Made by a program: the position numbers and the translations under genes. The notes beneath the pieces are model-generated. The model ran no database searches. It worked only from the letters and a program-made list of their open reading frames with translations, and was not told the DNA's origin. This document shows positions 1 through 31,209 of a DNA stretch of 31,209 nucleotides, one piece after another. Numbering within the stretch: the first letter of the stretch is position 1; every line of letters starts with the position of its first letter. The stretch is taken from positions 1 through 31,209 of the IMG/VR virus record IMGVR_UViG_3300029719_000311; one strand, written 5' to 3'. The stretch comes from a virus. Taxonomy: Duplodnaviria > Heunggongvirae > Uroviricota > Caudoviricetes.

Positions 1-1254
1 ATGCTGGAACAAATGGGCATTGCCGCGAAGCAAGCCTCGTATAAATTAGCGCAACTCTCCAGCCGCGAAAAAAATCGCGTGCTGGAAAAAATCGCCGATG
101 AACTGGAAGCACAAAGCGAAATCATCCTCAACGCTAACGCCCAGGATGTTGCTGACGCGCGAGCCAATGGCCTTAGCGAAGCGATGCTTGACCGTCTGGC
201 ACTGACGCCCGCACGGCTGAAAGGCATTGCCGACGATGTACGTCAGGTGTGCAACCTCGCCGATCCGGTGGGGCAGGTAATCGATGGCGGCGTACTGGAC
301 AGCGGCCTGCGTCTTGAGCGTCGTCGCGTACCGCTGGGGGTTATTGGCGTGATTTATGAAGCGCGCCCGAACGTGACGGTTGATGTCGCTTCGCTGTGCC
401 TGAAAACCGGTAATGCGGTGATCCTGCGCGGTGGCAAAGAAACGTGTCGCACTAACGCTGCAACGGTGGCGGTGATTCAGGACGCCCTGAAATCCTGCGG
501 CTTACCGGCGGGTGCCGTGCAGGCGATTGATAATCCTGACCGTGCGCTGGTCAGTGAAATGCTGCGTATGGATAAATACATCGACATGCTGATCCCGCGT
601 GGTGGCGCTGGTTTGCATAAACTGTGCCGTGAACAGTCGACAATCCCGGTGATCACAGGTGGTATAGGCGTATGCCATATTTACGTTGATGAAAGTGTAG
701 AGATCGCTGAAGCATTAAAAGTGATCGTCAACGCGAAAACTCAGCGTCCGAGCACATGTAATACGGTTGAAACGTTGCTGGTGAATAAAAACATCGCCGA
801 TAGCTTCCTGCCCGCATTAAGCAAACAAATGGCGGAAAGCGGCGTGACATTACACGCAGATGCAGCTGCACTGGCGCAGTTGCAGGCAGGCCCTGCGAAG
901 GTGGTTGCTGTTAAAGCCGAAGAGTATGACGATGAGTTTCTGTCATTAGATTTGAACGTCAAAATCGTCAGCGATCTTGACGATGCCATCGCCCATATTC
1001 GTGAACACGGCACACAACACTCCGATGCGATCCTGACCCGCGATATGCGCAACGCCCAGCGTTTTGTTAACGAAGTGGATTCGTCCGCTGTTTACGTTAA
1101 CGCCTCTACGCGTTTTACCGACGGCGGCCAGTTTGGTCTGGGTGCGGAAGTGGCGGTAAGCACACAAAAACTCCACGCGCGTGGCCCAATGGGGCTGGAA
1201 GCACTGACCACTTACAAGTGGATCGGCATTGGTGATTACACCATTCGTGCGTAA
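1..1254 (+). CDS. proA: gamma-glutamyl phosphate reductase ProA (complete, 417 aa)
   Basis: Full-length ORF whose translation I recognise as enterobacterial ProA; host-like GC-rich codon usage; followed directly by tRNA-Thr as in the proBA-thrW locus. Confidence 0.95.
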
Positions 1255-1368
1255 ATAAAACCGGGTGATGCAAAAGTAGCCATTTGATTCACAAGGCCAT
1301 TGACGCATCGCCCGGTTAGTTTTAACCTTGCCCACCGTGATTCACGTTCGTGAACATGTCCTTTCAGG

Positions 1369-1444
1369 GCCGATATAGCTCAGTTGGTAGAGCAGCGCAT
1401 TCGTAATGCGAAGGTCGTAGGTTCGACTCCTATTATCGGCACCA
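1369..1444 (+). tRNA. thrW: tRNA-Thr (anticodon CGT), thrW-like
   Basis: 76-nt sequence GCCGATATAGCTCAGTTGGTAGAGCAGCGCATTCGTAATGCG...GGTTCGACTCCTATTATCGGCACCA with cloverleaf features: acceptor stem GCCGATA/TATCGGC, anticodon loop TTCGTAA, T-loop GGTTCGA, 3' CCA. Confidence 0.95.
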
Positions 1445-1445
1445 T
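1399..1445. repeat. att core, left copy (3' part of thrW, anticodon loop to 3' end)
   Basis: 47 bp identical to 21863..21909; integrase gene starts 14 bp downstream. Confidence 0.85.
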
Positions 1446-1458
1446 TTAAATCAATAAG

Positions 1459-2622
1459 TTACACATCATTAGTACCTTCCTTATTTTTTGACTGGGACAA
1501 ATTTGGGACCGATGGGTTCAGGATCGAGTCTATTTGCCGTGCGTGTTCGGTAAGGTGATTAGGTGCAAGGTGAGCATATCGACGAACCATTTCGATAGAC
1601 TCCCAGCCTCCCATTTCCTGTAACACTGACAACGGGACTCCGGCTTGAACCAGCCAACTTGCCCAGGTGTGTCTCAAGTCGTGAAATCTGAAATCATCAA
1701 TACCAGCCCGTCTCAGCGCCGCTTTCCAGGCTGTGTTTGCGTCATACCGCATCTTCCTTACTGTTGGCGCTTTCGTTCCGTCTGGTTTGGTACAGCTTTC
1801 CTTGTACACAAATACCCAACGGTGATGATTCCCGATTTGTTTTTTCAATACGCGACATGCAGTATCATTCAGCGCAACGCCAATTGCGCGGTTTGATTTA
1901 CTCTCTTCCGGGTTTATCCATGCCACCCGGCGCTGCATATCTATTTGTTGCCATTCAAGGTTGATGATGTTCGAGCGTCTTAAGCCTGTTGCCAGTGCAA
2001 ATTCAACAACAGACTTTAATGGCTCCGGACATTCATCAATCAGCCTTTGTGCTTCATGGGGCTCCAGCCAGCGGATCCGTTTATTCTTTGGTTGAGGCAC
2101 TTTAATAATTGGTGCCTTATCCAGCATTTTCCATTCACGCTCTGCGGCTCTTAGTAGGGCCTTTATAAATGAAAGATGCGTAGCCTTCGTTGCAACGGAC
2201 GCTGGTTTTGGCGTGTATTCTGGAACAGGTTTCCCTTTTTTTCTGCATGCTTCTGCCCTGAGTTTCCAGTTTTCCTCATGACGCCGGTTCGTCATTTTCT
2301 GCATTGCTGAATAAATTTTTGATTCAGTAATGTCTCTTAGTTGCATTCCTGCGAAATGTTGAAGCCAGAATCCGATCCGGCTTTTGTCATCGTCCAGTGA
2401 TTTTTTATGTGCTTTCTCTTCAAGCCACCTGACACACGCTTCCTCGAACGTTATATCAGGTATTTCACCAAGTTTGCTGACCCGCCATGCTTCAGCCTTT
2501 AGCTTGTCATGGAGTTCTGTCGCCTGCCTTTTGTCCTTTGTTCCAAGAGACTGTTTAAATCTTTTACCGTTCGGCAATGTGAAACTGGCGTACCATATTT
2601 CACCTCTGCGGAAGAGTGACAT
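1459..2622 (-). CDS. int: Tyrosine integrase, P22 Int-like (387 aa)
   Basis: Translation [46 protein letters not shown]... ending ...[39 protein letters not shown] with tyrosine-recombinase R..H..R..Y pattern; adjacent to tRNA att site; P22 Int is known to target thrW. Confidence 0.95.
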
Positions 2623-2849
2623 TTTCTTTCCTCTGTTATGCCATCACCCGCGCTCACCTGGACAGTATGCAGCGGAGACTGAAGAGCCGCAATGCAGGCT
2701 TGTCGTGTTGTGAGGTAAGGAGATTTATTCTTAGTGGGATCTTTGCGTGTTGCCTGAAGACGCCCTGTGCGTATCCAGTTAATGGCAGTCGGTCTGGATA
2801 TCTTGAGAAAATGACAGGCCTCATCGAGTGTGAGGCTGTATGGCTCCAT
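2499..2849 (-). CDS. xis: Excisionase (Xis), 116 aa, overlapping the int 5' end
   Basis: Internal ATG of ORF 2499..2933 gives [31 protein letters not shown]... (excisionase-type HTH); position immediately upstream of and overlapping int; start overlaps stop of upstream ORF by 1 nt. Start codon choice uncertain. Confidence 0.65.
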
Positions 2850-3154
2850 TATTTCACCTCTTGCTGTGACATTGTTGAGAAATGGATACCAGCTCGTTGC
2901 TGCCAGACGATCCAACCGAGAGTCATATCCCATGCCATGTATTCGTTATCGCCGTTTTTTGCTCTCCGACGATCTACTAAGTCACCAAAACGCTTTTCCA
3001 TGAATAATTCATAAGCTTCGCGTTCATCTGGTTCTACTTCCAGAGATAGGAGTGCGATTTCATAAGCACGGCGCTCAATATCGTCTCGCACGTCAAGGCT
3101 GCTGATACGCTCTTTAATTTCTTTAATCAGTTCTTTGTCGGTAAAAGTGGTCAT
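2849..3154 (-). CDS. Hypothetical phage early protein (101 aa)
   Basis: ORF translationally coupled to neighbours on both sides (shared boundary bases at 2849 and 3154); acidic helical protein; function unknown. Confidence 0.5.
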   Translation of the reverse strand: MTTFTDKELIKEIKERISSLDVRDDIERRAYEIALLSLEVEPDEREAYELFMEKRFGDLVDRRRAKNGDNEYMAWDMTLGWIVWQQRAGIHFSTMSQQEVK

Positions 3155-3516
3155 TATGCTCCAGCCTCCGGTGCTTTTGGCATTACTGCCCAGTGAGTGA
3201 TATTGACGTTTTCAAGGTCCCCGACCTGAAATGTCCACTGCCATTCTCCGGTTTCTTTTTGTCCCCAGGTGTACCAGAGAGAACGCCAGCCAATTAGCCA
3301 GCCTTCTCCGTTAGCATCGAATAACAAAACACTTTCATTTGCTGGTGGCAGTTCAGTTGACACTGGTATTACTTTGTTTTCCTGTGCTGCACATTTAGCT
3401 TCAAGCGCATCGAATTTACGCACCAGGTATTCAGCATCCGTTTCATTCACTTTCAGATCTCGCGGTACACATCTCCCACGAAGAAACCCTTCCATTTCGA
3501 AAACATTCATGCGCAT
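3154..3516 (-). CDS. Hypothetical phage early protein (120 aa)
   Basis: ORF in the leftward early operon, overlaps HD-domain gene by 10 nt; Trp-rich C-terminus; function unknown. Confidence 0.5.
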   Translation of the reverse strand: MRMNVFEMEGFLRGRCVPRDLKVNETDAEYLVRKFDALEAKCAAQENKVIPVSTELPPANESVLLFDANGEGWLIGWRSLWYTWGQKETGEWQWTFQVGDLENVNITHWAVMPKAPEAGA

Positions 3517-4043
3517 TTGCGTAACTCCGATAATTCGTTAAAGCGTTCCATAAACATCCCGTAGGCATGGCCTGGAGCCAGTGGAATCACGTTGAACATC
3601 TCTGTTGCCGGGATACCTTCCAGCACAGGCCAGAAAGAGCCATCATCAAGCCCGAGATCGCGGCGTTCGGTTGCCAGCATAATGAGATCGGCATATTTCA
3701 CTGGCGTGCTCATAACAGGAGGTAACCCGTATTTCTCACGGATTACGGCGTCTATTTTTTCTTCCATCCGTTTATAGTCAGGAAGAAGTCGTTTCAGTGG
3801 TGCGGGGATGTCCTGGCAATATGCTTCTGTTGCATCATGCATTAAAGCTTCAAAAGCAAATTCCTGCGGCACCAGCTGGCTGCAAAGCACCGCATGTTGG
3901 GCGACACTGTAGAAGTGTGAAAGATGTCCTGCAAAGCGACAGATATTTGAAAGGGAAACCGCGATATCGTTAATAACGATGTCGTCTTTATTTATCCTGT
4001 CATAATAAAAATGCTTCCCGGAAAAAGTTTTAATAAATGACAT
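3507..4043 (-). CDS. HD-domain phosphohydrolase (YfdR-like), about 178 aa
   Basis: HD signature in ...HFYSVAQHAV... and ...ALMHDATEAY...; start chosen at second ATG (MSFIKTF) preceded by GGAGAA; the longer ORF could start at 4070. Confidence 0.7.
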   Translation of the reverse strand: MSFIKTFSGKHFYYDRINKDDIVINDIAVSLSNICRFAGHLSHFYSVAQHAVLCSQLVPQEFAFEALMHDATEAYCQDIPAPLKRLLPDYKRMEEKIDAVIREKYGLPPVMSTPVKYADLIMLATERRDLGLDDGSFWPVLEGIPATEMFNVIPLAPGHAYGMFMERFNELSELRKCA

Positions 4044-4099
4044 TTTGTTCTCCACGTATATGCGCTGCACCGCGCTGAATTCGGGTAAAAGGAAGCCCT

Positions 4100-4587
4100 C
4101 ACCGTCCGGCGATTATTGAGTCAATTACATTTCCATAAATGCCCCCGTAGGGGCGGTTAGTTTCTCCACAAAACAGAGAAGAACACCTGCGGTGGCAGCC
4201 GCCCGGATGGATTGGGTTATGAGCCCGTCGTCCGGTGATGCTCTTCTCTGTTTTGTAAAAAGGACGGTACCAGCCGGAAGCAAGGGTACAAACTGGTACC
4301 GCCAGGACTACACACAGCATAAAGTTGTGGTGCCGGGTGCCTCCCGGTGCCTGGCGAAGGTTGCACACCAGGCGGGTGGGTATCCACAGAAGGTCGACTG
4401 TCAGCCTCAACCTTAACCCGCGTGCGCTGAGCCGCATTCACCACAACGCTAAGGATTCTCTCTGGTTGAAAATACTTAGCTGTTATGTGCCTGCTTTTAG
4501 CCACATCAGGCGAGGTGGACCTAGTTATTCCCCAACAACAAGGATTCGGTTAATCTGGTTATCCCCAACAACGCAAAAGGAAAAGAA
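4100..4587. other. GC-rich non-coding segment with nested inverted repeats and two 16-bp direct repeats; candidate structured RNA or early-left regulatory region
   Basis: Perfect 15-bp inverted repeat ACAAAACAGAGAAGA (4168..4182 / 4242..4256) around a 59-nt GC-rich spacer; GGTACCAG/CTGGTACC inverted repeat (4266..4300); GCCCC..GGGGC hairpin (4141..4155); direct repeats GTTATYCCCCAACAAC at 4524..4540 and 4558..4572; track ORFs here overlap on both strands and lack RBS. Confidence 0.3.
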
Positions 4588-5022
4588 ATGTCCGGTAATA
4601 TCTATACGCTGTACAAATCCCACTGTGAAAATGTTGGAAAGTATCGGGGCATTGAAATCAGTGGGGTAGTGTCATCAGTCGAAATAAGCAAAGTTGAATC
4701 AAGGGCAACATTACTTACTCTTTTGGACCTTGTCTTACATGAGCACCGGAAGAAATTCGGCACTCCCTATAATCAGTTGAATGGGAAAAAGGCTCTGGTT
4801 CACCTTATTCTGATGAAGCATCACTGGATGCCAAAACAGATTAATGAGATGAAATTTGATGAACTTCTTCTTTCAATTCAGGATGAACTCACACTTGATA
4901 AAATAAGCGTAACCGCCCAGAAATTTTTAGATTATCGAGACTGGAGATCACAAATTCATCACTTTGATGATTTTGACGAAAATGAATGGGATCCTAATTT
5001 GTCTGCACAATATCTAAAGTAA
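4588..5022 (+). CDS. Hypothetical protein (144 aa), rightward gene at the sieB/N-equivalent position
   Basis: ATG preceded by AAAGGAAAAG; moderately AT-rich; orientation opposite to surrounding early-left genes; no recognisable motifs. Confidence 0.5.
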   Translation: MSGNIYTLYKSHCENVGKYRGIEISGVVSSVEISKVESRATLLTLLDLVLHEHRKKFGTPYNQLNGKKALVHLILMKHHWMPKQINEMKFDELLLSIQDELTLDKISVTAQKFLDYRDWRSQIHHFDDFDENEWDPNLSAQYLK

Positions 5023-5200
5023 CATCCTGTGATAAAACCGTGATTTCCTGATCCAGTTTTTTTAAGGAGTCTATTGTTTCCTGTCGATAAGACAGCACTT
5101 CACGAAGCTGGTTTATAGCTGCCAGCTTCTTTGTCATCCACTCATAAATTTCCTCATCTGTGTAGCCAGGCGCGACGATTTTGGGTTCTGTTTTGTGCAT
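4994..5200 (-). CDS. Hypothetical small protein (68 aa)
   Basis: Start at internal ATG (MHKTEPKIVAPGYTDEEIYEW...) preceded by AGGAG at 7-nt spacing; convergent with and overlapping the 3' end of the 144-aa gene. Confidence 0.4.
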   Translation of the reverse strand: MHKTEPKIVAPGYTDEEIYEWMTKKLAAINQLREVLSYRQETIDSLKKLDQEITVLSQDVTLDIVQTN

Positions 5201-5397
5201 TTCACATCTCCTCAAGTTATCAGTTACTTGTTGATGGGGACCAGATTGTTAAAGAGCTAAGCGTCCTGTAGGGCGCTTTTTTGTTGCTAACGAATCATCC
5301 TGGACTTCATATGCCCCAGGCGGCTACTTCGTGGGCGTCCTGCCTGTTCGTTGTTTCGCTTGGGTACATTATGTATCTCGAAGGTACATTGTCAAGT

Positions 5398-5422
5398 ATA
5401 AAAAAACCTGCCGAAGCAGGTT
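5398..5422 (-). terminator. Rho-independent terminator downstream of repressor gene
   Basis: Minus-strand hairpin AACCTGC-TTCG-GCAGGTT followed by a 7-T run, 13 bp after the repressor stop. Confidence 0.6.
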
Positions 5423-5434
5423 CATAAACATTGA

Positions 5435-6109
5435 TTAGGCTTTGATTTTGTATCTTCTTGGTTTTCCTGAGAAAATCACTGTACCAATTATAGAGCAATT
5501 ACCGTTGATCTTAATGTAAGGCTCAGGCCAGTTTGGGTTTAACGCTTTGAGATAACGCTGTGTCCCATCTTCTATCAACCTTTTGAAGGTGGTTTCGCCT
5601 GTATCGTGCATCAATGCAATAACGTCGTCACCGTGGCAGGCAGGTACTTCAGGATCGACAAAAATCATGTCTCCCGGGCGGTACTCATCAATCATTGAAT
5701 CACCTATCACCCGCAAGATATAAGTCATTTCCCCACAGGGTACAGGGCAGGGATACGTTTCTGCTGTGCTCAAATCAACCTCAGAATATCCAACTTCTTT
5801 CCATGCTCCGGCCTGTACCCATGATATGACAGGGACTAATGTGATTTGTTTATTAGTGATTGAAACATCAGGTTTTTTTGTGATGTTCGTTGTCTGGTGT
5901 TCTTGATCGAGCCATCCGACAGGCAGGTCGAAACATTTTTCGATGTGTCGTGCCATGCTGTCACCGATATTTTTAGTAGCACCATCTCCCATAAACCTGC
6001 TGGTCTGGGTTGGCTCGCGATCAATCATAGTGGCAAAGGAAGAATTCCCGCCAACACCATCTCTCAGTTTTCTGGCGTTAGACCGCCGGATGTCATGGAT
6101 TGTTTTCAT
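5435..6109 (-). CDS. Phage repressor, cI/C2-like (N-terminal HTH, C-terminal S24 LexA-type peptidase domain)
   Basis: C-terminal ...VIGDSMIDEYRPGDMIFVDPE... (S24 GDSM serine motif) plus a downstream Lys; divergent from cro-like gene with palindromic operators between them. Confidence 0.85.
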   Translation of the reverse strand: MKTIHDIRRSNARKLRDGVGGNSSFATMIDREPTQTSRFMGDGATKNIGDSMARHIEKCFDLPVGWLDQEHQTTNITKKPDVSITNKQITLVPVISWVQAGAWKEVGYSEVDLSTAETYPCPVPCGEMTYILRVIGDSMIDEYRPGDMIFVDPEVPACHGDDVIALMHDTGETTFKRLIEDGTQRYLKALNPNWPEPYIKINGNCSIIGTVIFSGKPRRYKIKA

Positions 6110-6123
6110 AACGAAATTAAAAC

Positions 6124-6194
6124 CCTTGTACCGTTAAGGTACAAGTATCTTGAAGGTTCATTTCAATCATGTAATATGTACACCGGAGGTACAT
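6124..6194. promoter_or_regulatory. OR-like operator region between repressor and cro-like gene
   Basis: 21-bp palindrome CTTGTACC-GTTAA-GGTACAAG (6124..6144) and second dyad ATGTAC-N8-GTACAT (6175..6194) overlapping the cro RBS; related GGTACATT sites downstream of cI at 5364..5395. Confidence 0.45.
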
Positions 6195-6199
6195 ATTGT

Positions 6200-6400
6200 A
6201 TGAAAGCGTATTGGGACTCTTTAACCAAAGAACAGCAGGGCGAGTTGGCCGGAAAAGTTGGCTCAACACCTGGCTACTTACGGCTGGTTTTCAATGGCTA
6301 TAAAAAAGCCAGTTTTGTGCTGGCTAAAAAACTTGAGCAATGCACGTCAGGTGCAATTACGAAATCTGACTTAAGACCGGATATCTATCCGAAAGATTAG
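6200..6400 (+). CDS. Cro-like HTH regulator (66 aa)
   Basis: ATG preceded by GGAGG; MKAYWDSLTKEQQGELAGKVGSTPGYLRLVFNG... HTH-like; divergent from repressor. Confidence 0.7.
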   Translation: MKAYWDSLTKEQQGELAGKVGSTPGYLRLVFNGYKKASFVLAKKLEQCTSGAITKSDLRPDIYPKD

Positions 6401-6431
6401 CAGAACACTTTCAATTTTTAACCACAGAACG

Positions 6432-6995
6432 ATGAGGCTAACCGTGGGTAAGCATCACTGGAAAATAGAAAAACAGCCTGAGTGGTACGTGAAAGCTGTC
6501 AGAAAAACTATCGCGGCGTTGCCGGGTGGTTACGCTGAAGCGGCTGACTGGCTCGATGTAACAGAAAACGCTTTATTCAACCGCCTTCGTGCAGATGGCG
6601 ATCAGATTTTCCCGCTGGGATGGGCAATGGTTTTACAGCGTGCTGGTGGCACTCACTTCATTGCTGATGCTGTGGCGCAGTCTGCAAATGGCGTCTTTGT
6701 GTCTCTTCCTGACGTCGAGGATGTGGACAACGCCGATATCAACCAACGCCTGCTGGAAGTCATTGAACAGATCGGCAGTTATTCAAAACAGATTCGTTCA
6801 GCAATTGAAGACGGTGTAGTGGAACCGCATGAGAAGACAGCAATTAACGATGAGCTGTACCTCTCAATTTCGAAGCTGCAGGAGCATGCAGCACTGGTCT
6901 ACAAAATCTTTTGCGTTTCAGAAAGTAGTGACGCCCGCGAGTGTGCAGCTCCGGGCGCCGTGGCGTGTCGTGACTGTGGAGAAACTAACGCATGA
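6432..6995 (+). CDS. Putative phage regulatory protein (CII/YdaT-like position), 187 aa
   Basis: ORF immediately downstream of cro-like gene; assignment by position only. Confidence 0.4.
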
Positions 6996-7330
6996 ACAGT
7001 TTAACAACACACTACCGTCGCTCGCAACTGATTGCGCTTCCTATACCGGGTGGAAAAGCGAAGGTGGAGTATTGCTATGCAGTAAATGTACCAGGTGACA
7101 GGGAAATTGTAACCCACAGCTTTGCAGAGTGGGCTGTGGGTGATTTCAACCGGCAGAAGGAGACAGTCCTTTGCGACAAGTTAACCGCTGGTTCAAAGAT
7201 CACTACGGAGTGCCCGTCAGAGTCATTCGTTGGGAGCCGGAAACACAACGGGTTATCTACCTCCGTGAAGGCTATGAGCATGAGTGCTTCAGCCCGCTCG
7301 AACAGTTTCGTTGTAAATTCAGGGAAATAG
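6992..7330 (+). CDS. Hypothetical protein, possibly frameshifted (112 aa as called)
   Basis: ATG overlaps upstream stop (ATGA) with GGAGA RBS; N-terminal half protein-like, C-terminal half low-complexity; an alternative frame 7171..7350 reads as a compact protein (see findings). Confidence 0.3.
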
Positions 7331-7339
7331 AGGTCGGTC

Positions 7340-8281
7340 ATGAGCACTAAATTAACCGGCTATGTATGGGATGGTTGCGCTGCGTCAGGCATGAAATTAT
7401 CCAGCGTGGCAATTATGGCCCGCCTGGCTGATTTCAGTAATGACGAAGGTGTGTGCTGGCCATCAATTGAAACCATTGCCCGTCAGATTGGCGCGGGGAT
7501 GAGTACCGTCAGAACGGCTATCGCACGGCTGGAAGCAGAAGGCTGGTTAACGCGTAAGGCGCGTCGCCAGGGTAACCGCAATGCGTCGAATGTTTATCAG
7601 CTTAACGTTGCGAAGCTTCAGGCAGCGGCATTTTCTCAACTGTCAGATTCTGACCCGTCAAAATCTGACGCATCAAAATCTGACCCGTCAAAATTTGATG
7701 CGTCGAAATCTGGCAAAAAAGCGGGTTTTCACCCGTCAGAATCTGGCGGGGATCCGTCAGTAAAATCAAAACATGATCCGTCAGATAAAAAAACTTCTCG
7801 TCCGGACGCTTCGCAACCGGACACGCAGACGGCTGAACAGGAGTTTTTAACTCGCCATCCTGATGCGGTTGTATTCAGCCCTAAAAAGCGCCAGTGGGGA
7901 ACGCAGGATGATTTGACCTGCGCACAGTGGCTCTGGAAAAAAATCATCGCCCTGTACGAGCAGGCCGCCGAATGTGACGGCGAGGTGGTTCGTCCCAAAG
8001 AACCGAACTGGACAGCCTGGGCAAACGAAATTCGCCTGATGTGTGTGCAGGATGGTCGTACTCATAAACAAATCTGCGAGATGTACAGCCGCGTCAGTCG
8101 CGATCCGTTCTGGTGCCGTAACGTGCTCAGCCCGTCGAAGCTGCGGGAAAAATGGGATGAGCTTTCCCTGCGCTTATCGCCGTCCGTCAGCACGTACACC
8201 GAAAAACGCGAAGACCCGTACTTCAAAGCCAGTTACGACAACGTGGACTACAGCCAGATCCCGGCAGGATTCAGGGGGTGA
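7340..8281 (+). CDS. Replication initiation protein (lambda O-like role) with origin iterons inside the gene
   Basis: N-terminal winged-helix-like region; central DPSKSDASKSDPSKFDASKS repeats encoded by tandem 15-bp DNA repeats; position after cro/cII-like genes. Confidence 0.7.
   Translation: MSTKLTGYVWDGCAASGMKLSSVAIMARLADFSNDEGVCWPSIETIARQIGAGMSTVRTAIARLEAEGWLTRKARRQGNRNASNVYQLNVAKLQAAAFSQLSDSDPSKSDASKSDPSKFDASKSGKKAGFHPSESGGDPSVKSKHDPSDKKTSRPDASQPDTQTAEQEFLTRHPDAVVFSPKKRQWGTQDDLTCAQWLWKKIIALYEQAAECDGEVVRPKEPNWTAWANEIRLMCVQDGRTHKQICEMYSRVSRDPFWCRNVLSPSKLREKWDELSLRLSPSVSTYTEKREDPYFKASYDNVDYSQIPAGFRG
7640..7793. repeat. Candidate replication origin iterons (5 tandem 15-bp repeats plus 3 spaced copies) with adjacent A-rich tract
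   Basis: Repeats of CCGTCA(A/G)AATCTGA at 15-bp period 7640..7713, further copies at 7731, 7752 and 7777; within the replication initiator gene. Confidence 0.55.
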
Positions 8282-8772
8282 GCATGAGTCTTTTGAATGA
8301 CGTTCAGAAATTCATTGAAGCCCATCCGGGCTGTACTTCCGGAGATATTGCGGATGCTTTTGCCGGTTACTCACGGCAGCGCGTTCTGCAGTCAGCAAGC
8401 AAGTTACGTCAGAGTGGGCGTGTGGCTCACCGTTGTGAAGGAGATACACGCAGACATTTCCCGCGCCTGACTGAGAGAGCGCAGGAACCGGAACCACAAC
8501 CAGTTCGTGAAACCAGACCTGTGCGCAATTTCTATGTCGGCACTAACGATCCCCGTGTGATTTTGTGCCTGACCCGCCAGGCGGAAGAACTGGAGTCCAG
8601 GGGCTTATACCGTCGTGCTGCAACCGTGTGGATGGCGGCATTCCGTGAAAGCCACTCCCAGCCAGAACGAAACAATTTTCTGGCGCGTCGTGAGCGGTGC
8701 TTACGGAAAAGCAGCAAGCGCGCTGCATCGGGTGAAGAGTGGTATCTGTCAGGGAATTACGTGGGGGCTTAA
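8278..8772 (+). CDS. Hypothetical regulator (winged-helix N-terminus; PerC-like C-terminal region), 164 aa
   Basis: ATGA overlap with upstream gene; C-terminal ...EELESRGLYRRAATVWMAAF... resembles PerC-type prophage regulators from memory; low certainty. Confidence 0.4.
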   Translation: MSMSLLNDVQKFIEAHPGCTSGDIADAFAGYSRQRVLQSASKLRQSGRVAHRCEGDTRRHFPRLTERAQEPEPQPVRETRPVRNFYVGTNDPRVILCLTRQAEELESRGLYRRAATVWMAAFRESHSQPERNNFLARRERCLRKSSKRAASGEEWYLSGNYVGA

Positions 8773-9425
8773 TGAGTAATAAATATTGCCAGGCGCTGGT
8801 GGAACTGCGGAACAAACCAGCCCATGAACTGAAGGAAGTGGGCGATCAGTGGCGCACGCCGGACAACATTTTCTGGGGAATTAACACCCTGTTTGGCCCG
8901 TTTGTTCTGGATCTGTTCACTGACGGTGATAACGCCAAATGTGCCGCGTATTACACGGCGGAAGACAACGCGCTGGCGCATTACTGGTCAGAACGTCTTG
9001 CGGAGCTTAAAGGTGCTGCCTTTGGTAATCCCCCGTACAGCCGCGCCAGTCAGCATGAGGGGCAATACATCACCGGCATGCGTTACATCATGAAACATGC
9101 CAGTGCCATGCGTGATAAGGGCGGGCGCTATGTTTTCCTGATCAAAGCTGCCACCAGCGAAGTGTGGTGGCCGGAAGATGCAGATCATATTGCTTTTATT
9201 CGCGGGCGTATTGGTTTTGAACTGCCTGTCTGGTTTATCCCGAAAGACGAGAAGCAGGTACCGACAGGAGCTTTTTTCGCTGGTGCTATTGCTGTTTTTG
9301 ACAAGACCTGGAAGGGACCGGCAATCAGCTACATCGGGCGCGATGAACTTGAGGCATGTGGTGAGGCGTTTCTGGCGCAGGTTCGCCAGCAGGCGGAAAA
9401 ACTGGTCAGGGAGATGGCGGCATGA
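8772..9425 (+). CDS. Phage DNA N6-adenine methyltransferase (Dam-like)
   Basis: Catalytic motif NPPY in ...AAFGNPPYS...; start at ATG overlapping upstream stop (TAATG), giving MSNKYCQALVELRNK... Confidence 0.8.
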   Translation: MSNKYCQALVELRNKPAHELKEVGDQWRTPDNIFWGINTLFGPFVLDLFTDGDNAKCAAYYTAEDNALAHYWSERLAELKGAAFGNPPYSRASQHEGQYITGMRYIMKHASAMRDKGGRYVFLIKAATSEVWWPEDADHIAFIRGRIGFELPVWFIPKDEKQVPTGAFFAGAIAVFDKTWKGPAISYIGRDELEACGEAFLAQVRQQAEKLVREMAA

Positions 9426-9748
9426 CGACGTTAACTCAATGCCAGCAGCAGGTGCTGGATATGCTGATTTCTTATCAGAAAGAACGTGGCTTCCCGCCAA
9501 CCAATCAGGAGGTGGCAACCATGCTGGGATACCGTTCGGTGAATGCAGCGGTGGAGCATCTTCGCGCACTGGAGAAAAAAGGCGTCATCACGATAAAGCG
9601 TGGCGTGGCCCGGGGGATAACGCTTCATACCGCGGTGAAGGACGACGACAGCGAGGCGGTCGGGATTATCCGCGCACTGCTTGCCGGTGAGGAAAACGCA
9701 AGGCTGCGTGCAACCCACTGGTTACATGAGAGGGACCTGAAAGTATGA
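9422..9748 (+). CDS. LexA N-terminal DNA-binding-domain-like protein lacking the peptidase domain (108 aa)
   Basis: LTQCQQQVLDMLISYQKERGFPPTNQEVATMLGYRSVNAAVEHLRALEKKGVITIKRGVARGITL closely parallels the LexA N-terminal winged HTH; no S24 Ser/Lys region. Confidence 0.7.
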   Translation: MTTLTQCQQQVLDMLISYQKERGFPPTNQEVATMLGYRSVNAAVEHLRALEKKGVITIKRGVARGITLHTAVKDDDSEAVGIIRALLAGEENARLRATHWLHERDLKV

Positions 9749-10134
9749 AGCTGATCCTGCCTTTTCCGCCCAGCGTGAACACGTACTGGCGACACCCCAA
9801 CAAAGGGGCGTTTGCTGGTAAGAGCCTGATAAGCGCGGCGGGGCGAAAATTCCAGAGCGCGGCGTGCGCAGCAATAGTTGAGCAGTTACGTCGTCTGCCG
9901 AAACCAACGTCGGCACCTGCTTCAGTGGAGATCGTGTTGTTTCCTCCGGATAACCGGATCCGCGATCTGGACAACTATAACAAGGCGCTGTTTGACGCCC
10001 TGACCCACGCGGGTGTGTGGGAGGACGACAGTCAGGTGAAAAGAATGCTGGTGGAGTGGGGACCGGTTATCCCGGAAGGGAAGGTCGAGATCACTATCAG
10101 TAAGTACGAGAAAACGGCGGGTGCAGCCGCCTGA
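9745..10134 (+). CDS. rusA: Holliday junction resolvase RusA
   Basis: LPFPPSVNTYWRH..., ...RDLDNYNKALFDALTHAGVWEDDSQV... match RusA conserved blocks; ATGA coupling. Confidence 0.85.
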   Translation: MKLILPFPPSVNTYWRHPNKGAFAGKSLISAAGRKFQSAACAAIVEQLRRLPKPTSAPASVEIVLFPPDNRIRDLDNYNKALFDALTHAGVWEDDSQVKRMLVEWGPVIPEGKVEITISKYEKTAGAAA

Positions 10135-10153
10135 TCAAGAGGAGAAACGAAGT

Positions 10154-10951
10154 ATGAATAATCTGATGGTCATTGATGGTATTGAAGTTCGTCGTGATGC
10201 TTATGGTCGTTACAGCCTGAACGATCTGCACAGGGCTGCTGGTTCTCTGGATAAGCATAAGCCCGCATTCTGGCTCCGCAATGAGCAAACTGAACGCTTA
10301 ATAAGCGAGTTGCAGATTTGCAACTCGGTCAATATAGCGCCAGTTAATGTCATTCGTGGTGGAAATAACCAGGGAACGTATGTCTGCAAGGAACTGGTGT
10401 ATGCCTATGCAATGTGGATTAGCCCGTCATTCCATCTGAAGGTGATCCGTACTTTTGACATGGTAACCAGCATACCGGAAAAATTATCCGGGCAGGCTGC
10501 TGACAAGATGCAGGCTGGTGTGATTCTGCTGGACTTTATGCGTCGGGAGTTAAATCTGTCTAACTCATCTGTGCTTGGGGCCTGTCAGAAACTCCAGGAG
10601 GCTGTTGGCTTACCGAATTTGGCACCGCGCTATGCCATTGATGCTCCTGCTGATGCACTCGATGGCTCAAGCCGCCCTACGCTATCATTGAGTGCACTGC
10701 TGAAGCAGTATGGTATCCGCCTTACGGCTAATCAGGCATATCACCAGATGGTGAAGCTGGGGATCGTCGAGCAGCGCGAACGATACAGCCGTACCACGAT
10801 TAACAACATCAAAAAATTCTGGTCGCTGACAGCGAAAGGCTGCATGTTCGGCAAGAACATCACCAGTCCCGCAAATCCGCGCGAGACGCAGCCGCATTTC
10901 TTCGAATCCCGATTCCCTGAGCTGTTAAAGCTGCTCGATATCGTTCATTGA
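10154..10951 (+). CDS. KilA-N domain protein (antirepressor/Bro-like), 265 aa
   Basis: Start at ATG after AAGAGGAGAA; N-terminus MNNLMVIDGIEVRRDAYGRYSLNDLHRAAG... typical of KilA-N domains. Confidence 0.6.
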   Translation: MNNLMVIDGIEVRRDAYGRYSLNDLHRAAGSLDKHKPAFWLRNEQTERLISELQICNSVNIAPVNVIRGGNNQGTYVCKELVYAYAMWISPSFHLKVIRTFDMVTSIPEKLSGQAADKMQAGVILLDFMRRELNLSNSSVLGACQKLQEAVGLPNLAPRYAIDAPADALDGSSRPTLSLSALLKQYGIRLTANQAYHQMVKLGIVEQRERYSRTTINNIKKFWSLTAKGCMFGKNITSPANPRETQPHFFESRFPELLKLLDIVH

Positions 10952-10952
10952 G

Positions 10953-12755
10953 GTGACCGTGAGAGCACTACTGACCCCTGAAATTGCCCCGCGTATGGGG
11001 ATCGTATTGTTCAGACCAGGTTCAGAGCTGATGCCCCTGTTTATGCAGGGGCGTGTCCTGCTGGAGCCTGAGCCGGAACGTTATTCATCTTTCGCCAGTG
11101 GTGCTGTTCCGGCGGCATCACAACCGCTGGCGGATGATCCTGCCGTTCGGGCCGTGTTCCGCAATGAGGCAGTGATCCGTCGTGCTGGTGGCGTGGAATG
11201 TCTTGAAAGCTGGTTACTTCGTGAAAAAGGCTGCCAGTGGCCTCATTCCGACTGGCACAGCGAGAACATGACCACAATGCGACACGCGCCGGGTGCAATC
11301 CGTCTGTGCTGGCACTGCGATAACCAGCTGCGCGATCAGTTCACGGAACGGCTGGAATCAATGGCAACGGATAACTGTGCCCGCTGGGTGTTGTCTGTTG
11401 TGCGTCGGGATCTCGGTTTTGATGACAGTCACGTTGTGACAATGCCGGAACTGTGCTGGTGGCTGGTTCGTAATGACCTGGCGGGAGCCTTGCCGGAAAG
11501 TGCAGCCCGTAAGGCACTGAGATTACCGAAGCCTGTTGTGCCGTCTGTCACCCGGGAAAGTGACCTTGTTCCTTCGGTTCCTGCCACCAGCATCATCCAG
11601 GATAAAGTGAAAAAGGTGCTGGCGCTGAAAGTGGATCCGGAGTCGCCGGAGTCTTTTATGTTACGCCCAAAACGTCGCCGCTGGGTTAACGAAAAGTATC
11701 TGGATTTTTTCAAAGGCGAGATAGGGAAAACCCATCTGGCTCAGGAGCTGTGGACGCAGATTGATAACGGTCAGCTTGCGCCTGACCTGGCTGAAATCAG
11801 GACATCCATTACGGATGTCAGCAATGAAATCACACAGACCGTCAATAAGAAACTGGAAGACCAGAGTGCAGCGATCCAGCAGATACAGAAGGTTCAGGTT
11901 GATACAAATAATAATCTGAACAGCATGTGGGCTGTGAAGCTGCAGCAGATGCAGGATGGACGCCTTTATATTGCGGGTATCGGTGCCGGTATTGAGAACA
12001 CCCCTGACGGCATGCAGAGTCAGGTGCTGCTGGCGGCGGACAGGATTGCGATGGTTAATCCTGCGAATGGCAACACAAAACCGATGTTTGTTGGTCAGGG
12101 CGATCAGATATTCATGAACGACGTGTTCCTGAAACGCCTGACGGCCCCCACCATTACCAGCGGTGGAAATCCACCGGCATTTTCCCTGACACCGGACGGA
12201 AAGCTGACCGCTAAAAATGCGGATATCAGTGGCAGTGTGAATGCGAACGCCGGGACGCTCAACAATGTCACGGTAAATGAAAACTGTACGATTAAGGGCA
12301 TGCTGGAGGCGACTCAGGTCAGAGGTGACTTCGTTAAAGCTGTATCCAAATCATTCCCGAAACAGGCTGGTACGTGGGGTAACACGGAAACACCAAACGG
12401 GACGGTTACAGTTACCATAAGCGATGATCATAACTTTGACCGTCAAATCATTATTCCGCCCATTATCTTTAACGGAATAGCGTATAGCGATCCGGGAAGT
12501 GGTAATAACCCGGGAGGTACAAGATACACGGGTTATGGTTTTGAAGTTCGCAAAAACGGTGTATTAATCGCATCCAGAGAAACTAAAGGGGCTATTCCCG
12601 GTAGCTACAGTGCGGTTATTGATATGCCGAGTGGCAGGGGAAGCGTCACTCTGGAGTTTAAGGTTTTCCATAAAGGCAATCAGTGGGCAGGTAATATCAC
12701 CGACTGTACGGTGATTGTGACCAAAAAAGCCGCTTCCGGCATCAGTATTCGTTGA
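10953..12755 (+). CDS. Chimeric ORF: N-terminal Cys/His-motif domain (DUF968-like early protein) fused to C-terminal tail-fibre J-like region
   Basis: GTG start adjacent to KilA-N stop; N-terminal about 280 aa contains CWHCDNQ; C-terminal about 300 aa is Gly/Thr/Asn-rich tail-fibre-like sequence; immediately followed by lom-stf-tfa as in the lambda J-lom-stf-tfa order. Confidence 0.55.
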   Translation: MTVRALLTPEIAPRMGIVLFRPGSELMPLFMQGRVLLEPEPERYSSFASGAVPAASQPLADDPAVRAVFRNEAVIRRAGGVECLESWLLREKGCQWPHSDWHSENMTTMRHAPGAIRLCWHCDNQLRDQFTERLESMATDNCARWVLSVVRRDLGFDDSHVVTMPELCWWLVRNDLAGALPESAARKALRLPKPVVPSVTRESDLVPSVPATSIIQDKVKKVLALKVDPESPESFMLRPKRRRWVNEKYLDFFKGEIGKTHLAQELWTQIDNGQLAPDLAEIRTSITDVSNEITQTVNKKLEDQSAAIQQIQKVQVDTNNNLNSMWAVKLQQMQDGRLYIAGIGAGIENTPDGMQSQVLLAADRIAMVNPANGNTKPMFVGQGDQIFMNDVFLKRLTAPTITSGGNPPAFSLTPDGKLTAKNADISGSVNANAGTLNNVTVNENCTIKGMLEATQVRGDFVKAVSKSFPKQAGTWGNTETPNGTVTVTISDDHNFDRQIIIPPIIFNGIAYSDPGSGNNPGGTRYTGYGFEVRKNGVLIASRETKGAIPGSYSAVIDMPSGRGSVTLEFKVFHKGNQWAGNITDCTVIVTKKAASGISIR

Positions 12756-12824
12756 AATTGTTATAACCCATATAAGGGCACCAGAAATGGTGCCTTTTTT
12801 ATTGCAGAAAAGCGAGAGGTAATT

Positions 12825-13424
12825 ATGCGTAAACTTTATGCCGCCATTTTGTCCGCAGCCATTTGTCTGGCCGTATCCGGTGCGCCTGCATGGGCATCTG
12901 AACATCAGTCCACGCTGAGCGCGGGGTATCTTCATGCCTTGACGAACGTTCCCGGCAGCGATGATCTTAACGGGATTAACGTGAAATACCGTTATGAGTT
13001 TACGGACACACTGGGGCTGGTGACGTCATTCAGCTATGCAGGAGACAAGAATCGCCAGCTTACCCGTTACAGCGATACCCGCTGGCATGAAGATTCAGTG
13101 CGTAACCGCTGGTTCAGCGTGATGGCGGGGCCGTCTGTGCGCGTGAATGAATGGTTCAGCGCGTATGCGATGGCGGGTATGGCTTACAGCCGTGTTTCGA
13201 CTTTCTCCGGGGATTATCTCCGCGTAACTGACAACAAGGGGAAAACGCACGACGTGCTGACCGGAAGTGATGACGGTCGCCACAGCAACACGTCTCTGGC
13301 GTGGGGGGCTGGCGTGCAGTTTAACCCGACCGAATCCGTGGCCATTGATATTGCTTATGAAGGCTCCGGCAGCGGTGACTGGCGTACCAACAGTTTCATC
13401 GTGGGTGTCGGTTATAAATTCTGA
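12825..13424 (+). CDS. lom: Lom/Ail family outer-membrane beta-barrel protein
   Basis: Signal peptide [24 protein letters not shown], alternating beta-strand pattern, C-terminal ...VGVGYKF; position between J and stf. Confidence 0.85.
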
Positions 13425-13488
13425 TTAGCCAGGTAACACAGTGTTATGACAGCCCGCCGGTTCAGGCGGGCTTTTTTGTGGGGGGAAT

Positions 13489-15903
13489 ATGGCAGTAAAG
13501 ATTTCAGGTGTACTGAAAGACGGCACAGGAAAACCGGTACAGAACTGCACAATCCAGCTGAAAGCAAAACGTAACAGCACCGCGGTGGTGGTGAACACGC
13601 TGGCCTCAGAAAATCCGGATGAAGCCGGGCGTTACAGCATGGACGTTGAGTACGGTCAGTACAGCGTTATTCTGTTGGTGGAAGGGTTCCCGCCGTCACA
13701 TGCCGGGACCATCACCGTGTATGAAGATTCCCGACCCGGTACGCTGAATGATTTTCTCGGTGCCATGACGGAGGATGATGCCCGTCCGGAGGCTCTGCGC
13801 CGTTTTGAACTGATGGTGGAAGAGGTGGCGCGTAACGCGTCCGCGGTGGCACAGAACACGGCAGCCGCGAAGAAGTCAGCCGGCGATGCCGGCACATCTG
13901 CCCGTGAGGCGGCAACGAACGCGAAAGCGTCGGAAACCAGCGCAGAATCCTCAAAAACGGCTGCCGCATCGTCAGCCAGTTCGGCGGCGTCATCGGCATC
14001 ATCGGCGTCTGCTTCAAAAGATGAGGCGACCAGACAAGCGTCAGCAGCGAAGAGCAGCGCCACGACGGCATCCACGAAGGCGACAGAGGCTGCTGGCAGT
14101 GCGACGGCGGCAGCTCAGAGCAAAAGTACGGCAGAATCCGCAGCAACGCGCGCCGAGACAGCAGCAAAACGGGCAGAGGATATTGCATCCGCCGTGGCGC
14201 TTGAGGATGCGAGCACGACGAAAAAGGGGATAGTACAGCTCAGTAGTGCGACTAACAGCACTTCCGAGTCACTGGCGGCAACACCAAAAGCCGTTAAGGC
14301 CGCGTATGACCTGGCTAACGGGAAATACACCGCACAGGATGCAACGACAGCACAGAAAGGGATAATCCAGCTAAGCAGCGCGACCAACAGCACGTCTGAA
14401 ACGCTTGCCGCGACACCAAAGGCAGTAAAAGCAGCCAATGACAATGCTGAGAAACGTCTGCAGAAAGATCAGAACGGTGCGGATATCCCTGGCAAAGATA
14501 CCTTTACGAAAAATATTGGTGCCTGCCGTGCCTTCGGTGGGTCAGTAAGCACAACAACAGGAAACTGGACGACTGCACAGTTTATCGAGTGGCTGGATTC
14601 TCAGGGAGCATTTAACCATCCATACTGGATGTGCAAGGGTTCCTGGTCTTATGGCAATAATAAAATCATTACTGATACTGACTGCGGTAATATTCATCTC
14701 GCCGGAGCTGTCATTGAAGTAATGGGGATAAAGTCAGCGATGACGATCCGCATTACCACACCGACCACCTCCACTGGTGGTGGAACAACTAACGCCCAGT
14801 TTACCTATATCAATCACGGAACAGATTATTCACCTGGCTGGCGAAGGGACTATAACTCCAGAAATAAGCCAACGGCATCAGAGATCGGGGCGTTACCGTC
14901 AGGTGGAACAGCAGTATCATCAGTTAATCTGGCTTCAAAAGGTCGGGTAACCGCGCTGACAGACAATACGCAGGGGGCAGCAGGTCTTGAGTTATACGAG
15001 GTGTATAACAACGGATATCCAACAGCGTATGGAAATATCATTCACCTGAAAGGGATGACAGCCGTTGGCGAAGGTGAGTTACTCATCGGCTGGAGTGGTA
15101 CAAGCGGTGCTCATGCTCCGGCATTTATTCGTTCACGACGGGATACGACCGACGCAAACTGGTCGCCGTGGGCGCAGCTTTACACCTCGGCTCATCCTCC
15201 TGCAGAGTTTTATCCAGTCGGTGCACCAATCCCGTGGCCATCAGATACCGTTCCGTCTGGTTATGCCCTGATGCAGGGGCAGACTTTTGACAAATCTGCA
15301 TACCCGAAACTTGCAGTTGCTTATCCGTCAGGCGTGATCCCTGATATGCGTGGCTGGACGATTAAGGGCAAGCCCGCCAGTGGTCGGGCCGTATTATCTC
15401 AGGAACAGGACGGCATTAAATCGCACACCCACAGCGCCAGCGCATCCAGTACGGATTTGGGGACGAAAACCACATCGTCGTTTGATTACGGAACCAAATC
15501 CACGAATAACACCGGGGCGCATACCCATAGTATTAGCGGGACCGCAAATAGTGCCGGTGCGCACCAACACAAGAGTTCCGGTGCATTTGGTGGCACGAAC
15601 ACGAGCATTTTCCCTAATGGTTATACCGCGATTTCAAATCTAAGCGCGGGGATTATGAGCACAACAAGCGGTAGTGGCCAGACTCGTAATGCAGGGAAGA
15701 CATCATCAGATGGTGCTCATACCCACTCGCTGTCCGGCACTGCTGCAAGCGCAGGCGCACATGCACATACTGTCGGTATTGGTGCTCATACGCACTCCGT
15801 TGCGATTGGTTCACATGGACACACCATCACCGTTAACGCTGCTGGTAACGCGGAAAACACCGTCAAAAACATCGCATTTAACTATATTGTGAGGCTTGCA
15901 TAA
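13489..15903 (+). CDS. stf: Side tail fibre protein Stf
   Basis: N-terminal [30 protein letters not shown]...; Ala/Ser-rich coiled region; duplicated KGI(V/I)[11 protein letters not shown](S/T)[11 protein letters not shown] segments; C-terminal His-rich GAHTHS/GAHAH repeats. Confidence 0.85.
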
Positions 15904-16487
15904 TGGTATTCAGAATGAGTGAACAACCACGGACCATAACAATTTATAATCTGCTGGCCGGAACTAATGAATTTATTGGTGAAGGTGATGCATATATTCC
16001 GCCTCATACAGGTCTGCCAGCAAACAGTACCGATATTGCACCGCCAGATATTCCGGCAGGCTTCGTGGCTGTTTTCAACAGTGATGAGGCATCGTGGCAT
16101 CTCGTTGAAGATCATCGGGGTAAAACGGTTTATGACGTGGCTTCCGGCGACGCGTTATTTATTTCTGAACTCGGTCCGTTACCGGAAAATGTTACCTGGT
16201 TATCGCCGGGAGGGGAATATCAGAAGTGGAACGGCACAGCCTGGGTGAAGGATACGGAAGCAGAAAAACTGTTCCGGATCCGGGAGGCGGAAGAAACAAA
16301 AAACAGCCTGATGCAGGTAGCCAGTGAGCATATAGCGCCGCTTCAGGATGCTGTAGATCTGGAGATCGCAACGGAGGAAGAAAACTCGTTGCTGGAAGCC
16401 TGGAAAAAGTATCGGGTGTTGCTGAACCGTGTTGATACATCAACTGCACCGGATATTGAGTGGCCTGCTGTCCCTGTTATGGAGTAA
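15903..16487 (+). CDS. tfa: Tail fibre assembly protein Tfa
   Basis: TAATG overlap with stf; ...[68 protein letters not shown]... typical Tfa N-terminal region. Confidence 0.8.
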
Positions 16488-16973
16488 TCGTTTTGTGATA
16501 TGCCGCAGACACGTCGTATGCAGAAACGTGCTGCGGCTGGCTGGTGAACTTTCAATAGTGCGAGTATTGAATGATTTCCAGCTGTTATCGATTTTATGTG
16601 TTTTTTGCATGAGGGGATTTCCACCACCTCCCACCGACCATCTAAGACTTTATGCCACTGTCCCTAGGACTGCTATGTACTAGGAGCGGATGTTAAACTC
16701 AGACTCGTTTCAGCTACATTGCGTTTTGAATAATATTCCATCATAATAACTCTTTGAAAAATGTGATCTTTTCATTTATAACACTGATGACTTGCTTATC
16801 TCATTGGGATATCGGAGGAGAATACTTAACTATGACAAGCCCGATTATTATGACACTGGCTATATTATATAGATTGATATTAAAATGTAGGATTAGGTTC
16901 TTGCCAAGGTGTCAAGATTTACAGATAGGTTTAAAACCATATAAATATGTTTTACGGTGAGATACAATACATA

Positions 16974-17000
16974 TTGTAAGGCATAAACGCTTGGTAAAAT
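16974..17000 (+). promoter_or_regulatory. Candidate sigma70 promoter with extended -10 upstream of the large NTPase gene
   Basis: TTGTAA (16974..16979), 15-nt spacer, TGgTAAAAT (16992..17000); 25 bp upstream of the ATG at 17025. Confidence 0.3.
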
Positions 17001-17024
17001 TTTAATTATTGGAAGAAGCTAATC

Positions 17025-20000
17025 ATGGAACCCATATCAATTACAGTGGCAACTTATGTAGCAACTAAACTTATTGATCAATTCATCTCTCAAGAAGGAT
17101 ATGGTTGTATTAAGAAAGCATTATTCCCCCAAAAAAGATATGTGGATAGATTATATCAACTAATTGAAGAGACGGCAATTGAGTTTGAAGAAACATATCC
17201 AGTAGAAAGTGGAGCAATACCATTTTATCATTCCGAACCATTGTTTGAGATGTTGAATGAGCACATCTTTTTTAAAGAGTTCCCTGACAAAGAGATATTA
17301 TTAGACAAGTTCAAAGAATATCCAAGTATCACTCCCCCAACTCAACAACAACTCAGCCTTTTTTATGAGATGTTATCATTAAAAATCAATAATTGTTCGA
17401 AGTTAAAAAAGCTACATATCGAAGAAACGTATAAAGAAAAAATATTCGATATTAATGAAGAGCTCATTCAAGTCAAACTTATTTTACGGTCTATAGATGA
17501 GAAACTAACTTTTCACTTAAGTGATGATTGGTTAAATGAAAAAAATAGTCAAGCAATAGCTGACTTGGGAGGTCGATACACACCCGAACTCAACGTAAAG
17601 CTAGAAATAGCAGAGATATTTGATGGCCTCGGTAGAACTAATGATTTTTCTAAAATATTTTATTCGCATATAGATAGCTTTCTGGTCGCTGGAAAGAAAT
17701 TACATAGTTGCGATGTAATTTCCTCAGAATTATTTGAAATAAACCAGTCCTTAAAAGAAATTTCTGATATATATCAGGAGATTAATTTTTCTAAATTAGA
17801 TGAAATCCCTATAAATAAATTTAATAACTATGTTTCTAGCTGCCAGACAGCTATTGGCGGAGCGGTATCAATATTGTGGGAACTCCGAGAAAAGTCAGAG
17901 CAAGTAGGTGAAACCAAGCATTACAGTGATAAGTATTCATCTACTCTGCGAATGCTTCGGGAATTTGACTATGCGTGCAATGAATTACGTATATTCATTA
18001 ATTCAACAACAGTGAAGTTGGCTAACAACCCATTCTTACTTCTCGAAGGAAAAGCAGGAATTGGTAAGTCTCATTTACTGGCTGATGTGATTAAAAATCG
18101 AATTGCTTCTGGGTATCCTTCACTACTCATACTAGGGCAACAACTTACTTCAGATGAATCTCCATGGTCACAAATCTTCAAGAGATTACAGCTTAAAATC
18201 ACTTCTCGTGAATTCCTAGAAAAACTGAATTTATATGGCAAAAAAACAGGAAAAAGAGTCTTAGTTTTTATTGATGCTATTAATGAAGGTAATGGAAATA
18301 AATTCTGGAATGACAATATTAACAGTTTTGTCGATGAAATCAGATGCTTTGAATGGCTTGGTCTGATAATGTCAGTCAGAACAACATATAGAAATGTAAC
18401 AATTTCACATGAGAATGTTGTGCGAAATAATTTTGAAATTCATGAACATATTGGATTCCAGAACGTTGAGTTGGAAGCGGTTAGTCTATTTTATGATTAT
18501 TACAATATTGAGAGGCCTTCATCTCCTAACCTTAATCCAGAGTTTAAAAATCCTCTATTTCTTAAGTTATTGTGTGAAGGCATTAAGAAAAATGGTTTAA
18601 CCAAAGTGCCTGTTGGATTTAATGGGATTTCAAATATTTTTAACTTTTTAGTTGAAGGGGTAAATAAATCATTAGCATCGCCAAGAAAATATGCATTCGA
18701 TCCCAGTTTTCCTCTTGTTAAAGATGCTCTCAATGAAATCATAAAATTCAAATTAGAGATTGGTCGTAATAGTATTTCACTTAAAGATGCTCACTCAGTG
18801 GTTCAATCTGTAGTTAATGATTATGTTGCTGATAAAACCTTCCTCAGCGCCTTGATTGACGAAGGATTATTGACTAAAGGCATAGTGAGAAATGATGATA
18901 ATTCTACTGAGGAAGTAGTTTATGTGGCTTTTGAAAGGTTTGATGATCATTTAACTGTTAATTTTTTATTAAATGATGTTGAAAATATCGAAAGTGAATT
19001 TAAGCCTGATGGTCGTCTGAAAAAATATTTTCATGATGAATGTGATTTTTATATAAAATCGGGAATAGTAGAGGCGTTGTCTATTCAATTGCCAGAAAGG
19101 TATGAAAAAGAGCTTTATGAATTTCTGCCGGAGTTCAGCAATAATCTTAAATTACTAGAAGCCTTTATTGATAGCTTGATATGGCGCGATATTAAGGCTA
19201 TTGATTTCGAAAAAATTAGACCTTTCATCAATGAACATGTTTTTAAATTTAAAGATAGTTTTGATCATTTCCTCGAGGCAGTGATCTCTATTTCAGGTTT
19301 AGTTGGCCATCCCTTTAATGCTAATTTCTTGCATGATTGGCTAAAAGATTATTCTTTGGCAAATCGAGATTCGTTTTGGACTACAGAACTTAAATATAAA
19401 TATAGTGAAGACTCAGCATTTAGGCATCTAATCGATTGGGCATGGGCCAGAACAGATAAAAGCTTTGTTTCGGATGAGTCAATCGAGCTAGTTGCAACTA
19501 GTTTATGCTGGTTTTTAACTTCTAGTAACCGAGAACTTCGAGATTGCTCAACTAAGGCTTTAGTGAGTTTACTCGAGCCAAGAATTCCTGTATTGAGAAA
19601 AATAATTGATAAGTTTTATGGTGTAAATGATCCTTACGTTTGGGAAAGAATATTTGCAGTTGCATTAGGCTGTACATTGCGAACTGATAATATTAAAGAA
19701 CTAAAATATTTAGCCGAAACTGTTTACCAAAAGGTATTTTGTTCTAAGTATGTGTATCCAAATATATTACTTAGAGATTATGCTAGAGAGATTATTGAAT
19801 TTGCTAATCATCTTGGATTGGAACTTGAAAGCATTGAATTATCCAAGACTAGACCACCCTACAACAGCATTTGGCCTGACAAGATTCCTTCAAAAGAGGA
19901 ACTAGAGTCCCTTTATGATAAAGAACCTTATCGGGAACTCTGGAGCTCTATTATGGAAGATGGTGACTTTTCACGATATACTATTGGAACAAATTATAAT

Positions 20001-21479
20001 CATTCTGATTGGTCTGGTTGCAAGTTTAATGAAACCCCTGTTGACCGTAAGCAAGTTTTTAAAACTTTCAAATGTAAACTAACTGATCAACAAAAAGACT
20101 TGTATGATGCCACAGATCCTTTCATTTATGATGATAAATGCGAAGGAATTAAATTTGGTCGTGTGGTCGGTAGAAAATCACAGGAAGAAATAAAGGCGAG
20201 CAAGAAATTATTTAAGAATTCATTGTCATACGATCTGTTAAGTGAGTTTGAAAATGAAATAGAGCCATACCTGGATCATAATAATAATCTGCTGGAAACT
20301 GATAAACACTTTGATCTTCGACTAGCTCAACAATTTATATTCAATCGTGTTATAGAGCTTGGTTGGGATCCGGAGAAGCATGGTAATTTTGACCAACAAA
20401 TAGGAACTGGACGTGGACGTAGAGAGGCATTCCAAGAACGGATTGGTAAAAAATACCAATGGATTGCTTATTATGAATACATGGCAAGGCTAGCCGATAA
20501 TTTTACTCGTTTTGAAGGTTATGGTGACGAACGAAAGGAAAATCCATACCAAGGGCCATGGGAGCCTTACGTAAGAGATATAGATCCCACTATCTTACTT
20601 AAAGAAACTGGAACGAAAAAAATAAGCAATAAAGAAATGTGGTGGCTTAATGATGAAGTGTTTGATTGGACTTGCTCTAATGAAGACTGGGTTAAAAGTT
20701 CTACTACTATAACTAATTCATATGCTTTTATTGAAGTTAAAGATGATAATGGTGATGAATGGATAGTATTAGAAAGTCATCCATCATGGAAAGAACCAAA
20801 AATTATTGGAAACGATGATTGGGGGCACCCACGAAAAGAGGTTTGGTATCAGATCAGAAGTTATATCGTTAAAGTTGAAGAATTTGAAAATTTTAGATGT
20901 TGGGCAATAGCTCAAGACTTTATGGGCAGGTGGATGCCGGAATGTACTGATAGATACCAATTATTTAATAGGGAGTACTATTGGTCCGAAGCATTTAAGT
21001 CTTTTAAATCAGATTATTATGGTGGATCTGACTGGACTTCGGTAACAGACCGGGAGTCTGGAGCTAAGATAGCTGATGTTAGTGTCACTTCGATTAATTA
21101 TTTGTGGGAAGAGGAGTTCGACAAATCAAAAATAGAAACTTTGAATTTTTTGAAGCCTAGTAACTTAATCTTTGAAAAGATGGGATTAAAAAGTGGGGAA
21201 GTAGAGGGTAGCTTCAATGATGAAAATGGAACTATGGTTTGCTTTGCAGCTGAAGCTGTATATGCTTCAAAGCCGCATCTACTTGTTAAAAAAGAACCAT
21301 TTTTAACAATGTTAAGGGACAATGGTTTTGAAATCGTTTGGACATTATTAGGTGAAAAGGGCGTTATAGGGGGCTCACTCATATCAAGTCATCATTATGG
21401 TCGACAGGAGTTTAGTGGAGCATTTTATTATGAAGACAGTCAGCTAACAGGAAGTCATAAAACTAGCTTTACGAGATAA
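17025..21479 (+). CDS. Large P-loop NTPase with NACHT/STAND-like motifs (1484 aa); candidate antiphage defence protein
   Basis: Walker A GKAGIGKS (18048..18071), Walker B VLVFIDAINEG (18258..18290), downstream IMSVRTT sensor-1-like motif; about 330-aa N-terminal and about 1050-aa C-terminal helical extensions; low GC versus neighbours; located between tfa and attR. Confidence 0.6.
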   Translation: MEPISITVATYVATKLIDQFISQEGYGCIKKALFPQKRYVDRLYQLIEETAIEFEETYPVESGAIPFYHSEPLFEMLNEHIFFKEFPDKEILLDKFKEYPSITPPTQQQLSLFYEMLSLKINNCSKLKKLHIEETYKEKIFDINEELIQVKLILRSIDEKLTFHLSDDWLNEKNSQAIADLGGRYTPELNVKLEIAEIFDGLGRTNDFSKIFYSHIDSFLVAGKKLHSCDVISSELFEINQSLKEISDIYQEINFSKLDEIPINKFNNYVSSCQTAIGGAVSILWELREKSEQVGETKHYSDKYSSTLRMLREFDYACNELRIFINSTTVKLANNPFLLLEGKAGIGKSHLLADVIKNRIASGYPSLLILGQQLTSDESPWSQIFKRLQLKITSREFLEKLNLYGKKTGKRVLVFIDAINEGNGNKFWNDNINSFVDEIRCFEWLGLIMSVRTTYRNVTISHENVVRNNFEIHEHIGFQNVELEAVSLFYDYYNIERPSSPNLNPEFKNPLFLKLLCEGIKKNGLTKVPVGFNGISNIFNFLVEGVNKSLASPRKYAFDPSFPLVKDALNEIIKFKLEIGRNSISLKDAHSVVQSVVNDYVADKTFLSALIDEGLLTKGIVRNDDNSTEEVVYVAFERFDDHLTVNFLLNDVENIESEFKPDGRLKKYFHDECDFYIKSGIVEALSIQLPERYEKELYEFLPEFSNNLKLLEAFIDSLIWRDIKAIDFEKIRPFINEHVFKFKDSFDHFLEAVISISGLVGHPFNANFLHDWLKDYSLANRDSFWTTELKYKYSEDSAFRHLIDWAWARTDKSFVSDESIELVATSLCWFLTSSNRELRDCSTKALVSLLEPRIPVLRKIIDKFYGVNDPYVWERIFAVALGCTLRTDNIKELKYLAETVYQKVFCSKYVYPNILLRDYAREIIEFANHLGLELESIELSKTRPPYNSIWPDKIPSKEELESLYDKEPYRELWSSIMEDGDFSRYTIGTNYNHSDWSGCKFNETPVDRKQVFKTFKCKLTDQQKDLYDATDPFIYDDKCEGIKFGRVVGRKSQEEIKASKKLFKNSLSYDLLSEFENEIEPYLDHNNNLLETDKHFDLRLAQQFIFNRVIELGWDPEKHGNFDQQIGTGRGRREAFQERIGKKYQWIAYYEYMARLADNFTRFEGYGDERKENPYQGPWEPYVRDIDPTILLKETGTKKISNKEMWWLNDEVFDWTCSNEDWVKSSTTITNSYAFIEVKDDNGDEWIVLESHPSWKEPKIIGNDDWGHPRKEVWYQIRSYIVKVEEFENFRCWAIAQDFMGRWMPECTDRYQLFNREYYWSEAFKSFKSDYYGGSDWTSVTDRESGAKIADVSVTSINYLWEEEFDKSKIETLNFLKPSNLIFEKMGLKSGEVEGSFNDENGTMVCFAAEAVYASKPHLLVKKEPFLTMLRDNGFEIVWTLLGEKGVIGGSLISSHHYGRQEFSGAFYYEDSQLTGSHKTSFTR

Positions 21480-21862
21480 AAATGAATCTCAGAGCTGAAT
21501 ATATAAGTAGTATTAGAAACCGGGTTATACTTAAGAAATCAATCTTAAGTGTGGCAGTCGAATGGTAGCTAATATGCTAGCGGCGCTAATGCCTGTTTGT
21601 TGCTCATAACAGGCATTCACTTTAGTTATGGCAGAAAAGTATACATGCTGGGTTGGGAAAGTGTGAAAGAAAGGAAGATTGCTGCGCCGTTTGTCGTCAC
21701 GTTTATCTTCATTGGCTATGCAAGTCGTAATAAAAGGTGGGACAAAACTGAGACACATAAAGCCTCGCAATGGCTTGCAAGGCTTTACATGTTTTGATGT
21801 GGTGGGACGTGTGAGCGCAGTGTTGATGGGGTAATGCTTTGAATTAGAAGCGGATTCTTATA

Positions 21863-21909
21863 ATTCGTAATGCGAAGGTCGTAGGTTCGACTCCTATTAT
21901 CGGCACCAT
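21863..21909. repeat. att core, right copy (attR of element 1 / attL of element 2)
   Basis: 47 bp identical to 1399..1445 (partial thrW 3' end ATTCGTAATGCGAAGGTCGTAGGTTCGACTCCTATTATCGGCACCAT). Confidence 0.9.
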
Positions 21910-22072
21910 CACCTAGTTTTCCCAAGTCAACCCACATCAACAAAATCATTTAAAAACATATATATTACGTTGTTTTCATACGTTTGAGGTCAACCCTTGT
22001 CTCTTGAAATCAACACGCGGTTGGGGGCACAATCAGGGGCATGTTCTGTTCGATCTAGGAAATGTGCCCCCA

Positions 22073-23263
22073 ATGATGCTGAATGCCCGCAAGGTTGAAG
22101 CTGCGAAAGGAAAAGAGAAGAGCTACAAGCTGTTTGATGGAGGTGGCCTATACCTTCAGGTCGAACCTAATGGCTCGCGTTACTGGCGTATGAAATACCG
22201 TTTTGCTGGTAAAGAGAAACGATTGTCCTTTGGTGTTTATCCAACAGTCACACTTGCTGATGCCAGACAAAAACGAGAAGACGCGAAGAAACTACTCGCA
22301 GCAGGTGAAGATCCCGGCGAAGTCAAAAAAGCCAAAAAGCAGGCTTTAAATGCAGCGAGTGAGACACTTAACCCATTCAGAGAAGTGGCGTTAGAGTGGC
22401 ACAAAATGAAATCACCCAAATGGTCTGAGGGCTATGCTTCCGACATCATTGAGGCATTCGAGAAAGACATTTTCCCGCATATTGGGCACAGACCTATAGC
22501 TGATATTCAGCCCCTTGAACTGCTTGAAGTTCTGAGGTTGATAGAAGCTCGAGGCGCTATGGAGAAAGCGAAGAAAGTCCGTCAGCGATGCGGTGAAGTT
22601 TTTCGCTATGCCATCGTAACGGGTAGGGCAATCTACAATCCGGCACCGGATCTTGCCAGTGCGATGCAAGGACATGAAGCAGTCCACTATCCATTCCTCA
22701 AAGCCAACGAACTACCGGAGTTCTTTAATGCCCTTAATTCTTATTCAGGAAGTCCAATTGTATTGTTGGGGGCGCATTTACTTATCCTGACAGGTCTACG
22801 AACTGGAGAACTACGAGCAGGTGAGTGGCGAGAGGTGGATTTTGATAATGCGGTGTGGGAGATCCCAAAAGAACGTATGAAAATGCGTAGGAGCCATATT
22901 GTCCCGTTGTCAAAACAAGCATTATCCCATCTCAAAAGTTTGAAAGAACTAACTGGGAACTACCCGCTGATGTTCCCTGGACGCAACGATCCCAGCAAAT
23001 TTATGAGTGAAGCAAGCATTAATCAGGTGTTTAAACGTATTGGATATGCAGGGCGTGTTACGGGGCATGGTTTCAGGCATACGATGAGTACAATCCTACA
23101 TGAGAAAGGATTTAACAGCGCTTGGATTGAAACCCAGCTTGCTCATTCGGACAAAAACTCTATTCGTGGAATTTATAACCATGCCCAATATCTCGAAGGG
23201 AGAAGAGAAATGATGCAATGGTATGCTAATTATTTATCTGAGCAAATTGGTACTCATAAATGA
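22073..23263 (+). CDS. Tyrosine integrase, P4-type
   Basis: ...KEKSYKLFDGGGLYLQVEPNGSRYWRMKYRFAGKEKRLSFGVYPTVTLADARQKREDAKKLL... N-terminal arm-binding pattern of P4-family integrases; C-terminal ...GHGFRHTMSTILHE... catalytic region; true start probably ATG at 22073/22076 rather than ORF start 22004. Confidence 0.9.
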   Translation: MMLNARKVEAAKGKEKSYKLFDGGGLYLQVEPNGSRYWRMKYRFAGKEKRLSFGVYPTVTLADARQKREDAKKLLAAGEDPGEVKKAKKQALNAASETLNPFREVALEWHKMKSPKWSEGYASDIIEAFEKDIFPHIGHRPIADIQPLELLEVLRLIEARGAMEKAKKVRQRCGEVFRYAIVTGRAIYNPAPDLASAMQGHEAVHYPFLKANELPEFFNALNSYSGSPIVLLGAHLLILTGLRTGELRAGEWREVDFDNAVWEIPKERMKMRRSHIVPLSKQALSHLKSLKELTGNYPLMFPGRNDPSKFMSEASINQVFKRIGYAGRVTGHGFRHTMSTILHEKGFNSAWIETQLAHSDKNSIRGIYNHAQYLEGRREMMQWYANYLSEQIGTHK

Positions 23264-24084
23264 ATATTTTAAAAATTAATAATACTGATTCTCTGCTCAG
23301 AGATTACTACCAGTTGGATGAAGCTTCAGAAAAAATTGGTTGTAGTGAAAAGGATATACTCTGGTTTGCCAGAGAACGAGATGTAGAGCTATGCATGGAA
23401 TTCCATGATGATGAGTATGATGTTTCATGTGGTTTGAAGATTGATGGTCAAATAGATGAGTTCTTATCTAATCTGAAATATTTACCACGAGATAGAAATG
23501 GCAATATTATGTTGTCAGACTTAAGTTCTATAAGAATCCCTGATGAAGATAATTTAATTGATAAAAATGGTTTTATTCGATGCTTCATATCCGGTTTATG
23601 GGCTGTTGATTATGAATATAAAGATCTGTTAGTTAAGCATGAGGGGCAACCGGATTCCTGGCCTATTCATTTTCTACTGGCGGGTACGCCTAATATAAAT
23701 TGTAAGGTAATTCTTTATGTAAATTATGATGAAAAAGAAAATTATTATCTTTTTGAGGTTTTGTGGATTACAAAGGTACAGATTCAAAAATTCATTGATA
23801 TAGTCTTATGCGAACAAAAGCGGATAAAAAACGCCAATAAATATAAATCACAATCTGAGGCGCAAAAACAAAAACATGCTGTTCCTCGAGCTGAAATACT
23901 CATGGCTATTATTTCGCTCTATCATCGTGATATGAGGCTAAGAAGAGAGAGTCCAGCAGCGATAGCTGATTATCTTTTTCAACATGCCAGTGAGTTCTGG
24001 CCTAAGACCGGAGAACCGCCTTTGAGCTATGATACTGTTGTTAGTTTGCTACGTAGTTGCATGAAAAACATTAAGTTTAACTAA
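23260..24084 (+). CDS. Hypothetical low-GC cargo protein (274 aa), translationally coupled to integrase
   Basis: ATGA overlap with int stop; strongly AT-rich relative to int; no recognisable motifs. Confidence 0.5.
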   Translation: MNILKINNTDSLLRDYYQLDEASEKIGCSEKDILWFARERDVELCMEFHDDEYDVSCGLKIDGQIDEFLSNLKYLPRDRNGNIMLSDLSSIRIPDEDNLIDKNGFIRCFISGLWAVDYEYKDLLVKHEGQPDSWPIHFLLAGTPNINCKVILYVNYDEKENYYLFEVLWITKVQIQKFIDIVLCEQKRIKNANKYKSQSEAQKQKHAVPRAEILMAIISLYHRDMRLRRESPAAIADYLFQHASEFWPKTGEPPLSYDTVVSLLRSCMKNIKFN

Positions 24085-24209
24085 ATATTAACAATTGTTG
24101 TGGCTAATGATTTTGAATTTTTTTCATTAGTCACATTTTTCTCATTTATAACCTATGTTTTAATTTTCCGTGTTGAAGCCAATAGACTTAGATAAACGGA
24201 GAATGATGA

Positions 24210-24500
24210 ATGTTATCTAAACATGATAATACTACTTTGCAACGACCTTCAATGGATTCTCTGATCGATATGAAGTTTATTACTTCCGATTGTTTATTAA
24301 GTGATAAATGGATTTATCGATTGATTTCTCTGAATCGCTTTCCAAAACCTATAAAAATAGGTCGGATGTCACGATGGCGCGCTGCTGATTATTATAAGTG
24401 GCGAGATGGGTTTGAAGAAAACTCAGGTCAACAGTTTGAGGGGATGAGAAATAAGGCAAGAGCAATTAATAAAGGGAATAGATTATCACCTACTCCCTAA
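24210..24500 (+). CDS. AlpA-family phage regulatory protein (Vis/excisionase-like)
   Basis: ...LISLNRFPKPIKIGRMSRWRAADYYKWRDGF... fits the AlpA pattern (FPKP.K.G..S.W); GGAGA RBS 8 nt upstream. Confidence 0.55.
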   Translation: MLSKHDNTTLQRPSMDSLIDMKFITSDCLLSDKWIYRLISLNRFPKPIKIGRMSRWRAADYYKWRDGFEENSGQQFEGMRNKARAINKGNRLSPTP

Positions 24501-24706
24501 GCCTTAATTGATAGTTAGTAATATTTAACTGATTAGCCTTTAGGGTCAATCCCGCGTGATTGGAGTTCTTTGCGTAAAATTCTTTTAATCCAAGTTGCCA
24601 ACGCGCTATCTCCATCTTTGCGCATTTCGTTTTCGAGTTGCAACCTAAAATCGTCGGTAAGACGCATTTGGAATGGTGGAGAACGTTTCTCTTGTGGTGT
24701 TGACAT
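24491..24706 (-). CDS. Putative Arc/Mnt-like ribbon-helix-helix regulator (71 aa); not in the supplied ORF track
   Basis: Hand-translated minus-strand ORF MSTPQEKRSPPFQMRLTDDFRLQLENEMRKDGDSALATWIKRILRKEL...; PPFQMRLTDD resembles the Arc N-terminal beta-strand; start codon lies within one of two GGTAATTACC palindromes. Confidence 0.4.
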
Positions 24707-24746
24707 GGTAATTACCCTAGAATATGATGACTACATGGTAATTACC
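24707..24746. promoter_or_regulatory. Two 10-bp palindromes GGTAATTACC spaced 30 bp apart (candidate operators)
   Basis: CATGGTAATTACC repeated at 24704..24716 and 24734..24746, overlapping the RHH gene start. Confidence 0.4.
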
Positions 24747-24837
24747 ATTGTAAGTATAGTTCGCTTGTAAAAGCAATGCCCGATTGTGCGGGAACACAAA
24801 TCGGGCATTTAACCAACCGTTATAAGAGGTAACGAAG

Positions 24838-25014
24838 ATGGCTAAACAGAAGTGTACCTGGTTATTTGCGGCGATCAACCGCAGTCAACGCAATGCCCGT
24901 CCTGTGATGTTAAGGATCACCGCAGATAACGAGCGGTCAGCGCGGCGCAGACTTGCCCCGGACTATGTACTGAGCTTTGCCGGGCGCATTCCCTGCGGAG
25001 GTGAACATGCGTAA
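24838..25014 (+). CDS. Small protein (58 aa), Icd-like position in a P4-like element
   Basis: Hand-translated MAKQKCTWLFAAINRSQRNARPVMLRITADNERSARRRLAPDYVLSFAGRIPCGGEHA; AAGAGG RBS; overlaps the next gene start by 8 nt. Confidence 0.4.
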   Translation: MAKQKCTWLFAAINRSQRNARPVMLRITADNERSARRRLAPDYVLSFAGRIPCGGEHA

Positions 25015-25366
25015 TTATCCGCATCCCGGCGAACGCTGGCAGCATGAACGTGGCTGGACGGTCACGATTATCCGATTAATAGAAGCCTCGCCCTCTGTGG
25101 CGCTGGTTAATCCTGAATTCAGCTGTGAAGTGCTGATACGTCATGACAGCGACAACCAGCTTTCTTCCTGCCCTCTGGCATGGTTTGAACAGCGATATAC
25201 GCGCCTGTTTGATGTACCGCTCTTTAAGCCTGCACCAGCTCCTGCAGGCGGTAGTGGTTCCGGCCCGCTGACACTGCATCCGTCTGTGCTATTTATCCGC
25301 TGGCGGGAGCGTAGCATATGGCGTTCTGCTGAGCCTGATGACGGTCACTATTCAAAGTTTCTCTGA
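25007..25366 (+). CDS. Hypothetical protein (119 aa)
   Basis: ATG preceded by GGAGG at 6-nt spacing; GC-rich; function unknown. Confidence 0.45.
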   Translation: MRNYPHPGERWQHERGWTVTIIRLIEASPSVALVNPEFSCEVLIRHDSDNQLSSCPLAWFEQRYTRLFDVPLFKPAPAPAGGSGSGPLTLHPSVLFIRWRERSIWRSAEPDDGHYSKFL

Positions 25367-25602
25367 CACAATACCGCTGAAAACGGAGTAATCCACGATG
25401 AATATTTCAAACGGGCACAACGGTGCTCAGGGCCACACTTTGCCTGAAAAACACAATACCTGCTGCCCTCCACTGATGGCAAACTCCAGACAACCATTCG
25501 CCCGCCAGAGATGAATCCCCGCAGGCTCTATGTCTTCAACAGCGAGGTGCCGGGTTAAGGCTTTGCGTGAGTCTTATTTATTAAGGGTAACAGGTGAAAC
25601 AG

Positions 25603-25780
25603 GTGGAACAACCGTATTTTACAGGGCTGAACCTGTTCCACCTTCTGAAATAGTGAGGTGGAACAGATGTAACGCCAGCCAATCCGCTGTTCCACCTTGT
25701 TACCCGCGATGTTTCACCGGTGCAGTGTATATAAATGTCTTATAAAACAAAGCTGTAACACATGTTTCACCTGTTCCACC
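25603..25780. repeat. Iteron cluster TGTT(C/T)CACC in both orientations (P4 ori/crr-like)
   Basis: About 8 copies (25603, 25612, 25633, 25657, 25688, 25710, 25763, 25772) flanking an AT-rich core; P4 ori/crr use TGTTCACC octamers bound by the alpha primase. Confidence 0.55.
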
Positions 25781-25868
25781 GCATCAGGGACATAAAGCAG
25801 ACTGAAACAGAGGGCATTTTTATCTGGCTGGCTTTCATAGCCACGTCTGAATAACCGCAAGCGCCCGT

Positions 25869-25924
25869 TGTGCCAGCCACCACACACTGAACACCGATAG
25901 TGTGCTTGTGTCAGCCACGACACA
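25869..25924 (+). promoter_or_regulatory. Candidate Ogr/Delta-activated late promoter (two TGT-N12-ACA dyads)
   Basis: TGTGCCAGCCACCACACA at 25869..25886 and TGTGTCAGCCACGACACA at 25907..25924, 35-90 bp upstream of the sid-like ATG. Confidence 0.4.
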
Positions 25925-25958
25925 ATTGACGTAACGAACCAACCCGACAGGAGAAGTC

Positions 25959-26702
25959 ATGAACAATACCGCAGTAAATAACAACCTTTCCACTTTTCCG
26001 GCTGTAACGCAGCGGGCACTGGAAACCATGAACACAGCCAGAAACGCATGGCTTGAAGCACGTCGTCAGCAGAAAGCGGCAGCGGATAATATTGCGACAA
26101 TCCGCCAGCGTCGCGCTGAAATGGAAGCCACGACGAACACACTGAATGAGGAGTGGCGCACGCTGTTTCGTGAAAGTCAGGGCGTGGTCTCAAAGGAAAT
26201 GAAAAAACTGCGCACGGAAATTGCGCTGGGACGAGAAACGCTTGAGGATTTTGATGAGCTGCTGGCGGCTCAGGAAAGCGAAAATGCACTTTTGCCGCAG
26301 AAAGCTGCAGAATTAGCCGGAAAGTATATCCACGCGCATAACATTCTTGTGGATATTCGCGCAAAACAAATCTGGGAGGATTTTATGCAGTCGCATGGAA
26401 AAGCGCTTATTCAGACGCTGAGCCTGCTTAAATCCACAATGGGCCGGGAAGCCAGTGCCGTTGTGGGTGTGGTGAATTCAGTTAATGACCCGGACACAGT
26501 GCTGAAAGACTTTATTCATAAACATATCACCAGACCGGCTCTGGCTAACGATGCGATGCCTGAGCAGGACCCGGTGTTTAAACTGGCGGGAGTTGCCCCG
26601 GATTATGCGGCGCGTCTGGATTTCAGTAATCAACTCTCTCCGGCAGCTATGCATAAAATTAAGGTTCGTCAGGAACTTGCTGAGAAGGAGAAAGCAGTAT
26701 GA
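25959..26702 (+). CDS. Sid-like capsid size determination protein (247 aa)
   Basis: Helical 247-aa protein (P4 Sid is 244 aa), first gene of the operon ending in an ogr/delta gene; AGGAG RBS. Confidence 0.5.
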   Translation: MNNTAVNNNLSTFPAVTQRALETMNTARNAWLEARRQQKAAADNIATIRQRRAEMEATTNTLNEEWRTLFRESQGVVSKEMKKLRTEIALGRETLEDFDELLAAQESENALLPQKAAELAGKYIHAHNILVDIRAKQIWEDFMQSHGKALIQTLSLLKSTMGREASAVVGVVNSVNDPDTVLKDFIHKHITRPALANDAMPEQDPVFKLAGVAPDYAARLDFSNQLSPAAMHKIKVRQELAEKEKAV

Positions 26703-27250
26703 CGGCCCGAGGCACGCCTGACCAGGCACTTACCAGTTTTCGGAATGCCCGCATTCTGTGGGCCGGACATAATGAGAGCCGAAAAGCCGTTGAACAACAG
26801 ATAACATCTCTCCTCGCTGCCACAGAAAAACCAGCAGATTATGCCCGACAGCTCGAATTACTGCGGGAACGTCTGGATGTGCTGAAATGGCAAATTAACT
26901 GTGCTGCGCGCGAATGCATTTACTCGCAGCATTTACTGATGGAGGCCTGCACAGAAGCCGCTCTCAGCAATTTTATGCAGGCGAATGGGGCAGCCCTGAC
27001 ATCTGCACTGGCTCCGTTCCTGAAGGGGCGCGGAGGGGTTGACGTTGCGTCCCGTATATTACGCAGTGCTCTGGTTCGCCAGCTGGCAATAACACCGCCT
27101 GAAATTGCTGGGGATTATCGTGAGATCCTGGATGAATCCGGTTTGATGCCTGACCCCGGGATGATTCGTGATTGCCAGGGTTCTTACACCCCGGCACAAC
27201 ATCTGCGTTTTCAGCAACGCCTGAATGACATTAACGATATACAGGAGTGA
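26699..27250 (+). CDS. Psu-like polarity suppression protein (183 aa)
   Basis: ATGA coupling to sid-like gene; size and operon position match P4 psu (190 aa). Confidence 0.5.
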   Translation: MTARGTPDQALTSFRNARILWAGHNESRKAVEQQITSLLAATEKPADYARQLELLRERLDVLKWQINCAARECIYSQHLLMEACTEAALSNFMQANGAALTSALAPFLKGRGGVDVASRILRSALVRQLAITPPEIAGDYREILDESGLMPDPGMIRDCQGSYTPAQHLRFQQRLNDINDIQE

Positions 27251-27255
27251 TATTA

Positions 27256-27528
27256 ATGGCACTTAAATGTCCGGAATGCGGTACAGTTGCACACGCCAGA
27301 ACAGCAGCCTATGAAGCTCCGTCAGTTAAACGCTCGTGGTATCAGTGCCAGAATCTGGAATGTTCCTGCACATTTACGGCACTGGAGAGTGTGGATAAGA
27401 TAATCATGAAACCCCGGCGCAATGAACAGGAACCAGACAAATCACAACCCCCGGTAAAACAACAGCAAACGCTCAATCGCTATGGCTCCGCGTCAAAACT
27501 GTCAAGCCGTCAGCAGATTCCTGTCTGA
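27256..27528 (+). CDS. Ogr/Delta-family zinc-finger late transcription activator
   Basis: MALKCPECGTVAHARTAAYEAPSVKRSWYQCQNLECSCTFTALESV matches the Ogr pattern C-P-x-C-x4-HART...Y-x-C-Q-N-x-x-C-S-x-T-F; start at ATG after AGGAG rather than track GTG at 27247. Confidence 0.85.
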   Translation: MALKCPECGTVAHARTAAYEAPSVKRSWYQCQNLECSCTFTALESVDKIIMKPRRNEQEPDKSQPPVKQQQTLNRYGSASKLSSRQQIPV

Positions 27529-27549
27529 TTAGAAAAAAACGCCCACGTA

Positions 27550-27575
27550 ATCCCGGTCGAGTACCGGGATTTTTA
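27550..27575 (+). terminator. Rho-independent terminator after the delta gene
   Basis: ATCCCGGT-CGAGT-ACCGGGAT hairpin followed by TTTT. Confidence 0.6.
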
Positions 27576-27863
27576 ACACCTTTTCCCTGGCTGGCCTGAG
27601 AGCGTATGAGTGCATGTCTATGGCGCATGAAAATGCATGAGTCTTATGCACCCTTTTTGAGGCGAAAACCTTTGTGTGGTGGTATCTGAGACGATTTATG
27701 GCATGCATGAAAACCAGTCTGTTAAGCGAAGCGGGCAGGCGTGCGGGGCTGCCCGCGTAAGGGCGTTGAATGGTATAACTATGGCACGGTTACCGCATGT
27801 TTTGAGCTGTAATCGAAGTTATGAAAATTACTATATAAAGCGGTCGCTGTTGTGGAGATACGA

Positions 27864-27892
27864 TTGCGGGAAGTGATGGAAAGAGCTATAAA
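27864..27892 (+). promoter_or_regulatory. Candidate sigma70 promoter for the RT operon
   Basis: TTGCGG-N17-TATAAA about 30 bp upstream of the RT1 ATG. Confidence 0.3.
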
Positions 27893-27922
27893 AAGTACAG
27901 AGGATAGTTTAATGAGGGTATT

Positions 27923-29200
27923 ATGAACCGTCAGCCGTTTACTTCAGCAGCACTTAAACGAAACTTAAGTGAAAGTGAGAAGGCTTATTATTTTAAAAAA
28001 AATAATGTTGCTGAGTTAGAATCATTAATTAGTGATGCCGTTTTAATTGCTAATGAGAATTTTCGCTCTGGTGTGAGTGTAAAGAAACTAAATATTAAGG
28101 GACGCTGCGTTTACACTGCTTCATGTTTGAAGGAAAAAATAATACTTAGACATTGCAATGCAAATTTAAAATGCCTTGAATCGCTTCGTCCCAAACAACG
28201 AAATACAATAATTAGTGAGCTTAAAATTTATTTGGAAGAAGGTACTCCATTCAAAATATATCGTTTGGATATAAAGTCTTTCTTTGAATCAATTGATTTA
28301 CCGCAGCTTTTTCAGCTCTTACATAACGAAACACGACTGTCTAGACATACAAAAAATTTGCTAGAATGGTATCTTAAATCGTGTGAAAGGCTTCACTCTT
28401 CGAAAGGATTACCTAGAGGGTTAGAAATTAGTCCTATGTTATCAGAATTGTACTTGGCACAATTTGATAATAGTATTCATAGGCATCCAGAAGTATTTTA
28501 TTATTCAAGATTTGTAGATGATATGGTAATCGTTTCAAGTGGTTGTGAATGTGAAGCGTCCTTTATGGAATTTATACAAGATGTATTACCAAAGGGATTG
28601 GCTTTAAATAAAAATAAATTAAAAATATCTCCATGCATACCAAAGAGAAGTAAGGGTTTAAATAAACAGGATAAATTGCTTCATGAATTTGACTTTCTAG
28701 GGTACTCGTTTTCTATAATAGACACACCTTTGAGCAAAGATGGTGAGATTAATAGCTGTTACAGAAAGGTTGTTGTTAATTTATCTAAATCTCGCCTGAA
28801 GAAAATTAAAACAAGAATAGCTAGGTCTTTCTACTCTTATCATATTAATGGTGATTTTAAACTATTGCTAGACAGGATTTCTTTTTTGACTAGTAACAGG
28901 GATTTAAATCGCAAAATAAAATCGTTAAGTTCTTTAGAAAAAAGCAAGATAAGTACAGGTATTTATTACAGTAATGCGAAGTTAGATGTTGACTCCATAT
29001 CCCTAAAAAAATTAGATGACTTTTTGCTATATTGTGTGCAATCTAATACTGGGCGTTTGAATAGTGTTGCAAAAAAACCTTTTAATTTGAAGCAAAAAAA
29101 AGAACTGCTAAGAAATAGTTTTAGAAAAGGCTTTGTGGATAGAGTATATAGAAAGTATAACTTTAAGCGCTATACTGAGATTACAAAAATATGGTTATAA
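27923..29200 (+). CDS. Reverse transcriptase 1 (425 aa), defence-associated RT (UG/Abi-like; DRT3 component by inference)
   Basis: Canonical RT motifs: YRLDIKSFFESID (motif 2), LPRGLEISPMLSELYL (motif 4), FVDD catalytic box at 28511..28522 (motif 5), FDFLGYSF (motif 7); very low GC. Confidence 0.85.
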   Translation: MNRQPFTSAALKRNLSESEKAYYFKKNNVAELESLISDAVLIANENFRSGVSVKKLNIKGRCVYTASCLKEKIILRHCNANLKCLESLRPKQRNTIISELKIYLEEGTPFKIYRLDIKSFFESIDLPQLFQLLHNETRLSRHTKNLLEWYLKSCERLHSSKGLPRGLEISPMLSELYLAQFDNSIHRHPEVFYYSRFVDDMVIVSSGCECEASFMEFIQDVLPKGLALNKNKLKISPCIPKRSKGLNKQDKLLHEFDFLGYSFSIIDTPLSKDGEINSCYRKVVVNLSKSRLKKIKTRIARSFYSYHINGDFKLLLDRISFLTSNRDLNRKIKSLSSLEKSKISTGIYYSNAKLDVDSISLKKLDDFLLYCVQSNTGRLNSVAKKPFNLKQKKELLRNSFRKGFVDRVYRKYNFKRYTEITKIWL

Positions 29201-31209
29201 AGAAAAACATTAAACTTGATAAGAAAGATTATCTCAGGGCTTTACTATGTGATACACTGCCCGGTGATTGTCCAATTATTTTTTCAAATGATGGCTTATA
29301 TATAAACTTAACAGAATATGATAGAGTTTGTAATGATTTGTTACATTTTACTCCGGTTTCTTCTTTCTTAAAAAAAATAGTTAACCCTAATTTAGACTCT
29401 TCTATTAGTGTCGCAGATCGCCACCGAGAAAAGAAGAAACAAAGCTCCCCATTTGGCTATTGTATAGTAAAAGATGCCTTTAGCCAAAGACATCTTTCTT
29501 TAATTCACCCAAGATCTCAAATTAATTATTCGGAATTTTATAAAACATACTCATCCGTTATCACATTAAATACTTTAAAAAGTAATTTTTCTATTCGCTA
29601 CCCACGTAAGGTCGCTAACTCTTTCTTTTTATATGAAAATAATGCTTTGGAAAAATATAAAGGGGAAGATATCGAAACAACAAAGGATGAGTTAATGAGG
29701 AAATATTCATCCTCTTATTTTAGTTATGGCGGTTTCAACAGGATATATAAACTATTTCAAAGTAAGATGTTTATTGAGCTTGAGAAAAGATTCTCGGTGA
29801 TGTGGATGTTAGATGTATCACATTGTTTTGATAGCATATATACGCATTCGGTTTCTTGGGCATTAAAAAATAAATCATATATCAAAAAACATGTTAAACA
29901 CAGCAATCAATTTGGACAAGAATTAGATACACTGATGCAACGTAGCAATAATAATGAAACAAATGGAATACCTATTGGTTCAGAGTTTAGCAGGGTTTTT
30001 GCAGAATTAATATTTCAGCGAATTGATTGCAATATTGAGTCATGCCTTCTTAGTGAGCATGGATGGGTTAATAATAAAGATTATGTTATATTGAGATATG
30101 TAGATGATTTTATTGTTTTTTGTAATGGTGAGTCAAGTGCCGAAGTTATTACAAAAATAATTAATGTGAAGTTAAATGAATATAATCTACAATTAAATGT
30201 AAACAAGCTTAAGAAGTATTCTAGGCCATTTTGCACTAGCAAGACAAGTTTGATTGTCAAAGTTAATGAATTAATTCGCAATTTAGAAATTAAACTGTAT
30301 GAAAAACGTGATAGTGGCTTTACTTTAAATAAAATAAGAAGTAAGCATGATTTAAAGATATATGTAATTAATCATGTCAAGTCTATATGCATTGAAAATC
30401 AAGTGTCTTATTCTGATGTTTCATCATATATAATATCATCTCTTTCCAAAAGATTAATATCAATAATTGATATATTACGAGTTCAAGAAAATGAAGATGA
30501 TGTAGATGTAAAAAAAAGGATTAAGGACTTAATTTTCACAATAACCGATATTATGTTGTTCTTTTTCAGTGTTAACCCAACTGTTTCATCATCTTATAAA
30601 TTATCAAAAACAATGGTTGTTGTTAATAACTATTTGAATGAAATATCTAGTGACTATAGTAGTATTTTTATGACTACGTTAGTGAATGCTGCGGAAAACA
30701 TTAATTTTGGTGAGAATGATAATGGGCTGTTTATTGATGATTTCATTTCAATTGAAAAGGTTAATTTAATCTTGGCTGCTACTTTTTTTGGAGATAATTA
30801 TCTTATAAGTGACAGTTTTTTTCATGGAGTTATACATAAAAAGAAATTGGACTACTTTACTATAATCTCACTGCTATTCTATTTTAGAAACAGAAGATCA
30901 TTCCGAAAATTGAAGTGTATAATAGAGGGTGAAATAAAGGAAATATTAAGTTCTAATATGGATTTGCTGCAATCATCGGAAAAGGCACATTTATTTTTGG
31001 ATGTCATGTCATGTCCATTTGTCTCAATAGAGACAAGGCGTTTTTTATATAGAAAATATCTCAAGAGCTATGAGCCAAAGCTGAACAGAAGTCATCTGGA
31101 GATTGAGAATGATTTGCAATCTCTGCTTCAAATATATTGGTTTGTCAAGTGGGATGAGTTAGATATTGTGAAAATGATTGAGAAAAAAGAATTGAAAGAA
31201 AGCTATTAA
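29191..31209 (+). CDS. Reverse transcriptase 2 (672 aa) with long C-terminal extension (UG/Abi-like; DRT3 component by inference)
   Basis: MLDVSHCFDSIYTHSVSWAL (motif 2), NGIPIGSEFSRVFAELIF (motif 4), YVDD catalytic box at 30097..30108; overlaps RT1 by 10 nt; stop codon is the last triplet of the window. Confidence 0.85.
   Translation: MVIKKNIKLDKKDYLRALLCDTLPGDCPIIFSNDGLYINLTEYDRVCNDLLHFTPVSSFLKKIVNPNLDSSISVADRHREKKKQSSPFGYCIVKDAFSQRHLSLIHPRSQINYSEFYKTYSSVITLNTLKSNFSIRYPRKVANSFFLYENNALEKYKGEDIETTKDELMRKYSSSYFSYGGFNRIYKLFQSKMFIELEKRFSVMWMLDVSHCFDSIYTHSVSWALKNKSYIKKHVKHSNQFGQELDTLMQRSNNNETNGIPIGSEFSRVFAELIFQRIDCNIESCLLSEHGWVNNKDYVILRYVDDFIVFCNGESSAEVITKIINVKLNEYNLQLNVNKLKKYSRPFCTSKTSLIVKVNELIRNLEIKLYEKRDSGFTLNKIRSKHDLKIYVINHVKSICIENQVSYSDVSSYIISSLSKRLISIIDILRVQENEDDVDVKKRIKDLIFTITDIMLFFFSVNPTVSSSYKLSKTMVVVNNYLNEISSDYSSIFMTTLVNAAENINFGENDNGLFIDDFISIEKVNLILAATFFGDNYLISDSFFHGVIHKKKLDYFTIISLLFYFRNRRSFRKLKCIIEGEIKEILSSNMDLLQSSEKAHLFLDVMSCPFVSIETRRFLYRKYLKSYEPKLNRSHLEIENDLQSLLQIYWFVKWDELDIVKMIEKKELKESY

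Follow-up and report, generated by a model that had tools for sequence, protein, structure and literature searches.

Prophage remnant and satellite at thrW

The DNA analysed here (31,209 nucleotides, referred to as the window) begins with the core gene proA (1..1254, plus strand), a 417-aa ORF that is collinear with annotated proA in three relatives and lies upstream of an intact tRNA-Thr(CGT) gene, thrW (1369..1444, plus strand). The tRNA was recognized from its sequence by ARAGORN and Rfam (tRNA, 71.8 bits), with the anticodon loop at 1400-1406 and the T-loop at 1422-1428. It is the only tRNA gene that ARAGORN found in the window, and an Rfam scan of the window at gathering threshold returned the tRNA and IS009 only, with no satellite RNA. 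A repeat search revealed a direct repeat of 47 nt, exact in both copies (1399-1445 and 21863-21909) and made of the last 46 nt of the tRNA plus one base. The presence of this tRNA 3' segment in two copies had been pointed out in an earlier reading of the same DNA, made without database searches (the sequence-only reading); by computation, ~2e-20 exact 47-mer pairs are expected by chance in 31 kb. When the window was searched with the last 24 nt of thrW, allowing up to 3 mismatches, no third copy was found.

The 20.4 kb between the two copies (1446-21862; element 1) is a lambdoid prophage remnant. Closest to thrW is a full-length gene for a P22-type integrase of 387 aa (1459..2622, minus strand; Pfam Phage_integrase, 3e-48), which is 89.9% identical to P22 Int across 387/387 residues. 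Since this gene is encoded on the minus strand and ends, at its stop codon (1459-1461), 14 nt from the tRNA 3' end, transcription runs toward thrW, and not away from it as previously described. P22 itself has the same orientation, with its attP core at 21300-21322 and int at 21353-22516 on the minus strand. The gene for a P22-type excisionase (Xis) with an HTH_17 domain (2499..2849, minus strand; 87% identity to P22 Xis over 116 aa) is followed by an early region (2849..10951) resembling that of SfII, SfIV, and SfV, assigned by 95-98% DNA identity to these phages, by Pfam and PADLOC matches, and by the annotation of relatives. A gene for an S24/LexA-type repressor lies at 5435-6109 on the minus strand, and the region further includes a cro-like gene (6200-6400), a replication gene resembling O (7340-8281) with iterons inside it (7628-7750, a family detected by repeat search), a Dam-type methylase gene (8772-9425), and genes for RusA and KilA-N.

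Beyond the early region, an in-frame fusion ORF (10953..12755, plus strand; Pfam DUF968, Phage_Tail_Tip, and Ig_GpJ_C) joins a DUF968 N-terminus to the C-terminus of the tail-tip protein J. This ORF is what a deletion left behind; the deletion junction lies at 11697/11698, where the alignment to the E. coli genome DETEC-E223 jumps from 22428 to 44341. The missing 21,912 bp ran from Q to the N-terminal part of J and included the genes for lysis, terminase, head, and tail shaft. The only late genes that survive are the C-terminus of J and the lambda-like lom, side tail fibre (stf), and tail fibre assembly (tfa) genes (12825..16487, plus strand; Pfam Ail_Lom 4e-119, phage_tail_N, and Collar, and annotation of relatives). 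Judged by its gene content, the element is defective as a temperate lambdoid phage, lacking a late regulator, lysis genes, terminase, portal, capsid, and most of the tail.

The DUF968/J junction occurred in 0/5426 complete E. coli genomes of our census, which would fit an assembly artefact, as if a contig with a full-length prophage had been collapsed or misjoined. However, the ORF across the junction is cleanly in frame and free of ambiguous bases, this prophage has lost other internal segments in many relatives, and the deletion in the adjoining satellite (see below) is independently confirmed in the genome MLI105. We consider an artefact very unlikely. In the internally deleted prophages of relatives, the distance from proA to attR was 15.6-33.7 kb among the matches listed, compared with ~47 kb in DETEC-E223.

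The cargo of the prophage, adjoining attR, is a gene for Avs2 (EcAvs2), a STAND NTPase (17025..21479, plus strand). Its GC content is 34%, against 50% for the backbone. The product matched PADLOC Avs2 (E=0, 1752 bits) and the NCBIfam equivalog NF041813 (1689 bits, cut-off 1000), and it aligned with the solved EcAvs2 (PDB 9O4E chain A) over all residues, 1-1484, with 3443 bits. EcAvs2 senses the phage large terminase (PMC13601566), and we considered whether its presence might favour prophages that have lost their own terminase. Among the matches listed, a set that is biased by a limit on joining match pieces, many thrW prophages with Avs2 are short. The DETEC-E223 prophage, however, keeps a full terminase.

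Element 2, a P4-like satellite, starts at 21910 and continues past the end of the window. A motif scan found three P4-type arm repeats at 22020..22073, namely TTGGGGGCACAA, TCAGGGGCATGT, and an inverted TTGGGGGCACAT over the start codon of int. In P4, 12-mers of the TTGGGGGCAY type are annotated as arm repeats, one of them overlapping the start of int, and such repeats are present also in the right arm of the satellite in a relative. The P4-type integrase gene (22073..23263, plus strand; Pfam Arm-DNA-bind_3, Phage_int_M, and Phage_integrase) has its ATG 164 nt after the second repeat copy, matching the earlier estimate of about 165 bp, and its product shares 43% identity with P4 Int over ~400 aa. 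It is followed by a conserved gene of 274 aa and 34% GC (23260..24084, plus strand). We tried this ORF as additional defence cargo and rejected it; its product has no family and no whole-protein fold match, only an N-terminal winged helix of the MerR/excisionase type. An AlpA/Vis-like HTH gene (24210..24500, plus strand; Pfam Phage_AlpA, 20.6 bits, cut-off 21) is a candidate satellite excisionase or regulator. A search of the window with P4 proteins gave no match to epsilon, which belongs with int, alpA, alpha, sid, delta, and psu to the core set of P4-like satellites.

The satellite has also suffered a deletion, with a 5-nt overlap at the junction (25456..25460) and 3168 bp missing relative to VE-T9 and DETEC-E223. 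It removed DUF5375 and the alpha primase gene except for its last ~100 nt, and tblastn of P4 alpha against the window gave no match. The junction is shared by MLI105 only, with 100% identity over 521 bp. Downstream lie, all on the plus strand, a sid-like gene (25959-26702; Psu-like Pfam match, 24% identity to P4 Sid by blastp), psu (26699-27250; Pfam Psu 1e-44, blastp match to P4 Psu), and delta/ogr (27256-27528; Ogr_Delta 7.5e-16, blastp match to P4 Delta). This block (25959..27528) is predicted to comprise the capsid-hijack and late-control genes of the satellite. The earlier description of a prophage and a satellite in tandem at thrW thus holds for their arrangement and needs correcting in that both are defective, most late genes being gone from one and the alpha primase from the other.

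A candidate P2/P4-type cos (27726..27760, plus strand) was picked up by blastn, which matched it weakly (E 0.47) to the P4 cos junction, and no canonical P2/P4 cos 19-mer was found in the window within 3 mismatches. The weak match (27726-27748) sits at the boundary between conserved and variable DNA, as homology to VE-T9, which has other cargo, ends at 27757. Past this boundary, in the known psu-to-att hotspot of P4-like satellites, lies an adjacent DRT type 3 pair with a GC content of 29-31%, encoding the reverse transcriptases Drt3a (UG3; 27923-29200, plus strand; PADLOC Drt3a 6e-131; NCBIfam NF041747, 362 bits, cut-off 200) and Drt3b (UG8; 29191-31209, plus strand; PADLOC Drt3b 2e-203; NCBIfam NF041748, 613 bits, cut-off 350). 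The window ends with the last base of the drt3b stop codon (31209). These assignments, together with Avs2 on the prophage, give substance to the defence-like cargo that had been suspected on each element. The DRT3 ncRNA, with an ACACAC template, lies downstream of drt3b (bioRxiv 10.64898/2026.05.04.722794), and ACACAC is present in the 394-nt spacer that precedes the third att copy in DETEC-E223. DRT3 is triggered by inhibition of RecBCD and by phage Gam. An interplay between DRT3 and the prophage was considered and rejected, since the annotated early genes were not seen to include a homologue of Gam or Abc2.

Att copies and occupancy of thrW

The first repeat copy (1399..1445, plus strand) is the core block of the prophage attL. 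Identity to the native downstream flank runs on from it to 1462, giving a 64-nt match to the attR of SCEC020001. On this side, window 1399-2849 aligns with P22 21293-22743 at ~80% identity. The second copy (21863..21909, plus strand) is the core block of the prophage attR, and it is preceded by a P22-type P arm (21738..21862, plus strand), so that window 21738-21908 aligns with P22 21168-21338 at 81% identity. The sequence cggattcttata precedes this middle copy in every tandem genome examined. In all tandem genomes of the window's order that were examined, the middle copy is 46-47 nt long and starts 1 nt before the anticodon loop. The right-end copy of the DRT3 satellite, by comparison, is 23-24 nt long and starts 1 nt before the T-loop in 4/4 related genomes carrying this satellite (three tandem arrays and one satellite alone), and that of the cargo-variant satellite in VE-T9 is 18 nt.

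On the limits of identity, then, the 47-nt block is assigned to the P22-type system, and the 23-24-nt block of the satellite, running from the T-loop to the tRNA 3' end, is nested inside it. The middle copy would therefore be the prophage attR and the satellite attL at once, the latter core being its last ~24 nt (21885-21908). Two integrases had been said to share one attachment site; they do share the tRNA gene, but the segments they use are not identical. We infer the crossover positions from the limits of the identity blocks. The P22-type and satellite cores may overlap by a few nt, because the core annotated in the P22 record spans the last anticodon-loop base to the T-loop, corresponding to window 1406-1428.

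Each element would have an integrase and a tDNA fragment to itself. For the prophage both are inside the window, the fragment in the orientation of the tRNA. For the satellite the integrase is inside, and its tDNA fragment lies beyond 31209, where a third att copy of sequence GTTCGACTCCTATTATCG(G)CACCA is expected, followed by a LysR fragment and paoD. We infer this right end, comprising the third att copy and the DRT3 ncRNA, from relatives that include MLI105, which has the same deletion.

How thrW is occupied elsewhere was determined in the 5426 complete E. coli genomes. A P22-type int was present at thrW in 1481 genomes and the satellite arm of the window in 51; thrW was empty in 948, and the junction between prophage attR and satellite int was found in 34. 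These counts support the view of thrW as a serially reused integration hotspot, put forward in the sequence-only reading. The comparison proposed there, with genomes lacking one or both elements, yielded every arrangement: empty sites, either element alone, the tandem, other neighbours, and the reverse order. SCEC020001 carries the Avs2 prophage alone, with core genes (the LysR fragment and paoD) directly beyond its attR, and WCHEC025970 carries an identical DRT3 satellite alone at thrW, with 100% identity to a synthetic thrW/satellite junction. DETEC-E223 has the same tandem at full length, with 99.8-99.97% identity from 15211 onward. In QDFD216 and MLI105 the same satellite is found beside different prophages, and in VE-T9 the two kinds of element are in reverse order at thrW. 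The reverse-order junction of VE-T9 was counted in at least 1 genome, a lower bound because the query contained cargo-specific DNA.

These genomes bear directly on whether a single composite element, moving as a unit, lies between the two repeats, the case named at the outset as the refuting one. The 34 genomes with the two elements adjacent in the window's order would favour such a unit. However, each element is also found by itself at thrW, joined to its flanks as an independent element would be, the same satellite accompanies unrelated prophages, and the reverse order exists; moreover, each element has a separate integrase, arm sequences, and att fragment length. The genomes carrying either element alone exclude the composite element, and we give it next to no credence.

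Formation and mobility of the array

We hold with high confidence that thrW carries a tandem array of two unrelated elements, which entered by independent site-specific integration and both later decayed in place. One is a prophage with SfII/SfIV/SfV-like early genes, lambda-like tail-tip and fibre genes, a P22-type Int/Xis, and EcAvs2 by attR, reduced by the 21.9-kb loss; the other is a satellite with a P4-type Int and arm repeats, sid/psu/delta, a candidate cos site, and DRT3 in the psu-to-att hotspot, which lost alpha in the 3.2-kb deletion. Every integration would restore the tRNA and leave behind a 3' fragment open to further targeting, and serial reuse of thrW would follow from this. The satellite could presumably enter at any att copy, and the phage only at copies that retain the anticodon-loop part. 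Each element would still be able to excise singly, because the int/xis genes and att copies are intact. Neither would be able to propagate after excision, and Avs2 and DRT3 would therefore be effectively fixed as host defence genes.

An active array, with joint excision, would have further consequences. Recombination of copy 1 with the third copy would release a ~30-kb circle carrying Avs2, DRT3, and one P2-type cos, and a P2-like helper could then move both elements. The last ~24 nt are common to all copies, both int genes are intact, and by our arithmetic 20.4 kb plus ~9.7 kb comes close to the P2 genome size. Accretion and co-mobilisation of tandem elements are also known for some ICE/CIME pairs. 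Against joint excision, the right flank of copy 1 is P22-type arm DNA, and P4-type arm repeats lie only to the right of copy 2; by the lambda and P4 Int paradigm, neither integrase would have matched arms for recombination between copies 1 and 3 because of this placement. Furthermore, alpha is gone from the satellite, its cos is only a weak candidate, and no comparative signature of joint movement was seen in the genomes compared. Joint excision looks mechanistically unlikely, and we judge an active array of this kind highly improbable. There is equally little to be expected of the P4-type Int recombining the intact thrW with the far copy of the satellite to release the composite ~30-kb circle, a reaction that the nesting of the 24-nt satellite block in the 47-nt phage block might permit. 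If this were true, the circle would be close in size to P2 head capacity, and a P2-like helper could carry Avs2 and DRT3 together. Of the two uses that had been proposed for the shared middle copy, separate excision is thus supported by genome comparison, and joint excision is not. In a milder version of the composite-circle reading, the order of the array would record the history of integration, because the phage would enter only copies that keep the anticodon loop.

The tandem position might also be functional, with the satellite using the neighbouring prophage as its helper. Physical adjacency is the one point in its favour. However, the targets of Sid, Psu, and Delta in P4 biology are capsid and late genes of the P2 type, whereas the neighbour is a lambdoid prophage that in the window lacks genes for capsid, terminase, and late regulator altogether; the satellite is also found alone or with other neighbours. 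We regard such a partnership as exceedingly improbable.

Comparison with known tandem elements

Tandem arrays of islands in tRNA genes, and classes of att sublocation within them, were reportedly described by Williams in 2002. The arrangement at thrW is of an ordinary, documented kind, all of its parts are already known, and it means little beyond careful annotation. It serves as a worked example of one tRNA gene gathering mobile elements serially, in which the elements decay while Avs2 and DRT3 stay intact, an integration hotspot turned into a defence island. It also presents the structurally studied EcAvs2 as cargo of thrW lambdoid prophages, and it illustrates how nested att blocks of two integrase families limit the insertion points of each element in an array.

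A close experimental precedent comes from the serotype-converting phages of Shigella flexneri, where SfI was integrated in tandem with SfX in thrW, at the SfX attL (PMC3306764). It resembles the window in the tRNA gene by proA, in the P22-type Int family, and in that the newcomer enters an att copy of the resident so that three att copies result. SfI and SfX, however, are two complete phages with one integrase type and gtr cargo, whereas the window has unrelated integrases, nested att blocks, deletions in both elements, and anti-phage defence cargo. P22 and the SfII/SfIV/SfV module share with the window an int-xis-attP module at thrW, the 3' 46-47 nt as att block, and P22-like arms. P22 also has a cargo slot across attP from int, filled with gtrABC in P22 and with Avs2 here; the virion module of the window prophage, unlike that of P22, was lambda-like and is now mostly deleted.

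In P4-like satellites, psu and int are separated by a defence hotspot that adjoins cos (Rousset et al. 2022, PMC9122126). The window satellite has in common with P4-like satellites (Rousset et al. 2022, PMC9122126; Moura de Sousa and Rocha) the TTGGGGGCAY arm repeats, the P4-type Int, the sid/psu/delta genes, and a variable low-GC defence cassette, which in the window starts just past the weak cos candidate. It differs from P4 in the deletion of the alpha primase gene, in the gene order sid-psu-delta rather than sid-delta-psu, in its target, thrW rather than leuX, and in the divergence of its Int noted above.

Att sites in tRNA genes fall into anticodon-loop and T-stem/T-loop classes, and tandem arrays in such genes have been documented (PMC4383910; Klebsiella preprint, bioRxiv 10.1101/2020.11.02.365908). 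In the array of the window, the block of one member is centred on the anticodon and that of the other on the T-loop/T-stem, and so both sublocation classes are represented in a single array. As in the Islander arrays (PMC4383910), an integrase comes with every member, together with a separate tDNA fragment, which for the satellite is predicted from relatives, and nothing essential differs.

Attachment blocks of two elements in one tRNA gene

The window opens with proA (1-1254), followed by its only tRNA gene, tRNA-Thr(CGT) (thrW; 1369-1444, plus strand). A repeat search of the window recovered an exact 47-nt match between 1399-1445 (copy 1) and 21863-21909 (copy 2, the middle copy), exactly where the sequence-only reading had placed it. 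The block comprises the 3'-terminal 46 nt of the tRNA gene plus one base; about 2e-20 such pairs would be expected by chance. A search for the last 24 nt of the tRNA, allowing three mismatches, gave no additional copy in the window. Between the two copies lies a prophage remnant of 20,417 bp (1446-21862), and a P4-like satellite extends from 21910 to past 31209.

The 47-nt block covers the tRNA from the base preceding the anticodon loop (1400-1406) to the 3' end, and where the prophage occurs alone its identity with the native flank extends 17 nt more. In window coordinates, the core given in the P22 record falls at 1406-1428. The right-end copy of the satellite begins one nt before the T-loop (1422-1428), and the P4 core also begins in the T-loop of its own tRNA. 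This copy is 23-24 nt long (GTTCGACTCCTATTATCG(G)CACCA) in four relatives and 18 nt in the satellite of E. coli VE-T9. It is perfect in MLI105 (L010 26403-26426) and lacks one G (ATCGCACCA) in DETEC-E223 (L003 33176-33198) and two further satellite-bearing relatives (L008 31173-31195, L009 29062-29084). The 17 nt beyond it (TTAAAATCAAAGAGTTAC) differ at three positions from the flank in satellite-free genomes, which suggests that the satellite island may spread along with its flank by homologous recombination.

Known att sites in tRNA genes divide into an anticodon-centred class and a T-loop/T-stem class, in line with integrase subfamily (PMC4383910; bioRxiv 10.1101/2020.11.02.365908; reportedly also Williams 2002). 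The 47-nt prophage block and the 23-24-nt satellite block match this split. The middle copy is a hybrid: its full length with the left P22-type arm is the prophage attR, and its last ~24 nt with the right P4-type arm repeats is the satellite attL. The two integrases had been proposed to share one att site; the common tRNA gene and the meeting of both elements at the middle copy hold, but the satellite block covers only 23-24 nt.

We compared the window with complete E. coli genomes lacking one or both elements, and prophage alone, satellite alone and empty site were all found. SCEC020001 carries the Avs2 prophage alone, its attR being followed directly by core flank (LysR fragment, paoD). WCHEC025970 carries only the DRT3 satellite, whose int, drt3a and drt3b products share their protein accessions with those of DETEC-E223. 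This genome matched at 100% a synthetic thrW/satellite junction (window 1250-1445 joined to 21910-22110), the state expected before prophage integration or after precise prophage excision. DETEC-E223 holds the same tandem at full length, with 99.8-99.97% identity over 15211-31209 except for a deletion in the satellite. The same satellite adjoins quite different P22-Int prophages in QDFD216 and MLI105, DX6 has a related prophage/satellite pair, and VE-T9 shows the reverse order, in which thrW is followed by a closely related satellite with other cargo and then the prophage. In a census of 5426 genomes, a P22-type int was present at thrW in 1481, this satellite arm in 51, an empty site in 948, and the prophage-attR/satellite-int junction in 34. 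A single composite element bounded by both repeats is therefore excluded by the separate occurrences, the other neighbours and the reverse order. These results bear out a tandem of two elements at a heavily, serially reused thrW.

The satellite would be able to enter any att copy, and phage entry would be limited to copies retaining the anticodon-loop part, so that the VE-T9 order implies probable satellite entry into the intact tRNA of a resident prophage. Either sequence of events could have given the order in the window. In published experiments, SfI integrated in tandem at thrW, entering the attL of resident SfX (PMC3306764).

A prophage remnant with Avs2

The P22-type int (1459-2622, minus strand) encodes a tyrosine recombinase of 387 aa that has 89.9% full-length identity to P22 Int; the adjacent ORF has 87% identity to P22 Xis. 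The 3' end of int lies 14 nt from the tRNA, so it is transcribed toward the tRNA as in P22, and not away from it as first described. Identity of the early region to Shigella phages SfIV, SfII and SfV and several E. coli lambdoids is 95-98%. Among its genes are those for an S24-type repressor, a Dam-type methylase, RusA and KilA-N, and an O-like replication gene (7340-8281) that contains 15-nt iterons. Within the O-like gene, five overlapping 30-nt repeats (TCAAAATCTGAC-type) at 15-nt spacing (7628-7750) and a sixth copy 33 nt beyond them are presumably the prophage origin. An ECs1072-family gene (4588-5022), on the strand opposite to the early-left operon and in a GC dip of ~41%, looks like a moron insertion.

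At 11697/11698, a deletion joins the middle of a DUF968 gene to the stretch encoding the C-terminus of tail-tip protein J, giving an in-frame fusion ORF (10953-12755, 600 aa) of the DUF968 N-terminus and the receptor-binding C-terminus of J. The 5426 complete E. coli genomes do not contain this junction. The full-length relative in DETEC-E223 has 21,912 bp (21.9 kb) that are absent here, with Q and the genes for lysis, terminase, portal, capsid and tail shaft. The only late genes still present are lom, the side tail fibre gene with its assembly gene, and the C-terminal part of J. The assembly gene contains a match to the Rfam IS009 sRNA family (16246-16444, plus strand; 222.7 bits; gathering score 117).

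The predicted defence cargo of the prophage proved to be Avs2 (17025-21479, 1484 aa), in a 34%-GC segment (PADLOC E=0; NCBIfam equivalog 1689 bits, cut-off 1000). It matches solved EcAvs2 (PDB 9O4E chain) across all 1484 residues at 3443 bits, which indicates that the structurally studied EcAvs2 is cargo of thrW lambdoid prophages. Copy 2 plus the 125 nt to its left has 81% identity to the P22 attP region, and Avs2 thus occupies the slot held by gtrABC in P22 and Sf phages. A STAND NTPase, EcAvs2 kills the cell once it has bound phage large terminase (PMC13601566). That such a terminase sensor drives loss of the resident terminase is a candidate idea. Many Avs2-bearing relatives among the matches listed have internal deletions.

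A P4-like satellite with DRT3

The satellite int starts at ATG 22073, 164 nt beyond copy 2, in agreement with the earlier estimate of about 165 bp; its product shows 43% identity to P4 Int and comprises an arm-binding, a central and a catalytic domain. The P4 attP arm repeat, a 12-mer (TTGGGGGCAY-type), occurs three times at the upstream end of int, once inverted and overlapping the start codon, as in P4. Downstream follow a 274-aa gene with no family match or whole-protein fold match, an AlpA-like HTH scoring just below the Pfam cut-off, a P4-immunity-region-like stretch, and then sid-like, psu and delta. The Rfam search of the window yielded no satellite RNA families. Compared with the VE-T9 and DETEC-E223 satellites, 3168 bp are absent at 25456-25460 (5-nt overlap), which removed DUF5375 and all but ~100 nt of the alpha primase gene. 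The identical junction is present in one complete genome, MLI105; the deletion is therefore real and inherited.

Similarity to the VE-T9 satellite ends at 27757, directly after a weak cos-like sequence; the canonical cos 19-mer was not found in the window. Beyond lies a 29-31%-GC cassette encoding Drt3a and Drt3b, both above NCBIfam equivalog cut-offs, confirming defence cargo in the satellite as well. Its position is that of the P4 hotspot between psu and int, adjoining cos (Rousset et al., PMC9122126). The DRT3 product is poly(dTdG)/poly(dCdA) double-stranded DNA, and the system requires an ncRNA encoded 3' of drt3b (bioRxiv 10.64898/2026.05.04.722794). Since the drt3b stop codon is the exact end of the window, this ncRNA and the satellite right end lie outside it, and DRT3 is incomplete as given. 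The DETEC-E223 spacer between drt3b and the right att copy (L003 32784-33176) contains an ACACAC motif at about L003 33020, which would fit the published template ncRNA.

Mobility and known counterparts

The int gene of each element, the prophage xis and both att copies in the window are intact, and the single-element genomes are the outcome expected of separate excision or separate integration. Joint excision, earlier envisaged through one shared att site, would need a reaction between copy 1 and the third copy at the satellite right end. Copy 1 is adjoined by P22-type arm DNA only, and P4-type arm repeats lie only to the right of copy 2. By the lambda and P4 paradigm neither integrase would have a matched arm pair, which makes joint excision unlikely. 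Because the prophage lacks virion and lysis genes and the satellite lacks primase, neither element can propagate. The sequence-only reading was thus right on tandem occupancy, but erred on int orientation and joint excision and overlooked the decay of both elements. The region at present is most likely a fixed defence locus built of two decaying mobile elements.

All of its components, namely P22-type thrW integration, tRNA tandem arrays, P4-like satellites with a defence hotspot, EcAvs2 and DRT3, are known and well characterised, and public genomes already contain this array in annotated form; we therefore count the finding as already known.

What the first reader, a model, noticed from the sequence alone, without database searches (positions are those of the whole stretch)
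3507..4043. HD-domain (YfdR-like) phosphohydrolase in the early-left operon
A prophage-encoded HD-domain protein could hydrolyse nucleotides or signalling molecules, or interfere with host replication as reported for the cryptic-prophage protein YfdR binding DnaA. The HD motif is intact, so the gene is likely functional.
Basis: partly seen in the sequence, partly recalled or inferred. Interest (0 to 1): 0.35.

Follow-up and report, generated by a model that had tools for sequence, protein, structure and literature searches.

The report
Known prophage gene yfdR (HD phosphohydrolase)
The ORF is an intact copy of the well-known E. coli prophage gene yfdR, an HD-domain 5'-deoxynucleotidase that also binds the replication initiator DnaA; it sits in a decayed lambda-like prophage and is ordinary.

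Summary
**Verdict: observation confirmed, gene already known.**

- **Identity.** Window 3507..4043 (minus strand) encodes a 178-aa protein. It is 176/178 identical to E. coli K-12 CPS-53 YfdR, and identical DNA in RefSeq is named "yfdR: 5'-deoxynucleotidase".
- **Active site.** The H...HD...D metal site is intact (H50, H69-D70, D119) and conserved across 76 diverse relatives.
- **Selection.** dN/dS against the K-12 copy is 0.029.
- **Structure.** The AlphaFold model (pLDDT 97.7) matches the HD protein Atu1052 (PDB 2gz4, TM 0.78). It matches YfbR only weakly.
- **Family.** The protein misses the Pfam YfbR-like and NCBIfam YfbR cut-offs. It is therefore a YfdR/Atu1052-type HD protein, not a YfbR orthologue.
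- **Frequency.** The gene occurs in 2,971 of 5,426 complete E. coli genomes and in phages SfII, SfIV and Stx2c phages.
- **Setting.** It lies downstream of a repressor-controlled pL-like promoter, translationally coupled to yfdS and yfdT, next to xis and int. The host element is a 20.5-kb deletion-derivative lambdoid prophage at tRNA-Thr.
- **Caveat.** yfdQ, which the published DnaA-inhibition phenotype required, is absent here. That effect cannot simply be transferred to this locus.

Interest is low.

The parts
3507..4043 (-). yfdR CDS, 178 aa. HD-domain 5'-deoxynucleotidase and DnaA-binding protein. Metal ligands: H50 (3894-3896), H69-D70 (3834-3839), D119 (3687-3689).
4050..4053 (-). Shine-Dalgarno GGAG, 6 nt upstream of the yfdR ATG.
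   Evidence: sequence read directly
3154..3516 (-). yfdS (DUF551, 120 aa). Its start overlaps the yfdR stop by 10 nt, which implies translational coupling.
2849..3154 (-). yfdT (101 aa). Its start overlaps the yfdS stop by 1 nt.
2499..2933 (-). Excisionase-like HTH_17 protein (RefSeq uses a shorter start).
1459..2622 (-). Tyrosine integrase, adjacent to tRNA-Thr (1369-1444).
4140..4155 (.). GC-rich hairpin (TGCCCCCGTAGGGGCG). DNA homology to K-12 CPS-53 ends at 4154, so this is the mosaic joint where yfdQ is present or absent in relatives.
4255..4477 (-). STnc100/PasD-type prophage sRNA-like element with its own terminator. It occupies the place that yfdQ holds in CPS-53.
5368..5395 (-). pL-like sigma-70 promoter (11/12 match), overlapped by operator copies at 5372-5388 and 5352-5370.
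5435..6109 (-). cI-like repressor (HTH plus Peptidase_S24). Three operator copies lie at 6127-6193.
1399..1445 (+). attL copy of the tRNA-Thr 3' repeat. The attR copy is at 21863-21909, so the prophage remnant is about 20.5 kb.

Best explanation
**What it is.** Window 3507-4043(-) is yfdR. It encodes a small all-helical HD-domain metal-dependent phosphohydrolase. One divalent metal, Co2+ by analogy with YfbR, is held by H50, H69, D70 and D119. It activates water to remove the 5'-phosphate of deoxynucleoside monophosphates, giving deoxynucleoside plus phosphate. R36 and D78 are placed like the deoxyribose-contacting R18 and D77 of YfbR.

**Where it sits.** The gene is an accessory gene in the int-proximal leftward early region of an SfII/SfIV-like lambdoid prophage at thrW. 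It is translationally coupled to yfdS and yfdT. It is most likely switched on when the cI-like repressor is inactivated.

**Second activity.** The same protein (2 conservative substitutions from K-12) was shown to bind DnaA domain I through Phe46 and to compete moderately with DiaA and DnaB. It can therefore damp host replication initiation when abundant.

**Shown versus inferred.**
- Shown here: identity, motif, fold, selection, gene order, promoter and operators.
- Taken from the literature: dNMPase activity and DnaA binding.
- Inferred: expression from pL, and physiological role.
For: - 99% aa identity to K-12 YfdR. Identical DNA in RefSeq is named yfdR, 5'-deoxynucleotidase.
- PHROG 318 'deoxyribonucleoside 5' monophosphate phosphatase', E 6e-110.
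- H50 invariant; H69, D70, E73, D78, D119 and R36 at least 90% conserved in 76 diverse relatives.
- BLASTP and hhalign place HDxxE...D of YfdR on H68-D69-E72-D77 of YfbR. The roles of H33, H68, D69, D137, R18, W19 and D77 in YfbR are given in PMC8177086.
- AF2 model pLDDT 97.7, all-helical. Best PDB match is the HD protein Atu1052, TM 0.78; the only other matches above chance are YfbR-type HD proteins.
- dN/dS 0.029 against K-12.
- In distant phages the homologue sits between helicase and DNA polymerase (phiKT) or between ligase and DNA polymerase (a Burkholderia phage). This fits a nucleotide or DNA-metabolism role.
- DnaA binding and competition with DiaA and DnaB: PMC4776307.
- Promoter plus shared operators.
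Against: - YfdR's affinity for nucleotides is reported as much lower than YfbR's, and its function is called 'elusive' (PMC4776307).
- Deleting yfdR did not change CMP yield in an engineered strain (PMC10870394).
- Deleting yfdQRST gave no replication or HU phenotype.
- The protein scores below the Pfam YfbR-like gathering score (24.3 vs 25.9) and far below the NCBIfam YfbR equivalog cut-off (19.9 vs 122).
- Structural similarity to YfbR is weak (TM 0.43, E 0.5).
- W19 of YfbR corresponds to F37 here. This correspondence rests on motif spacing only.
- Terminator-like hairpins lie between pL and yfdR.
Confidence: 0.8

Rival explanations
1. The selected function is protein-protein interference rather than catalysis. 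On this reading YfdR is chiefly a phage-encoded binder of DnaA domain I (Phe46). It blocks DiaA and DnaB recruitment and pauses host initiation after prophage induction, and the HD site is secondary.
For: - Purified YfdR binds DnaA, dependent on Phe46, and moderately displaces DiaA and DnaB-DnaC. Multicopy yfdQRS or yfdQRT inhibits initiation in vivo (PMC4776307; reviews).
- Low nucleotide affinity is reported.
- The gene sits in the exo-xis-like region, where lambdoid phages keep host-cell-cycle modifiers (gene order).
Against: - The in vivo effect required yfdQ, which is missing here. The window's yfdQ-less junction is found in 464 genomes, against 2,669 with yfdQ-yfdR.
- The catalytic residues are the most conserved positions of a very large family found in phages of hosts as far from E. 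coli as Bacillus, Caulobacter and Rhizobium. That points to selection on catalysis.
- The effects were moderate and seen only in multicopy.
Confidence: 0.25
2. The physiological substrate is not a canonical dNMP. It could instead be another phosphorylated nucleotide: a dNTP (DatZ-like triphosphohydrolase), a damaged or modified nucleotide, or a signalling nucleotide.
For: - Low affinity for dNMPs is reported.
- Weak match to PHROG 7076, 'dATP triphosphohydrolase' (22.9 bits, E 1.2e-4).
- A phage HD enzyme assigned to the YfbR-like Pfam family is a specific dTMP phosphatase with Co2+ (PMC12697855). Specificity therefore varies among phage HD enzymes of this type.
Against: - The only activity reported for this protein is dNMP hydrolysis.
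- The site is mononuclear H...HD...D, without the extra His residues of HD phosphodiesterases (motif classes in PMC8177086).
- No HD-GYP motif.
- No dNTPase structure appeared among the PDB fold matches.
Confidence: 0.15
3. The gene is a decaying relic with no function, carried passively in a defective prophage.
For: The host element has lost its Q, lysis, packaging, head and most tail genes through a DUF968::J fusion deletion. Deleting yfdQRST in K-12 gave no replication-initiation or HU-resistance phenotype.
Against: - Full-length ORF with a Shine-Dalgarno site.
- dN/dS 0.029.
- The same gene is present in viable phages SfII, SfIV and Stx2c phages at 98-99% aa identity.
- All catalytic residues are intact.
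Confidence: 0.05

Closest known systems
E. coli K-12 YfdR (b2361, cryptic prophage CPS-53/KpLE1)
   Same: - 176/178 aa identical.
- Same length.
- Same downstream genes (yfdS, yfdT, excisionase region).
- 95.4% DNA identity over window 2793-4154.
   Different: - Two conservative substitutions: R16K and E170D.
- The upstream gene yfdQ (DUF2303) is absent and is replaced by an STnc100-like sRNA region and an ECs1072-family gene.
- The element is integrated at tRNA-Thr (thrW) rather than argW.
Atu1052 of Agrobacterium tumefaciens (PDB 2gz4), an HD-domain protein of unknown function
   Same: Closest solved structure: sequence E 1e-13, profile E 1e-30, Foldseek TM 0.78 over the whole chain. It shares the R-aromatic...H...HD..E....D...D pattern.
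   Different: About 26% identity. It has an insertion between the first His and the HD pair, it is chromosomal, and it has no biochemical characterisation.
E. coli YfbR 5'-deoxynucleotidase (PDB 2paq/2par; Pfam PF12917)
   Same: HD superfamily with a mononuclear H...HD...D site. The HDxxE....D segment aligns. The reported reaction type is the same: dNMP to deoxynucleoside.
   Different: - Only about 40-70 residues align.
- Below the Pfam and NCBIfam cut-offs.
- TM 0.43.
- Phe in place of Trp19.
- Much lower nucleotide affinity is reported.
- YfbR is a housekeeping gene, not a phage gene.
Phage T5 Dmp (deoxynucleoside-5'-monophosphatase)
   Same: Same nominal reaction, and an early phage gene.
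   Different: No detectable homology: BLASTP E 3.6, hhalign probability 0.1%. It is analogous only.
Roseophage DSS3_VP1 Dtm (HD-family dTMP phosphatase)
   Same: A phage-encoded HD hydrolase that its authors assign to PF12917. It prefers Co2+ and dephosphorylates dNMPs (PMC12697855).
   Different: It is specific for dTMP and serves dU-DNA synthesis in a lytic phage. Homology to YfdR was not tested here because the sequence was not on hand.

Membership tests
HD-domain metal-dependent phosphohydrolase superfamily | H...HD...D metal-binding motif | tested here: met
   H50, H69-D70 and D119 are present. H50 is invariant and the others are at least 90% conserved in 76 relatives.
HD-domain metal-dependent phosphohydrolase superfamily | All-alpha HD fold | tested here: met
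   AF2 model pLDDT 97.7, helical core. All PDB matches above noise are HD proteins.
YfdR orthologous group (E. coli CPS-53 YfdR) | Near-identical full-length sequence | tested here: met
   176/178 identical, no gaps. RefSeq names the identical DNA yfdR.
YfdR orthologous group (E. coli CPS-53 YfdR) | Synteny yfdR-yfdS-yfdT next to xis/int | tested here: met
YfdR orthologous group (E. coli CPS-53 YfdR) | 5'-deoxynucleotidase activity; binding to DnaA domain I (Phe46) | not testable with these tools
   Known only from the literature for the K-12 protein (PMC4776307).
yfdQRST replication-inhibiting gene set (Noguchi & Katayama 2016) | Presence of yfdQ (DUF2303) together with yfdR and yfdS or yfdT | tested here: not met
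   Homology to CPS-53 ends at 4154 and no DUF2303 ORF lies upstream. RefSeq annotates only a frameshifted hypothetical gene there.
YfbR-like 5'-deoxynucleotidase (Pfam PF12917; NCBIfam NF003009) | Score at or above the curated cut-off | tested here: not met
   Pfam 24.3 bits against 25.9. NCBIfam 19.9 against 122.
YfbR-like 5'-deoxynucleotidase (Pfam PF12917; NCBIfam NF003009) | Substrate-specificity residues R18, W19 and D77 | tested here: inconclusive
   D78 aligns with D77. R36-F37 correspond to R18-W19 by spacing to the first His only. Trp is replaced by Phe.
YfbR-like 5'-deoxynucleotidase (Pfam PF12917; NCBIfam NF003009) | Close structural similarity to YfbR | tested here: not met
   2par TM 0.43, E 0.5.
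Atu1052-type HD subfamily (PDB 2gz4) | Full-length sequence and fold similarity | tested here: met
   E 1.1e-13 (single sequence), 1.4e-30 (profile), TM 0.78.
T5 Dmp family | Sequence homology | tested here: not met
Known anti-phage defence systems (PADLOC) | Match to any defence-protein model | tested here: not met
   No hits for YfdR, YfdS or YfdT.

The most novel reading that the evidence does not exclude
In yfdQ-less prophages such as this one, YfdR together with the translationally coupled YfdS and YfdT could still act as a repressor-controlled, dual-function module. On SOS induction it would both drain dNMPs and block DnaA-DnaB/DiaA contacts. The host would stop initiating at oriC while the phage or remnant is derepressed. 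This would make YfdR a moonlighting enzyme-inhibitor with a real physiological role, rather than a multicopy artefact.
Probability: 0.15. Interest if true: 0.4.

Novelty: already known. Interest (0 to 1): 0.1.

Why it matters
It matters little beyond correct annotation. The gene is present in over half of complete E. coli genomes and is already named and partly characterised.

Two points are useful:
- The RefSeq name "5'-deoxynucleotidase" rests on one biochemical report of weak activity. The protein belongs to an Atu1052-type HD subfamily that no Pfam model captures above threshold, although it has more than 22,000 clusters at 50% identity.
- The published DnaA-inhibition phenotype should not be assumed for the roughly 15% of yfdR loci, like this one, that lack yfdQ.

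Tried and rejected
1. **T5 Dmp as the source of the PHROG name.** No homology to YfdR was found.
2. **YfbR orthology.** Rejected: the protein is below both curated cut-offs and the structural match is weak.
3. **Defence-system membership.** No PADLOC hit for YfdR, YfdS or YfdT.
4. **The 'frameshifted hypothetical protein' RefSeq annotates upstream of yfdR (about 4125-4444).** Neither overlapping minus-strand ORF (4099-4437, 4217-4504) matches a PHROG family. The region matches the sRNA family STnc100 just below its gathering score, so an RNA gene is the better reading.
5. **Reading Zimmerman et al. 2008 for YfdR kinetics.** The paper is not held. Its content is cited only through PMC4776307 and PMC8177086.
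6. **Searching for an N-type antiterminator between pL and yfdR.** The only ORF there (about 4994-5215, PHROG 1744, unknown function) is not Arg-rich, so nothing was found.
7. **Finding the window's own strain among complete E. coli genomes.** No record shows the DUF968::J deletion junction.
8. **hhalign of the family profile against YfbR.** It aligned only the HD segment and misplaced the first His. The R36/F37 to R18/W19 correspondence therefore rests on spacing alone.

Full report
**1. Observation**

The minus strand of the window carries an ORF that ends at 3507. It has an ATG at 4043 and an upstream in-frame GTG at 4070.

The ATG is the real start, for three reasons:
- GGAG lies at 4053-4050, 6 nt upstream.
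- RefSeq, SfII and SfIV annotate the same 537-nt CDS.
- Relatives align from residue 1.

The product is 178 aa. The HD signature can be read directly from the sequence:

| Residue | Window coordinates |
|---|---|
| H50 | 3894-3896 |
| H69 | 3837-3839 |
| D70 | 3834-3836 |
| D119 | 3687-3689 |

The strand is minus.

**2. Identity**

- The protein is 176/178 identical to E. coli K-12 YfdR (b2361) of cryptic prophage CPS-53. The differences are R16K and E170D.
- DNA identical to window 3000-5100 occurs in several complete E. coli chromosomes, where RefSeq names the gene "yfdR: 5'-deoxynucleotidase".
- yfdR-like DNA (at least 80% coverage) is present in 2,948 of 5,426 complete E. coli genomes, with up to 4 copies per genome.
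- The protein is encoded at 98-99% identity by the viable temperate phages SfII, SfIV, cdtI, 2H10 and many Stx2/Stx2c phages.
- Against the K-12 copy there are 17 synonymous and 2 non-synonymous differences, giving dN/dS 0.029. yfdS (0.116) and yfdT (0.076) are also constrained.

The gene is maintained by selection. It is not a relic.

**3. Family placement**

*Profile libraries.*
- Pfam gives only sub-threshold matches: PF12917 YfbR-like at 24.3 bits against a gathering score of 25.9, and HD_3 at 17 bits.
- The NCBIfam YfbR equivalog scores 19.9 against a cut-off of 122.
- PHROG 318, "deoxyribonucleoside 5' monophosphate phosphatase", matches at E 6e-110.

*Family size and conservation.*
- An exhaustive HMMER scan finds 22,731 50%-identity cluster representatives at E<=1e-3, and 15,309 at E<=1e-10.
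- In an alignment of 76 full-length representatives (39-68% identical to the query), H50 is invariant. R36, H69, D70, E73, D78 and D119 are at least 90% conserved.

*Solved structures.*
- By sequence, the closest solved structure is Atu1052 (2gz4; E 1e-13 for the single sequence, 1e-30 for the profile). YfbR reaches only 1e-4.
- An AlphaFold2 model built from the alignment is very confident (pLDDT 97.7, pTM 0.92) and helical.
- Foldseek against the PDB returns 2gz4 at TM 0.78. The other HD proteins come far behind at TM 0.4-0.5 and non-significant E-values. They are AF1432-type 1ynb, HDDC2, YfbR 2par/2pau and OxsA.

*Residue correspondence with YfbR.*
- BLASTP and hhalign place YfdR H69-D70-E73-D78 on YfbR H68-D69-E72-D77.
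- PMC8177086 records that H33, H68, D69 and D137 bind Co2+ in YfbR, and that R18, W19 and D77 set deoxyribose specificity.
- By spacing to the first His, YfdR R36-F37 correspond to R18-W19. This is inference, because hhalign did not align that segment correctly.

*Conclusion.* This is a bona fide mononuclear-type HD phosphohydrolase of an Atu1052/YfdR subfamily. It is related to YfbR but is not a member of its family.

**4. What is known about the protein (literature)**

- Noguchi & Katayama 2016 (PMC4776307) found that multicopy yfdQ + yfdR + (yfdS or yfdT) suppresses over-initiation mutants and inhibits initiation in wild type.
- In the same study, purified His-YfdR bound DnaA in a Phe46-dependent way and moderately displaced DiaA and DnaB-DnaC. 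Deleting yfdQRST had no phenotype.
- They cite Zimmerman 2008 for YfdR being a structural homologue of YfbR with much lower nucleotide affinities, "function elusive". Zimmerman 2008 itself is not held.
- Later papers repeat the DnaA-domain-I story without adding data.
- A metabolic-engineering paper lists yfdR among CMP phosphatases, but its deletion did not raise CMP yield.

**5. Context in this window**

*The element.*
- tRNA-Thr(CGU) lies at 1369-1444.
- Its 3' part (1399-1445) is repeated at 21863-21909. These repeats bound a 20.5-kb element.

*Gene order from the left.*

| Feature | Coordinates (strand) |
|---|---|
| int | 1459-2622 (-) |
| Excisionase-like HTH | 2499-2933 (-) |
| yfdT | 2849-3154 (-) |
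| yfdS (DUF551) | 3154-3516 (-) |
| yfdR | 3507-4043 (-) |
| Hairpin | 4140-4155 |
| STnc100-like sRNA region | 4255-4477 (-) |
| ECs1072-family gene | 4588-5022 (+) |
| Small ORF (PHROG 1744) | 4994-5215 (-) |
| cI-like repressor | 5435-6109 (-) |

Rightward of the repressor come cro/cII-like, replication, RusA and KilA-N genes.

- yfdR/yfdS overlap by 10 nt and yfdS/yfdT by 1 nt, so the three genes are translationally coupled.

*Promoter and operators.*
- An 11/12 sigma-70 match (TTGACA-16-CATAAT) lies at 5395-5368(-), just past the cI terminator.
- It is overlapped by a 17-nt palindrome, TGTATCTCGAAGGTACA (5372-5388). Its relatives occur three times in the cI-cro intergenic region, at 6127-6143, 6144-6160 and 6177-6193.
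- This is a classical oL/oR arrangement and supports "early-left operon".
- Two terminator-like structures lie between pL and yfdR: the sRNA terminator near 4255 and the hairpin at 4140-4155. I found no N-like antiterminator. Read-through is therefore inferred.

*The yfdQ gap.*
- DNA homology to K-12 CPS-53 runs from 2793 to 4154 (95.4%) and stops at the hairpin.
- CPS-53, SfIV and ST64B carry yfdQ (DUF2303) immediately upstream. This window and SfII do not.
- Among complete E. coli genomes the yfdQ-yfdR junction is found in 2,669 and the window's junction in 464.
- Because yfdQ was required for the in vivo DnaA phenotype, that phenotype cannot be assumed here.

**6. Wider phage context**

Homologues at 27-50% identity occur in lytic and temperate phages of Caulobacter, Bacillus, Rhizobium, Vibrio, Pseudomonas, Stenotrophomonas and others.

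- In phiKT the gene sits between the DNA helicase and DNA polymerase genes.
- In a Burkholderia phage it sits between ligase and DNA polymerase.
- In a Mu-like Klebsiella phage it lies in the early region near gemA.

This linkage to replication modules fits a nucleotide-pool enzyme. It also suggests that catalysis, not DnaA binding, is the ancestral selected function.

T5 Dmp, the classical phage 5'-deoxynucleotidase, is unrelated. No PADLOC defence model matches YfdR, YfdS or YfdT.

**7. Mechanism and rivals**

*Best explanation (0.8).* YfdR is a metal-dependent dNMP phosphatase with an intact active site. It is expressed with yfdS and yfdT from the repressor-controlled leftward region. It has a documented secondary ability to bind DnaA domain I.

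*Rivals.*
- DnaA interference is the main selected role (0.25). This is weakened by the absence of yfdQ and by family-wide conservation of the catalytic residues.
- The true substrate is something other than canonical dNMPs (0.15).
- The gene is a dead relic (0.05). This is contradicted by dN/dS and by the presence of the gene in viable phages.

**8. Verdict**

The gene is already known and very common. Interest is low.

Noticed in passing
window 4255-4477 (-): This stretch matches Rfam STnc100 (RF02076) over the full model at 43.1 bits (gathering score 47, E 5e-8), with its own terminator. It lies under a RefSeq 'frameshifted hypothetical protein'. It is probably a PasD/STnc100-family prophage sRNA, in the position that yfdQ holds in CPS-53.
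   Followed up: partly
window 10953-12755 (+), junction near 11697: A 600-aa ORF fuses a DUF968 nin-region protein to the C-terminal tip domains of tail protein J. This marks an internal deletion of Q, lysis, packaging, head and most tail genes, so the yfdR prophage is defective. An intact relative is in NZ_CP083497. No complete E. coli genome in the collection shows this junction.
   Followed up: partly
window 17025-21479 (+): A 1,484-aa protein with no Pfam hit is an Avs2 (AVAST type 2) anti-phage NTPase (PADLOC 1752 bits). It is carried at the right end of the prophage remnant, after lom, the tail fibre gene and tfa.
   Followed up: yes
window 1399-1445 and 21863-21909; 22004-23263 (+); 25959-26702 (+): The direct repeat of the tRNA-Thr 3' half bounds the 20.5-kb remnant. 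Immediately after the second copy come a P4-type integrase and a Psu-like gene. A second element, a P4-like satellite, is therefore integrated in tandem at thrW.
   Followed up: partly
window 5352-5390 and 6127-6193: A 17-nt palindromic operator (TGTAyC-N5-GGTACA) occurs twice at the pL-like promoter and three times between the cI-like and cro-like genes. This is a lambda-like oL/oR layout.
   Followed up: yes
window 4588-5022 (+): An ECs1072-family phage-associated gene (NCBIfam 157.8 bits, PHROG 5286, function unknown) is oriented against the leftward operon. It converges on the small PHROG 1744 ORF and looks like a moron.
   Followed up: no
YfdR family at large: A family with more than 22,000 50%-identity clusters has no Pfam model that reaches its gathering score for this member. 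Most relatives carry no precomputed Pfam domain.
   Followed up: no

Follow-up and report, generated by a model that had tools for sequence, protein, structure and literature searches.

Organization of the probable early-left leader

The window analysed here, 31,209 nucleotides of a Caudoviricetes virus (IMG/VR ID: IMGVR_UViG_3300029719_000311, positions 1–31,209), contains a GC-rich block at 4100–4587 that would form the untranslated, minus-strand leader of the leftward early genes of a prophage (yfdR-like, xis, int). A probable leftward early promoter, pL, lies just downstream of a cI-like gene (Table 1), and transcripts that run on into the block probably start there; genes for products of 73 and 144 amino acids lie between the two. 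The approximately 65 nt directly after pL (5291–5353) share 87% identity with the leader that lies downstream of cI in ST64B, and the pL-proximal leader (5255–5362) folds no better than shuffled sequences (z = -1.0). Were a put-like element to be sought here, these conserved nucleotides, which lie outside the block, would be a better candidate than the block itself.

Table 1. Features of the early-left leader and the evidence on which each is placed
Feature	Position	Strand	Basis
Probable leftward early promoter pL, TTGACA-16-CATAAT	5368-5395	-	11/12 consensus match
Two direct repeats, GTTATTCCCCAACAAC and GTTATCCCCAACAAC	4524-4539, 4558-4572	.	sequence
Module A 5' hairpin P0, directly 5' of core, GCUAAGUAUUUUC / GAGAAUCCUUAGC	4448-4480	-	inverted repeat
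Module A structured core, ~125 nt, five helices	4322-4448	-	Rfam RF02076, own model R1, covariation
Core helix P1	4439-4447 with 4324-4332	-	compensatory changes
Core helix P2	4420-4435	-	compensatory changes
Core pseudoknot helix A	4408-4414 with 4357-4363 (inside hairpin B loop)	-	covariation
Core hairpin B	4366-4373 with 4349-4356	-	pseudoknot partner
Core P5, CCGGG-AGGCA-CCCGG	4333-4347	-	sequence
Invariant 22-mer of the STnc100/PasD family	4328-4349	-	sequence
Module A short unstructured spacer, candidate base-pairing region	4305-4321	-	position only; role inferred
Module A intrinsic terminator, stem UGGCGGUACCAG/CUGGUACCGUCC 4262-4304, U5 4257-4261	4257-4304	-	sequence, Rfam alignment
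Module B three-way-junction RNA	4168-4256	-	alignment A5, MFE fold
Module B Stem I, 20 bp	4237-4256 with 4168-4187	-	covariation
Module B Stem II	4231-4235 with 4203-4207	-	covariation
Module B Stem III	4189-4202	-	covariation
Module B apical hairpin GGG-CUCAUAA-CCC	4214-4226	-	covariation
14 nt CGGGCUCAUAACCC, E. coli tRNA-fMet positions 28-41	4214-4227	-	14/14 identity
Conserved tail GGAGAAAC, immediately 3' of Stem I	4160-4167	-	nearly all early-left-type homologues
Small G+C hairpin GCCCC-UAC-GGGGGC	4140-4156	-	sequence, fold -12 kcal/mol

The features that a sequence-only reading of the block had described are all present at or near where it placed them and exceed chance, as seen from fold z-scores and covariation. 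That reading found no convincing ORF, and comparison with homologues agrees. Public annotations do place a gene here, the 112-aa ORF at 4099–4437 (a PGAP frameshifted hypothetical protein; SfII_35). However, when we looked in the homologues for a conserved coding frame, we found no third-position bias, the variable alignment columns being spread 21/16/17 over codon positions 1, 2 and 3 of this ORF. Additionally, 6 of 18 homologues differ in length by other than a multiple of three, and three carry stops in all three frames. It is also against a purely DNA-level role, such as an operator, a cruciform or an attachment-site relic, that G-U/U-G pairs and covariation indicate an RNA specific to a single strand. 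We regard both the coding and the DNA-level possibilities as extremely unlikely.

The sequence-only reading made no strand call. The RNA sense of the block is the minus strand, because this strand folds better (whole-block z = -4.97, compared to -2.28 for the plus strand) and because the G-U pairs of the structure that we call module B are valid only there. As minus-strand RNA, 4160–4258 has a folding energy of -47.8 kcal/mol, where shuffled versions give -24.4 ± 3.2 (z = -7.24). The repeats, thought to be nested in a single element, proved to be parts of three units that are distinct from one another, all on the minus strand: the terminator of an sRNA, a three-way junction of tRNA-like kind and a small hairpin. 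The perfect 15-bp inverted repeat is exactly as described, ACAAAACAGAGAAGA (4168–4182) and TCTTCTCTGTTTTGT (4242–4256) with 59 nt between them, and can be extended to 25-nt arms with 84% complementarity. The second inverted repeat is also present, but its arms are of 9 bp rather than 8 (CGGTACCAG, 4265–4273; CTGGTACCG, 4293–4301). Both hairpin systems recur in well over a hundred phage contigs, where compensatory changes preserve them. The view of the block as two structured minus-strand RNAs of a prophage, one an sRNA of a known family and the other an apparently undescribed tRNA-like RNA, is thus well supported for the structures and for the family membership of the former.

Smaller elements flank these RNAs on either side. 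The GCCCC/GGGGC hairpin noted earlier was found at 4141–4155, and relatives carry at this position a hairpin of other sequence, often with a GUGCAG loop. The two direct repeats have the 34-bp start spacing reported (4524 and 4558) but are not of equal length, GTTATTCCCCAACAAC having 16 nt and GTTATCCCCAACAAC 15 nt; the consensus given for them masks this 1-nt indel. They lie outside the RNA module that is common with SfII, similarity to which stops at about 4518, and travel with the 144-aa gene: in 80 of 80 related loci the 144-aa protein is 100% identical and its upstream DNA near-identical. Operator repeats for this gene, the remaining role put forward by the sequence-only reading, are a candidate explanation.

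A prophage sRNA of probable STnc100/PasD type

The right-hand half of the block (module A, 4480–4257, minus strand) matches the Rfam family STnc100 (RF02076) over the full length of the model (positions 1–206 of 206; 43.1 bits, E = 7.5e-8). The score is under the gathering cut-off of 47 bits and the match is unlisted in gathering mode, where Rfam reports only IS009 and tRNA-Thr in the window. A family model of our own, R1, trained on other subfamilies without sequences of the window type, gave a single match in the window (positions 1–119 of 119; 70.8 bits, E = 1.6e-17). The terminator of module A aligns with that of the Rfam model. Judging from these sequence and structure matches, membership of module A in the STnc100/PasD family is well supported, and the suggestion of a prophage sRNA thus holds for 4257–4480; module B belongs to no Rfam family.

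The core is conserved among family members, whereas the spacer between core and terminator, which may be a base-pairing region, is variable. At the position of the 5' hairpin P0, ST64B, P1 and the Q-linked class carry a hairpin of different sequence. An H-type pseudoknot occurs at the same position in most of the 84 distinct cores that we compared, with both helices of at least 5 bp in 67 of them. Its helix A is diverse in sequence and covaries strongly, with pairs such as AAGGUUG/CAACCUU, AUCAGCG/UGCUGGU, CCAGUC/GACUGG and AGACUGACAAA/UUUGUCAGUCU. By loose hairpin-plus-T-run criteria, 118 of the 120 distinct contexts have a terminator-like hairpin 20–70 nt past the core.

The usual neighbours of STnc100/PasD sRNAs are Q, holin and lysozyme. 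Module A lies instead between the cI-side pL and the yfdR-like gene, not downstream of Q near the lysis genes, and no acceptable match to a sigma-70 promoter was found for it within the conserved block, including 4481–4520. Processing of the pL transcript may be the only way in which it arises. STnc100 and PasD have been described as discrete prophage sRNAs, the latter found by Hfq RIL-seq (bioRxiv 10.64898/2026.05.13.724894), and by homology module A should accumulate as a discrete, Hfq-associated RNA of approximately 200 nt.

The structured leader could also be thought to act in cis, as a put- or nut-like processive antitermination signal that lets transcription from pL pass terminators, and the sequence-only reading had put this forward. 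The leader holds one clear terminator and further terminator-like hairpins before the first early-left gene (ST64B has one extra), and some antitermination is therefore needed; moreover, in many phages the first base of an STnc100-type core is the +1 position of a strong promoter located between Q and the lysis genes. We found no N-like protein, and a Pfam search with the 73-aa and 144-aa products matched no family. The proposal nevertheless fares badly, and we consider it very unlikely. The cores are almost always followed by terminators of their own and the founding members of the family are discrete sRNAs, the opposite of what is expected of a cis-acting antiterminator. The late-region copies of the core coexist with a Q gene, and a pseudoknotted core of five helices bears little resemblance to the two stem-loops of put (PMC9378689). 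Neither putL nor putR of HK022 shows similarity to the block. Identity with HK022 put was rejected, no motif, BLAST or model match being found in that phage; one 17-nt match falls within the coding sequence of cII and is due to chance. Of a lambda-type nut site (boxA plus a boxB hairpin, with an N-family protein), what was seen is a GCUCUU-like hexamer buried in Stem I of relatives.

A three-way junction carrying an initiator tRNA arm

Module B, which is the 15-bp inverted repeat with its 59-nt loop, extends with its tail from 4256 to 4160 and begins two bases past the U-run of the module A terminator. The minimum free energy fold reproduces its junction, and covariation supports it: in an alignment of 19 distinct sequences (A5), the 32 pairs are paired in 95.1% of cells and 10 of them have changed on both sides, with none of 500 shuffles as good and slid controls reaching 34–52%. 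Permissive Rfam scans yielded no credible match to module B, whether in the window, in Klebsiella and Pantoea relatives or in distant phyla, and ARAGORN and the cloverleaf tRNA model (RF00005) are silent on it in the window and its relatives.

One arm of the junction carries 14 nt identical to positions 28–41 of E. coli tRNA-fMet, comprising three G-C pairs and the loop CUCAUAA with the anticodon CAU; the tRNA reference was verified in 5426 E. coli genomes (100% identity, annotated as tRNA-Met). This copy had been overlooked within the 59-nt loop. Below the three G-C pairs, the stem in module B is an internal loop and not Watson-Crick paired as in the tRNA. When the search placed no constraint on the loop, YYCAU was kept in helix-flanked homologues except in two or four contexts, two of which are clear homologues with the loops UCCACAA and UCCACCA. 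Anticodon-loop sequences occur in the attP sites of elements that integrate into tRNA genes, and the arm could thus be imagined as an attachment relic. However, the identity ends at position 41, short of the tRNA 3' end, and the prophage has its integration site at tRNA-Thr rather than tRNA-Met.

An acceptor-like stem and NCCA end are missing from the window copy, which has the 20-bp Stem I followed by GGAGAAAC. A different picture emerges in the Klebsiella phages GZ7 and ST16-OXA48phi5.2, where module B lies directly after tRNA-Arg and closes a tRNA array, with an acceptor-like stem of 6–7 bp and an end of CAGGCC-A/G-CCA. The family looks tRNA-derived because of this placement, the acceptor-like stem and the N-CCA end. 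The arm motif is also found, within flanking helices of 8–13 bp, in seven genomes of other phyla (Planctomycetota, Acidobacteriota and others); 8 bp is reached at 0.4% of random positions, and phage genes adjoin the motif in four of the five loci checked. The flanks GAC and AAUCC were fixed by the search patterns, and their conservation outside Enterobacterales is in part by construction.

The two modules are not obligate partners: their exact motifs were found together in no more than 11 of 95 and 14 of 84 contexts, although diverged cores of the module A type are found 5' of module B in phages LLS and mEp460. The E. coli K-12 prophage CPS-53, where yfdP-yfdT homologues are present, is without either RNA. 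A conserved leader peptide starting at a GUG or AUG after Stem I (MEK[PL]T...) was considered and rejected: its stop lies no nearer the next gene than those of the other two frames (54 compared to 42 and 42 of 101), and some copies end after 3–6 codons.

Possible functions of the two modules

We give somewhat better than even weight to a leader with two independent RNA modules, of which module B acts by mimicking the anticodon arm of the initiator tRNA. Module A, with its 5' hairpin, pseudoknot-locked core, single-stranded spacer and intrinsic terminator, would be an sRNA gene. Module B starts just past the terminator U-run, and its synthesis would thus depend on RNA polymerase passing that terminator, as would presumably happen to transcripts from pL in lytic development. 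One arm of its junction would then display the copy of the tRNA-fMet anticodon stem-loop. In the most likely version of this mechanism, module B would act on nucleases that cleave the arm, as a decoy or as a competing substrate; the VapC/MvpT toxins found in Shigella and in Salmonella are examples. In S. flexneri, S. enterica and Leptospira, VapC cleaves the stem-loop of tRNA-fMet between A38 and C39 (PMC4105405). These two bases correspond to 4217 and 4216 of the window. Less likely, module B might bind another reader of the arm, either the 30S P site with IF3 or MetRS. The resemblance to tRNA-fMet was noticed after the fact, and the idea of mimicry is based on 14 nt plus context. A bolder version, in which a phage RNA family across phyla copies the initiator arm as decoys against tRNA-fMet-cutting PIN toxins of the VapC/MvpT type, as anti-defence in tRNA-gene leader positions, is tentative and in our view unlikely.

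Rather less far-reaching, module B might be a mere hairpin for RNA processing or translation control in the early-left leader, where RNase III cleavage within Stem I would release the upstream sRNA from the mRNA and govern how stable the message of the first gene is or how well it is translated; the likeness to tRNA-fMet would then be incidental. The leader of lambda N carries an RNase III-sensitive hairpin, and Stem I of module B is of suitable kind, with 20 nearly perfect base pairs and a mid-stem mismatch conserved in most relatives. In every early-type locus, moreover, module B lies between the terminator and the first early-left gene, with a conserved GGAG-containing tail and a further hairpin just ahead of the start codon. 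Set against this, the long stem is not universal (6–7 bp in the Klebsiella late leaders and other stems in the distant phyla), the apical arm is the part conserved across module B copies, and a pure RNase III site needs neither an invariant loop nor an internal loop. We hold processing to be possible, if somewhat unlikely.

The loop CUCAUAA also matches the YUNR pattern of U-turn loops, and several downstream genes in relatives begin with AUGAG or UAUGAG, which gives 5–6 nt of complementarity. Module B might thus be a trans- or cis-acting translational regulator, in which the loop pairs antisense to start-codon regions (UUAUGAG) of phage or host mRNAs. The complementarity is short, however, and beyond the AUG it is missing in the window and many relatives; antisense pairing also leaves unexplained the invariance of the GGG/CCC stem, the acceptor-like stem with CCA and the placement in tRNA arrays, and appears highly improbable.

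Module A alone would be routine, adding an early-operon subfamily to the STnc100/PasD sRNAs, with the further result that the family core is a covarying pseudoknot. Module B is the more interesting part: a well-supported structured RNA carrying a copy of what is most conserved in the bacterial initiator tRNA, in tRNA arrays of some phages and near phage genes in distant phyla. The tRNA cargo of phages has been proposed to counter anticodon nucleases, with tRNA-fMet itself rarely phage-borne (PMC10264068). If module B is a mimic, this anti-defence idea would widen from replacement tRNAs to RNA decoys, and would account for how phages cope with attack on the one tRNA that they rarely carry.

Comparison with known systems

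The closest known relatives of module A are STnc100 (RF02076) and PasD of Salmonella and E. coli prophages, to which it corresponds over the full model including the terminator, with the invariant 22-mer, P1, the P2 apical loop UNNGC and P5 likewise present. It differs in that G-C pairs take the place of C-G pairs in the lower P2 stem, and in its early-left position, sub-gathering score and lack of an evident promoter at +1. The covarying pseudoknot is absent from the RF02076 model, the comparison being with the Rfam model alone.

The putL and putR sites of HK022 resemble the block in being structured RNA in an early-operon leader of a lambdoid phage with no obvious N. However, put is a two-stem-loop RNA of approximately 70 nt (PMC9378689), whereas the block combines a pseudoknotted core of ~125 nt, its terminator and a three-way junction. 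RNAs of the put type suppress downstream terminators in cis, by way of the beta' zinc-binding domain of RNA polymerase. The lambda N leader is similar to the region of module B: in both, a long hairpin separates the first early-left gene from the RNA signals near pL. In module B, by contrast, it is the arm and not the long stem that is conserved, and the arm also occurs outside early-left leaders.

With tRNA-fMet, module B has in common a hairpin of the same shape with the 14 identical nucleotides, but it has three arms, no cloverleaf and neither a D arm nor a T loop. It occupies the same niche as phage-borne tRNA genes (PMC10264068), namely operon leaders and tRNA arrays, and duplicates the arm that a known class of nuclease attacks. 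Unlike those genes, module B can be no working tRNA, and any such role would need to be that of a decoy or inhibitor.

Repeats, strand and the leftward leader

A lambdoid prophage (SfV/SfII/SfIV/ST64B type), inserted beside tRNA-Thr(CGU), makes up the window, and in it the block at 4100-4587 is flanked by a yfdR-like gene and the rightward 144-aa gene. All the repeats that had been listed from the sequence alone are present, some with small corrections: the perfect 15-bp inverted repeat, with 59 nt between its copies, extends to 25-nt arms, the second inverted repeat is 9 rather than 8 bp long, and the two direct repeats do start 34 bp apart, with copies that differ by a 1-nt indel. The direct repeats, for which an operator role had been considered, lie outside the RNA block common to SfII and travel with the 144-aa gene, and the relatives provide no sequence diversity for them. 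The block is also non-coding, as first proposed. Among 19 distinct homologues, variable columns are spread 21/16/17 over the codon positions of a 112-aa ORF, the length difference is not a multiple of three in 6 of 18, and three have stops in all forward frames, so the public "hypothetical protein" annotations over the block are artefacts. The minus strand folds far better than shuffled sequences (z = -4.97) and the plus strand less clearly so (z = -2.28).

A near-consensus promoter lies at the site where the leftward early promoter is expected and is our candidate pL. The leader of about 65 nt that follows it has 87% identity with the post-cI sequence of ST64B and is found also in SfII and SfIV. 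It has no similarity to put, the antiterminator RNA of HK022, and no unusual folding energy; it is a better place than 4100-4587 to seek an antitermination element. Two genes lie between pL and the RNA block, and neither product matches a Pfam family; the 144-aa gene and pL transcription are convergent, and a pL transcript would therefore be antisense to it. Elsewhere in the window, IS009 (RF02111) gives a full-length Rfam match (222.7 bits, E 9.8e-55).

Coordinates of the features discussed (window positions unless a comparison locus is named)
Feature	Position	Strand	Remark
Integrase, xis, three small genes		leftward	small genes include the yfdR-like gene
yfdR-like gene	3507-4070	leftward	5'-deoxynucleotidase
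Hairpin GCGC-GGUGCA-GCGC	4062-4075	minus	about 20 nt upstream of yfdR-like start codon
Small hairpin	4140-4156
GCCCC hairpin	4141-4155
GGAGAAAC	4160-4167
Module B	4256-4160	minus	three-way junction
15-bp inverted repeat	4168-4182 / 4242-4256
9-bp inverted repeat	4265-4273 / 4293-4301
Module A	4480-4257	minus	STnc100/PasD-family RNA
Terminator of module A	4304-4257	minus
Alignment to STnc100 model	4477-4255	minus
Match to model R1	4322-4448	minus
Pseudoknot strands	4414-4408 / 4363-4357	minus
144-aa gene	4588-5022	plus	ECs1072 family
73-aa gene	4994-5215	minus
Leader after candidate pL	5353-5291	minus
Candidate pL	5395-5368	minus	TTGACA-16-CATAAT, just downstream of cI-like gene
cI-like repressor gene	5435-6109	minus
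IS009	16246-16444	plus
ST64B (L004), extra stretch	3157-3450
P1 (L003), core	2501-2627
Fels-1 (L128), tandem cores	2601-2727, 2996-3104, 4138-4272		69, 86 and 31 bits
Pantoea phage PA-1 (L366), module B and the core-like start after it	1201-1300
Unclassified MAG contig (L420), hammerhead match	973-1032	minus

Module A belongs to the STnc100 family

In a permissive Rfam scan module A aligns to the whole STnc100 model (RF02076), terminator included, with 43.1 bits (E 7.5e-8); this lies below the gathering score of 47, and a standard Rfam scan thus misses it. The 22-nt motif CACCGGGAGGCACCCGGCACCA is common to the window and the Rfam consensus and occurs in at least 120 viral contigs. From these and the window's close relatives we obtained 84 distinct cores, 103-143 nt long. 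All follow one plan, with a closing helix P1 and then AAU, a hairpin P2 with the apical loop UNNGC, a central domain, and an invariant hairpin CCGGG-AGGCA-CCCGG adjoining the 3' strand of P1. The central domain forms an H-type pseudoknot, in which the segment directly after P2 pairs with the loop of the hairpin preceding the invariant one. For the window this helix is AAGGUUG/CAACCUU, the latter in the loop of GCCUGGUG/CGCCAGGC, and in other members it is AUCAGCG/UGCUGGU, CUGGUG/CACCGG, CCAGUC/GACUGG, CUAGGC/GUCUAG or AGACUGACAAA/UUUGUCAGUCU, at a constant position. Compensatory changes occur in P1 and P2 as well, and the lower P2 stem of the window's subfamily consists of G-C pairs flipped from C-G.

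To assess membership without circularity, we used a covariance model (R1) built from 22 cores of other subfamilies only. It gives a single match in the window, at full length (70.8 bits, E 1.6e-17), and also matches ST64B, SfII, SfIV, phage P1 and three tandem copies in Fels-1, with no match in HK022. Module A adds a new subfamily member to the known prophage sRNAs of this family. In 118 of 120 distinct contexts, by loose criteria (hairpin plus T-run), a terminator-like hairpin is found 20-70 nt past the core; the window's copy, UGGCGGUACCAG...CUGGUACCGUCC with U5 after it, is the 9-bp repeat. STnc100 and PasD have been described in a recent preprint as related prophage sRNAs, the latter discovered by Hfq RIL-seq (bioRxiv 10.64898/2026.05.13.724894), and by homology module A would be released as an Hfq-associated sRNA of about 200 nt. 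As the conserved block holds no acceptable promoter upstream of module A and similarity to SfII stops near 4518, this RNA may be cut from the pL transcript.

Members of the family are usually found in the late leader, with genes for the Q antiterminator, a DNA methylase, RusA and DUF968 upstream and for holin and lysozyme downstream; in many Klebsiella phages a strong promoter puts +1 on the first base of P1. In Stx2 phages the core lies between stx2B and an esterase gene. In phage P1 the core (59.6 bits) is part of the C1-controlled ban operon, where it sits between tRNA genes, immediately 5' of tciA (TerB-like); as no terminator follows, it is a 5' UTR there. Compensatory changes occur in its P1 helix (GUUGCGGUG/CACCGCAAC). 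The early-left leader is the location in the window, ST64B, SfII and SfIV. The three Fels-1 cores sit between the Q gene and holin, and several viral contigs carry two copies 267-922 nt apart. In ST64B an extra G+C-rich non-coding stretch of about 290 nt between the putative pL and the core ends in its own terminator (CUGGCGG...CCGCCAG CUUUUU), and its leader thus holds at least two terminator-ended units ahead of module B.

These contexts bear on the proposal of the sequence-only reading that the block is a nut/put-like antitermination signal. The leader does require a means of passing its terminators, but the family units end in terminators of their own, late-region copies coexist with Q, and the block has no similarity to put, so that we consider this role very improbable. 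The alternative suggestion of a prophage sRNA does hold, by the full-model alignment and the R1 match, for module A, which is about half of the block; the other half is module B.

Module B is a three-way junction with an initiator tRNA-like arm

The large inverted repeat of module B starts two bases past the U-run of module A. Comparison with ST64B shows one compensatory change from G-C to A-U, G-U and U-G pairs that are valid only as minus-strand RNA, and a "loop" better conserved than the stem. A search with this conserved loop segment gave at least 120 viral contigs with 70 distinct variants. The structure proposed from 19 distinct sequences has a Stem I of 20 bp, a Stem II of 5-7 bp (CCGGA/UCCGG, CCGGG/CCCGG, CCAGG/CCUGG, CCUGA/UCAGG), an apical 3-bp hairpin and a variable Stem III. 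Standard pairs fill 95.1% of the structure cells and both sides have changed in 10 of 32 pairs, values reached by none of 500 shuffles, while slid partners pair only 34-52%; minimum-energy folding reproduces the junction (z = -7.24). No Rfam family, the tRNA model included, reaches E 10 on module B and ARAGORN makes no call on it. Module B is a well-supported RNA family without a match in Rfam 15 or in limited literature searches.

All early-type relatives share a 5' UTR architecture of the conserved GGAGAAAC and a small hairpin, often with a GUGCAG loop on differing stems. Hairpins with this type of loop recur just ahead of the first early-left gene in many relatives, and the window has one close to the yfdR-like start codon. 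A short ORF from GUG or AUG after Stem I was not supported.

The apical hairpin GGG-CUCAUAA-CCC and the C before it form 14 nt identical to positions 28-41 of E. coli initiator tRNA-fMet, whose sequence we verified at 100% identity, annotated as tRNA-Met, in all 5426 complete E. coli genomes. The three G-C pairs are the mark of initiator tRNAs, and the anticodon loop carries CAU. By our own rough estimate for this post hoc observation, an exact 14-nt match between an RNA of about 90 nt and some 45 tRNAs has a chance expectation of about 1e-3, lower still if it must fall within a matching hairpin. When the search was repeated with the seven loop bases left free, counting contexts flanked by a helix of 5 bp or more, the loop was CUCAUAA in 62 contexts, CUCAUUC in 16, and CCCAUAA, UUCAUAA, CUCAUUA, CUCAUAU, CUCAUCC or CUCAUAC in a few each. 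Single contexts had UCCACAA and UCCACCA, both clear homologues, and AUGAUCC and UGGCAGG, both possibly chance.

In the early-left type (the window, SfII, SfIV, SfV, ST64B, phiNP, LLS, mEp460 and Stx2c phages) module B always lies between a terminator and the first early-left gene, of the yfdP, yfdQ or yfdR families. In Klebsiella phages Q is followed in turn by a tRNA array (Asn, Phe, Thr, Arg), module B and the lysis genes. Here module B begins at most 2 bases from the last tRNA, with a Stem I of just 6-7 bp and A-CCA or G-CCA after it, which together resemble an acceptor stem that has its CCA end encoded. From this end and the placement in tRNA arrays, the module B family appears to derive from, or imitate, tRNA. 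Of 95 module-A contexts only 11 also have module B, and of 84 module-B contexts only 14 also have module A; by these exact-motif counts the two are separate cargo. Diverged A-like cores precede module B in LLS and mEp460. In Pantoea phage PA-1 the sequence GUUGUGGUGAAUCG, with which STnc100-type cores typically begin at the 5' end, comes no more than about 30 nt after module B, and the invariant 3' motif is missing; the module order may be reversed there, or the core degenerate.

The arm motif outside Enterobacterales

We scanned one genome per species (596 Gb) for the arm motif GACGGGCTCATNNNCCAATCC, which has 18 fixed bases, and found 52 matches, 31 of them enterobacterial prophages with the full element. 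By our own estimate about 17 chance matches are expected, and 10 of the remaining 21 look random. Seven non-enterobacterial matches (Planctomycetaceae, Acidobacteriaceae, Saccharibacteria, a deltaproteobacterial, an alphaproteobacterial and a gammaproteobacterial genome, and one unclassified MAG) have a helix of 8-13 bp flush against the motif, where 8 bp is reached by 0.4% of random positions in the same loci; the fixed flanks of these distant matches are conserved by construction, the helices and phage context are not. Phage genes adjoin the motif in four of the five loci inspected: a GpA terminase with a lambda-family portal, a gp6-like connector, a D12 methylase with a glucosaminidase, and a P22 antirepressor domain. 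On the arm motif in the distant-phyla loci, Rfam gives no match.

In Saccharibacteria a strong terminator comes after the helix-flanked motif, and the motif precedes an ORF that, judged by its sequence, is aspartyl-tRNA synthetase-like, without obvious phage genes adjoining. The motif of the alphaproteobacterial (L407) and unclassified (L420) contigs lies within a larger conserved hairpin set spanning about 100 nt either side, with one hairpin upstream (CGUCCGG...CCGGGCG) and two downstream, which suggests an RNA bigger than the arm alone. About 700 nt from the motif, L420 also has a weak match to the type II hammerhead ribozyme (30.9 bits against a gathering score of 37, E 0.023).

Possible roles of module B

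Module B would be transcribed solely via read-through of module A's terminator, and should accordingly appear with early-left expression. The lambda N leader holds an RNase III hairpin, and the main rival to mimicry is that module B is a plain hairpin for RNase III and translation control of this kind, which we judge rather unlikely. We propose, tentatively, that module B acts as a mimic of the initiator tRNA anticodon arm; mimicry of any kind is itself a somewhat doubtful reading. Its most attractive target would be the VapC/MvpT class of PIN toxins, though a decoy for toxins of this type seems unlikely. VapC/MvpT of S. flexneri, S. enterica and Leptospira cleave tRNA-fMet between A38 and C39, in the same stem-loop (PMC4105405), and the tRNA cargo of phages has been suggested as a counter to anticodon nucleases, tRNA-fMet itself being rarely carried by phages (PMC10264068). 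The placement in tRNA arrays and the cross-phylum spread would fit a decoy role, and the resemblance of module B to the anticodon arm of initiator tRNA is striking and testable.

What the first reader, a model, noticed from the sequence alone, without database searches (positions are those of the whole stretch)
4588..5200. Convergent, overlapping 144-aa and 68-aa genes at the superinfection-exclusion position next to the repressor
Lambdoid phages carry exclusion or abortive-infection genes (sieB, rexAB-type) between the early-left operon and cI. Here a rightward 144-aa ORF with no recognisable domain overlaps a leftward 68-aa ORF with a strong AGGAG RBS at their 3' ends. This looks like a lysogeny-expressed accessory pair (exclusion, toxin-antitoxin or anti-defence).
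Basis: inference. Interest (0 to 1): 0.4.

Follow-up and report, generated by a model that had tools for sequence, protein, structure and literature searches.

The report
Head-on prophage effector–antidote gene cassette
The two overlapping genes are real and travel together as a mobile cassette in many enterobacterial prophages; one gene faces against a lytic operon and should be on in the dormant phage, and its small partner should be made only when the phage wakes up, which is the layout of known "defence plus self-immunity" pairs, although its function is untested.

Summary
A 144-aa ORF (4588-5022, +) and a 68-aa ORF (5200-4994, -, GAGGAG RBS) converge and share 29 nt.

The positional reading is wrong. 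Two cI operator copies sit inside a near-consensus leftward promoter (5395-5368), directly after the cI terminator. This is OL/PL, so the 68-aa gene is the first gene of the cI-repressed early-left operon. It is not a lysogeny-expressed gene between PL and cI. The 144-aa gene (NCBIfam "ECs1072 family") is inverted inside that operon and has its own conserved -10 element and terminator.

Both are genuine coding genes with diverged homologues. They form a conserved unit: 171 loci, 54 distinct pairs, identity correlation r = 0.95. The 3' overlap is always convergent with the same frame relation. In other clades one 10-nt palindrome, TGGGATCCCA, encodes Trp-Asp-Pro in both proteins.

The cassette occurs in PL, PR and late operons. 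The small gene usually runs with the flanking lytic operon and the large one against it.

No domain, fold or defence-database match was found for either protein.

Best reading (about 0.45): a prophage-state effector, probably anti-phage, paired with a lytic-phase antidote. This parallels TerI/anti-TerI, Tai/Ati and Tha/Ith. Function is inferred, not shown.

The parts
4588..5022 (+). 144-aa gene (ECs1072-family phage-associated protein), inverted relative to the surrounding leftward early operon
   Evidence: ORF. NCBIfam NF033230 at 157.8 bits, cutoff 70; phrog_5286. 76 family representatives at 50% clustering, all about 145-155 aa. Conserved L50, R54, L64, G66, A69, H72 and W134. AF2 all-alpha model, pLDDT 78.5.
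4994..5200 (-). 68-aa partner gene; first ORF downstream of PL
   Evidence: ORF with RBS. phrog_1744. Profile search finds 87 proteins in Serratia, Xenorhabdus, Erwinia, Klebsiella, Citrobacter, Salmonella and Arsenophonus. Conserved N-terminal motif M-x-K-x-EP...E-E-[IL]-x-x-W. AF2 model is a single long helix, residues 15-60, pLDDT 88, with a heptad pattern.
4994..5022 (.). 29-nt antiparallel 3' overlap. The partner's TAG stop lies opposite the Pro136/Asn137 codons (CCT AAT) of the large gene's E-W-D-P motif
   Evidence: The frame relation is identical in all clades. In Serratia, Citrobacter, Klebsiella and Salmonella clades the overlap is 71-110 nt, and TGGGATCCCA encodes W-D-P on both strands.
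5208..5213 (-). GAGGAG ribosome-binding site of the 68-aa gene
   Evidence: Sequence.
5368..5395 (-). PL-type promoter TTGACA-16-CATAAT (11 of 12 match)
   Evidence: The same promoter and operators lie upstream of the partner gene in L010.
5352..5388 (.). Two cI operator copies (OL), at 5352-5368 and 5372-5388, overlapping the -10/+1 and spacer of PL
   Evidence: Same 17-mer family as the three OR copies at 6127-6193. The motif gives 12 matches against 1.17 expected, clustered at OR and OL.
5404..5423 (-). Intrinsic terminator of cI
   Evidence: 8-bp stem followed by a T run; sequence.
5259..5284 (+). Strand-asymmetric terminator that ends the 144-aa gene's transcript beyond the partner gene's start
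   Evidence: The + strand hairpin is -11.5 kcal/mol (8-bp stem, centroid; extended MFE structure -12.1), followed by U6. The - strand is only -7.5 kcal/mol with a poor tail. The same stems with a different loop occur in L006, although the proteins there are only about 52% identical.
4528..4556 (+). Candidate own promoter of the 144-aa gene: TTCCCC-17-TAATCT, with the -10 at 4551-4556
   Evidence: A TA-n3-T element, preceded by TG (an extended -10) in most clades but by GG in the window clade, is conserved 30-45 nt upstream of the start codon in every clade, including chromosomal solo copies. It was not detected by the strict consensus scan. Inferred.
4519..5290 (.). Approximate limits of the mobile cassette
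   Evidence: Related phages (SfV, SfII, PhiR29, ST64B) match only the flanks, window 4400-4518 and 5291-5355, and carry other cargo between them.
4255..4477 (-). STnc100/PasD-family prophage sRNA-like element downstream of the cassette in the PL direction
   Evidence: Rfam RF02076, full-length match at 43.1 bits (gathering score 47), E = 1e-7 to 4e-8. The family is described in bioRxiv 10.64898/2026.05.13.724894.

Best explanation
The region is a mobile two-gene cassette built as a 'noncontiguous operon'.

Shown by sequence: the 68-aa gene is the first gene transcribed from the cI-repressed PL promoter, so it should be made only after induction or infection. The 144-aa gene lies head-on inside that operon. 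It carries its own conserved -10 element and its own terminator, placed beyond the partner gene. It can therefore be transcribed in the lysogen, and its mRNA is antisense to the whole partner gene.

Inferred: the 144-aa cytoplasmic all-helical protein is a prophage-state effector. It is most likely an anti-phage (exclusion or abortive-infection) factor that would also harm the phage's own lytic growth. The 68-aa long-helix protein is its cognate neutraliser (self-immunity), produced once lytic transcription starts. Head-on transcription from the strong lytic promoter, together with pairing of the overlapping 3' ends, would add an RNA-level off-switch for the 144-aa gene.
For: 1. Position. OL/PL lies between cI and the pair. 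The same arrangement is seen in L010 and L011.

2. Autonomy of the large gene. A conserved TA-n3-T -10 element (with TG in most clades) is found in all clades and in solo chromosomal copies. A strand-specific terminator is conserved despite about 50% protein divergence. A Sakai microarray lists ECs1072 among genes whose expression changed significantly between growth phases in ordinary culture; this is weak evidence.

3. Linkage. 171 loci and 54 distinct pairs are convergent and overlapping. 76 of 80 partner-seeded loci and 79 of 80 large-gene-seeded loci carry the other gene. Identities co-vary at r = 0.95.

4. Polarity rule across four insertion sites: PL first gene, PL third gene, PR between cII and O in Sakai Sp4, and the late operon between Q and holin. 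The nearest flanking ORFs are on the partner's strand in 43 of 50 and 48 of 52 cases.

5. The large gene exists alone (L004, L008/9, L021), so it is not constitutively toxic and works without the partner.

6. The partner is a single amphipathic helix with a heptad pattern, a typical binder shape.

7. Experimentally proven systems share this logic: TerI/anti-TerI, Tai/Ati in coliphage phi80 and Tha/Ith.
Against: There is no functional data of any kind. Neither protein matches PADLOC, Pfam, PDB or BFVD. Neither is homologous to TaiEcA or AtiEcA.

The promoter of the 144-aa gene is weak by consensus and unverified. The strict scan did not call it.

Partner timing differs between contexts, early in PL and late after Q. 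This would be odd if the effector acted early.

Partner-only loci exist (L020, L100-102).

The alternative cargos at the same site are also of unknown function, so a 'defence hotspot' is not established.

The r = 0.95 co-variation is partly expected from physical linkage and overlap alone.
Confidence: 0.45

Rival explanations
1. Reverse polarity of function. The 68-aa protein is a lytic-phase host-directed effector, of the Kil, cIII or host-shutoff type. The 144-aa protein, with its antisense mRNA, is a lysogen-expressed antidote that guards against leaky PL expression, giving type-I-like or type-II-like toxin-antitoxin logic.
For: The small gene sits first after PL, where lambda-type phages place small host-modulating proteins. 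The antisense overlap resembles type I systems. The large protein would already be present in the lysogen.
Against: The small protein is acidic and soluble, with no hydrophobic segment. There is no Pfam match to cIII, Kil or N families for any of 23 members. The large gene occurs alone in prophages and in a non-phage chromosomal context with its promoter conserved, which is unexpected for a dedicated antidote. Partner-only loci are tolerated.
Confidence: 0.15
2. A lysis-lysogeny regulatory accessory. The 144-aa protein stabilises the prophage state or modulates a host regulator, and the 68-aa protein antagonises it on induction. No anti-phage role is involved.
For: In many loci the cassette is adjacent to cI/cro. 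Both proteins are cytoplasmic and helical. A phage csrA homologue lies next to the cassette in Xenorhabdus loci.
Against: The cassette is dispensable. Close relatives (SfV, SfII, PhiR29) have other cargo at the site. It sits just as well between Q and holin, or between cII and O. No DNA-binding domain was detected.
Confidence: 0.15
3. The 68-aa ORF is not translated. Only the antisense RNA or transcriptional interference matters, and the small ORF is an accident of an inverted moron.
For: Any inverted gene in an operon undergoes head-on transcription. Within E. coli the small ORF is nearly invariant, so dN/dS cannot be judged there.
Against: Homologues down to 16-50% identity keep the N-terminal motif, the helix and in-frame indels. 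A strong RBS is present. In the long-overlap clades the Pro codon's free third base and the next base are fixed, so the opposite strand reads Trp: 30 of 41 distinct long-overlap pairs have TGGGATCCCA. Four-fold sites are less variable inside the overlap, 0.42 against 0.65 bits, p = 0.044.
Confidence: 0.05

Closest known systems
TERi system (TerI with anti-TerI1/2) of Listeria comK prophages (bioRxiv 10.1101/2025.02.27.640495)
   Same: A small defence gene is transcribed from its own promoter on the strand opposite to the early lytic operon. It overlaps an opposite-strand gene of that operon, which encodes a self-immunity protein that binds it. An antisense silencing component was observed. The same promoter carries swappable cargo.
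   Different: The proteins are unrelated in size: TerI is 65 aa, against 144 aa here, and the host is Gram-positive. In TERi the defence ORF overlaps the immunity ORF on the opposite strand. Here only the 3' ends overlap (29-110 nt), with a conserved frame. Terminase targeting is shown for TerI and nothing is shown here.
TaiEcA/AtiEcA of coliphage phi80 (PMC11364771)
   Same: An E. coli lambdoid prophage carries a defence gene inverted inside a lytic (Q-dependent) operon and expressed in the lysogen. The adjacent small gene in the operon is the counter-defence. The authors describe it as a noncontiguous operon.
   Different: The genes are divergent with overlapping 5' ends (PHI80_63/64), not convergent. 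TaiEcA is 204 aa and AtiEcA 76 aa. No sequence similarity was found by HMM or BLASTP.
Tha/Ith of Staphylococcus aureus phage 80alpha (PMC11087260)
   Same: The prophage defence and its cognate inhibitor lie in antisense, mutually exclusive transcription units. Polymerase collisions act as the switch between lysogeny and lysis.
   Different: The roles are inverted. There the defence gene is in the cI operon and the inhibitor is the inverted gene with its own promoter. Tha is a HEPN RNase. The HEPN R-x4-6-H motif is not conserved here.
BstA with the aba element (PMC8585504)
   Same: A prophage-encoded abortive-infection protein next to the repressor, with built-in self-immunity.
   Different: Self-immunity there is a DNA element within the gene, not a protein. 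BstA is a large protein and there is no PADLOC hit here.
Lambda RexAB and P22 SieB/Esc (established knowledge)
   Same: Accessory exclusion functions near the immunity region. SieB/Esc embodies the idea of an exclusion protein plus an escape product from the same locus.
   Different: rexAB lie between cI and OL/PL and are co-transcribed with cI, whereas here OL/PL separates cI from the pair. RexB and SieB are membrane proteins, and neither protein here has a membrane segment.

Membership tests
NCBIfam NF033230 'ECs1072 family phage-associated protein' (144-aa gene) | HMM score above the curated cutoff (70 bits) over the full length | tested here: met
   157.8 bits, residues 4-144 against profile 2-142 of 142. 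The family carries no functional annotation ('hypoth_equivalog').
PHROG 5286 (144 aa) and PHROG 1744 (68 aa) | Full-length profile match | tested here: met
   1.5e-90 and 6e-35, both full length. Both are 'unknown function'.
Lambda rexAB-type cI-operon exclusion genes | Located between cI and OL/PL and co-transcribed with cI in the lysogen | tested here: not met
   The cI terminator is at 5423-5404, and OL/PL at 5395-5352 lies between cI and the pair.
Lambda rexAB / P22 sieB-type exclusion proteins | Membrane-spanning component | tested here: not met
   The longest uncharged stretches are 8 and 5 residues, and GRAVY is -0.47 and -0.50. There are no PADLOC hits.
Type II toxin-antitoxin operon | Two co-directional, co-transcribed genes, with the antitoxin continuously expressed alongside the toxin | tested here: not met
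   The genes are convergent and under different promoters, one of them cI-repressed. There is no TA-family Pfam hit.
Type I toxin-antitoxin | A small hydrophobic toxin peptide plus an antisense RNA | tested here: not met
   Antisense overlap exists, but the small protein is acidic and hydrophilic (pI 4.8) and the other strand encodes a conserved 144-aa protein.
Noncontiguous-operon prophage defence/self-immunity pairs (TerI/anti-TerI, Tai/Ati, Tha/Ith) | One gene inverted inside an operon, with its own promoter | tested here: met
   Flanking ORFs are on the partner's strand in 43 of 50 and 48 of 52 cases. A -10 element is conserved and the gene has its own terminator. Promoter activity itself is inferred.
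Noncontiguous-operon prophage defence/self-immunity pairs | The cognate partner is part of a lytic operon that is silent in the lysogen | tested here: met
   The partner is first after the operator-bearing PL here and in L010. It lies after the Q-like gene and a terminator in L016 and ST64B-type loci.
Noncontiguous-operon prophage defence/self-immunity pairs | Anti-phage phenotype of the inverted gene, and neutralisation by direct binding of the partner | not testable with these tools
No experimental data were found.
Tai/Ati (phi80) | Sequence homology to TaiEcA or AtiEcA | tested here: not met
   The large-protein family HMM finds nothing in phi80 (best E 1.0). The partner HMM's best hit is marginal (E 0.012, 10.3 bits) on a different ORF, not PHI80_63/64. 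BLASTP against TaiEcA and AtiEcA gives E >= 0.4.
HEPN RNase toxins | Invariant R-x4-6-H catalytic motif in a four-helix bundle | tested here: not met
   H72 is nearly invariant, but the residue five positions before it is K, R, E, I, G or D across the family. There are no HEPN Pfam hits in 47 members. Foldseek hits to HEPN have probability <= 0.13.
Lambda N / cIII-type small early-left proteins | Pfam family match (N antiterminator, Lambda_CIII) | tested here: not met
   No such hit for the 68-aa protein or 22 homologues at E <= 1. The cassette also functions outside PL.
Rfam RF02076 STnc100 (flanking element 4255-4477, - strand) | Score at or above the gathering threshold (47 bits) | tested here: inconclusive
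   43.1 bits, full-length model 1-206, E = 4e-8 to 1e-7. This is below gathering but far from chance. STnc100 and PasD are reported as divergent relatives.

The most novel reading that the evidence does not exclude
The antiparallel overlap is itself functional. A 10-nt palindrome (TGGGATCCCA) makes both proteins end in the same Trp-Asp-Pro-containing tail. The small protein would then neutralise the large one by mimicking its C-terminal tail and competing for the same pocket or target. This would be an inhibitor whose specificity determinant is hard-wired to its target by being encoded on the complementary strand of the same bases. The window's clade would be a derived form, in which a synonymous C-to-T change in the large gene turned the partner's Trp codon into a stop.
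Probability: 0.1. Interest if true: 0.75.

Novelty: new member of a known kind. Interest (0 to 1): 0.5.

Why it matters
If the inference holds, this is a compact and very common prophage immunity module that has never been characterised. The whole 801-nt cassette query is covered at 80% or more in 408 of 5,426 complete E. coli genomes. Relatives occur in Shigella SfIV-type phages, Salmonella ST64B, Klebsiella, Citrobacter, Serratia, Erwinia and Xenorhabdus prophages.

Neither protein belongs to any known defence family, and the cassette carries its own self-immunity. It would extend the recently recognised 'noncontiguous operon' rule: defence gene head-on in a lytic operon, antidote in the operon. 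The polarity rule found here could serve as a genome-mining signature for new prophage defence and antidote pairs.

It also corrects annotation. The small gene is missing from SfIV, the large gene is missing from ST64B, and two annotated ORFs upstream probably overlie an sRNA. Finally, it offers a clean natural case of conserved antiparallel dual coding.

Tried and rejected
- **Domain and defence databases.** Pfam, NCBIfam, PHROGs and PADLOC were run on both proteins. Pfam was also run on 47 and 23 family members. Only function-less family names came back.
- **Weak Foldseek hints.** Bcl-2-like and HEPN hits had probability <= 0.13. HEPN was rejected on motif grounds.
- **Wide family alignments.** These were too divergent for the search for related loci. 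The genome-contig scan with the narrow alignment gave only 3 loci.
- **N-like antiterminator or cIII-like protein for the 68-aa gene.** Rejected: no family match, and the cassette also works from PR and late operons.
- **Relatives of phi80 Tai/Ati.** Rejected.
- **The A7 run (5057-5063) as a programmed frameshift site.** Not pursued. 79 of 80 close relatives keep the 29-nt-overlap frame, and frameshifted forms are rare (L005 and a few metagenome singletons).
- **The site as a hotspot of known defence genes.** The alternative cargos (SfV orf33, PhiR29_1 242-aa, SfII_36) have no PADLOC or Pfam identity.
- **Literature.** Searches for ECs1072, sb50 and self-immunity in lambdoid phages found no study of this pair.

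Full report
**Observation.** The 144-aa ORF is at 4588-5022 (+). The 68-aa ORF is at 5200-4994 (-), starting at an ATG with GAGGAG 7 nt upstream. Their 3' ends overlap by 29 nt. The window is an SfIV/SfV-type lambdoid (pro)phage: Shigella phage SfIV is 98.3% identical over 4400-5450. SfIV annotates only the large ORF, whereas phage Kati annotates both.

- cI (224 aa, Peptidase_S24) ends at 5435 and has a clean intrinsic terminator at 5423-5404.
- Directly after it, on the same strand, lies the best promoter match in the region, TTGACA-16-CATAAT at 5395-5368.
- A 17-bp palindromic motif (TGTAYC-N4-RGGTACA) occurs three times between cI and cro (6127-6193). It occurs twice more at 5352-5368 and 5372-5388, inside and just after this promoter.
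- The motif gives 12 hits against 1.17 expected in the whole window, clustered at these two places.
- This is therefore OL/PL. The 68-aa gene is the first gene of the cI-repressed early-left operon, about 160 nt downstream of the predicted start. It does not sit between PL and cI as rexAB does in lambda.
- The 144-aa gene is embedded head-on in that operon. The operon continues leftwards through an HD-phosphatase gene and, as annotated in the near-identical SfIV, to xis and int.

**Anatomy of the cassette.**
- Related phages (SfV, SfII, PhiR29, ST64B) match only the flanks, 4400-4518 and 5291-5355. They carry different cargo between them, so the mobile unit is about 4519-5290.
- On the + strand, beyond the partner's start codon, is a terminator at 5259-5278 followed by a U run. 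It is stronger on the + strand (-11.5 kcal/mol for the 8-bp stem, -12.1 for the extended MFE structure, with a G.U pair and U6) than on the - strand (-7.5 kcal/mol, with a C/A mismatch and a poor tail). It is conserved, with a different loop, in a metagenomic relative whose proteins are only about 52% identical. The large gene's mRNA should therefore be antisense to the whole partner gene.
- Upstream of the large gene a TA-n3-T -10 element is conserved 30-45 nt before the start codon in every clade, including solo chromosomal copies. It is preceded by TG (an extended -10) in most clades and by GG in the window clade, where it reads TAATCT at 4551-4556. This is comparative evidence for an autonomous promoter. 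The strict consensus scan did not call it, and its activity is inferred.
- Downstream in the PL direction, 4255-4477 (-) is a full-length match to the prophage sRNA family STnc100 (43.1 bits, gathering score 47, E about 1e-7). The GC-rich multi-frame ORFs there are probably not genes.

**Both ORFs are real genes.**
- The 144-aa protein belongs to NCBIfam NF033230, 'ECs1072 family phage-associated protein' (157.8 bits).
- An exhaustive profile search finds 76 representatives at 50% clustering. All are about 145-155 aa and appear to be single-domain. W134 is invariant, and L50, R54, L64, G66, A69 and H72 are nearly so.
- The 68-aa protein looked nearly invariant at first. Convergent small ORFs next to diverged large-gene homologues turned out to be its relatives. 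They share the motif M-x-K-x-E-P-x-[IF]-x-x-x-G-x-[ST]-x-E-[EQ]-[IL]-x-x-W, followed by a helix.
- A profile of these finds 87 proteins in Serratia, Xenorhabdus, Erwinia, Klebsiella, Citrobacter, Salmonella and Arsenophonus.

**The pair is a conserved unit.**
- Across all loci fetched, 171 carry a convergent overlapping pair, in 54 distinct protein combinations.
- Among 80 viral contigs found with the partner alone, 76 have the large gene convergent and overlapping by 71-110 nt, mostly 95.
- Among 80 found with the large gene alone, 79 have the partner with the 29-nt overlap.
- Pairwise identities of the two proteins co-vary at r = 0.95 over 1,431 comparisons. Physical linkage contributes to this figure.
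- The frame relation of the overlap is the same everywhere. The large protein's (E)-W-D-P codons lie opposite the partner's x-D-P codons.
- In the Serratia, Citrobacter, Klebsiella and Salmonella clades the palindrome TGGGATCCCA encodes W-D-P in both proteins: 71 of 77 loci, and 30 of 41 distinct pairs with the long overlap.
- In the window's clade the partner has TAG exactly where those clades have TGG. The cause is a change that is synonymous in the large gene (CCT instead of CCC).
- Four-fold degenerate sites of the large gene vary less inside the overlap, 0.42 against 0.65 bits, p = 0.044.
- Exceptions exist. The large gene occurs alone in L004, in chromosomal L008/9 next to phoX, and in L021, where the protein lacks EWDP. 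The partner occurs alone in L020 and in L100-102, where WDP has decayed to WES.

**Polarity rule.** The cassette occurs at four different places:
- first gene after PL (window, L010, L011);
- third gene after the repressor (L007/L019);
- between the cII-like gene and O in Sakai prophage Sp4, where the family's namesake ECs1072 lies inverted;
- between a Q-like gene and the holin/lysozyme genes in Citrobacter, Klebsiella and Salmonella ST64B.

In distinct pairs, the nearest ORF of 90 aa or more beyond the large gene's start is on the partner's strand in 43 of 50 cases. Beyond the partner's start it is so in 48 of 52 cases. The small gene therefore usually rides the lytic transcript and the large gene usually opposes it.

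**The proteins.** Neither has a credible Pfam or PADLOC match.
- The 68-aa protein is predicted as one long helix (residues 15-60, pLDDT 88) with a heptad pattern (10 of 13 a/d positions hydrophobic) and an extended N-terminal segment.
- Both are soluble, with no membrane segment.

[quoted passage not shown] A gene placed first after an operator-controlled PL, or after Q, is expressed only in lytic growth. The constant pairing, co-divergence and polarity argue that the small protein exists to deal with the large one once the phage goes lytic. Head-on transcription and RNA pairing would also shut the large gene down. Three systems share this logic and have been proven experimentally:
- TerI/anti-TerI in Listeria prophages. 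The defence gene is on the strand opposite to the early lytic operon, overlaps an immunity gene that binds it, and shows an antisense effect.
- TaiEcA/AtiEcA in coliphage phi80, described as a noncontiguous operon interrupting the Q-dependent operon.
- Tha/Ith in S. aureus phages, where antisense transcription units act as a life-cycle switch.

Solo large genes show that the large protein is tolerated and functional without its partner. This fits a conditional effector better than an antidote. I put about 0.45 on 'prophage-state (probably anti-phage) effector plus lytic-phase cognate neutraliser'. The only expression datum found is a Sakai microarray that lists ECs1072 among genes whose expression changed significantly between growth phases in ordinary culture.

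**Rivals.**
- Reverse roles, with a small lytic toxin and a large lysogenic antidote (0.15).
- A lysis-lysogeny regulatory accessory (0.15).
- An untranslated small ORF (0.05), contradicted by protein-level conservation.
- The remaining probability (about 0.2) lies with functions not considered here.

Membership tests for rexAB-type position, membrane exclusion proteins, type I and type II TA, HEPN, N/cIII and Tai/Ati homology were all negative.

**Novelty and caveats.** The architecture belongs to a recently recognised kind. The two protein families are uncharacterised and unrelated to the known examples, and the conserved convergent dual-coding overlap is distinctive. The whole cassette is common: 408 of 5,426 complete E. 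coli genomes. Each exact protein is seen on 1,000 or more contigs, which is the counting cap. Everything about function, promoter activity and protein-protein contact is inference from sequence and analogy. No experiment or complex prediction could be run here.

Noticed in passing
window 4255-4477 (- strand): Full-length match to the prophage sRNA family STnc100 (RF02076): 43.1 bits against gathering 47, E about 1e-7. It lies in the PL transcript direction, just downstream of the cassette. The GC-rich ORFs here (4099-4437 -, 4217-4504 -, 4325-4669 +, annotated in SfIV/SfII as orf34/35-type proteins) are probably spurious, at least in part.
   Followed up: partly
L015 3362-3435; L016 3676-3758; 71 of 77 loci with both genes in the partner-seeded set L023-L102: The 10-nt palindrome TGGGATCCCA (containing a BamHI site) encodes Trp-Asp-Pro in both convergent proteins. 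In the window the partner has a TAG stop at the position of that Trp.
   Followed up: yes
window 5057-5063 (T7 on +, A7 in the 68-aa gene): A homopolymer run in the frame context A-AAA-AAA-C. Frameshifted partner variants occur in E. albertii (L005, an 80-aa product with 64-nt overlap) and in a few metagenome proteins (P0054, P0064, P0067). These could be sequencing errors, decay or slippage.
   Followed up: partly
window 4526-4540, 4559-4572 and inverted copy 5227-5247: The motif TTAT(T)CCCCAACAAC is repeated twice upstream of the 144-aa gene. A related AATCTGGT..CCCCAnCAAC copy lies in the same orientation relative to the 68-aa gene. This may be a shared binding site or a cassette-end repeat; it is unexplained.
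   Followed up: partly
window 5104-5129: An unusually stable 9-bp hairpin inside the 68-aa coding sequence: -15.6 kcal/mol on the + strand (z = -4.65) and -12.3 kcal/mol on the - strand. It could be an early terminator, a pause site or a processing site for the 144-aa mRNA. The terminator scan of L006 found no counterpart.
   Followed up: no
L022 (E. coli O157:H7 Sakai, prophage Sp4) 14117-14855: The family's namesake ECs1072 (now ECs_5703) lies inverted between the cII-like gene and the O replication gene. A long unannotated + strand ORF with a partner-like segment (LSDVELAEWLIHK) runs antisense through 316 nt of it.
   Followed up: partly
L007 2-169 and L019 4214-4411: A phage-encoded CsrA homologue lies immediately next to the cassette in the L019 (Xenorhabdus poinarii) and L007 prophage loci. 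The 5' leaders of the large gene contain AAGGA/ACAAGGA motifs that resemble CsrA sites.
   Followed up: no
L008/L009 4001-4438: A solo chromosomal copy of the 144-aa family (34% identity) sits between phoX and a DUF1275 gene. There are no phage neighbours, and the extended -10 element is conserved.
   Followed up: partly
L185 1477-2205 (PhiR29_1), L186 1659-1850 (SfII), L002 3321-3617 (SfV orf33): The same PL-proximal site holds different cargo in sister phages. Two of the three are also inverted relative to PL. None has a Pfam or PADLOC identity.
   Followed up: partly
L183 3281-3724 (Salmonella phage ST64B): In ST64B the large gene is unannotated. Only the opposite-strand ORF (sb50, an N-terminally extended partner) is annotated, between the sb49 gene and the holin sb51.
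   Followed up: partly
window 16246-16444 (+) and 1369-1441 (+): There is a full-length Rfam IS009 match (222.7 bits), and a tRNA gene that probably marks the prophage attachment site.
   Followed up: no
window 4070-4440 compared with L001 (SfIV) 2340-4038: Relative to SfIV, the window lacks about 1.2 kb carrying orf33 and most of orf34 (annotated YfdQ and YfdP in PhiR29_1). In this it resembles SfII.
   Followed up: no

Follow-up and report, generated by a model that had tools for sequence, protein, structure and literature searches.

Does the DNA between a phage regulator gene and the replication initiator gene downstream of it hold one gene broken by a frameshift, or two genes that overlap out of frame? 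The question arose at positions 6992-7350 of the window, i.e., the whole stretch of 31,209 nucleotides that was analysed, where two reading frames (termed A and B here) are open on the same strand. The preliminary description had left both answers standing, proposing either a frameshift, due to a pseudogene or a sequencing error, or a nested small gene. The frames themselves are present exactly as it gave them, i.e., frame A at 6992..7330 with a coupled start, and a second frame from 7171 with an AAGGAGA ribosome-binding site and a TTG start, ending 11 nt into the replication initiator gene (rep). The features of the locus are as follows:

6432..6995, plus strand: ymfL, cII-like regulator gene (Pfam Phage_CP76, E = 1.4e-13; named ymfL in RefSeq and in K-12)
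6992..7330, plus strand: frame A, identified by sequence comparison as ymfM, 112 aa (few differences from K-12 b1148 over 339 aligned bases; phrog_1170, E = 5e-70)
6992..7168, plus strand: conserved N-terminal domain of YmfM, about 58 aa (frame-specific pN/pS, stand-alone homologues, pLDDT 70-85)
7157..7163, plus strand: Shine-Dalgarno sequence AAGGAGA of the DUF4222 gene, read from the sequence, 7 nt before the TTG
7169..7327, plus strand: Ser/Thr/Ala-rich tail of YmfM, which from 7171 traverses DUF4222 in the +1 frame
7171..7350, plus strand: frame B, identified by sequence comparison as a DUF4222 gene, 59 aa, TTG start (PF13973, E = 8e-19; RefSeq WP_023148278.1)
7328..7333, plus strand: TAGAGG, in which the TAG stop of frame A is merged with the purine-rich ribosome-binding region of rep (same aligned position in 28/28 loci)
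7340..8281, plus strand: rep, replication initiator gene, O-like with a helix-turn-helix (Pfam HTH_36 and DnaD_N-like matches; annotated as replication protein O)

Frame A runs from the ATG at 6992 to the TAG at 7328-7330, and its start codon, preceded by GGAG, is coupled to ymfL by overlap with the TGA of that gene (gcATGAac). Frame B lies in the -1 frame relative to A and runs from the TTG at 7171 to the TAA at 7348-7350. The out-of-frame overlap of the two is 160 nt (7171-7330), after which frame B passes the stop of A by 20 nt and enters rep. The first 11 nt of the rep ORF, which begins with the ATG at 7340, are shared with the end of the DUF4222 gene, whose stop lies 8 nt past the rep ATG; the stop of frame A is in frame with rep and lies 9 nt before that ATG. 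Each frame thus has a start and a ribosome-binding site of its own, as in a pair of overlapping genes. Iteron-like repeats are present at 7643-7717, inside rep, and a scan of the plus strand for promoters and terminators between 6992 and 7350 found nothing relevant.

Frame B is, from the comparison of sequences, a genuine conserved gene. It matched Pfam family DUF4222 (PF13973) over profile positions 3-52 of 53, scoring 67.4 bits where the cut-off is 27 (E = 8.2e-19), and given this match its protein-like look exceeds chance. It also matched phrog_1343 (E = 1.5e-33), and the RefSeq pipeline calls a DUF4222 gene at exactly 7171-7350. The pN/pS ratio of frame B in 24 haplotypes was 0.17, indicating strong purifying selection, and synonymous change was saturated (pS 0.68). 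Thirteen of the 15 polymorphisms in the A/B overlap were synonymous in B and non-synonymous in A, with two of the reverse kind. The start codon stands at the same position in 28/28 loci, being ATG or GTG in other genera, and a GGAG or GGAGG Shine-Dalgarno sequence lies at the matching place in all relatives. An AlphaFold model of the product was a small SH3/KOW-like beta barrel, predicted with confidence (pLDDT 82.5); Foldseek placed it among generic SH3/KOW/Tudor-like small barrels (best E 0.04, TM about 0.65), and a sequence search for a relative with a solved structure found none. In the examined loci the DUF4222 gene lies directly 5' of a replication initiator gene, with or without ymfM reading through it. 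The family is merely listed, with no function given, in the literature that mentions PF13973. The suggestion of a nested small gene was therefore sound, the gene being a conserved DUF4222 member with its own Shine-Dalgarno sequence and start, annotated in RefSeq.

The N-terminal part of frame A is, on comparative evidence, also a genuine gene. Its pN/pS was 0.37-0.47, compared with about 1 in the other frames, indicating moderate purifying selection; its polymorphisms comprised 17 synonymous and nine non-synonymous changes. The frame matched phrog_1170 over residues 1-112 of 112 (E = 5e-70) and is covered by two PHROG families, and a search of Pfam matched no family. The YmfM family comprises 441 protein clusters, and most of the best 120 of the 441 are 104-114 aa long. 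Homologues of the N-domain also occur as stand-alone genes of 53-69 aa in Yersinia, Providencia, Citrobacter and other phages. The AlphaFold model of the domain has three beta strands and a helix (pLDDT 70-85), and structure comparison of the YmfM model gave no meaningful match. The ATGA-coupled start is conserved across genera.

Comparison with Escherichia coli K-12 identified frame A as the ymfM gene of the e14 prophage. The two proteins are each 112 aa long, mean column identity in the alignment with K-12 is 99% with the DNA almost unchanged, and the gene order ymfK-ymfT-ymfL-ymfM is the same here and in K-12, with rep downstream. K-12 likewise has the nested, TTG-started 59-aa ORF inside ymfM. 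One difference is that the downstream rep of e14 is truncated and fused (ymfN), whereas rep is intact here. The K-12 annotation gives frame A only, the DUF4222 product being absent from it; in the E. coli genomes listed, RefSeq (PGAP) has the DUF4222 gene and nothing at 6996-7170.

The two-frame layout is widespread. It was found in 2,647 of 5,426 complete E. coli genomes at 95-99.8% identity, K-12 MG1655 included, and 27 species-representative genomes, most of them belonging to nine enterobacterial genera, also carry it. Neither frame was broken in 85 viral or prophage loci (51 haplotypes). A scan of viral contigs with a DUF4222 alignment gave near-identical loci only, and these were used for polymorphism counts, not as a measure of diversity. 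The N-domain and DUF4222 modules are separate genes in L116, L117, L120 and L122, with an antirepressor gene between them in L120 and L122; for YeP1 and PSTCR8lys the relative frames of the separate genes vary. In C. koseri, L121 and L122 a Rha/ANT antirepressor gene comes immediately after the gene for the YmfM N-domain, and in SfV-type phages frame A runs into an antirepressor gene.

What, then, does the rest of frame A encode? The preliminary description had called it low-complexity after about residue 58, and its composition bears this out: Ser, Thr, Ala and Gly make up 45% of residues 60-112 compared with 27% of residues 1-59, there being 12 Ser among the 53. The tail is predicted to be disordered (AlphaFold pLDDT 33-36), and its pN/pS of 1.74, compared with 1.73 in the unused third frame, reveals no amino-acid constraint. 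Within the shared stretch, purifying selection on amino acids thus acts for B only.

The frame is nevertheless kept open. It was open to one conserved stop in 28/28 loci, with identity in B as low as 69%, and the distance from that stop to the downstream ATG was 9 nt in 26/28 loci, irrespective of how long B is (59-86 aa). The stop, TA(A/G), is fixed while the B codons there vary (I-E, L-K, I-T, I-K, I-R, I-G, I-V). Codon choice in B pointed the same way. A third-position purine, which can create a stop in A, was found in 0/93 of the GTN or CTN codons of B that precede an A, compared with 33/69 of those preceding C or T and 241/404 (60%) in a matching count from the flanking cII-like and rep genes. 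Fisher tests gave P = 2e-15 and 8e-32, respectively; these values ignore phylogeny and, because the sequences are related and recombining, overstate the evidence. When purine-pyrimidine changes were counted on a neighbour-joining tree, they averaged 3.9 over 15 safe four-fold sites, one of which had none, whereas all four danger sites had zero; at codon 16 of B, GTG or GTA was used solely where the next codon begins with C. When codons were randomized according to E. coli usage, frame A was open in 2-8% of trials for most sequences, with a maximum of 16%. A conservative permutation of codons within the gene gave no significant result (P 0.08-0.94), this test having too little power, since dangerous codons are already scarce in the pool that is permuted. 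Two caveats bear on these results, i.e., frame A is cut at codon 64 with B intact in a metagenomic lineage (L124), and among DUF4222 genes lacking ymfM read-through the +1 frame is likewise open in 3/6, so that part of the openness could be inherited or compositional. With these caveats, the sequence comparisons indicate that the second frame is maintained beyond chance; the overlapping frame seems to be selected for openness, and not for its amino-acid sequence.

These observations are probably best explained by two genuine out-of-frame overlapping genes that share one mRNA of the early operon in an e14/SfII-like lambdoid prophage, with the frame of A selected to stay open. Ribosomes leaving ymfL would enter ymfM through the ATGA overlap and make a protein whose first 58 or so residues form a conserved, folded domain and whose remainder is a disordered tail with no selection on its sequence. 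DUF4222 would be started independently inside ymfM, from its own Shine-Dalgarno sequence and TTG, to yield a 59-aa protein with a predicted SH3/KOW-like beta barrel, and we infer that both products are made. Selection would keep the ymfM frame open across DUF4222, up to the fixed stop in the ribosome-binding region of rep. What is selected may be that ribosomes travel as far as the start of rep, or that the tail has a fixed length reaching to it, and this would couple translation of rep to ymfL-ymfM. The placing of stops near the next starts, i.e., the ATGA of ymfL/ymfM and the ymfM stop 9 nt before rep, fits a translationally coupled operon, and it is from this spacing that coupling of rep is suggested.

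Readings in which the two frames make one protein fared poorly. That a mutation or sequencing error in this window split one ancestral gene into a pseudogene has in its favour just a superficial two-frame look, and the comparative data refute it, the same layout being present in nearly half of the complete E. coli genomes (K-12 MG1655 among them), in nine enterobacterial genera and unbroken in all 85 viral or prophage loci; there is practically no chance that it is correct. The preliminary description had set an intact frame A in homologues, together with an unconserved frame B, against its proposal; frame A was indeed intact in homologues, whereas B turned out to be the better conserved of the two. 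It had also proposed aligning the concatenated translation, and a protein search with residues 1-59 of A joined to B did return in-frame matches, each with a different junction. Programmed -1 ribosomal frameshifting, which would join the YmfM N-domain to DUF4222 in a fusion of about 118 aa, could draw on these few database proteins (P0001-P0005 and P0038), on the fact that both frames are open together at 7144-7330, and on P0002 (14 member sequences), which arises from one extra G in a run of five that some lineages carry. However, the database fusions come from deletions, single-base indels or that extra G, and most are on single contigs; with junctions that all differ, as expected of indel errors, they look like indel artefacts. 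Nor did 7144-7170 contain a slippery heptamer (X XXY YYZ), or the three junction types a motif in common. The RNA of 7120-7230 folds no more stably than shuffled sequences (z -0.67), and a hairpin of 6 bp that covers the Shine-Dalgarno sequence and the TTG is absent from the other junction types. In L031 and L018 a stop in the frame of B lies 0-1 codons upstream of its ATG, so the fusion cannot form there, and the modules lie apart in L120 and L122, with the antirepressor gene between them, and in YeP1 and PSTCR8lys. Programmed frameshifting is thus largely refuted, and we regard it as highly improbable.

The remaining alternatives accept frame B and differ in what they make of A. It is very unlikely that only frame B is real, as in the RefSeq view, with ymfM spurious and 6992-7170 an untranslated spacer or leader: the PGAP annotation and the want of a Pfam family for frame A are consistent with this, but it is opposed by the frame-specific purifying selection on 6992-7168, the coupled start conserved across genera, the moderately confident fold of the N-domain, the two PHROG families and the 441 clusters of the protein family, with stand-alone members in distant phages. 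A stronger contender, though still an unlikely one, holds that both genes are real and their overlap accidental, only the N-domain of about 58 aa and DUF4222 being important and the openness of the tail historical or compositional. A predicted disordered tail evolving like an unused frame, an N-domain that works as a stand-alone gene elsewhere, the truncated A of L124, the open +1 frames in half of the six control genes and the non-significant permutation test are all what this would predict. Against it, frame A was open to a single stop in all 28 loci despite the saturated synonymous change in B, stop-creating codons were avoided completely in contrast to the flanking genes, the four danger sites never changed and codon 16 took GTG or GTA only in the safe context, and the TA(A/G) stop was kept while the surrounding amino acids of B changed. 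We therefore favour two overlapping genes with a frame selected to stay open.

Out-of-frame embedded genes have a precedent in Rz/Rz1 of phage lambda, a pair whose shared stretch is functional in both products. The present locus is alike in that a longer gene harbours, on the same strand and in another frame, a small gene with a start codon of its own, and in that related phages keep this layout. Unlike Rz/Rz1, there is amino-acid constraint for B only, A showing only maintenance of the open frame; moreover, B is not fully embedded, extending 20 nt past the stop of A, and the two modules also exist unlinked. In phage P1, icd, a small ORF for a division inhibitor, overlaps the antirepressor gene ant and is translationally coupled to it. 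The resemblance to icd-ant is that an ORF of small size, associated with division inhibition, immediately precedes the next regulatory gene and overlaps it, and the antirepressor genes next to the N-domain gene in C. koseri, L121 and L122, or entered by frame A in SfV-type phages, add to it. The analogy concerns layout and not homology; a tblastn search with the YmfM N-domain against 50,697 phage records, seeking homology to Icd, gave no hit in P1. The DUF4222 relatives examined resemble frame B in that they immediately precede the replication initiator gene and overlap its start; frame B is distinguished by its use of TTG rather than ATG and by the read-through of ymfM in another frame.

The link to division comes from e14, in which ymfM (b1148) was reported (Ansari et al., bioRxiv 10.1101/2020.11.19.390815) to be the SOS-inducible cell-division inhibitor SfiC, an identification said to close the hunt for sfiC after 35 years. 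In those experiments the whole ymfM ORF was cloned or deleted and the locus was treated as one gene. The insert of pBAD24-ymfM also carries the Shine-Dalgarno sequence, the TTG and codons 1-53 of DUF4222, so the published experiments, which used whole-ORF constructs and deletions, cannot tell which product blocks division. A literature search for any account of the nested ORF, of mutants affecting a single frame, or of ymfM in ribosome profiling returned nothing. We offer as a speculation, and an unlikely one, that the SOS-inducible filamentation credited to the 112-aa YmfM could be due wholly or partly to the DUF4222 protein or, in a related reading, that the tail is a "sequence-free" coding stretch whose frame stays open solely so that ribosomes are carried over DUF4222 to the start of rep.

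A named K-12 gene with a published function thus lies in a locus encoding two conserved reading frames, and the K-12 annotation lacks the product of the more strongly conserved frame; RefSeq on the one hand, and the K-12 and phage annotations on the other, each omit one of the two genes. The question "which protein is SfiC?" becomes a two-mutation experiment. For the uncharacterized DUF4222 family the locus provides a first context, always beside a phage replication initiator gene in the examined loci, and it offers a clean case of an overlapping frame that is seemingly selected for openness rather than for amino-acid sequence.

Immunity and replication functions of an e14/SfII-like lambdoid prophage occupy 5435 to 9425 as one module, with genes in the following order:

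5435-6109, minus strand: ymfK, LexA/cI-type repressor
between ymfK and ymfL: cro-like gene
6432-6995: ymfL, cII-like gene (Pfam Phage_CP76)
6992-7330, plus strand: frame A, 112 aa, its ATG overlapping the ymfL stop (ATGA)
7171-7350, plus strand: frame B, 59 aa, TTG start 7 nt past AAGGAGA, in the -1 frame relative to frame A, ending 11 nt inside rep
7340-8281: O-like replication initiator gene (rep); next come a PerC-like gene and a Dam methylase gene

Frame A is in phase with rep, and 9 nt lie between its TAG and the rep ATG. Every detail of both ORFs in the preliminary description (coordinates, starts, AAGGAGA and the 11-nt overlap with rep) was accurate when re-read from the sequence. Within the rep ORF, iteron-like repeats of 15 nt occur five or six times in tandem (TCAAAATCTGACNCG; 7643-7717 and 7721-7750) and are probably the replication origin by analogy with lambda, where ori is situated within gene O. 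Elsewhere, a tRNA gene at 1369-1441 (+; Rfam, 71.8 bits) adjoins a 387-aa ORF at 1459-2622 (-), and the two may represent a prophage attachment site and integrase. A 108-aa ORF at 9422-9748 (+) has a translation resembling the N-terminal DNA-binding domain of LexA, with no protease domain, and 16246-16444 (+), in the late region, matched the Rfam family IS009 over its full length (222.7 bits; gathering score 117).

Both the membership of frame B in DUF4222 and the identity of frame A as ymfM were borne out. Frame B is a full-length member of the Pfam family (67.4 bits against a cut-off of 27), and frame A is nearly identical to ymfM (b1148) of the Escherichia coli K-12 prophage e14, annotated as "cell division inhibitor YmfM"; K-12 ymfM, like the window, also contains a TTG-started 59-aa ORF. 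The RefSeq pipeline annotates the DUF4222 gene alone, leaving 6996-7170 blank, and K-12 and several phage records annotate ymfM alone. PHROGs has one family for each frame, plus another for the N-terminal ~63 aa by itself. In SfV, ST64B and Stx2a phage (L112-L114, ~1352-2500), ORFs of 278-385 aa annotated as "transcriptional regulator/antirepressor" start at a YmfM-like ATG and cross a DUF4222 gene that lies in another frame and is not annotated; judged by eye, their Rha-like part appears to start only at about residue 210, so that these ORFs may be over-extended.

Among 5,426 complete E. coli genomes, 2,647 had the two-frame DNA of the window. With each species represented by a single genome, a pattern scan detected the arrangement at 27 further loci, in Escherichia, Shigella, Atlantibacter, Citrobacter, Enterobacter, Kluyvera, Kosakonia, Buttiauxella, Silvania and Phytobacter, and in two records labelled Vagococcus and Geobacteraceae. 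Those two (L010, an assembly labelled Vagococcus sp., and L017, a Geobacteraceae MAG) carry an enterobacterial prophage module, as does "Elizabethkingia phage EKP1"; contamination or mislabelling is possible in all three. In all 28 loci (the 27 plus the window), frame A starts upstream of frame B, beside the cII-like gene and with MNSLT-like residues, and remains open through the entire DUF4222 gene to a stop at one aligned position; frame B starts at the same codon, mostly ATG, sometimes GTG or TTG. Both frames were intact in each of 85 near-identical loci, viral or prophage, representing 51 haplotypes. This recurrence rules out a sequencing error or pseudogene.

In-frame "fusion" proteins, in which the N-domain (the first ~58 residues of YmfM) is joined to the DUF4222 protein, were matched by a concatenated query, but their junctions all differ and most come from single assemblies. 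That the two modules can occur apart is evidence against a frameshift fusion. The N-domain homologue is a 53-aa gene ending 30 nt before the DUF4222 gene in Yersinia phage YeP1; in Providencia phage PSTCR8lys it has 69 aa and occupies the other relative frame. The order in Citrobacter koseri (L120) and a second locus (L122) is cII-like gene, N-domain (59-62 aa), Rha/ANT antirepressor, DUF4222 gene and rep; phage phiNP and one further locus (L121) have the N-domain and Rha and lack the DUF4222 gene; and in SfV, ST64B and Stx phages no stop interrupts frame A ahead of the position of rep, and it continues into a Rha/Ash ORF. At two loci (L031 and L018) a B-frame stop lies 0-1 codons upstream of the ATG of frame B, making a shift of upstream ribosomes into frame B impossible. 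No slippery heptamer was present in 7144-7170, the sole stretch upstream of the start of frame B with both frames open, and the RNA fold around the junction (7120-7230) was no more stable than shuffled sequence (z -0.67). We therefore rejected fusion, and with it the initial reading as a frameshift or error; the alternative then offered, a nested gene, was correct. In some e14-type lineages (~7137-7143; proteins P0002 and P0006), T7141G removes the B-frame stop upstream of frame B and leaves a run of five G (G5); adding a single G to it yields the in-frame fusion P0002 (14 member sequences, read-archive assemblies), either a real variant or a homopolymer error.

Selection differed between the two parts of frame A. 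Upstream of frame B, pN/pS was 0.37-0.47 in frame A and ~1 in the two other frames, a pattern that held for each of three divergent N-domain types (e14-type polymorphisms: 17 synonymous, 9 non-synonymous). Within the overlap it was 0.17 in frame B, 1.74 in frame A and 1.73 in the unused third frame, and 13 of 15 polymorphisms were silent in B and changed A. AlphaFold models agreed with this picture: YmfM residues ~10-66 formed three strands and a helix (pLDDT 70-85), residues 67-112 had pLDDT 33-36, and the DUF4222 protein was a confident small beta barrel (pLDDT 82.5). Frame B thus encodes a constrained protein, and frame A a constrained domain (residues 1 to ~58) followed by a tail of unconstrained sequence. 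An open 90-aa antisense ORF (7075-7347, -) opposite the overlap is probably a by-product of plus-strand codon constraints.

The reading frame of the tail, judged from codon choice in frame B, seems to be under constraint. Frame A acquires a stop wherever a B codon NTA or NTG precedes a codon starting with A, or NTA precedes G.

Purines at the third position of GTN/CTN codons
Frame B, before A (29 haplotypes): 0/93
Frame B, before C or T: 33/69
Flanking genes of those loci (cII-like and rep), matching codon context: 241/404

The Fisher P values for this deficit (2e-15 and 8e-32) overstate the case because the sequences are related and mosaic; an empirical per-site estimate was ~3e-4 to 2e-3. 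Mapped onto a neighbour-joining tree, 15 four-fold sites at which no stop can arise underwent a mean of 3.9 purine-pyrimidine changes (zero at only one site), and the four sites at risk (B codons 4, 18, 28 and 43) none. Codon 16 is GTG or GTA solely in lineages whose next codon starts with C. When synonymous codons were re-drawn with E. coli usage, frame A was open in 2-8% of trials for most sequences (maximum 16%). As caveats, the conservative test of its openness, within-gene codon permutation, was not significant, and the +1 frame is still open in three of six DUF4222 genes without ymfM read-through. The frame A stop, TA(A/G), keeps its position while the encoded B residues differ (I-E, L-K, I-T, I-K, I-R, I-G, I-V), demanding the rare codons ATA, TTA or CTA, and in 26 of 28 loci it precedes the downstream ATG by 9 nt, at B lengths of 59 and 86 aa alike. 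A further caveat is one metagenome scaffold (L124, 1201-1395) with a natural truncation of frame A at codon 64 and DUF4222 intact; the change responsible replaces Arg/Lys9 of B by Ile (TTC ATA GAT) and so is not silent in B. At another locus (L125), a 1-nt deletion in B codon 3 shifts the ATG of B into frame A.

These signals, spacings and selection patterns suggest that both proteins are made. On a single early transcript, ribosomes would pass from ymfL to ymfM via the ATGA overlap, make the N-domain, and proceed across the DUF4222 gene in its +1 frame, ending within the ribosome-binding region of rep (TAGAGG, 6 nt, ATG), a termination site that would be favourable for initiation at rep. A second set of ribosomes would enter at the internal Shine-Dalgarno and TTG and translate the DUF4222 gene, which has its stop 8 nt beyond the rep ATG. 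What selection preserves may be this ribosome transit, or a tail of fixed length.

The overlap bears on SfiC, the SOS-inducible division inhibitor of e14, reported as YmfM. Ansari et al. (bioRxiv 10.1101/2020.11.19.390815) used a pBAD24 clone of "the open reading frame" of ymfM as well as a ymfM deletion, and fragments recovered in earlier screens span ymfL' to ymfN'. All such clones and deletions carry or remove the DUF4222 Shine-Dalgarno, its TTG and at least codons 1-53, the whole Pfam domain; we found no frame-specific mutant, tag or profiling result for the locus in the literature. We still favour YmfM as the candidate inhibitor, because in the pBAD construct frame A lies behind the strong start of the vector whereas frame B depends on its TTG.

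The overlap is real, and is a well-supported new case of an already known type of arrangement. It resembles lambda Rz/Rz1-type pairs as an out-of-frame overlap of phage genes. As in true dual coding, the second frame is maintained, but one defining feature is missing, namely constraint on the amino-acid sequences of both products where the genes overlap. P1 icd-ant has a similar layout, and the likeness ends there: a tblastn search of phage records with the N-domain found no similarity to P1. The finding has practical consequences for a named K-12 gene, ymfM, and for genome annotation.

Follow-up and report, generated by a model that had tools for sequence, protein, structure and literature searches.

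Does the cluster of short direct repeats within a replication initiator gene mark the place where this prophage begins to replicate, or is it a by-product of the protein encoded there? The gene occupies positions 7340-8281 (+ strand) of the 31,209-nt stretch of viral DNA analyzed here (the window), and the original prediction had named its repeats and the tract behind them as the likely prophage origin. Comparison with related genes supports this assignment through homology, class-specific repeat arrays, and natural chimeras. Judged from the sequence, positions 7640-7796 very probably represent a lambda-type replication origin of an SfII/SfIV-like lambdoid prophage, placed in the part of its own initiator gene that encodes the disordered linker. 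The lambda-type arrangement is ordinary, and the initiator class (HTH_36) is one whose origin had not been marked. Neither the SfIV and SfII records nor the SfIV paper, which speaks only of a 'replication module', annotates or mentions an origin that we could find, and searches of the literature on SfII, SfIV, and SfV yielded no described origin.

The ORF encodes a lambda O-type initiator of 313 aa (HTH_36 class), identified by homology and by its matches to Pfam (HTH_36, 4e-11) and PHROG (family 391, 'replication initiation O-like', 1.6e-135). Its DNA is 99.6% identical to the 'replication protein' gene of Shigella phage SfIV and 98.6% identical to that of Shigella phage SfII; both were isolated as phages and have the 942-nt gene gap-free. 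The gene stands in the place of lambda O, with a repressor gene on the - strand (cI, Pfam Peptidase_S24) followed on the + strand by a cro-like gene, cII (Pfam Phage_CP76), an orf, and the initiator gene; this order fits an early rightward operon whose transcription would cross the origin, as in lambda, where O follows cII. A sigma-70 promoter scan of positions 6000-9000 gave no consensus site, and a weak terminator-like hairpin is present on the minus strand at 7735-7722.

The N-terminal domain (aa 1-100, positions 7340-7639, + strand) is a winged-helix DNA-binding domain with Pfam matches to HTH_36, GntR, MarR, and DnaD_N at aa 21-89, and its co-variation with the repeat motif makes it the presumed iteron reader. 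The C-terminal helical domain (aa 167-278, positions 7838-8173, + strand) is common to lambda O and phi80 gp15. In the AlphaFold2 model of the initiator (mean pLDDT 57.9) the predicted confidence is 80-89 for aa 189-278 versus about 30 for aa 104-165, the linker, which is thus predicted to be disordered and could accept any peptide that the DNA dictates. Searching the PDB with the whole initiator sequence returned only weak MarR-type matches for the N-domain (E about 0.008) and none for the C-domain. Comparing the model with PDB structures by Foldseek returned nothing below E 0.8; the matches were to winged-helix regulators only, weak MarR ones among them, and none was informative on the C-domain fold. 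An NCBIfam search found no meaningful family.

The five predicted tandem 15-bp repeats were borne out as contiguous head-to-tail units at 7640-7714 on the + strand: CTGTCAGATTCTGAC (unit 1, 7640), CCGTCAAAATCTGAC (unit 2, 7655), GCATCAAAATCTGAC (unit 3, 7670), CCGTCAAAATTTGAT (unit 4, 7685), and GCGTCGAAATCTGGC (unit 5, 7700). Each has the core TCA(A/G)AATCTGA and is closed by a variable 4-nt spacer. Tandem Repeats Finder reported the same period of 15 (7649-7712, 4.3 copies, score 86), and this was the sole array in the window scoring >50. We also considered a 30-bp unit, for which the program gave 88% matches at period 30, and rejected it as a general unit, since in other genera the spacers do not alternate in this way. 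Only one of the 'three further spaced copies' in the prediction, at 7733-7747 (+ strand), is a full iteron (unit 6, CCGTCAGAATCTGGC), the nearest to the AT-rich stretch, whereas those at 7751 and 7775 share only GATCCGTCAG plus A-rich sequence. An 18-nt spacer (7715-7732, + strand; an A6 tract and GCGGGTTTTCAC) separates units 5 and 6, whose start-to-start distance is 33 nt; the final interval has the same length in the seven related genes whose array search took in this junction (L004, L005, L006, L012, L014, L016, and L019). The six full units span gene nt 301-408 and the whole repeat region nt 301-450.

Each unit contains the dyad GTCA-N5-TGAC, with a self-complementarity of 12/13 in unit 1, 10/13 in units 2, 4, and 6, 8/13 in unit 3, and 6/13 in unit 5. 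At a period of 15 bp, below the usual spacing of 20-24 bp, adjacent units could hardly all hold winged-helix dimers simultaneously. Searching with CCGTCAAAATCTGA and allowing up to 3 mismatches gave seven + strand matches, all inside 7640-7746, and 10 matches in the whole window versus 3.2 +/- 2.0 expected, a number reached by none of 100 shuffles. The shorter motif CCGTCAR occurs 21 times in the window versus 6.0 expected, with 8 occurrences in the initiator gene, and a search for clustered 11-mers found 7 copies in this gene, whereas none of 31 other 942-nt chunks of the window had more than 3.

The two GATCCGTCAG half-units (7751-7789, + strand; GATCCGTCAGTAAAA at 7751 and GATCCGTCAGATAAA at 7775) lie 24 nt apart and carry one Dam site each. 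Their block is the best conserved linker DNA across genera, even where the tandem iterons differ in sequence: in the alignment the GAT codons are kept in 16/16 and 15/16 cases, S-to-L changes preserve T-A, and residues D138, P139, S140, V141, and P147 are invariant. Beginning 10 nt past unit 6, the presumed unwinding element (7757-7796, + strand, 27.5% GC) ends in an A7 run at 7787-7793. The predicted 'A-rich tract' after the repeats thus exists as the lowest-GC 40-nt window in the initiator gene, but it is short and not extreme for its surroundings, as 10.6% of 40-nt windows across the 31-kb window are as low in GC or lower. The two GATC sites in this stretch are notable solely through their cross-genus conservation; over the whole window GATC shows no enrichment (94 sites versus 116 expected). 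No DnaA boxes were found near the array, the sole TTWTNCACA in the window lying at 27390. The lambda origin likewise needs no DnaA boxes.

We compared 80 related loci, analyzing arrays and GC content in 77 genes that share the C-domain of the initiator. Every N-domain class among these 77 genes has an array of 3-10 copies, 190-340 nt upstream of a conserved WAN(E/D)(V/I)R motif, and the array motifs are class-specific, with periods of 12, 15, 21, 22, or 23 bp. In 40/77 genes the lowest-GC 40-nt window starts between -25 and +40 nt from the end of the array, for which chance would give about 7%. As a control, the array finder recovered the four annotated iterons of lambda exactly and placed its minimum-GC window 3 nt past iteron 4.

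Two natural swaps separate the parts of the gene. Phage mEp460_4F5 matches gene nt 446-942 at 97% and has an unrelated N-domain, and its repeats differ (4 x GGGTCAAAATGAC at 23/23/24 bp). Phage phiNP matches gene nt 2-479 at 83%, with the same N-domain, the same 15-bp repeats, and an unrelated C-domain. In both swaps the repeats accompany the N-terminal domain, whatever the C-terminal domain. Phage matches and protein alignment place the mosaic junction at 7785-7818 (+ strand), where the origin-specificity module (N-domain, iterons, AT-rich stretch) meets the C-terminal module. As traced in these alignments, N-domain, iterons, and AT-rich stretch move together as one recombination module.

The original prediction had drawn a parallel to the lambda origin within gene O, and this parallel is one of homology, not just analogy. 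By BLASTP the initiator matches lambda O with E 1e-25, the C-domain being aligned to aa 167-277, and phi80 gp15 with 35% identity in the C-domain and E 2e-25; GenBank annotates four iterons at the equivalent position in each gene (lambda gene nt 349-433, phi80 gene nt 365-441). In lambda, too, the iterons lie mid-gene between the N- and C-domains with the lowest-GC stretch directly downstream, and they likewise have internal dyad symmetry (PMC7466680). The lambda O N-domain, however, has no sequence relation to the HTH_36-class N-domain, and lambda has four 18-bp iterons at 20-24 bp spacing instead of six full 15-bp units and two half-units. The AT-rich stretch is shorter here and has 27.5% GC and two GATC sites, compared with 20% GC in lambda. 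Gene 15 of phi80 likewise has four gp15-binding sites, with AT-rich DNA and a conserved ..TCTTCGTCC.. block behind them, but belongs to another N-domain class, with the iteron CCCGAAAACGG and a 21-bp period. Iteron plasmids such as pPS10, R6K, and P1 combine a winged-helix Rep protein with direct repeats, AT-rich DNA next to them, and GATC sites within or close to the part that unwinds, all of which have counterparts here; their origins, in contrast, lie outside the rep gene and usually have DnaA boxes, whereas here the array is inside the gene and no DnaA boxes lie near it. The origins of the Stx phages 933W and P27 have six iterons; the number varies among close relatives, and the iterons adjoining the AT-rich region are essential while distal ones are auxiliary (PMC7466680). 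The variable tandem units and conserved proximal unit of our gene fit this pattern, although 933W and P27 differ in having lambda-type O N-domains, lambda-type iterons, and an encoded P.

The array could instead be a slippage-prone, low-complexity peptide linker with no role as DNA, the origin lying elsewhere. The units are in frame in the ORF 7340-8281 and encode SDSDP-SKSDA-SKSDP-SKFDA-SKSGK in a Ser/Asp/Lys-rich, predicted-disordered linker, and their copy number varies freely, from about 1 to 10, as slippage in a neutral linker would give. We nevertheless consider this explanation very unlikely. The predicted DxSKS peptide repeat is indeed encoded by the units, but it is a by-product of the in-frame 15-bp period and is not family-wide: related genes have arrays at the same spot with periods of 22 and 23 bp, which are out of frame and unable to encode a peptide repeat, so that these arrays are DNA repeats. 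Across 53 units from 10 genes of the HTH_36 class in several genera, Ser is encoded by TCA in 45/47 and by TCT in 34/37 cases, versus 22% and 11% elsewhere in those genes, and the fifth codon of the unit varies non-synonymously at its middle base (TCT, TTT, TGT, TAT, CCT) with the third base kept; identical residues in the N-domains of the 10 genes use the same codon in only 29-50% of cases. By these counts the conservation of the units is motif-shaped and not codon-shaped, an argument that is partly circular because the units were chosen by their similarity to the core. Recent slippage also makes units within one genome alike. Further against a mere linker, the motif changes with the N-domain rather than with the neighbors of the linker, the lambda and phi80 homologues carry annotated iterons there, and the window has no second repeat array.

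Might the repeats be sites at which the initiator or another phage protein exerts control (autoregulation, titration or handcuffing, replication inhibition or exclusion), and not the start of replication? Extra iterons serve copy control in iteron plasmids, which favors such a role. The two distal iterons of Stx phages are weakly bound yet matter for replication (PMC7466680). Comparing repeat number among homologues, as had been proposed, showed conservation of the proximal unit and of the GATC half-units, in contrast to a tandem array of about 1 to 10 units. Forms with 5-7 units comprise thousands of member sequences, compared with 1-7 for each of the forms without most or all tandem units (P0015, P0017, P0031, and P0069), and unit 6 is retained in most short variants (P0017, P0029, and P0069 end in ..SESGG; P0015 is without it). 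Peptide units were read here from the linker strings, since regex counts were inflated by overlapping matches and were not used. Such natural variants imply either that a large number of copies is dispensable or that the prophages carrying them are defective. Array, lowest-GC stretch, and C-domain follow one another, however, in a conserved order that is also that of the lambda origin, and the window holds no separate origin-like array, which makes control as the sole function very unlikely; it is really a refinement of the origin reading, in which some units may be auxiliary. Least probable, and hardly credible to us, is that the array is the dead relic of a defective prophage. The initiator gene is found in 1,576/5,426 complete E. 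coli genomes (about 29%) and is 5'-truncated in K-12 W3110, so many copies reside in cryptic prophages. The gene in the window, on the other hand, is intact and 99.6% identical to that of SfIV, a phage isolated and characterized, its neighbors (repressor, cII, Dam, RusA) are intact ORFs, and the identification of the element would hold even if this copy were silent.

If the array is the origin, as we favor, replication could proceed as follows. By homology with lambda, induction would lead to expression of the initiator from the early rightward operon (cI / cro-cII-orf-O). Its N-terminal winged-helix domain would bind the dyad units TCA(A/G)AATCTGA, probably as dimers, at the five tandem copies and the one copy 33 bp further on, and the resulting nucleoprotein complex would destabilize the adjoining AT-rich DNA at 7757-7796 with its two GATC sites. 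The C-terminal domain and tail would then bring host DnaB. A Pfam search found no P-type loader (PF06992, Phage_lambda_P) directly downstream of the initiator gene. The next gene (8278-8772, + strand) is PerC-like (Pfam PerC, 7.9e-9; PHROG 'transcriptional activator') and not a helicase loader, and it is followed by Dam, a LexA-DBD-like gene, and RusA. Since no P-type loader is encoded, DnaB would probably be loaded through a DnaT-like tail of the initiator and host DnaC. A P gene is present in 42/77 relatives, and phi80 has the P-type partner gp14 (Pfam PF06992, 1e-49), in contrast to the module here, which is 'O-only'. Such modules, which have a single O homologue but encode neither helicase nor loader, were found in 34/314 Enterobacterales lambdoid phages; according to that survey none of them has been studied, and it describes neither origin nor tail (PMC12315714).

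The candidate recruitment motif for helicase loading is the C-terminal tail SQIPAGFRG (8252-8278, + strand), of which 8/9 residues are identical to the last nine of E. coli DnaT, whereas lambda O ends in an NTDW tail and is followed by a P gene. IP.GFRG is 99-100% conserved in DnaT orthologues. Across the compared loci no initiator of the DnaT-like tail class is accompanied by a P gene, and two stand before a DnaC homologue (L024 and L030), an order that mirrors the host dnaT-dnaC. BLASTP likeness between initiator and DnaT is confined to the last 9 residues; the three-helix ssDNA-binding domain of DnaT (PF17948) gave no Pfam match in the initiator, and the PDB sequence search returned no DnaT chain. 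The name 'primosomal protein I', given in several phage records, is thus unsupported as an indication of DnaT membership. DopC, a domesticated O-like protein carrying the DnaT C-terminal motif (PMC5509034), has an HTH_36 N-domain like the initiator, and its loci are without iterons; the extreme C-terminal ..IP(P/A)GFRG is common to DnaT, DopC, and the initiator. The preprimosome cryo-EM paper and the DnaT84-153 paper give DnaT residues 154-179 no partner, and a text search of the literature for the PGFRG tail motif found collagen papers only.

The origin assignment would mark a likely origin for a prophage family carried by about 29% of complete E. coli genomes, as well as for the Shigella serotype-converting phages SfII and SfIV, and would aid annotation, the interpretation of coverage profiles after induction, and the construction of replicons. 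For the initiator family the comparison offers a rule, that the origin is marked by a class-specific array together with a low-GC stretch, immediately upstream of the conserved C-domain. As an origin the element is routine, and the tail is the more interesting by-product. Its likeness to DnaT suggests a route by which 'O-only' phages load the host helicase, bearing both on their DnaB loading, described as not understood (PMC12315714), and on DnaB/DnaC recruitment by DnaT, described as unknown (PMC13377028). We tentatively propose, as a possibility somewhat short of an even chance, that O-type initiators of 'O-only' phages, the one described here among them, borrow the host loader. Their last 9-17 residues, which copy the DnaT tail (..SEPDxxIPPGFRG), would then serve as a short linear motif calling DnaC-DnaB, or some other partner in the primosome, to the opened origin. 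On this view the restart primosome would use the tail of DnaT in the same way to bring in DnaB/DnaC, and the host dnaT-dnaC operon would mirror the phage module of an O-like gene followed by DnaC.

The 313-aa initiator encoded at 7340-8281 on the plus strand begins with a winged-helix domain (Pfam HTH_36, 4e-11; weaker matches to GntR, MarR and DnaD_N) and matches PHROG 391, 'replication initiation O-like', from end to end (1.6e-135). Its gene is preceded by a minus-strand S24 repressor, a cro-sized ORF, CII (Phage_CP76) and a 112-aa ORF, and followed by a PerC-like gene, a Dam methylase, a LexA-DNA-binding-domain protein and RusA, an order typical of the lambdoid early right operon. Gap-free alignments of 942 nt pair the gene with its counterparts in the Shigella phages SfIV (99.6% DNA identity) and SfII (98.6%), where it is annotated 'replication protein' or 'primosomal protein', and with close 'DNA replication protein O' genes of several E. 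coli phages. Among 5,426 complete E. coli genomes, 1,576 hold at least 80% of the gene. The phage records matching the gene have coding features only beneath the match, and the SfIV paper names the replication module and no origin. The copy in K-12 W3110 (NZ_CP084899.2, 2478953-2479661), adjoining yfdN (PerC family), is 5'-truncated by 233 nt, with the iterons present and the N-terminal DNA-binding domain absent. The 112-aa ORF between cII and the initiator (6992-7330) belongs to PHROG 1170, is annotated DUF4222 in E. coli genomes, gave no Pfam match, and is retained in phage mEp460_4F5 despite a different initiator N-domain. The 108-aa phage protein at 9422-9748 is a LexA DNA-binding domain alone (Pfam LexA_DNA_bind, 2.9e-19), without the protease domain, and could occupy SOS boxes in a non-cleavable form.

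Five contiguous 15-nt units lie inside the initiator ORF at 7640-7714 on the plus strand (CTGTCAGATTCTGAC, CCGTCAAAATCTGAC, GCATCAAAATCTGAC, CCGTCAAAATTTGAT and GCGTCGAAATCTGGC), as the original prediction had claimed. Tandem Repeats Finder reported this array (7649-7712, period 15, 4.3 copies, score 86) and no other scoring above 50 in the whole 31-kb window. Three further spaced copies had been proposed: one is a full sixth unit (7733-7747, CCGTCAGAATCTGGC), separated from unit 5 by an 18-nt spacer of A6 plus GCGGGTTTTCAC, but the other two are only half-units, at 7751 (GATCCGTCAGTAAAA) and 7775 (GATCCGTCAGATAAA), both on the plus strand, the latter continuing into an A7 tract at 7787-7793. 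The A-rich tract said to follow the repeats is present but short, and the 40-nt window 7757-7796, at 27.5% GC, is the minimum of the gene but not extreme window-wide. With up to three mismatches the 14-mer CCGTCAAAATCTGA had seven plus-strand matches, all inside 7640-7746, and 10 matches window-wide against 3.2 expected, ten being reached in no shuffle. CCGTCAR occurs 21 times in the window against 6.0 expected, 8 of them inside the initiator gene, and a clustered 11-mer search found seven copies in this gene versus two or three in the 31 other 942-nt chunks of the window. Every unit has a GTCA-N5-TGAC dyad, unit 1 being a 12/13 palindrome. The units are in frame and do encode a peptide repeat, SDSDP-SKSDA-SKSDP-SKFDA-SKSGK. 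Since the repeats are real, significant and in frame, the observation behind the prediction is confirmed. The spacer between units 5 and 6 also holds a small terminator-like hairpin on the minus strand (7722-7735, CGGGTGAAAACCCG then CTTTTTTGCC), which may equally well be a bend or spacer element; the spacer pattern A-tract / GGG / TTTT / CACCC is partly kept in other genera.

Homology and several independent comparisons support the parallel to lambda ori, and with it a likely prophage origin. Lambda O (E 1e-25) and phi80 gp15 (35% identity, E 2e-25) both align with the initiator C-domain (aa 167-278); the N-terminal domains are unrelated. Four ori iterons are annotated in the lambda record at gene nt 349-433 and four gp15-binding sites in the phi80 record at gene nt 365-441, and the six units studied here lie at gene nt 301-408. 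In the alignment all three genes share the order last iteron, A/T-rich stretch, a ..TCTTCGTC.. block and the start of the C-domain; published descriptions of the lambdoid origin use the same terms (iterons, then an A/T-rich stretch).

We searched each gene from 80 genomic loci coding for proteins with the initiator C-domain for clustered repeats. Every N-terminal domain class had an array of 3-10 copies, 190-340 nt upstream of the conserved WAN(E/D)(V/I)R motif, and both repeat motif and period differed between classes: TCAAAATCTGA at 15 bp in the window's own class, TTGACCCCCC at 15 bp in Edwardsiella relatives, GGAGATTCACC at 21/24 bp in loci L024 and L030, CCGAAAACGG at 21 bp in the phi80 class, TCGCGGAAC at 22 bp in L023, L037 and L038, GGTCAAAATG at 23 bp in L020, L022, L025 and L028, and CCGCGCATAAC in 12-bp blocks in N-type 2 (L043 and others). 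Run on lambda as a positive control, the procedure returned exactly the four annotated iterons and put the window of lowest GC 3 nt past iteron 4. In 40 of the 77 genes the gene-wide GC minimum (40-nt window) begins between -25 and +40 nt relative to where the array stops, against a chance expectation of about 7%; the genes are not independent, but several classes show the effect. One initiator class (mEp460_4F5, L084 1169-1207; also L045, L065, L071 and L073) has a second repeat type, made up of three TACAGAGAATA units spaced 12 bp apart; these lie in the AT-rich part, after the 23-bp iterons and before the C-domain, and by analogy with the oriC 13-mers could be an unwinding-element repeat.

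Natural domain swaps separate the two halves of the gene. In mEp460_4F5 the C-terminal half of the gene, from about window position 7785 on, matches at 97% DNA identity. An unrelated N-domain precedes it, with other repeats: four copies of GGGTCAAAATGAC at intervals of 23, 23 and 24 bp in addition to the three TACAGAGAATA units. In Citrobacter phage phiNP the N-domain is shared at 83% DNA identity and the 15-bp CCGTCAAAATCTGA units recur, next to an unrelated C-domain. The recombination joint falls at 7785-7818, directly past the AT-rich stretch. Together these swaps indicate that the repeats travel with the N-terminal DNA-binding domain, as would be expected of iterons that an initiator recognises as its own.

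A repeat that is translated could be a linker repeat at the peptide level only, a reading we consider very improbable. The 22- and 23-bp periods are not divisible by three, so that successive copies fall in different reading frames, and it is therefore the DNA, not a repeated peptide, that selection maintains. Among 53 units from ten genes (Escherichia/Shigella, Pantoea, Citrobacter, Providencia and further enterobacteria) the core TCA-(A/G)AA-TCT-GA is retained and the two codons before it are free to vary (D/V/H/E/Q; P/A/T/Q/V). Serine codons in the units are TCA in 45/47 and TCT in 34/37 cases against 22% and 11% elsewhere in the same genes, a comparison weakened by the choice of units for likeness to the core and by slippage, which homogenises units within a genome; contiguous arrays with no unit skipped gave the same codon picture. 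In the fifth codon the middle base varies non-synonymously (TCT, TTT, TGT, TAT, CCT) and the third is constantly T. In the N-domains of the same gene pairs, identical residues have the same codon in only 29-50%. The 33-nt step from tandem block to sixth unit was the last interval in all seven related genes whose search covered the junction. AlphaFold pLDDT is about 30 for aa 104-165 and 80-89 for aa 189-278, suggesting that the origin would sit in a disordered linker able to accept a DNA-dictated peptide.

Repeat number was compared among homologues, as the original prediction had proposed. The tandem block ranges from about one to ten units, with five in the dominant E. coli form, that of the window (>5,000 member sequences), six in the dominant Salmonella form (867) and seven in the dominant Klebsiella form (1,615). 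Short forms are rare (1-7 member sequences) and look like deletions via recombination between repeat units; in the variants P0015, P0016, P0017, P0029, P0031, P0064 and P0069 the tandem block is gone, and most retain unit 6 together with the GATC half-units. This fits auxiliary distal iterons and an essential proximal part, as described for Stx phages (PMC7466680). That the repeats are control sites and not a start site is improbable to nearly the same degree as the peptide reading, and a relic in a dead prophage is the least probable of the three. The repeats, the homology, the common anatomy and the co-variation of repeat and N-domain are direct observations, and we consider it likely that the region is the phage origin: the winged-helix domain would bind the iteron units, the bound complex would open the adjoining AT-rich stretch, and the C-terminal part of the initiator would bring the helicase for loading.

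No other DNA in the linker is as well conserved as the two GATCCGTCAG half-units, also in relatives with different tandem iterons; GAT encodes their Asp in 16/16 and 15/16 cases, so that GATC is preserved. These GATC sites (7751-7754 and 7775-7778) lie in the AT-rich stretch and are conserved across genera; the linker regions of the relatives L007-L011 and L021 have three in about 45 bp. GATC is not enriched across the window. The phage's own Dam methylase gene (8739-9425) lies two genes downstream of the initiator, and methylation- or SeqA-dependent control of the predicted origin is conceivable.

The genes after the initiator include no P-type loader, DnaC-type loader or helicase; such an O-only module type, found in 34 of 314 lambdoid phages in a survey, was described as not understood (PMC12315714). 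The last nine initiator codons (8252-8278, plus strand) encode SQIPAGFRG, identical at 8/9 positions to the E. coli DnaT end, SQIPPGFRG. When the gene ends of L020, L022, L025 and L028 were compared with dnaT (L082, 2979-3518), relatives with the tail ..VNHISEPDTEIPPGFRG matched the last 17 residues of DnaT at 13/17 positions. The IP.GFRG end is 99-100% conserved in 107 DnaT orthologues, and the residues before it vary. Beyond the tail, initiator and DnaT have no detectable similarity, so the record label 'primosomal protein I' is not a family membership. Across L001-L080 and phi80 (L081) the tail class follows the downstream gene: none of 19 loci with an (I/V/L)PxGF(R/K)G-like tail has a P gene downstream, and of the 42 loci in which Phage_lambda_P comes next, 40 have the lambda/phi80-type tail (W..E.WE..L or NTDW). 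In L024 and L030 the gene after a PxGFRG-like tail has 51% identity to E. coli DnaC, the host dnaT-dnaC order. A third tail class, ..QAAEQAA.., is likewise without P.

DopC, a domesticated O-like HTH_36 protein, has already been linked to the DnaT C-terminal motif (PMC5509034). The mechanism by which DnaT recruits DnaB/DnaC is stated as unknown (PMC13377028), and the preprimosome cryo-EM paper and the DnaT84-153 paper assign no partner to DnaT residues 154-179. The tail common to the initiator and DnaT may serve in both to recruit the host machinery for helicase loading; that it serves the host DnaC-DnaB route is a tentative proposal, a lead and not a result. A lambda-type ori inside the O gene is a well-known arrangement, here in a very common prophage family, and the origin itself is of low to moderate interest; the DnaT-like tail is the part that could open something new.

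Follow-up and report, generated by a model that had tools for sequence, protein, structure and literature searches.

Uncoupling of DNA binding from RecA*-stimulated self-cleavage is familiar from noninducible LexA mutants (e.g., G85D and S119A, crystallized as 1JHF and 1JHH) and from the cleavage fragment LexA 1-84; these forms are laboratory mutants or a short-lived host breakdown product. Among phages, the sole characterized truncated LexA is gp6 of GIL01, a tectivirus of Bacillus thuringiensis: this homologue binds a non-SOS palindrome (GaCACA..TGTGaC) and activates the late promoter P3 (PMC6182141). The protein analyzed here, for which we use the working name LexN, is encoded at 9422..9748 (+) of a 31,209-nucleotide virus record, the whole of which is referred to as the window. 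By analogy, LexN may work on the same uncoupling principle as the LexA forms above, from which it differs in being a natural, conserved, phage-borne gene with a C-terminal module of its own. Like gp6, it is phage encoded, belongs to an early operon, and has the DNA-binding but not the cleavage domain of LexA; unlike gp6, which has 66 amino acids and no helical tail, LexN has 108 amino acids and such a tail. Whereas binding and activation were demonstrated for gp6, LexN is known here from sequence and model. BLASTP gave no alignment between the two proteins at E<=100, which argues that gp6 was captured independently, from a Gram-positive LexA. The features of LexN are as follows.

9422..9748, + strand: complete ORF of LexN, ATG to TGA, 108 amino acids (ORF listing)
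9422..9625, + strand: winged helix-turn-helix (wHTH) domain, residues 1-68 (AlphaFold model, Foldseek, alignment to LexA), with modeled helices 6-22, 28-35, and 40-52 and strands 56-58 and 66-68
9539..9577, + strand: recognition helix, residues 40-52, VNAAVEHLRALEK (alignments)
9644..9730, + strand: family-specific helical hairpin at the C terminus, with helices 75-88 and 93-103 (AlphaFold model, conservation)
9683..9691, + strand: Ala88-Gly89-Glu90, aligned with the LexA cleavage site Ala84-Gly85-Glu86 by BLASTP and HMMER

An earlier note, made from the sequence alone, had read this ORF as a prophage-encoded LexA winged helix over its N-terminal 70 or so residues, and had named a closer match to an unrelated winged-helix family as one finding that would count against it. 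The coordinates proved exact, and the family assignment held: the Pfam profile LexA_DNA_bind (PF01726) matched residues 1-65 over its whole length (positions 1-65 of 65) with 69 bits (E=2.9e-19) against a gathering threshold of 23.7 bits, while the runner-up family, HTH_Crp_2, reached only 18.7 bits, under its own cutoff. Identity to E. coli LexA was 43% over residues 1-90, gap-free through residue 70 (BLASTP), and the top PDB matches of the sequence were all LexA. The AlphaFold model (pLDDT 84) fitted LexA of the LexA-DNA complex 3JSO with an rmsd of 1.0 Å over 67-69 residues at 50% identity (Foldseek). LexN and the N-terminal domain of E. coli LexA (PDB 1LEA and 3JSO) thus share the winged-helix fold at 43-50% identity, without gaps over residues 1-70; the bit scores and the structural fit rule out a chance ORF or another winged-helix family. 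Regulators of the BlaI/MecI, MarR/MepR, and MntR types likewise combine a wHTH with C-terminal helices, and Rv1846c (2G9W), MepR, and MntR were weak whole-chain Foldseek matches (TM about 0.5); they have no sequence relationship to LexN, however, whose wHTH is specifically LexA type, and the similarity of the tails is architectural only (rmsd 8-10 Å). A role as an anti-phage defense protein was rejected, PADLOC having returned no more than 18 bits, from the wHTH part of a CARF model.

In other respects LexN departs from E. coli LexA: its gene sits in the early operon of a phage rather than at the lexA locus, Glu44 is replaced by Val, and an unrelated two-helix hairpin is found in a protein without the S24 domain and the Ser/Lys dyad. 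No Pfam match to Peptidase_S24 was obtained for LexN, the chain of which stops at residue 108, while the same tool did return an S24 match for the neighboring CI-like protein; the Ser119/Lys156 dyad is therefore absent, as had been proposed. The NCBIfam equivalog model for the LexA repressor (TIGR00498) matched with 70.6 bits over profile positions 1-91 of 203; with its cutoff of 110.95 missed and both the S24 domain and the catalytic dyad absent, LexN was rejected as a LexA repressor proper. It consists instead of a LexA-type winged-helix domain, a short linker, and a conserved two-helix tail, with no peptidase domain, and is almost certainly a noncleavable DNA-binding protein of the LexA fold. 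Lacking an autoprotease, it should be insensitive to RecA*-stimulated self-cleavage and is probably a damage-insensitive DNA-binding regulator.

On one point the earlier note was mistaken, namely, that the Ala-Gly cleavage site is missing. The TIGR00498 alignment extends through position 91, and Ala88-Gly89-Glu90 aligns with Ala84-Gly85-Glu86 of LexA. At the Ala88-Gly89 position, however, relatives of LexN had AN, VG, ER, TR, SG, DD, or AC (AN in Citrobacter, VG in Salmonella, and other residues in sister clades), and the model placed the motif at the end of an alpha-helix, not in a strand or loop; LexN thus does not have the conserved Ala-Gly site in a strand-loop region that characterizes LexA. 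Because the motif varies in the family and sits in a predicted helix, cleavage there is unlikely, and Ala88-Gly89-Glu90 is probably a vestige, judging from sequence comparison and model. The practical conclusion of the note, that the protein does not cleave itself, thus stands. Were the site nonetheless real, with RecA*-activated LexA, CI, or UmuD-type peptidases cutting it in trans, LexN would be a decoy substrate or a repressor sensitive to damage. Cleavage between LexA molecules has been reported, the same prophage encodes an S24 repressor, and the alignment of the motif with that of LexA would fit; yet trans cleavage is inefficient and the site is neither conserved nor predicted to be anything but helical, so that we find this reading barely credible.

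LexN keeps four of the five DNA-contacting residues of LexA listed in PMC3091678: Ser39 (just before the recognition helix), Asn41, Ala42, and Glu45. The fifth, Glu44, is Val44 in LexN, and Glu was never found at this position in the LexN family; Glu45, in turn, is missing in part of a DinI-linked subclade. Across the family, conservation of the recognition helix follows a pattern typical of sequence-specific binding. On these sequence and model grounds, binding of LexN to SOS boxes is plausible.

The tail is modeled with a pLDDT of about 87-89 and is conserved: I82, R84, L86, L87, A88, E90, E91, A93, R96, A97, W100, L101, E103, and R104 are near-invariant, and the pattern persists in relatives at 40-50% identity. 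In a sister clade, dN/dS was about 0.2 for both halves of the gene, indicating purifying selection. No part of the tail was matched to LexA structure by Foldseek. The modeled hairpin stands in place of the S24 domain of LexA and probably serves dimerization; a different dimerization module may also dictate another half-site spacing than that of LexA. Structural work has established that the LexA dimer interface is formed by the C-terminal domain, and since this domain is exchanged in LexN for an unrelated hairpin, the heterodimer with host LexA suggested in the earlier note is unlikely. The same consideration bears on the idea that LexN poisons host LexA in a dominant-negative manner and, through mixed dimers or nonrepressing competition, would enhance SOS and prophage induction. 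The DNA-binding domains of the two proteins are highly similar, and the N-terminal domain of LexA, when isolated, is known to co-occupy operators; occupancy of an operator would repress rather than derepress, however, and with the LexA interface missing and a tail that has no counterpart in LexA, a poison partner is very improbable.

The genomic setting of LexN is that of an early lambdoid operon, with the following features.

5435..6109, - strand: CI-like repressor with S24 peptidase domain (Pfam PF00717, E=1.5e-26)
8739..9425, + strand: phage Dam methyltransferase, upstream of LexN (Pfam PF05869, E=7.4e-45; RefSeq start at window position 8772)
9745..10134, + strand: RusA Holliday-junction resolvase, downstream of LexN (Pfam PF05866)
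10121..10951, + strand: KilA-N domain protein in a variable antirepressor-type slot (Pfam PF04383, E=3e-26)
10953..12755, + strand: DUF968 (HNH-like) gene fused in frame to the C terminus of tail-tip protein J (Pfam)

The stop codon of dam overlaps the start codon of LexN in an ATGA, as does the LexN stop the start of rusA, so that its translation is coupled to that of both neighbors; the gene lies in the nin-type early-right region of a lambdoid prophage that is now defective. That the gene is prophage encoded, another proposal of the earlier note, was borne out by the Pfam matches of these neighbors and by an identical locus in enterotoxigenic E. coli (ETEC) H10407. In the fused ORF, DUF968 lies at amino acids 162-254 (covering only profile positions 2-97 of 171), followed by Phage_Tail_Tip at 307-435 and Ig_GpJ_C at 464-599; the fusion indicates that an internal deletion has removed Q together with the lysis and head genes and most of the tail genes, and in the H10407 prophage the arrangement is intact. 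On the + strand between about 6300 and 12774, neither a promoter-like site nor a strong terminator was found, and thus none private to LexN; presumably, the CI-like repressor controls the rightward early operon to which the gene belongs. The ORF listing leaves no intergenic space able to hold an operator in 7340-12755.

Not all of these neighbors were shared by related loci. The LexN gene consistently preceded DUF968, its most constant downstream neighbor, and Q by a few genes (167 of 171 loci). RusA followed directly in 126 of the 171 and was absent from most of one clade; KilA-N or Rha/ANT filled the antirepressor-type slot in 114. The upstream slot held methyltransferases of three unrelated families, or none. 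These associations could mean that LexN is no SOS transcription factor at all and assists the DUF968 HNH-like nuclease, RusA, or the methyltransferases, either as a DNA-binding accessory subunit or as their regulator, a role in keeping with the near-invariant DUF968 linkage, the frequent coupling to RusA, and a modeled tail that could be a protein-protein interface. A varying methyltransferase slot and an often missing RusA mean, however, that neither can be an obligate partner of LexN; in lambdoid nin regions, genes often keep their order through modular inheritance and not because of function, and the recognition helix is conserved as in sequence-specific binders. We therefore judge an accessory role improbable. 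The gene was also found with differing immunity regions and Q genes (the window, ETEC H10407, and mEp460), which speaks for a constant target, such as that of the host, over one within those mosaic modules.

Binding sites were sought in the window and around related genes. No perfect SOS core was found in the window, where the best position-weight-matrix score was 12.4, compared with 13-27 for real boxes (the matrix having been built from known SOS boxes); sixteen one-mismatch matches to the core were rejected because they were not AT-rich boxes. In the ETEC H10407 prophage, a box was found inside the CI-like gene. In a scan for CTGT-Nx-ACAG palindromes with spacers of 0-16 in about 2 Mb of prophage DNA surrounding 183 related genes, the SOS spacing, N8, was the only one enriched across clades, with 78 sites versus 5-21 for the other spacers, N6 and N15 aside. 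The N6 and N15 enrichments were clade-specific repeats, one of them inside the LexN-family coding sequence itself. Most N8 sites had TA flanks and AT-rich spacers. In the P0139 clade, a canonical SOS box lay 0.44-1.5 kb upstream of the gene in 27 of 34 loci, and a DinI-like gene stood between the box and the LexN-family gene in 18 of those 27. At two loci (L169 and L157), the box was located just past a strong terminator, at a promoter-like site, with no strong terminator before the LexN-family gene. DinI is known to dampen the co-protease activity of RecA, and its association with the gene therefore points to SOS modulation. This SOS-box linkage was limited to one of five clades, with 0 of about 150 loci in the remaining clades.

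The same survey bears on whether LexN might instead resemble gp6, i.e., a captured LexA fold of drifted specificity that activates or represses a phage promoter or times late-gene expression instead of controlling SOS genes of the host. As precedent there is gp6 itself, with its own palindrome and late promoter; Glu44 is replaced throughout the LexN family, the gene keeps its place shortly before DUF968 and Q (167 of 171 loci), and many phage groups commonly have LexA-domain proteins that stand alone. However, no conserved non-SOS palindrome (CTGT/ACAG, spacers 0-16) was found across clades around the 183 related genes, N6 and N15 being clade-specific repeats, nor does 7340-12755 offer intergenic room for one. 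The gene moreover travels with varied immunity and Q modules, and its base-contact residues are mostly still LexA-like. We regard a gp6-like regulator as possible, if rather doubtful; it is the main rival to the reading of LexN as a LexA surrogate.

Our best guess, unproven and as a whole mechanism given slightly less than an even chance, is that LexN is a RecA-insensitive surrogate of LexA expressed from the early rightward operon. It would be transcribed from pR only once the S24-type CI repressor has been inactivated, i.e., upon SOS induction or infection; its helical tail would supply the dimerization that LexA takes from its C-terminal domain; and the dimer would bind LexA-like, CTGT-containing operators. 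Unable to cleave itself, LexN would then bring SOS-box promoters back under repression during the destruction of host LexA. Its targets might include (i) host SOS genes, (ii) genes under LexA control in co-resident prophages or on colicin plasmids, and (iii) SOS boxes carried by related phages. In favor of a surrogate are the four of five contacts retained, the conserved tail, the N8 enrichment, and the linkage to a box and DinI in the P0139 clade; against it are the family-wide loss of Glu44, a window without an SOS box, linkage in a single clade, and the change of specificity seen in gp6.

The gene is not new. The LexN protein is identical to RefSeq WP_000210155.1, a "LexA family transcriptional regulator," the name of which carries the same LexA reading in thousands of genomes, and PHROG 362 (phage "transcriptional repressor") matched all of it (residues 1-108, profile positions 1-106 of 106, 198.5 bits, E=3.8e-59). 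It was found in 2,233 of 5,426 complete E. coli genomes, and the family includes phages SfV (orf42), SfII, SfIV, cdtI, mEp460, and mEp390 as well as Stx2a- and Stx2c-converting phages. The LexN DNA of the window was 97.6-100% identical to these phage and E. coli copies, including 100% in ETEC H10407 and many further genomes; what distinguishes the window copy is only the loss, by its prophage, of Q through most tail genes. A full-text literature search found no functional study of the LexN protein, and two apparent mentions proved to be of CI repressors.

As it stands, then, the finding repeats an existing database annotation. It is conceivable, and we put it forward tentatively, that about 40% of E. 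coli strains, including Stx2a and Stx2c carriers, bear an uncleavable LexA stand-in that re-closes SOS-box promoters and so shortens or reshapes the SOS response, forming in one clade an anti-SOS module with DinI. If LexN has a target of its own, phages would have turned the LexA DNA-binding domain into a private regulator a second time, independently of GIL01 gp6. If the stand-in reading is true, effects would be expected on mutagenesis, filamentation, colicin release, and the induction of rival prophages with LexA-controlled antirepressors. If SOS boxes are indeed bound by LexN, the response of E. coli, Shigella, and Shiga toxin-producing strains to DNA-damaging antibiotics would be changed by a very widespread prophage gene, with possible consequences for the length of the SOS response, mutagenesis, the induction of Shiga toxin phages, and competition among co-resident prophages.

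The earlier note had recognised in LexN, the 108-aa LexA-domain protein of the window (RefSeq WP_000210155.1), a prophage-borne LexA DNA-binding domain without the protease, and did so correctly. Alignment to the Pfam LexA_DNA_bind profile (PF01726), as that note had proposed, matched all 65 profile positions (69 bits against a cutoff of 23.7; E=2.9e-19), and the runner-up families, HTH_Crp_2 and Rrf2, both fell under their own cutoffs. BLASTP aligned residues 1-90 with E. coli LexA at 43% identity, gap-free through residue 70, and the top solved-structure relatives by sequence were all LexA. An AlphaFold2 model (24 family sequences as input; mean pLDDT 84) showed the expected three helices and two-stranded wing over residues 1-68 and fitted LexA of the LexA-DNA complex 3JSO with an rmsd of 1.0 A (67-69 residues, 50% identity). 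The winged-helix domain claimed for the N-terminal ~70 residues is thus real, far beyond chance. LexN and its setting, from left to right, are as follows.

proA, leftmost in the window
tyrosine integrase, right of proA
5435-6109, - strand, CI-like repressor with S24 (LexA/CI self-cleaving peptidase) domain, right of the integrase
CII-like gene, right of the CI-like repressor
replication gene, right of the CII-like gene
PerC-like gene, right of the replication gene
Dam gene, between the PerC-like gene and LexN
9422-9748, + strand, LexA-domain gene (LexN), ATG-to-TGA ORF of 108 codons
9683-9691, + strand, Ala88-Gly89-Glu90 motif of LexN
RusA gene, directly right of LexN
KilA-N protein gene, right of RusA
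10953-12755, DUF968–protein J fusion ORF, right of the KilA-N gene
Lom and tail-fibre genes, right of the fusion ORF

Pfam and TIGR00498 profile searches found no S24 peptidase domain in LexN, so the Ser/Lys dyad is missing, as had been stated; alignment with the NCBIfam LexA equivalog TIGR00498 covered positions 1-91 of 203 and scored 70.6 bits, under the cutoff of 110.95. The accompanying claim that the Ala-Gly cleavage site is also missing was wrong: Ala88-Gly89-Glu90 aligned with LexA Ala84-Gly85-Glu86 by both BLASTP and HMMER. We do not think that it is a cleavage site, because the position is variable in close relatives (Ala-Asn in Citrobacter, Val-Gly in Salmonella) and in sister clades (Glu-Arg, Thr-Arg, Ser-Gly, Asp-Asp or Ala-Cys), because it lies in the model at the end of an alpha-helix, in neither strand nor loop, and because no catalytic domain is present in cis. 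The motif looks like a vestige of full-length LexA ancestry, and a role for LexN as a substrate cleaved in trans is a weaker rival that we consider highly improbable.

Past a short linker of low model confidence, two helices were predicted (residues 75-88 and 93-103; pLDDT ~87-89) for which structure comparison of the model found no counterpart in LexA. Conservation of this tail equals that of the DNA-binding domain, with near-invariant I82, R84, L86, L87, A88, E90, E91, A93, R96, A97, W100, L101, E103, and R104, and its hydrophobic pattern is still present in relatives at 40-50% identity. In one sister clade (72 distinct gene sequences), codons 1-70 had a dN/dS of 0.21 and the tail one of 0.20; conservation and dN/dS exclude a decaying remnant as a reading of the gene. 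LexA requires its C-terminal domain to dimerise, and many small winged-helix repressors dimerise by C-terminal helices; such repressors were weak architectural matches to the model. Most simply, the tail would be a substitute dimerisation module. LexN as a dominant-negative partner of LexA is quite unlikely, as it lacks the LexA dimer interface. Four proteins of 141-222 aa from the search of representative sequences (P0130, P0131, P0150, and P0156) carry two tandem LexA winged-helix domains per chain and appear to be covalent pseudo-dimers for which a dimerisation domain would be unnecessary.

LexN shares bases with both of its neighbours, its start codon with the upstream stop (gcATGAcg) and its stop with the downstream start codon (gtATGAag), so the gene is operon-packed and probably translationally coupled. 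No promoter-like site or strong terminator was found on the + strand from ~6300 to 12774, so that the early rightward promoter, after CI inactivation, is the most likely source of LexN expression. Further right, DUF968 is represented by its N-terminal half (profile positions 2-97 of 171), which continues in frame, within one ORF, into the C-terminal tail-tip and receptor-binding portion of protein J. Because ETEC H10407 keeps the intact order, in which DUF968 is followed by Q and then by lysis, terminase, and head genes, the window prophage is a defective deletion remnant that has lost Q, the lysis and head genes, and most tail genes through an internal deletion. Just to its right is a 1484-aa ORF without a Pfam match (17025-21479), an Avs2 antiviral STAND NTPase (PADLOC PDLC02164, 1752 bits). 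A second, P4-type integrase (22004-23263) and a type 3 defence-associated reverse transcriptase pair, Drt3a (27923-29200, 435 bits) and Drt3b (29191-31209, continuing beyond the window end; 676 bits), complete what looks like a defence island.

An exhaustive profile-free search with LexN returned 4611 proteins at E<=0.001, the bulk presumably LexA itself (protein lengths are known for the 150 listed), together with short proteins sharing the LexN tail. The LexN family comprised five clades, of 40-50% mutual identity, in 183 prophage loci from viral and genome collections, with a constant order of PerC-like gene, methyltransferase, LexN, RusA, KilA-N or Rha/ANT, DUF968, and Q. DUF968 lay within 3 kb downstream on the same strand in 167 of 171 loci, RusA directly downstream in 126 of 171, and an antirepressor-type gene (KilA-N or Rha/ANT) was present in 114 of 171; an upstream methyltransferase (127 of 170) came from three unrelated families, Dam, MT-A70, or C5. 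By these counts, the LexN gene is a stable member of a nin-type DNA-metabolism block, bound to no one methyltransferase and without strict dependence on RusA. A partnership of LexN with DUF968 or RusA is a weaker, unlikely explanation.

As to the target, LexN retains four of the five DNA-contacting residues of LexA (Ser39, Asn41, Ala42, Glu44, and Glu45; PMC3091678); position 44 is Val, and no family member has Glu there. The only characterised analogue, gp6 of the Bacillus thuringiensis tectivirus GIL01, recognises a palindrome that differs from the SOS box and is an activator of the late promoter P3 (PMC6182141). Both are truncated LexA-type phage proteins, gp6 of 66 aa and LexN of 108 aa, yet pairwise comparison detected no similarity, so they are independent truncations of LexA. 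The gp6 precedent and the systematic loss of Glu44 favour a gp6-like regulator with private specificity, which we rank second and hold possible if doubtful. Ranked first, as a tentative preference, is LexN as a RecA-insensitive LexA surrogate: it would be produced from pR upon the fall of CI, dimerise via its tail, and take LexA-type operators left empty by host LexA.

No SOS box (CTGT-N8-ACAG) occurs within the window. Near-identical LexN copies accompany differing immunity regions and differing Q genes, which disfavours an operator within either module. Across ~2 Mb of DNA from related prophages, CTGT-N8-ACAG occurred 78 times, against 5-21 for other spacers barring N6 and N15, which are clade-specific repeats, one of them within the LexN coding sequence. 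The majority of N8 sites are textbook SOS boxes, e.g., TACTGTTTATTTATACAGTA. One sister clade, that of P0139, had an SOS box 0.44-1.5 kb upstream of the LexN-family gene in 27 of 34 loci (0 of ~150 in the other clades), with a DinI-like gene in between in 18 of the 27. DinI is known to dampen the co-protease activity of RecA. At locus L169 (4209-5327), a strong terminator is followed by TTGACC-N17-TATACT overlapped by an SOS box, a dinI-like gene, a 101-aa ORF, and the LexN-family gene; at L157 (4507-5408), by TTGCAA-N17-AATAAT, an SOS box, an 82-aa ORF, and the LexN-family gene. Because these boxes lie at promoter-like sites and no strong terminator was found between box and gene at either locus, the P0139-clade gene is very probably a LexA regulon member; these loci (L157-L190) seem to have a unit under LexA control within the nin region. 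The 82-101-aa ORF just upstream is conserved across these IMG/VR contigs. Boxes and DinI linkage support a link to SOS control at the family level, one not directly transferable to the window copy and silent on which DNA LexN binds.

LexN carriers frequently have several LexA operators. At 8444-8463 of ETEC H10407 (NC_017633.1), at 31970-31989 of mEp460, and in a Shigella locus, the CI-like repressor gene contains a perfect SOS box, reading TACTGTATATAAAAACAGTA on the coding strand; the box encodes N-T-V-Y-K-N-S, within the linker between HTH and S24 domains, and might serve as an internal promoter under LexA control or as a roadblock. The cI of the window is of a different immunity type, without this box. 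In mEp460 (23255-23302 and 41021-41040), two strong SOS boxes also lie upstream of the phage DinI-like gene, and another is located where a DNA methylase gene begins.

The 327-bp gene was found at a coverage of at least 80% in 2223 of 5426 complete E. coli genomes (2233 at any coverage), mostly at 95-100% identity, and in 50 phage records, including SfV (orf42), SfIV, mEp460, and Stx2c-converting phages; protein search added cdtI, SfII, mEp390, Stx2a_WGPS2, and Klebsiella and Hafnia phages. RefSeq names the protein "LexA family transcriptional regulator" and PHROGs (family 362) "transcriptional repressor," and many other phage groups have annotated stand-alone LexA-domain proteins. The labels "SOS-response repressor and protease LexA" or "LexA repressor" in LR595868.1, LR595862.1, KF030445.1, and MT225100.1 are over-calls for a protein without a protease domain. 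Full-text literature searches found no functional study of LexN. A LexA domain without protease is thus already standard annotation, for a gene that around two-fifths of E. coli genomes carry. The function of LexN is easily testable, with the LexA-surrogate role only a candidate; new here are the Ala-Gly motif, which aligns but is not conserved, the conservation of the helical tail, the constant position upstream of DUF968 and Q, and the linkage to a LexA box and DinI in one sister clade.

Follow-up and report, generated by a model that had tools for sequence, protein, structure and literature searches.

A textbook analogue of late-gene loss by internal deletion is the prophage CPS-53 (KpLE1) of Escherichia coli K-12 MG1655, where the truncated methyltransferase gene yfdM adjoins the tail-fibre pseudogene yfdL; tail-fibre assembly genes are kept and the late genes are gone. 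An intact model for the locus described here is the prophage at the proA/tRNA-Thr site of E. coli ATCC 43886 (NZ_CP024256.1, 1886501-1931735; locus L001), which retains a 23.5-kb interval from Q to J and in which DUF968 (329 aa) and the tail-tip gene J (1165 aa) stand as two separate, complete genes.

Here we analyse a viral DNA stretch of 31,209 nucleotides (IMG/VR record IMGVR_UViG_3300029719_000311; hereafter the window) that carries a lambdoid element at the same proA/tRNA-Thr site. It shares with the ATCC 43886 prophage the integrase, the yfdP-T early-left genes, the early-right gene order (O-like, PerC, Dam, LexA-like, RusA, KilA-N, DUF968) and a right arm of J, lom, stf, tfa and Avs2 (97-99.6% DNA identity), and it shares with CPS-53 homologous early genes (yfdP, yfdQ, yfdR, yfdS, yfdT and yfdN, the last encoding PerC). 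A long open reading frame (ORF) follows the KilA-N gene. Very probably, this ORF is the scar of a deletion of about 23.5 kb that joined a truncated early gene to the 3' end of J.

Results

A lambdoid prophage remnant with both attachment sites

The following features of the element frame the ORF.

1369-1445, + strand: tRNA-Thr(CGT), a thrW-type integration site (ARAGORN)
1399-1445: attL core, the 3' 47 bp of tRNA-Thr and an exact repeat of 21863-21909
1459-2622, - strand: tyrosine integrase, retained (Pfam Phage_integrase, E = 3e-48; collinear with L001)
5435-6109, - strand: repressor of LexA/S24 type, retained (Pfam Peptidase_S24)
10121-10951, + strand: KilA-N gene (Pfam KilA-N, E = 3e-26)
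12825-13424, + strand: lom, Ail/Lom outer-membrane protein, intact (Pfam Ail_Lom, positions 1-199 of 199, E = 4e-119)
13489-15903, + strand: stf, side tail fibre, ORF intact (Pfam phage_tail_N, Phage_fiber_2 and Collar)
15903-16487, + strand: tfa, tail-fibre assembly gene, intact (Pfam Caudo_TAP; 100% amino acid identity to L001 tfa)
17025-21479, + strand: Avs2 (AVAST type 2) anti-phage cargo (PADLOC Avs2, 1752 bits; RefSeq annotation in relatives)
21863-21909, + strand: attR core, 47-bp copy of the tRNA-Thr 3' end (exact repeat; matches in relatives stop at 21909)

The exact 47-bp att repeats at the tRNA gene, with the integrase adjacent, bound the element, and attR is its right end. In addition to attL, attR and int, the remnant keeps the repressor/cro/cII region, a replication gene, lom, stf, tfa and Avs2. 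Its lom product is 96.5% identical in amino acid sequence to that of L001, and its stf is a shorter mosaic allele (804 aa versus 1092-1133 aa in relatives; blastp against the stf products of L001 and L002). The Avs2 gene, located between tfa and attR, has a G+C content of about 33% by composition profile.

Collinearity with L001 and Pfam scans of the other ORFs revealed no Q, lysis, packaging, head or tail genes in the lambdoid element. The initial annotation, made from the sequence alone, had described the region as lacking Q and any lysis, terminase, portal, capsid or tail-tube gene while retaining lom, stf, tfa and cargo; both statements hold, and int and both att sites are also present. 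Judged from gene content, the element would be a lambdoid prophage unable to make particles or lyse the cell.

An ORF composed of two gene fragments

Two nucleotides beyond the KilA-N stop codon begins an ORF of 600 aa (10953-12755, + strand) that is free of interruption, in agreement with the initial annotation, which placed it directly after KilA-N. The true start is likely GTG at 10959, giving 598 aa, because GAGG lies 5 nt upstream, relatives have the homologous start annotated, and database copies of the fusion protein are 598 aa long. The ORF and its surroundings comprise the following parts.

10953-11698, + strand: 5' fragment of a DUF968 / PHROG_96 ("HNH endonuclease") gene (megablast, Pfam, PHROG)
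11697-11698, + strand: deletion junction, a 2-bp TA microhomology inside a Tyr codon (blastn overlap, three-way alignment)
11699-12755, + strand: 3' fragment of the tail-tip gene J, codons 815-1165 of 1165 (megablast, Pfam, structure match)
12774-12797, + strand: terminator-like hairpin and T-run after the J stop (consensus scan and sequence), which may be the native end of the J transcript

Aligned separately, as the initial annotation proposed, each half matches its own family. The left half (window nt 10953-11698, query nt 1-746) is 100% identical by megablast to DUF968 genes in several E. coli and corresponds to codons 1-247 of 329 in reference numbering, or roughly the 5' three-quarters of the gene. 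DUF968 belongs to the nin region, where it is the last gene before Q, so the earlier assignment of the N-terminal part to an early-right gene was sound. A full-length match to the DUF968 or PHROG_96 profile is absent from the fusion protein: the left half covers PHROG_96 positions 1-252 of 334 (1-334 in an intact relative), and Pfam DUF968 is matched at aa 162-254 over profile positions 2-97 of 171 only (2-171 plus HNHc_6 in the intact relative). DUF968 proteins combine an Orf-like domain with a C-terminal zinc/His-Me finger (PMC4118853, PMC5714182). That finger (CACCG...HH...CRKHHDELH) lies within the C-terminal 82 residues removed by the deletion; its motif (CxxC...HH...CxxHH) occupies reference residues ~255-300, past the breakpoint at residue 247, and is missing from the fusion. 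The Cys/His motif noted earlier at the N-terminus thus exists as a cluster, CQWPHSDWH...CWHC, but is not the recognised DUF968 finger.

The right half (window nt 11697-12755, query nt 745-1803) constitutes the last 352 codons of a lambda-type J gene and is 100% identical by megablast to gpJ of strains PM4 and CUVET16-819, with the frame kept, as expected from the J-like C-terminus in the initial annotation. Pfam matches to Phage_Tail_Tip (aa 307-435, E = 4e-31) and Ig_GpJ_C (aa 464-599, E = 4e-26) accompany a match to solved lambda gpJ (PDB 8iyk_J residues 838-1131, E = 3e-90), and both the central tail-fibre domain and the receptor-binding domain are present. Intact J carries FNIII-A_GpJ, Phage-tail_3, Ig_J and Ig_J_second at aa 86-818 on the Pfam map. 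The fusion is devoid of the hub, FNIII and Ig domains; its J part starts at residue 814, just 4 residues short of where the second Ig-like domain ends. Downstream, lom, stf and tfa follow in the order reported earlier, with Pfam matches at 12825-16487. On sequence grounds, a 600-codon frame made of two segments 97-100% identical to known genes cannot be a chance product.

The junction and the deleted interval

Comparison with an intact relative located the breakpoint, the check that the initial annotation had proposed. By blastn, window 10348-11698 corresponds to L001 12128-13478 (97.0% identity) and window 11697-13916 to L001 36966-39186 (97.5% identity); the left high-scoring pair ends at 11698 and the right one starts at 11697, an overlap of 2 nt. 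This is a single discontinuity, with breakpoints 23,489 bp apart that delimit L001 13479-36967. Codon 247 of the 329 in the DUF968 gene is joined to codon 814 of the 1165 in J (DUF968 ...NEKY followed by LDFF... of J). Each break cuts a Tyr codon, and at the same phase; the fusion is therefore in frame, and translation from the DUF968 start reaches the natural J stop. The in-frame deletion from an early gene to the 3' end of J proposed in the initial annotation is therefore recovered on the ATCC 43886 prophage.

In L001, the interval holds Q, two cargo genes between Q and lysis, holin/lysozyme/spanin, cos/terminase and portal, followed by protease-capsid, head-tail and tail genes, tape measure, L/K/I and J codons 1-813, the 5' 70% of J. 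What was deleted, and exactly how much, is modelled on L001, not on a direct ancestor, and the two prophages differ in their immunity region and in stf, which is longer in L001. When a closer intact ancestor was sought, the 100% matches of each half were found in unrelated prophages at other loci, and the ATCC 43886 prophage therefore stays the model.

The scar is very probably the product of one illegitimate-recombination deletion within a lambdoid prophage at the thrW-type tRNA-Thr site of E. coli. The likeliest route is a double-strand break repaired by microhomology-using alternative end-joining, which in E. coli relies on microhomology, RecBCD and LigA (PMC11297215); gyrase-type illegitimate recombination is another candidate.

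The same scar could also have formed by joining of two co-resident lambdoid prophages, or by homology-facilitated illegitimate recombination. In the latter case a J-lom-stf fragment, either incoming or broken, would have been held by homology at its right side and attached by end-joining at its left. We consider these routes unlikely, albeit less so than the other alternatives weighed below. The best DNA matches of the two halves do lie in different prophages of different strains, which leaves some room for a two-step or inter-prophage origin, and the two junction-bearing haplotypes differ in stf. Moreover, J-side ends in other chimeras recur at one spot with varying left partners, a pattern that hints at fragment-end-driven events in that region of J. 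Against this, one thrW prophage matches the window collinearly to the left and to the right of the junction at the identities given above, att sites bound one element, and the junction here (L001 36968) sits 125 nt from the recurrent spot. Outcome and significance are unchanged either way.

A candidate hot spot in J

The recurrent end lies at J nt ~2317, between TACTGGA and TAGCCGCCAGTA, at a 6-bp inverted repeat with a 7-nt spacer, and in a list of 120 proteins it is used by at least six independent chimeras, whose left partners differ; the window junction is 125 nt downstream. It is conceivable, but quite improbable, that deletions inactivating E. coli prophages, the one in the window included, preferentially have their right-hand end in the 3' third of J. 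If so, the process would leave the complete J fibre/receptor-binding module and the lom-stf-tfa-cargo segment in place, and could reflect either a sequence-directed break or selection for keeping a host-range cassette. Copy-number probes around the spot hit 10,638 places on its left and 10,729 on its right in 5,426 genomes; J copies truncated there make up at most ~1% of J copies by this measure, too few to count for or against the hot spot.

The idea that right ends of thrW-family deletions cluster in J was rejected at the DNA level: the ends are spread over L, K/I, J, lom and the stf-tfa region, and those inside J are at nt 634, 1465, 1551 and 3085. Chi is not supported as an explanation of the hot spot or the window junction. 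J has no canonical Chi, the hot spot is 2 mismatches off, and a closer Chi-like site at L001 36378 goes unused. Nor is a cosN explanation of either site supported, the hot spot being 4 mismatches from lambda cosN.

Expression and function of the fusion protein

J is anchored in the tail by its hub domains. The fusion protein has neither these nor the DUF968 His-Me finger, and no tail genes are left in the element; hence it is most likely a functionless pseudogene, in frame by chance. From lambdoid gene order, the retained repressor would keep the early-right operon off in a lysogen, and the fusion ORF would consequently be silent; any expression would be predicted only upon derepression of that operon.

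Could the chimera instead be a selected functional protein, its J trimeric fibre/receptor module combined with an Orf-like DNA-binding part to serve in exclusion, as a decoy or in another lysogen role? The fibre and receptor-binding module is complete and is a stable fragment in solved structures, the reading frame is preserved, and the allele is found in several samples, ERR912036 among them. We nevertheless judge this very unlikely. Any deletion that fuses two genes will keep the frame by chance one time in three, and there is no evidence for selection because all copies of the fusion protein are identical in sequence. The protein has no signal peptide and no tail partner genes, DUF968 is cut mid-profile, and sister remnants carry no J at all or frameshifted remnants.

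Occurrence of the junction

No place in 5,426 complete E. coli genomes or in 50,697 phage records holds both halves or covers at least 80% of the query. Among 5.8 billion proteins, only P0001 and P0002 span both halves; they are one and the same 598-aa protein, set apart solely by the letter given to the start codon. All other protein matches cover 59% (J) or 42% (DUF968) of the query, and no single family aligns collinearly over the ~600 aa; such an alignment is what the initial annotation had named as contrary to a fusion. Exact look-ups matched P0002 but neither the 600-aa translation nor P0001, and scanning JGI metagenome contigs and GTDB representative genomes for the exact 34-mer across the junction yielded 0 matches.

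These absences, together with the origin of database copies largely from metagenome or automated assemblies, are what would be expected if the fusion were an assembly artefact, a chimeric contig of two phage regions. Such an origin is extremely unlikely. An independent human-gut metagenome contig (ENA assembly) shares this junction and is 99.97% identical, differing at 4 positions over 12,958 bp, which argues that the junction is not an artefact; the fusion protein is present on 5 contigs plus one JGI record; a 2-bp overlap is too short to cause a k-mer graph misjoin; and finished genomes hold comparable deletion scars. Least probable of all is a natural multidomain DUF968-J family, a reading that has the uninterrupted ORF in its favour and nothing beyond, and that is effectively refuted by full coverage in only the two entries of one 598-aa protein, by truncation of both domains relative to their profiles and by absence of the architecture from the phage records.

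Discussion

In annotations, the 598/600-aa "protein" is best labelled a DUF968::J fusion pseudogene that marks a deletion, not a new tail or nuclease protein. Understanding of mechanism is unchanged by this scar, and its importance is mainly for annotation. Such chimeras seem to have entered PHROG profiles already as contaminants: the J C-terminus matches families labelled "terminase large subunit" and "head maturation protease". For the thrW lambdoid prophage, particle-forming genes have been lost repeatedly and what stays is the left arm with the Avs2 defence gene, which fits general prophage degeneration with useful cargo retained (PMC6379469). The window is ordinary prophage decay, one more documented step for this prophage.

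Related in this respect are thrW/Avs2 sister remnants in clinical E. coli (SCEC020001, EC19, EC25, PT109, Ec-U11 and 23CRST014), which have the same site, left arm and Avs2, each with an internal deletion of part or all of the late region. Their junctions differ from the one described here (terL is joined to L or to K/I, DUF1441 to J nt 1465, the O-like gene to J nt 634 or to lom, and PerC to the stf-tfa region), and they are mostly annotated as frameshifted or partial pseudogenes, whereas the window has one clean in-frame ORF. CPS-53 differs in lying at argW rather than thrW, in having breakpoints in a methylase and a tail-fibre gene instead of DUF968 and J, in forming no long fused ORF, and in carrying an O-antigen glucosylation operon as cargo in place of Avs2. 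Similar in form are chimeras in public protein sets, such as TerL::J (P0109), Nu1::J (P0027), YmfL::J (P0007), O-like::J (P0113) and ABC-transporter::J (P0116). In these lambdoid deletion scars, too, an unrelated upstream gene is in frame with the 3' third of J and is followed by lom, but the left partners are different and six of them resume J at codon 773/774 versus 814 here.

Structure and origin of the fusion ORF

As the initial annotation had described, an uninterrupted ORF lies directly after the KilA-N gene and is followed by lom, stf and tfa, with Pfam confirming these genes:

10121-10951, KilA-N gene (Pfam), stop 2 nt before the fusion ORF
10953-12755, + strand, fusion ORF, uninterrupted, 600 aa
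12825-13424, lom (Pfam), 3' of the fusion ORF
13489-15903, stf (Pfam), after lom
15903-16487, tfa (Pfam), after stf

GTG 10959 is the likely start, given a GAGG 5 nt upstream, the homologous start annotated in relatives, and database copies of 598 aa. Pfam matched DUF968 to residues 162-254, covering only positions 2-97 of the 171-position profile, and placed Phage_Tail_Tip at residues 307-435 and Ig_GpJ_C at 464-599. A terminator-like hairpin lies 3' of the J stop codon.

When 5,426 complete E. coli genomes were searched by megablast, DUF968 genes matched nt 1-746 of the ORF and gpJ 3' ends matched nt 745-1803, each with identity up to 100%, and none of these genomes held both halves in one place. 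The 50,697 phage records searched split the ORF likewise, with phi458 and cdtI among the J-part matches, and none covered at least 80% of it. An intact lambdoid prophage of E. coli ATCC 43886 (L001; NZ_CP024256.1, 1886501-1931735) shares the proA-tRNA-Thr site and gene order of the window element. Its left part reads int, yfdP-T, immunity, O-like, PerC, Dam, LexA-like, RusA, KilA-N, DUF968 (329 aa) and Q; nuclease and methyltransferase cargo genes, lysis, DUF1441/terminase, portal, protease-capsid and tail genes follow, and the right end comprises J (1165 aa), lom, stf, tfa and Avs2. By blastn, window 10348-11698 corresponds to L001 12128-13478 (97.0%) and window 11697-13916 to L001 36966-39186 (97.5%). 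Three-way alignment located the junction at a 2-bp TA overlap within a Tyr codon, TAC on the DUF968 side (...NEKY) and TAT on the J side (...SGY|LDFF). The two breakpoints share codon phase and are separated by 23,489 bp of L001, an interval absent from the window. The fusion therefore consists of DUF968 residues 1-247 and J residues 814-1165. Pfam, megablast and the junction alignment thus support the proposed in-frame joining of an early-gene N terminus to the J C terminus, and blastn supports removal of the late region by deletion.

Among 5.8 billion proteins searched, only P0001 and P0002 aligned over the full length; all other matches cover 59% (J) or 42% (DUF968) of the protein, so no single family spans it collinearly. 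Each is 598 aa long and matches the window protein exactly from GTG 10959 onward, except for the start-codon letter of P0001. P0002 is present on five contigs; the one shown, from human-gut metagenome ERZ918268, is 99.97% identical to window 959-13916 across the junction and diverges further on within stf. Misassembly is disfavored because this independent assembly carries the same 2-bp junction. Exact scans for the junction in JGI metagenome contigs and GTDB representative genomes returned no match, indicating a rare allele.

Mechanism of the deletion

Two base pairs shared by sequences that are otherwise unrelated are the signature of illegitimate recombination. Gyrase-mediated illegitimate recombination is one route. 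Alternative end-joining, dependent on microhomology, RecBCD and LigA, is the best-documented route in E. coli according to PMC11297215, which cites Chayot et al. 2010. Alternative end-joining at the 2-bp microhomology is a candidate for the DUF968::J junction, and so is the gyrase-mediated route. An in-frame outcome has a prior of 1 in 3, and scars in sister remnants are mostly out of frame.

Modules are evidently swapped among prophages: the J half has its 100% match in a prophage near zinT of strain PM4, and the DUF968 half has its own in strain C4, in a contractile-tailed prophage at the ybhC site. A search of relatives for each half found no direct intact ancestor of the window prophage. 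A two-step or inter-prophage origin appears improbable and, if true, would leave the significance of the scar unchanged.

Canonical Chi octamers occur in the retained DUF968 fragment at window 11184-11191, 11455-11462 and 11584-11591 (two +, one -), the nearest 107 nt to the left of the junction. The rightward-active Chi (CCACCAGC, + strand) is absent from L001 17190 to the end of the stretch examined, including the whole late region.

Domains lost and retained

The intact DUF968 protein contains the whole Pfam profile (2-171) plus HNHc_6 at residues 251-308; PHROG_96 "HNH endonuclease" matches it over positions 1-334 and the fusion fragment over only 1-252. The missing segment, CACCGKPADDPHHLIGH...CRKHHDELH, is the zinc/His-Me finger assigned in the literature to DUF968, where it follows an Orf-like domain (PMC4118853, PMC5714182). 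Intact J carries FNIII-A, Phage-tail_3, Ig_J and Ig_J_second within residues 86-818. Because its J portion begins at residue 814, the fusion keeps only the central fiber and the receptor-binding domain, which match solved lambda gpJ residues 838-1131 (8iyk).

In the PHROGs scan, the J fragment (window 11700-12755) also matched phrog_15 "terminase large subunit" (positions 1052-1271) and phrog_94 "head maturation protease". This suggests that these profiles contain built-in deletion chimeras such as TerL::J, which could mislead annotation.

State of the element

An exact copy of the 3' 47 bp of tRNA-Thr at 21863-21909 shows that both att sites, attL and attR, are intact. Int, the S24 repressor, a cII-like gene and the O-like replication gene are still present, and lom, tfa and Avs2 are intact. 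In L001, cos lies upstream of the DUF1441/terminase genes and within the deleted interval. With cos and the late genes lost, the remnant is predicted from gene content to be unable to be packaged, build particles or lyse the cell; it might excise. Within the repressed early-right operon the fusion ORF occupies the distal end, so the lysogen is not expected to express it.

The stf gene (window 13489-15903) is an intact, shorter mosaic allele of 804 aa versus 1092-1133 aa (L001 38759-42160; related locus L004 from 12531), closely conserved only in its N-terminal ~145 and C-terminal ~260 aa. The junction-sharing metagenome contig carries a longer stf; the change in stf therefore came after the deletion or took place independently of it. 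Avs2 (AVAST type 2; 1,484 aa, ~33% G+C) occupies window 17025-21479 between tfa and attR. The immunity module (window 4155-6415) is unlike L001 5198-8183: it encodes an S24 LexA-type repressor (5435-6109) and an ECs1072-family gene (4588-5022), whereas L001 has an XRE-type repressor.

A P4-like satellite (window 21910-31209) lies in tandem directly after the attR copy of tRNA-Thr:

22004-23263, integrase
24210-24500, AlpA-like gene
25959-26702 and 26699-27250, two Psu-family genes
27247-27528, Ogr/Delta gene
27923-29200, Drt3a, DRT type 3 defense pair, low G+C
29191-31209, Drt3b, same pair, low G+C, runs off the window

Recurrent J breakpoint in other chimeras

In 13 of the 120 listed protein matches, the J C terminus is preceded by an N-terminal part of foreign origin or by an internal J deletion; these represent eleven distinct architectures, the window's own protein included. 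With the register carefully checked, J resumes at residue 773/774 in at least six independent chimeras: YmfL::J, Nu1::J, TerL::J, tape-measure-region::J, J184::J and J558::J (proteins P0007, P0021, P0022, P0027/P0115, P0109, P0117; loci L012 7181-7182, L013 ~6504, L015 6383-6388). Four more resume at residues 723, 750, 754 and ~765, one at 328, and the window's protein at 814. At the nucleotide level, three of the six join at L001 36841-36846, within TACTGGA|TAGCCGCCAGTA, with 2-4 bp microhomology. This spot is a 6-bp inverted repeat with a 7-nt spacer (L001 36837-36857; J nt ~2311-2331). Random illegitimate recombination does not yield one constant right end joined to varying left ends. Tests of Chi-like and cosN-like causes were unconvincing. 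By flanking probes, at most ~1% of J copies are truncated here. The window junction falls outside the spot, 125 nt downstream.

Decaying relatives at the thrW site

The thrW/Avs2 prophage occurs in other complete genomes with different internal deletions. Their ends are scattered, and the left arm and Avs2 are retained in all those examined; Avs2 is kept regardless of other deletions.

Deletions in sister remnants (L001 coordinates)
SCEC020001, 22048-32851, terL to L
EC19, 20209-33843
EC25, 19666-35990, ends in J
PT109, 9318-35159, O-like gene to J, with additional J deletions
Ec-U11, 9343-38337, O-like gene to lom
23CRST014, 10544 to ~42598

PT109 (L003 9318) and Ec-U11 (L007 9143) represent two independent large deletions with left ends 25 bp apart in the O-like replication gene (L001 9317 and 9342), which may lie near origin iterons. 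Four related strains (L002, L003, L005, L006) share an out-of-frame 784-bp J deletion (L001 36827-37610), its left end 16 nt upstream of the recurrent breakpoint.

Collectively, these data confirm the observation and, with small corrections, support the interpretation of the initial annotation. In this defective prophage the fusion ORF is a deletion scar of an ordinary sort, a further instance of a well-known kind. A classical analogue is K-12 CPS-53: its yfdP-T and yfdN genes are homologous, and its truncated methylase yfdM adjoins the tail-fiber pseudogene yfdL; the pattern in both elements fits the general prophage degeneration described in reviews (PMC6379469).
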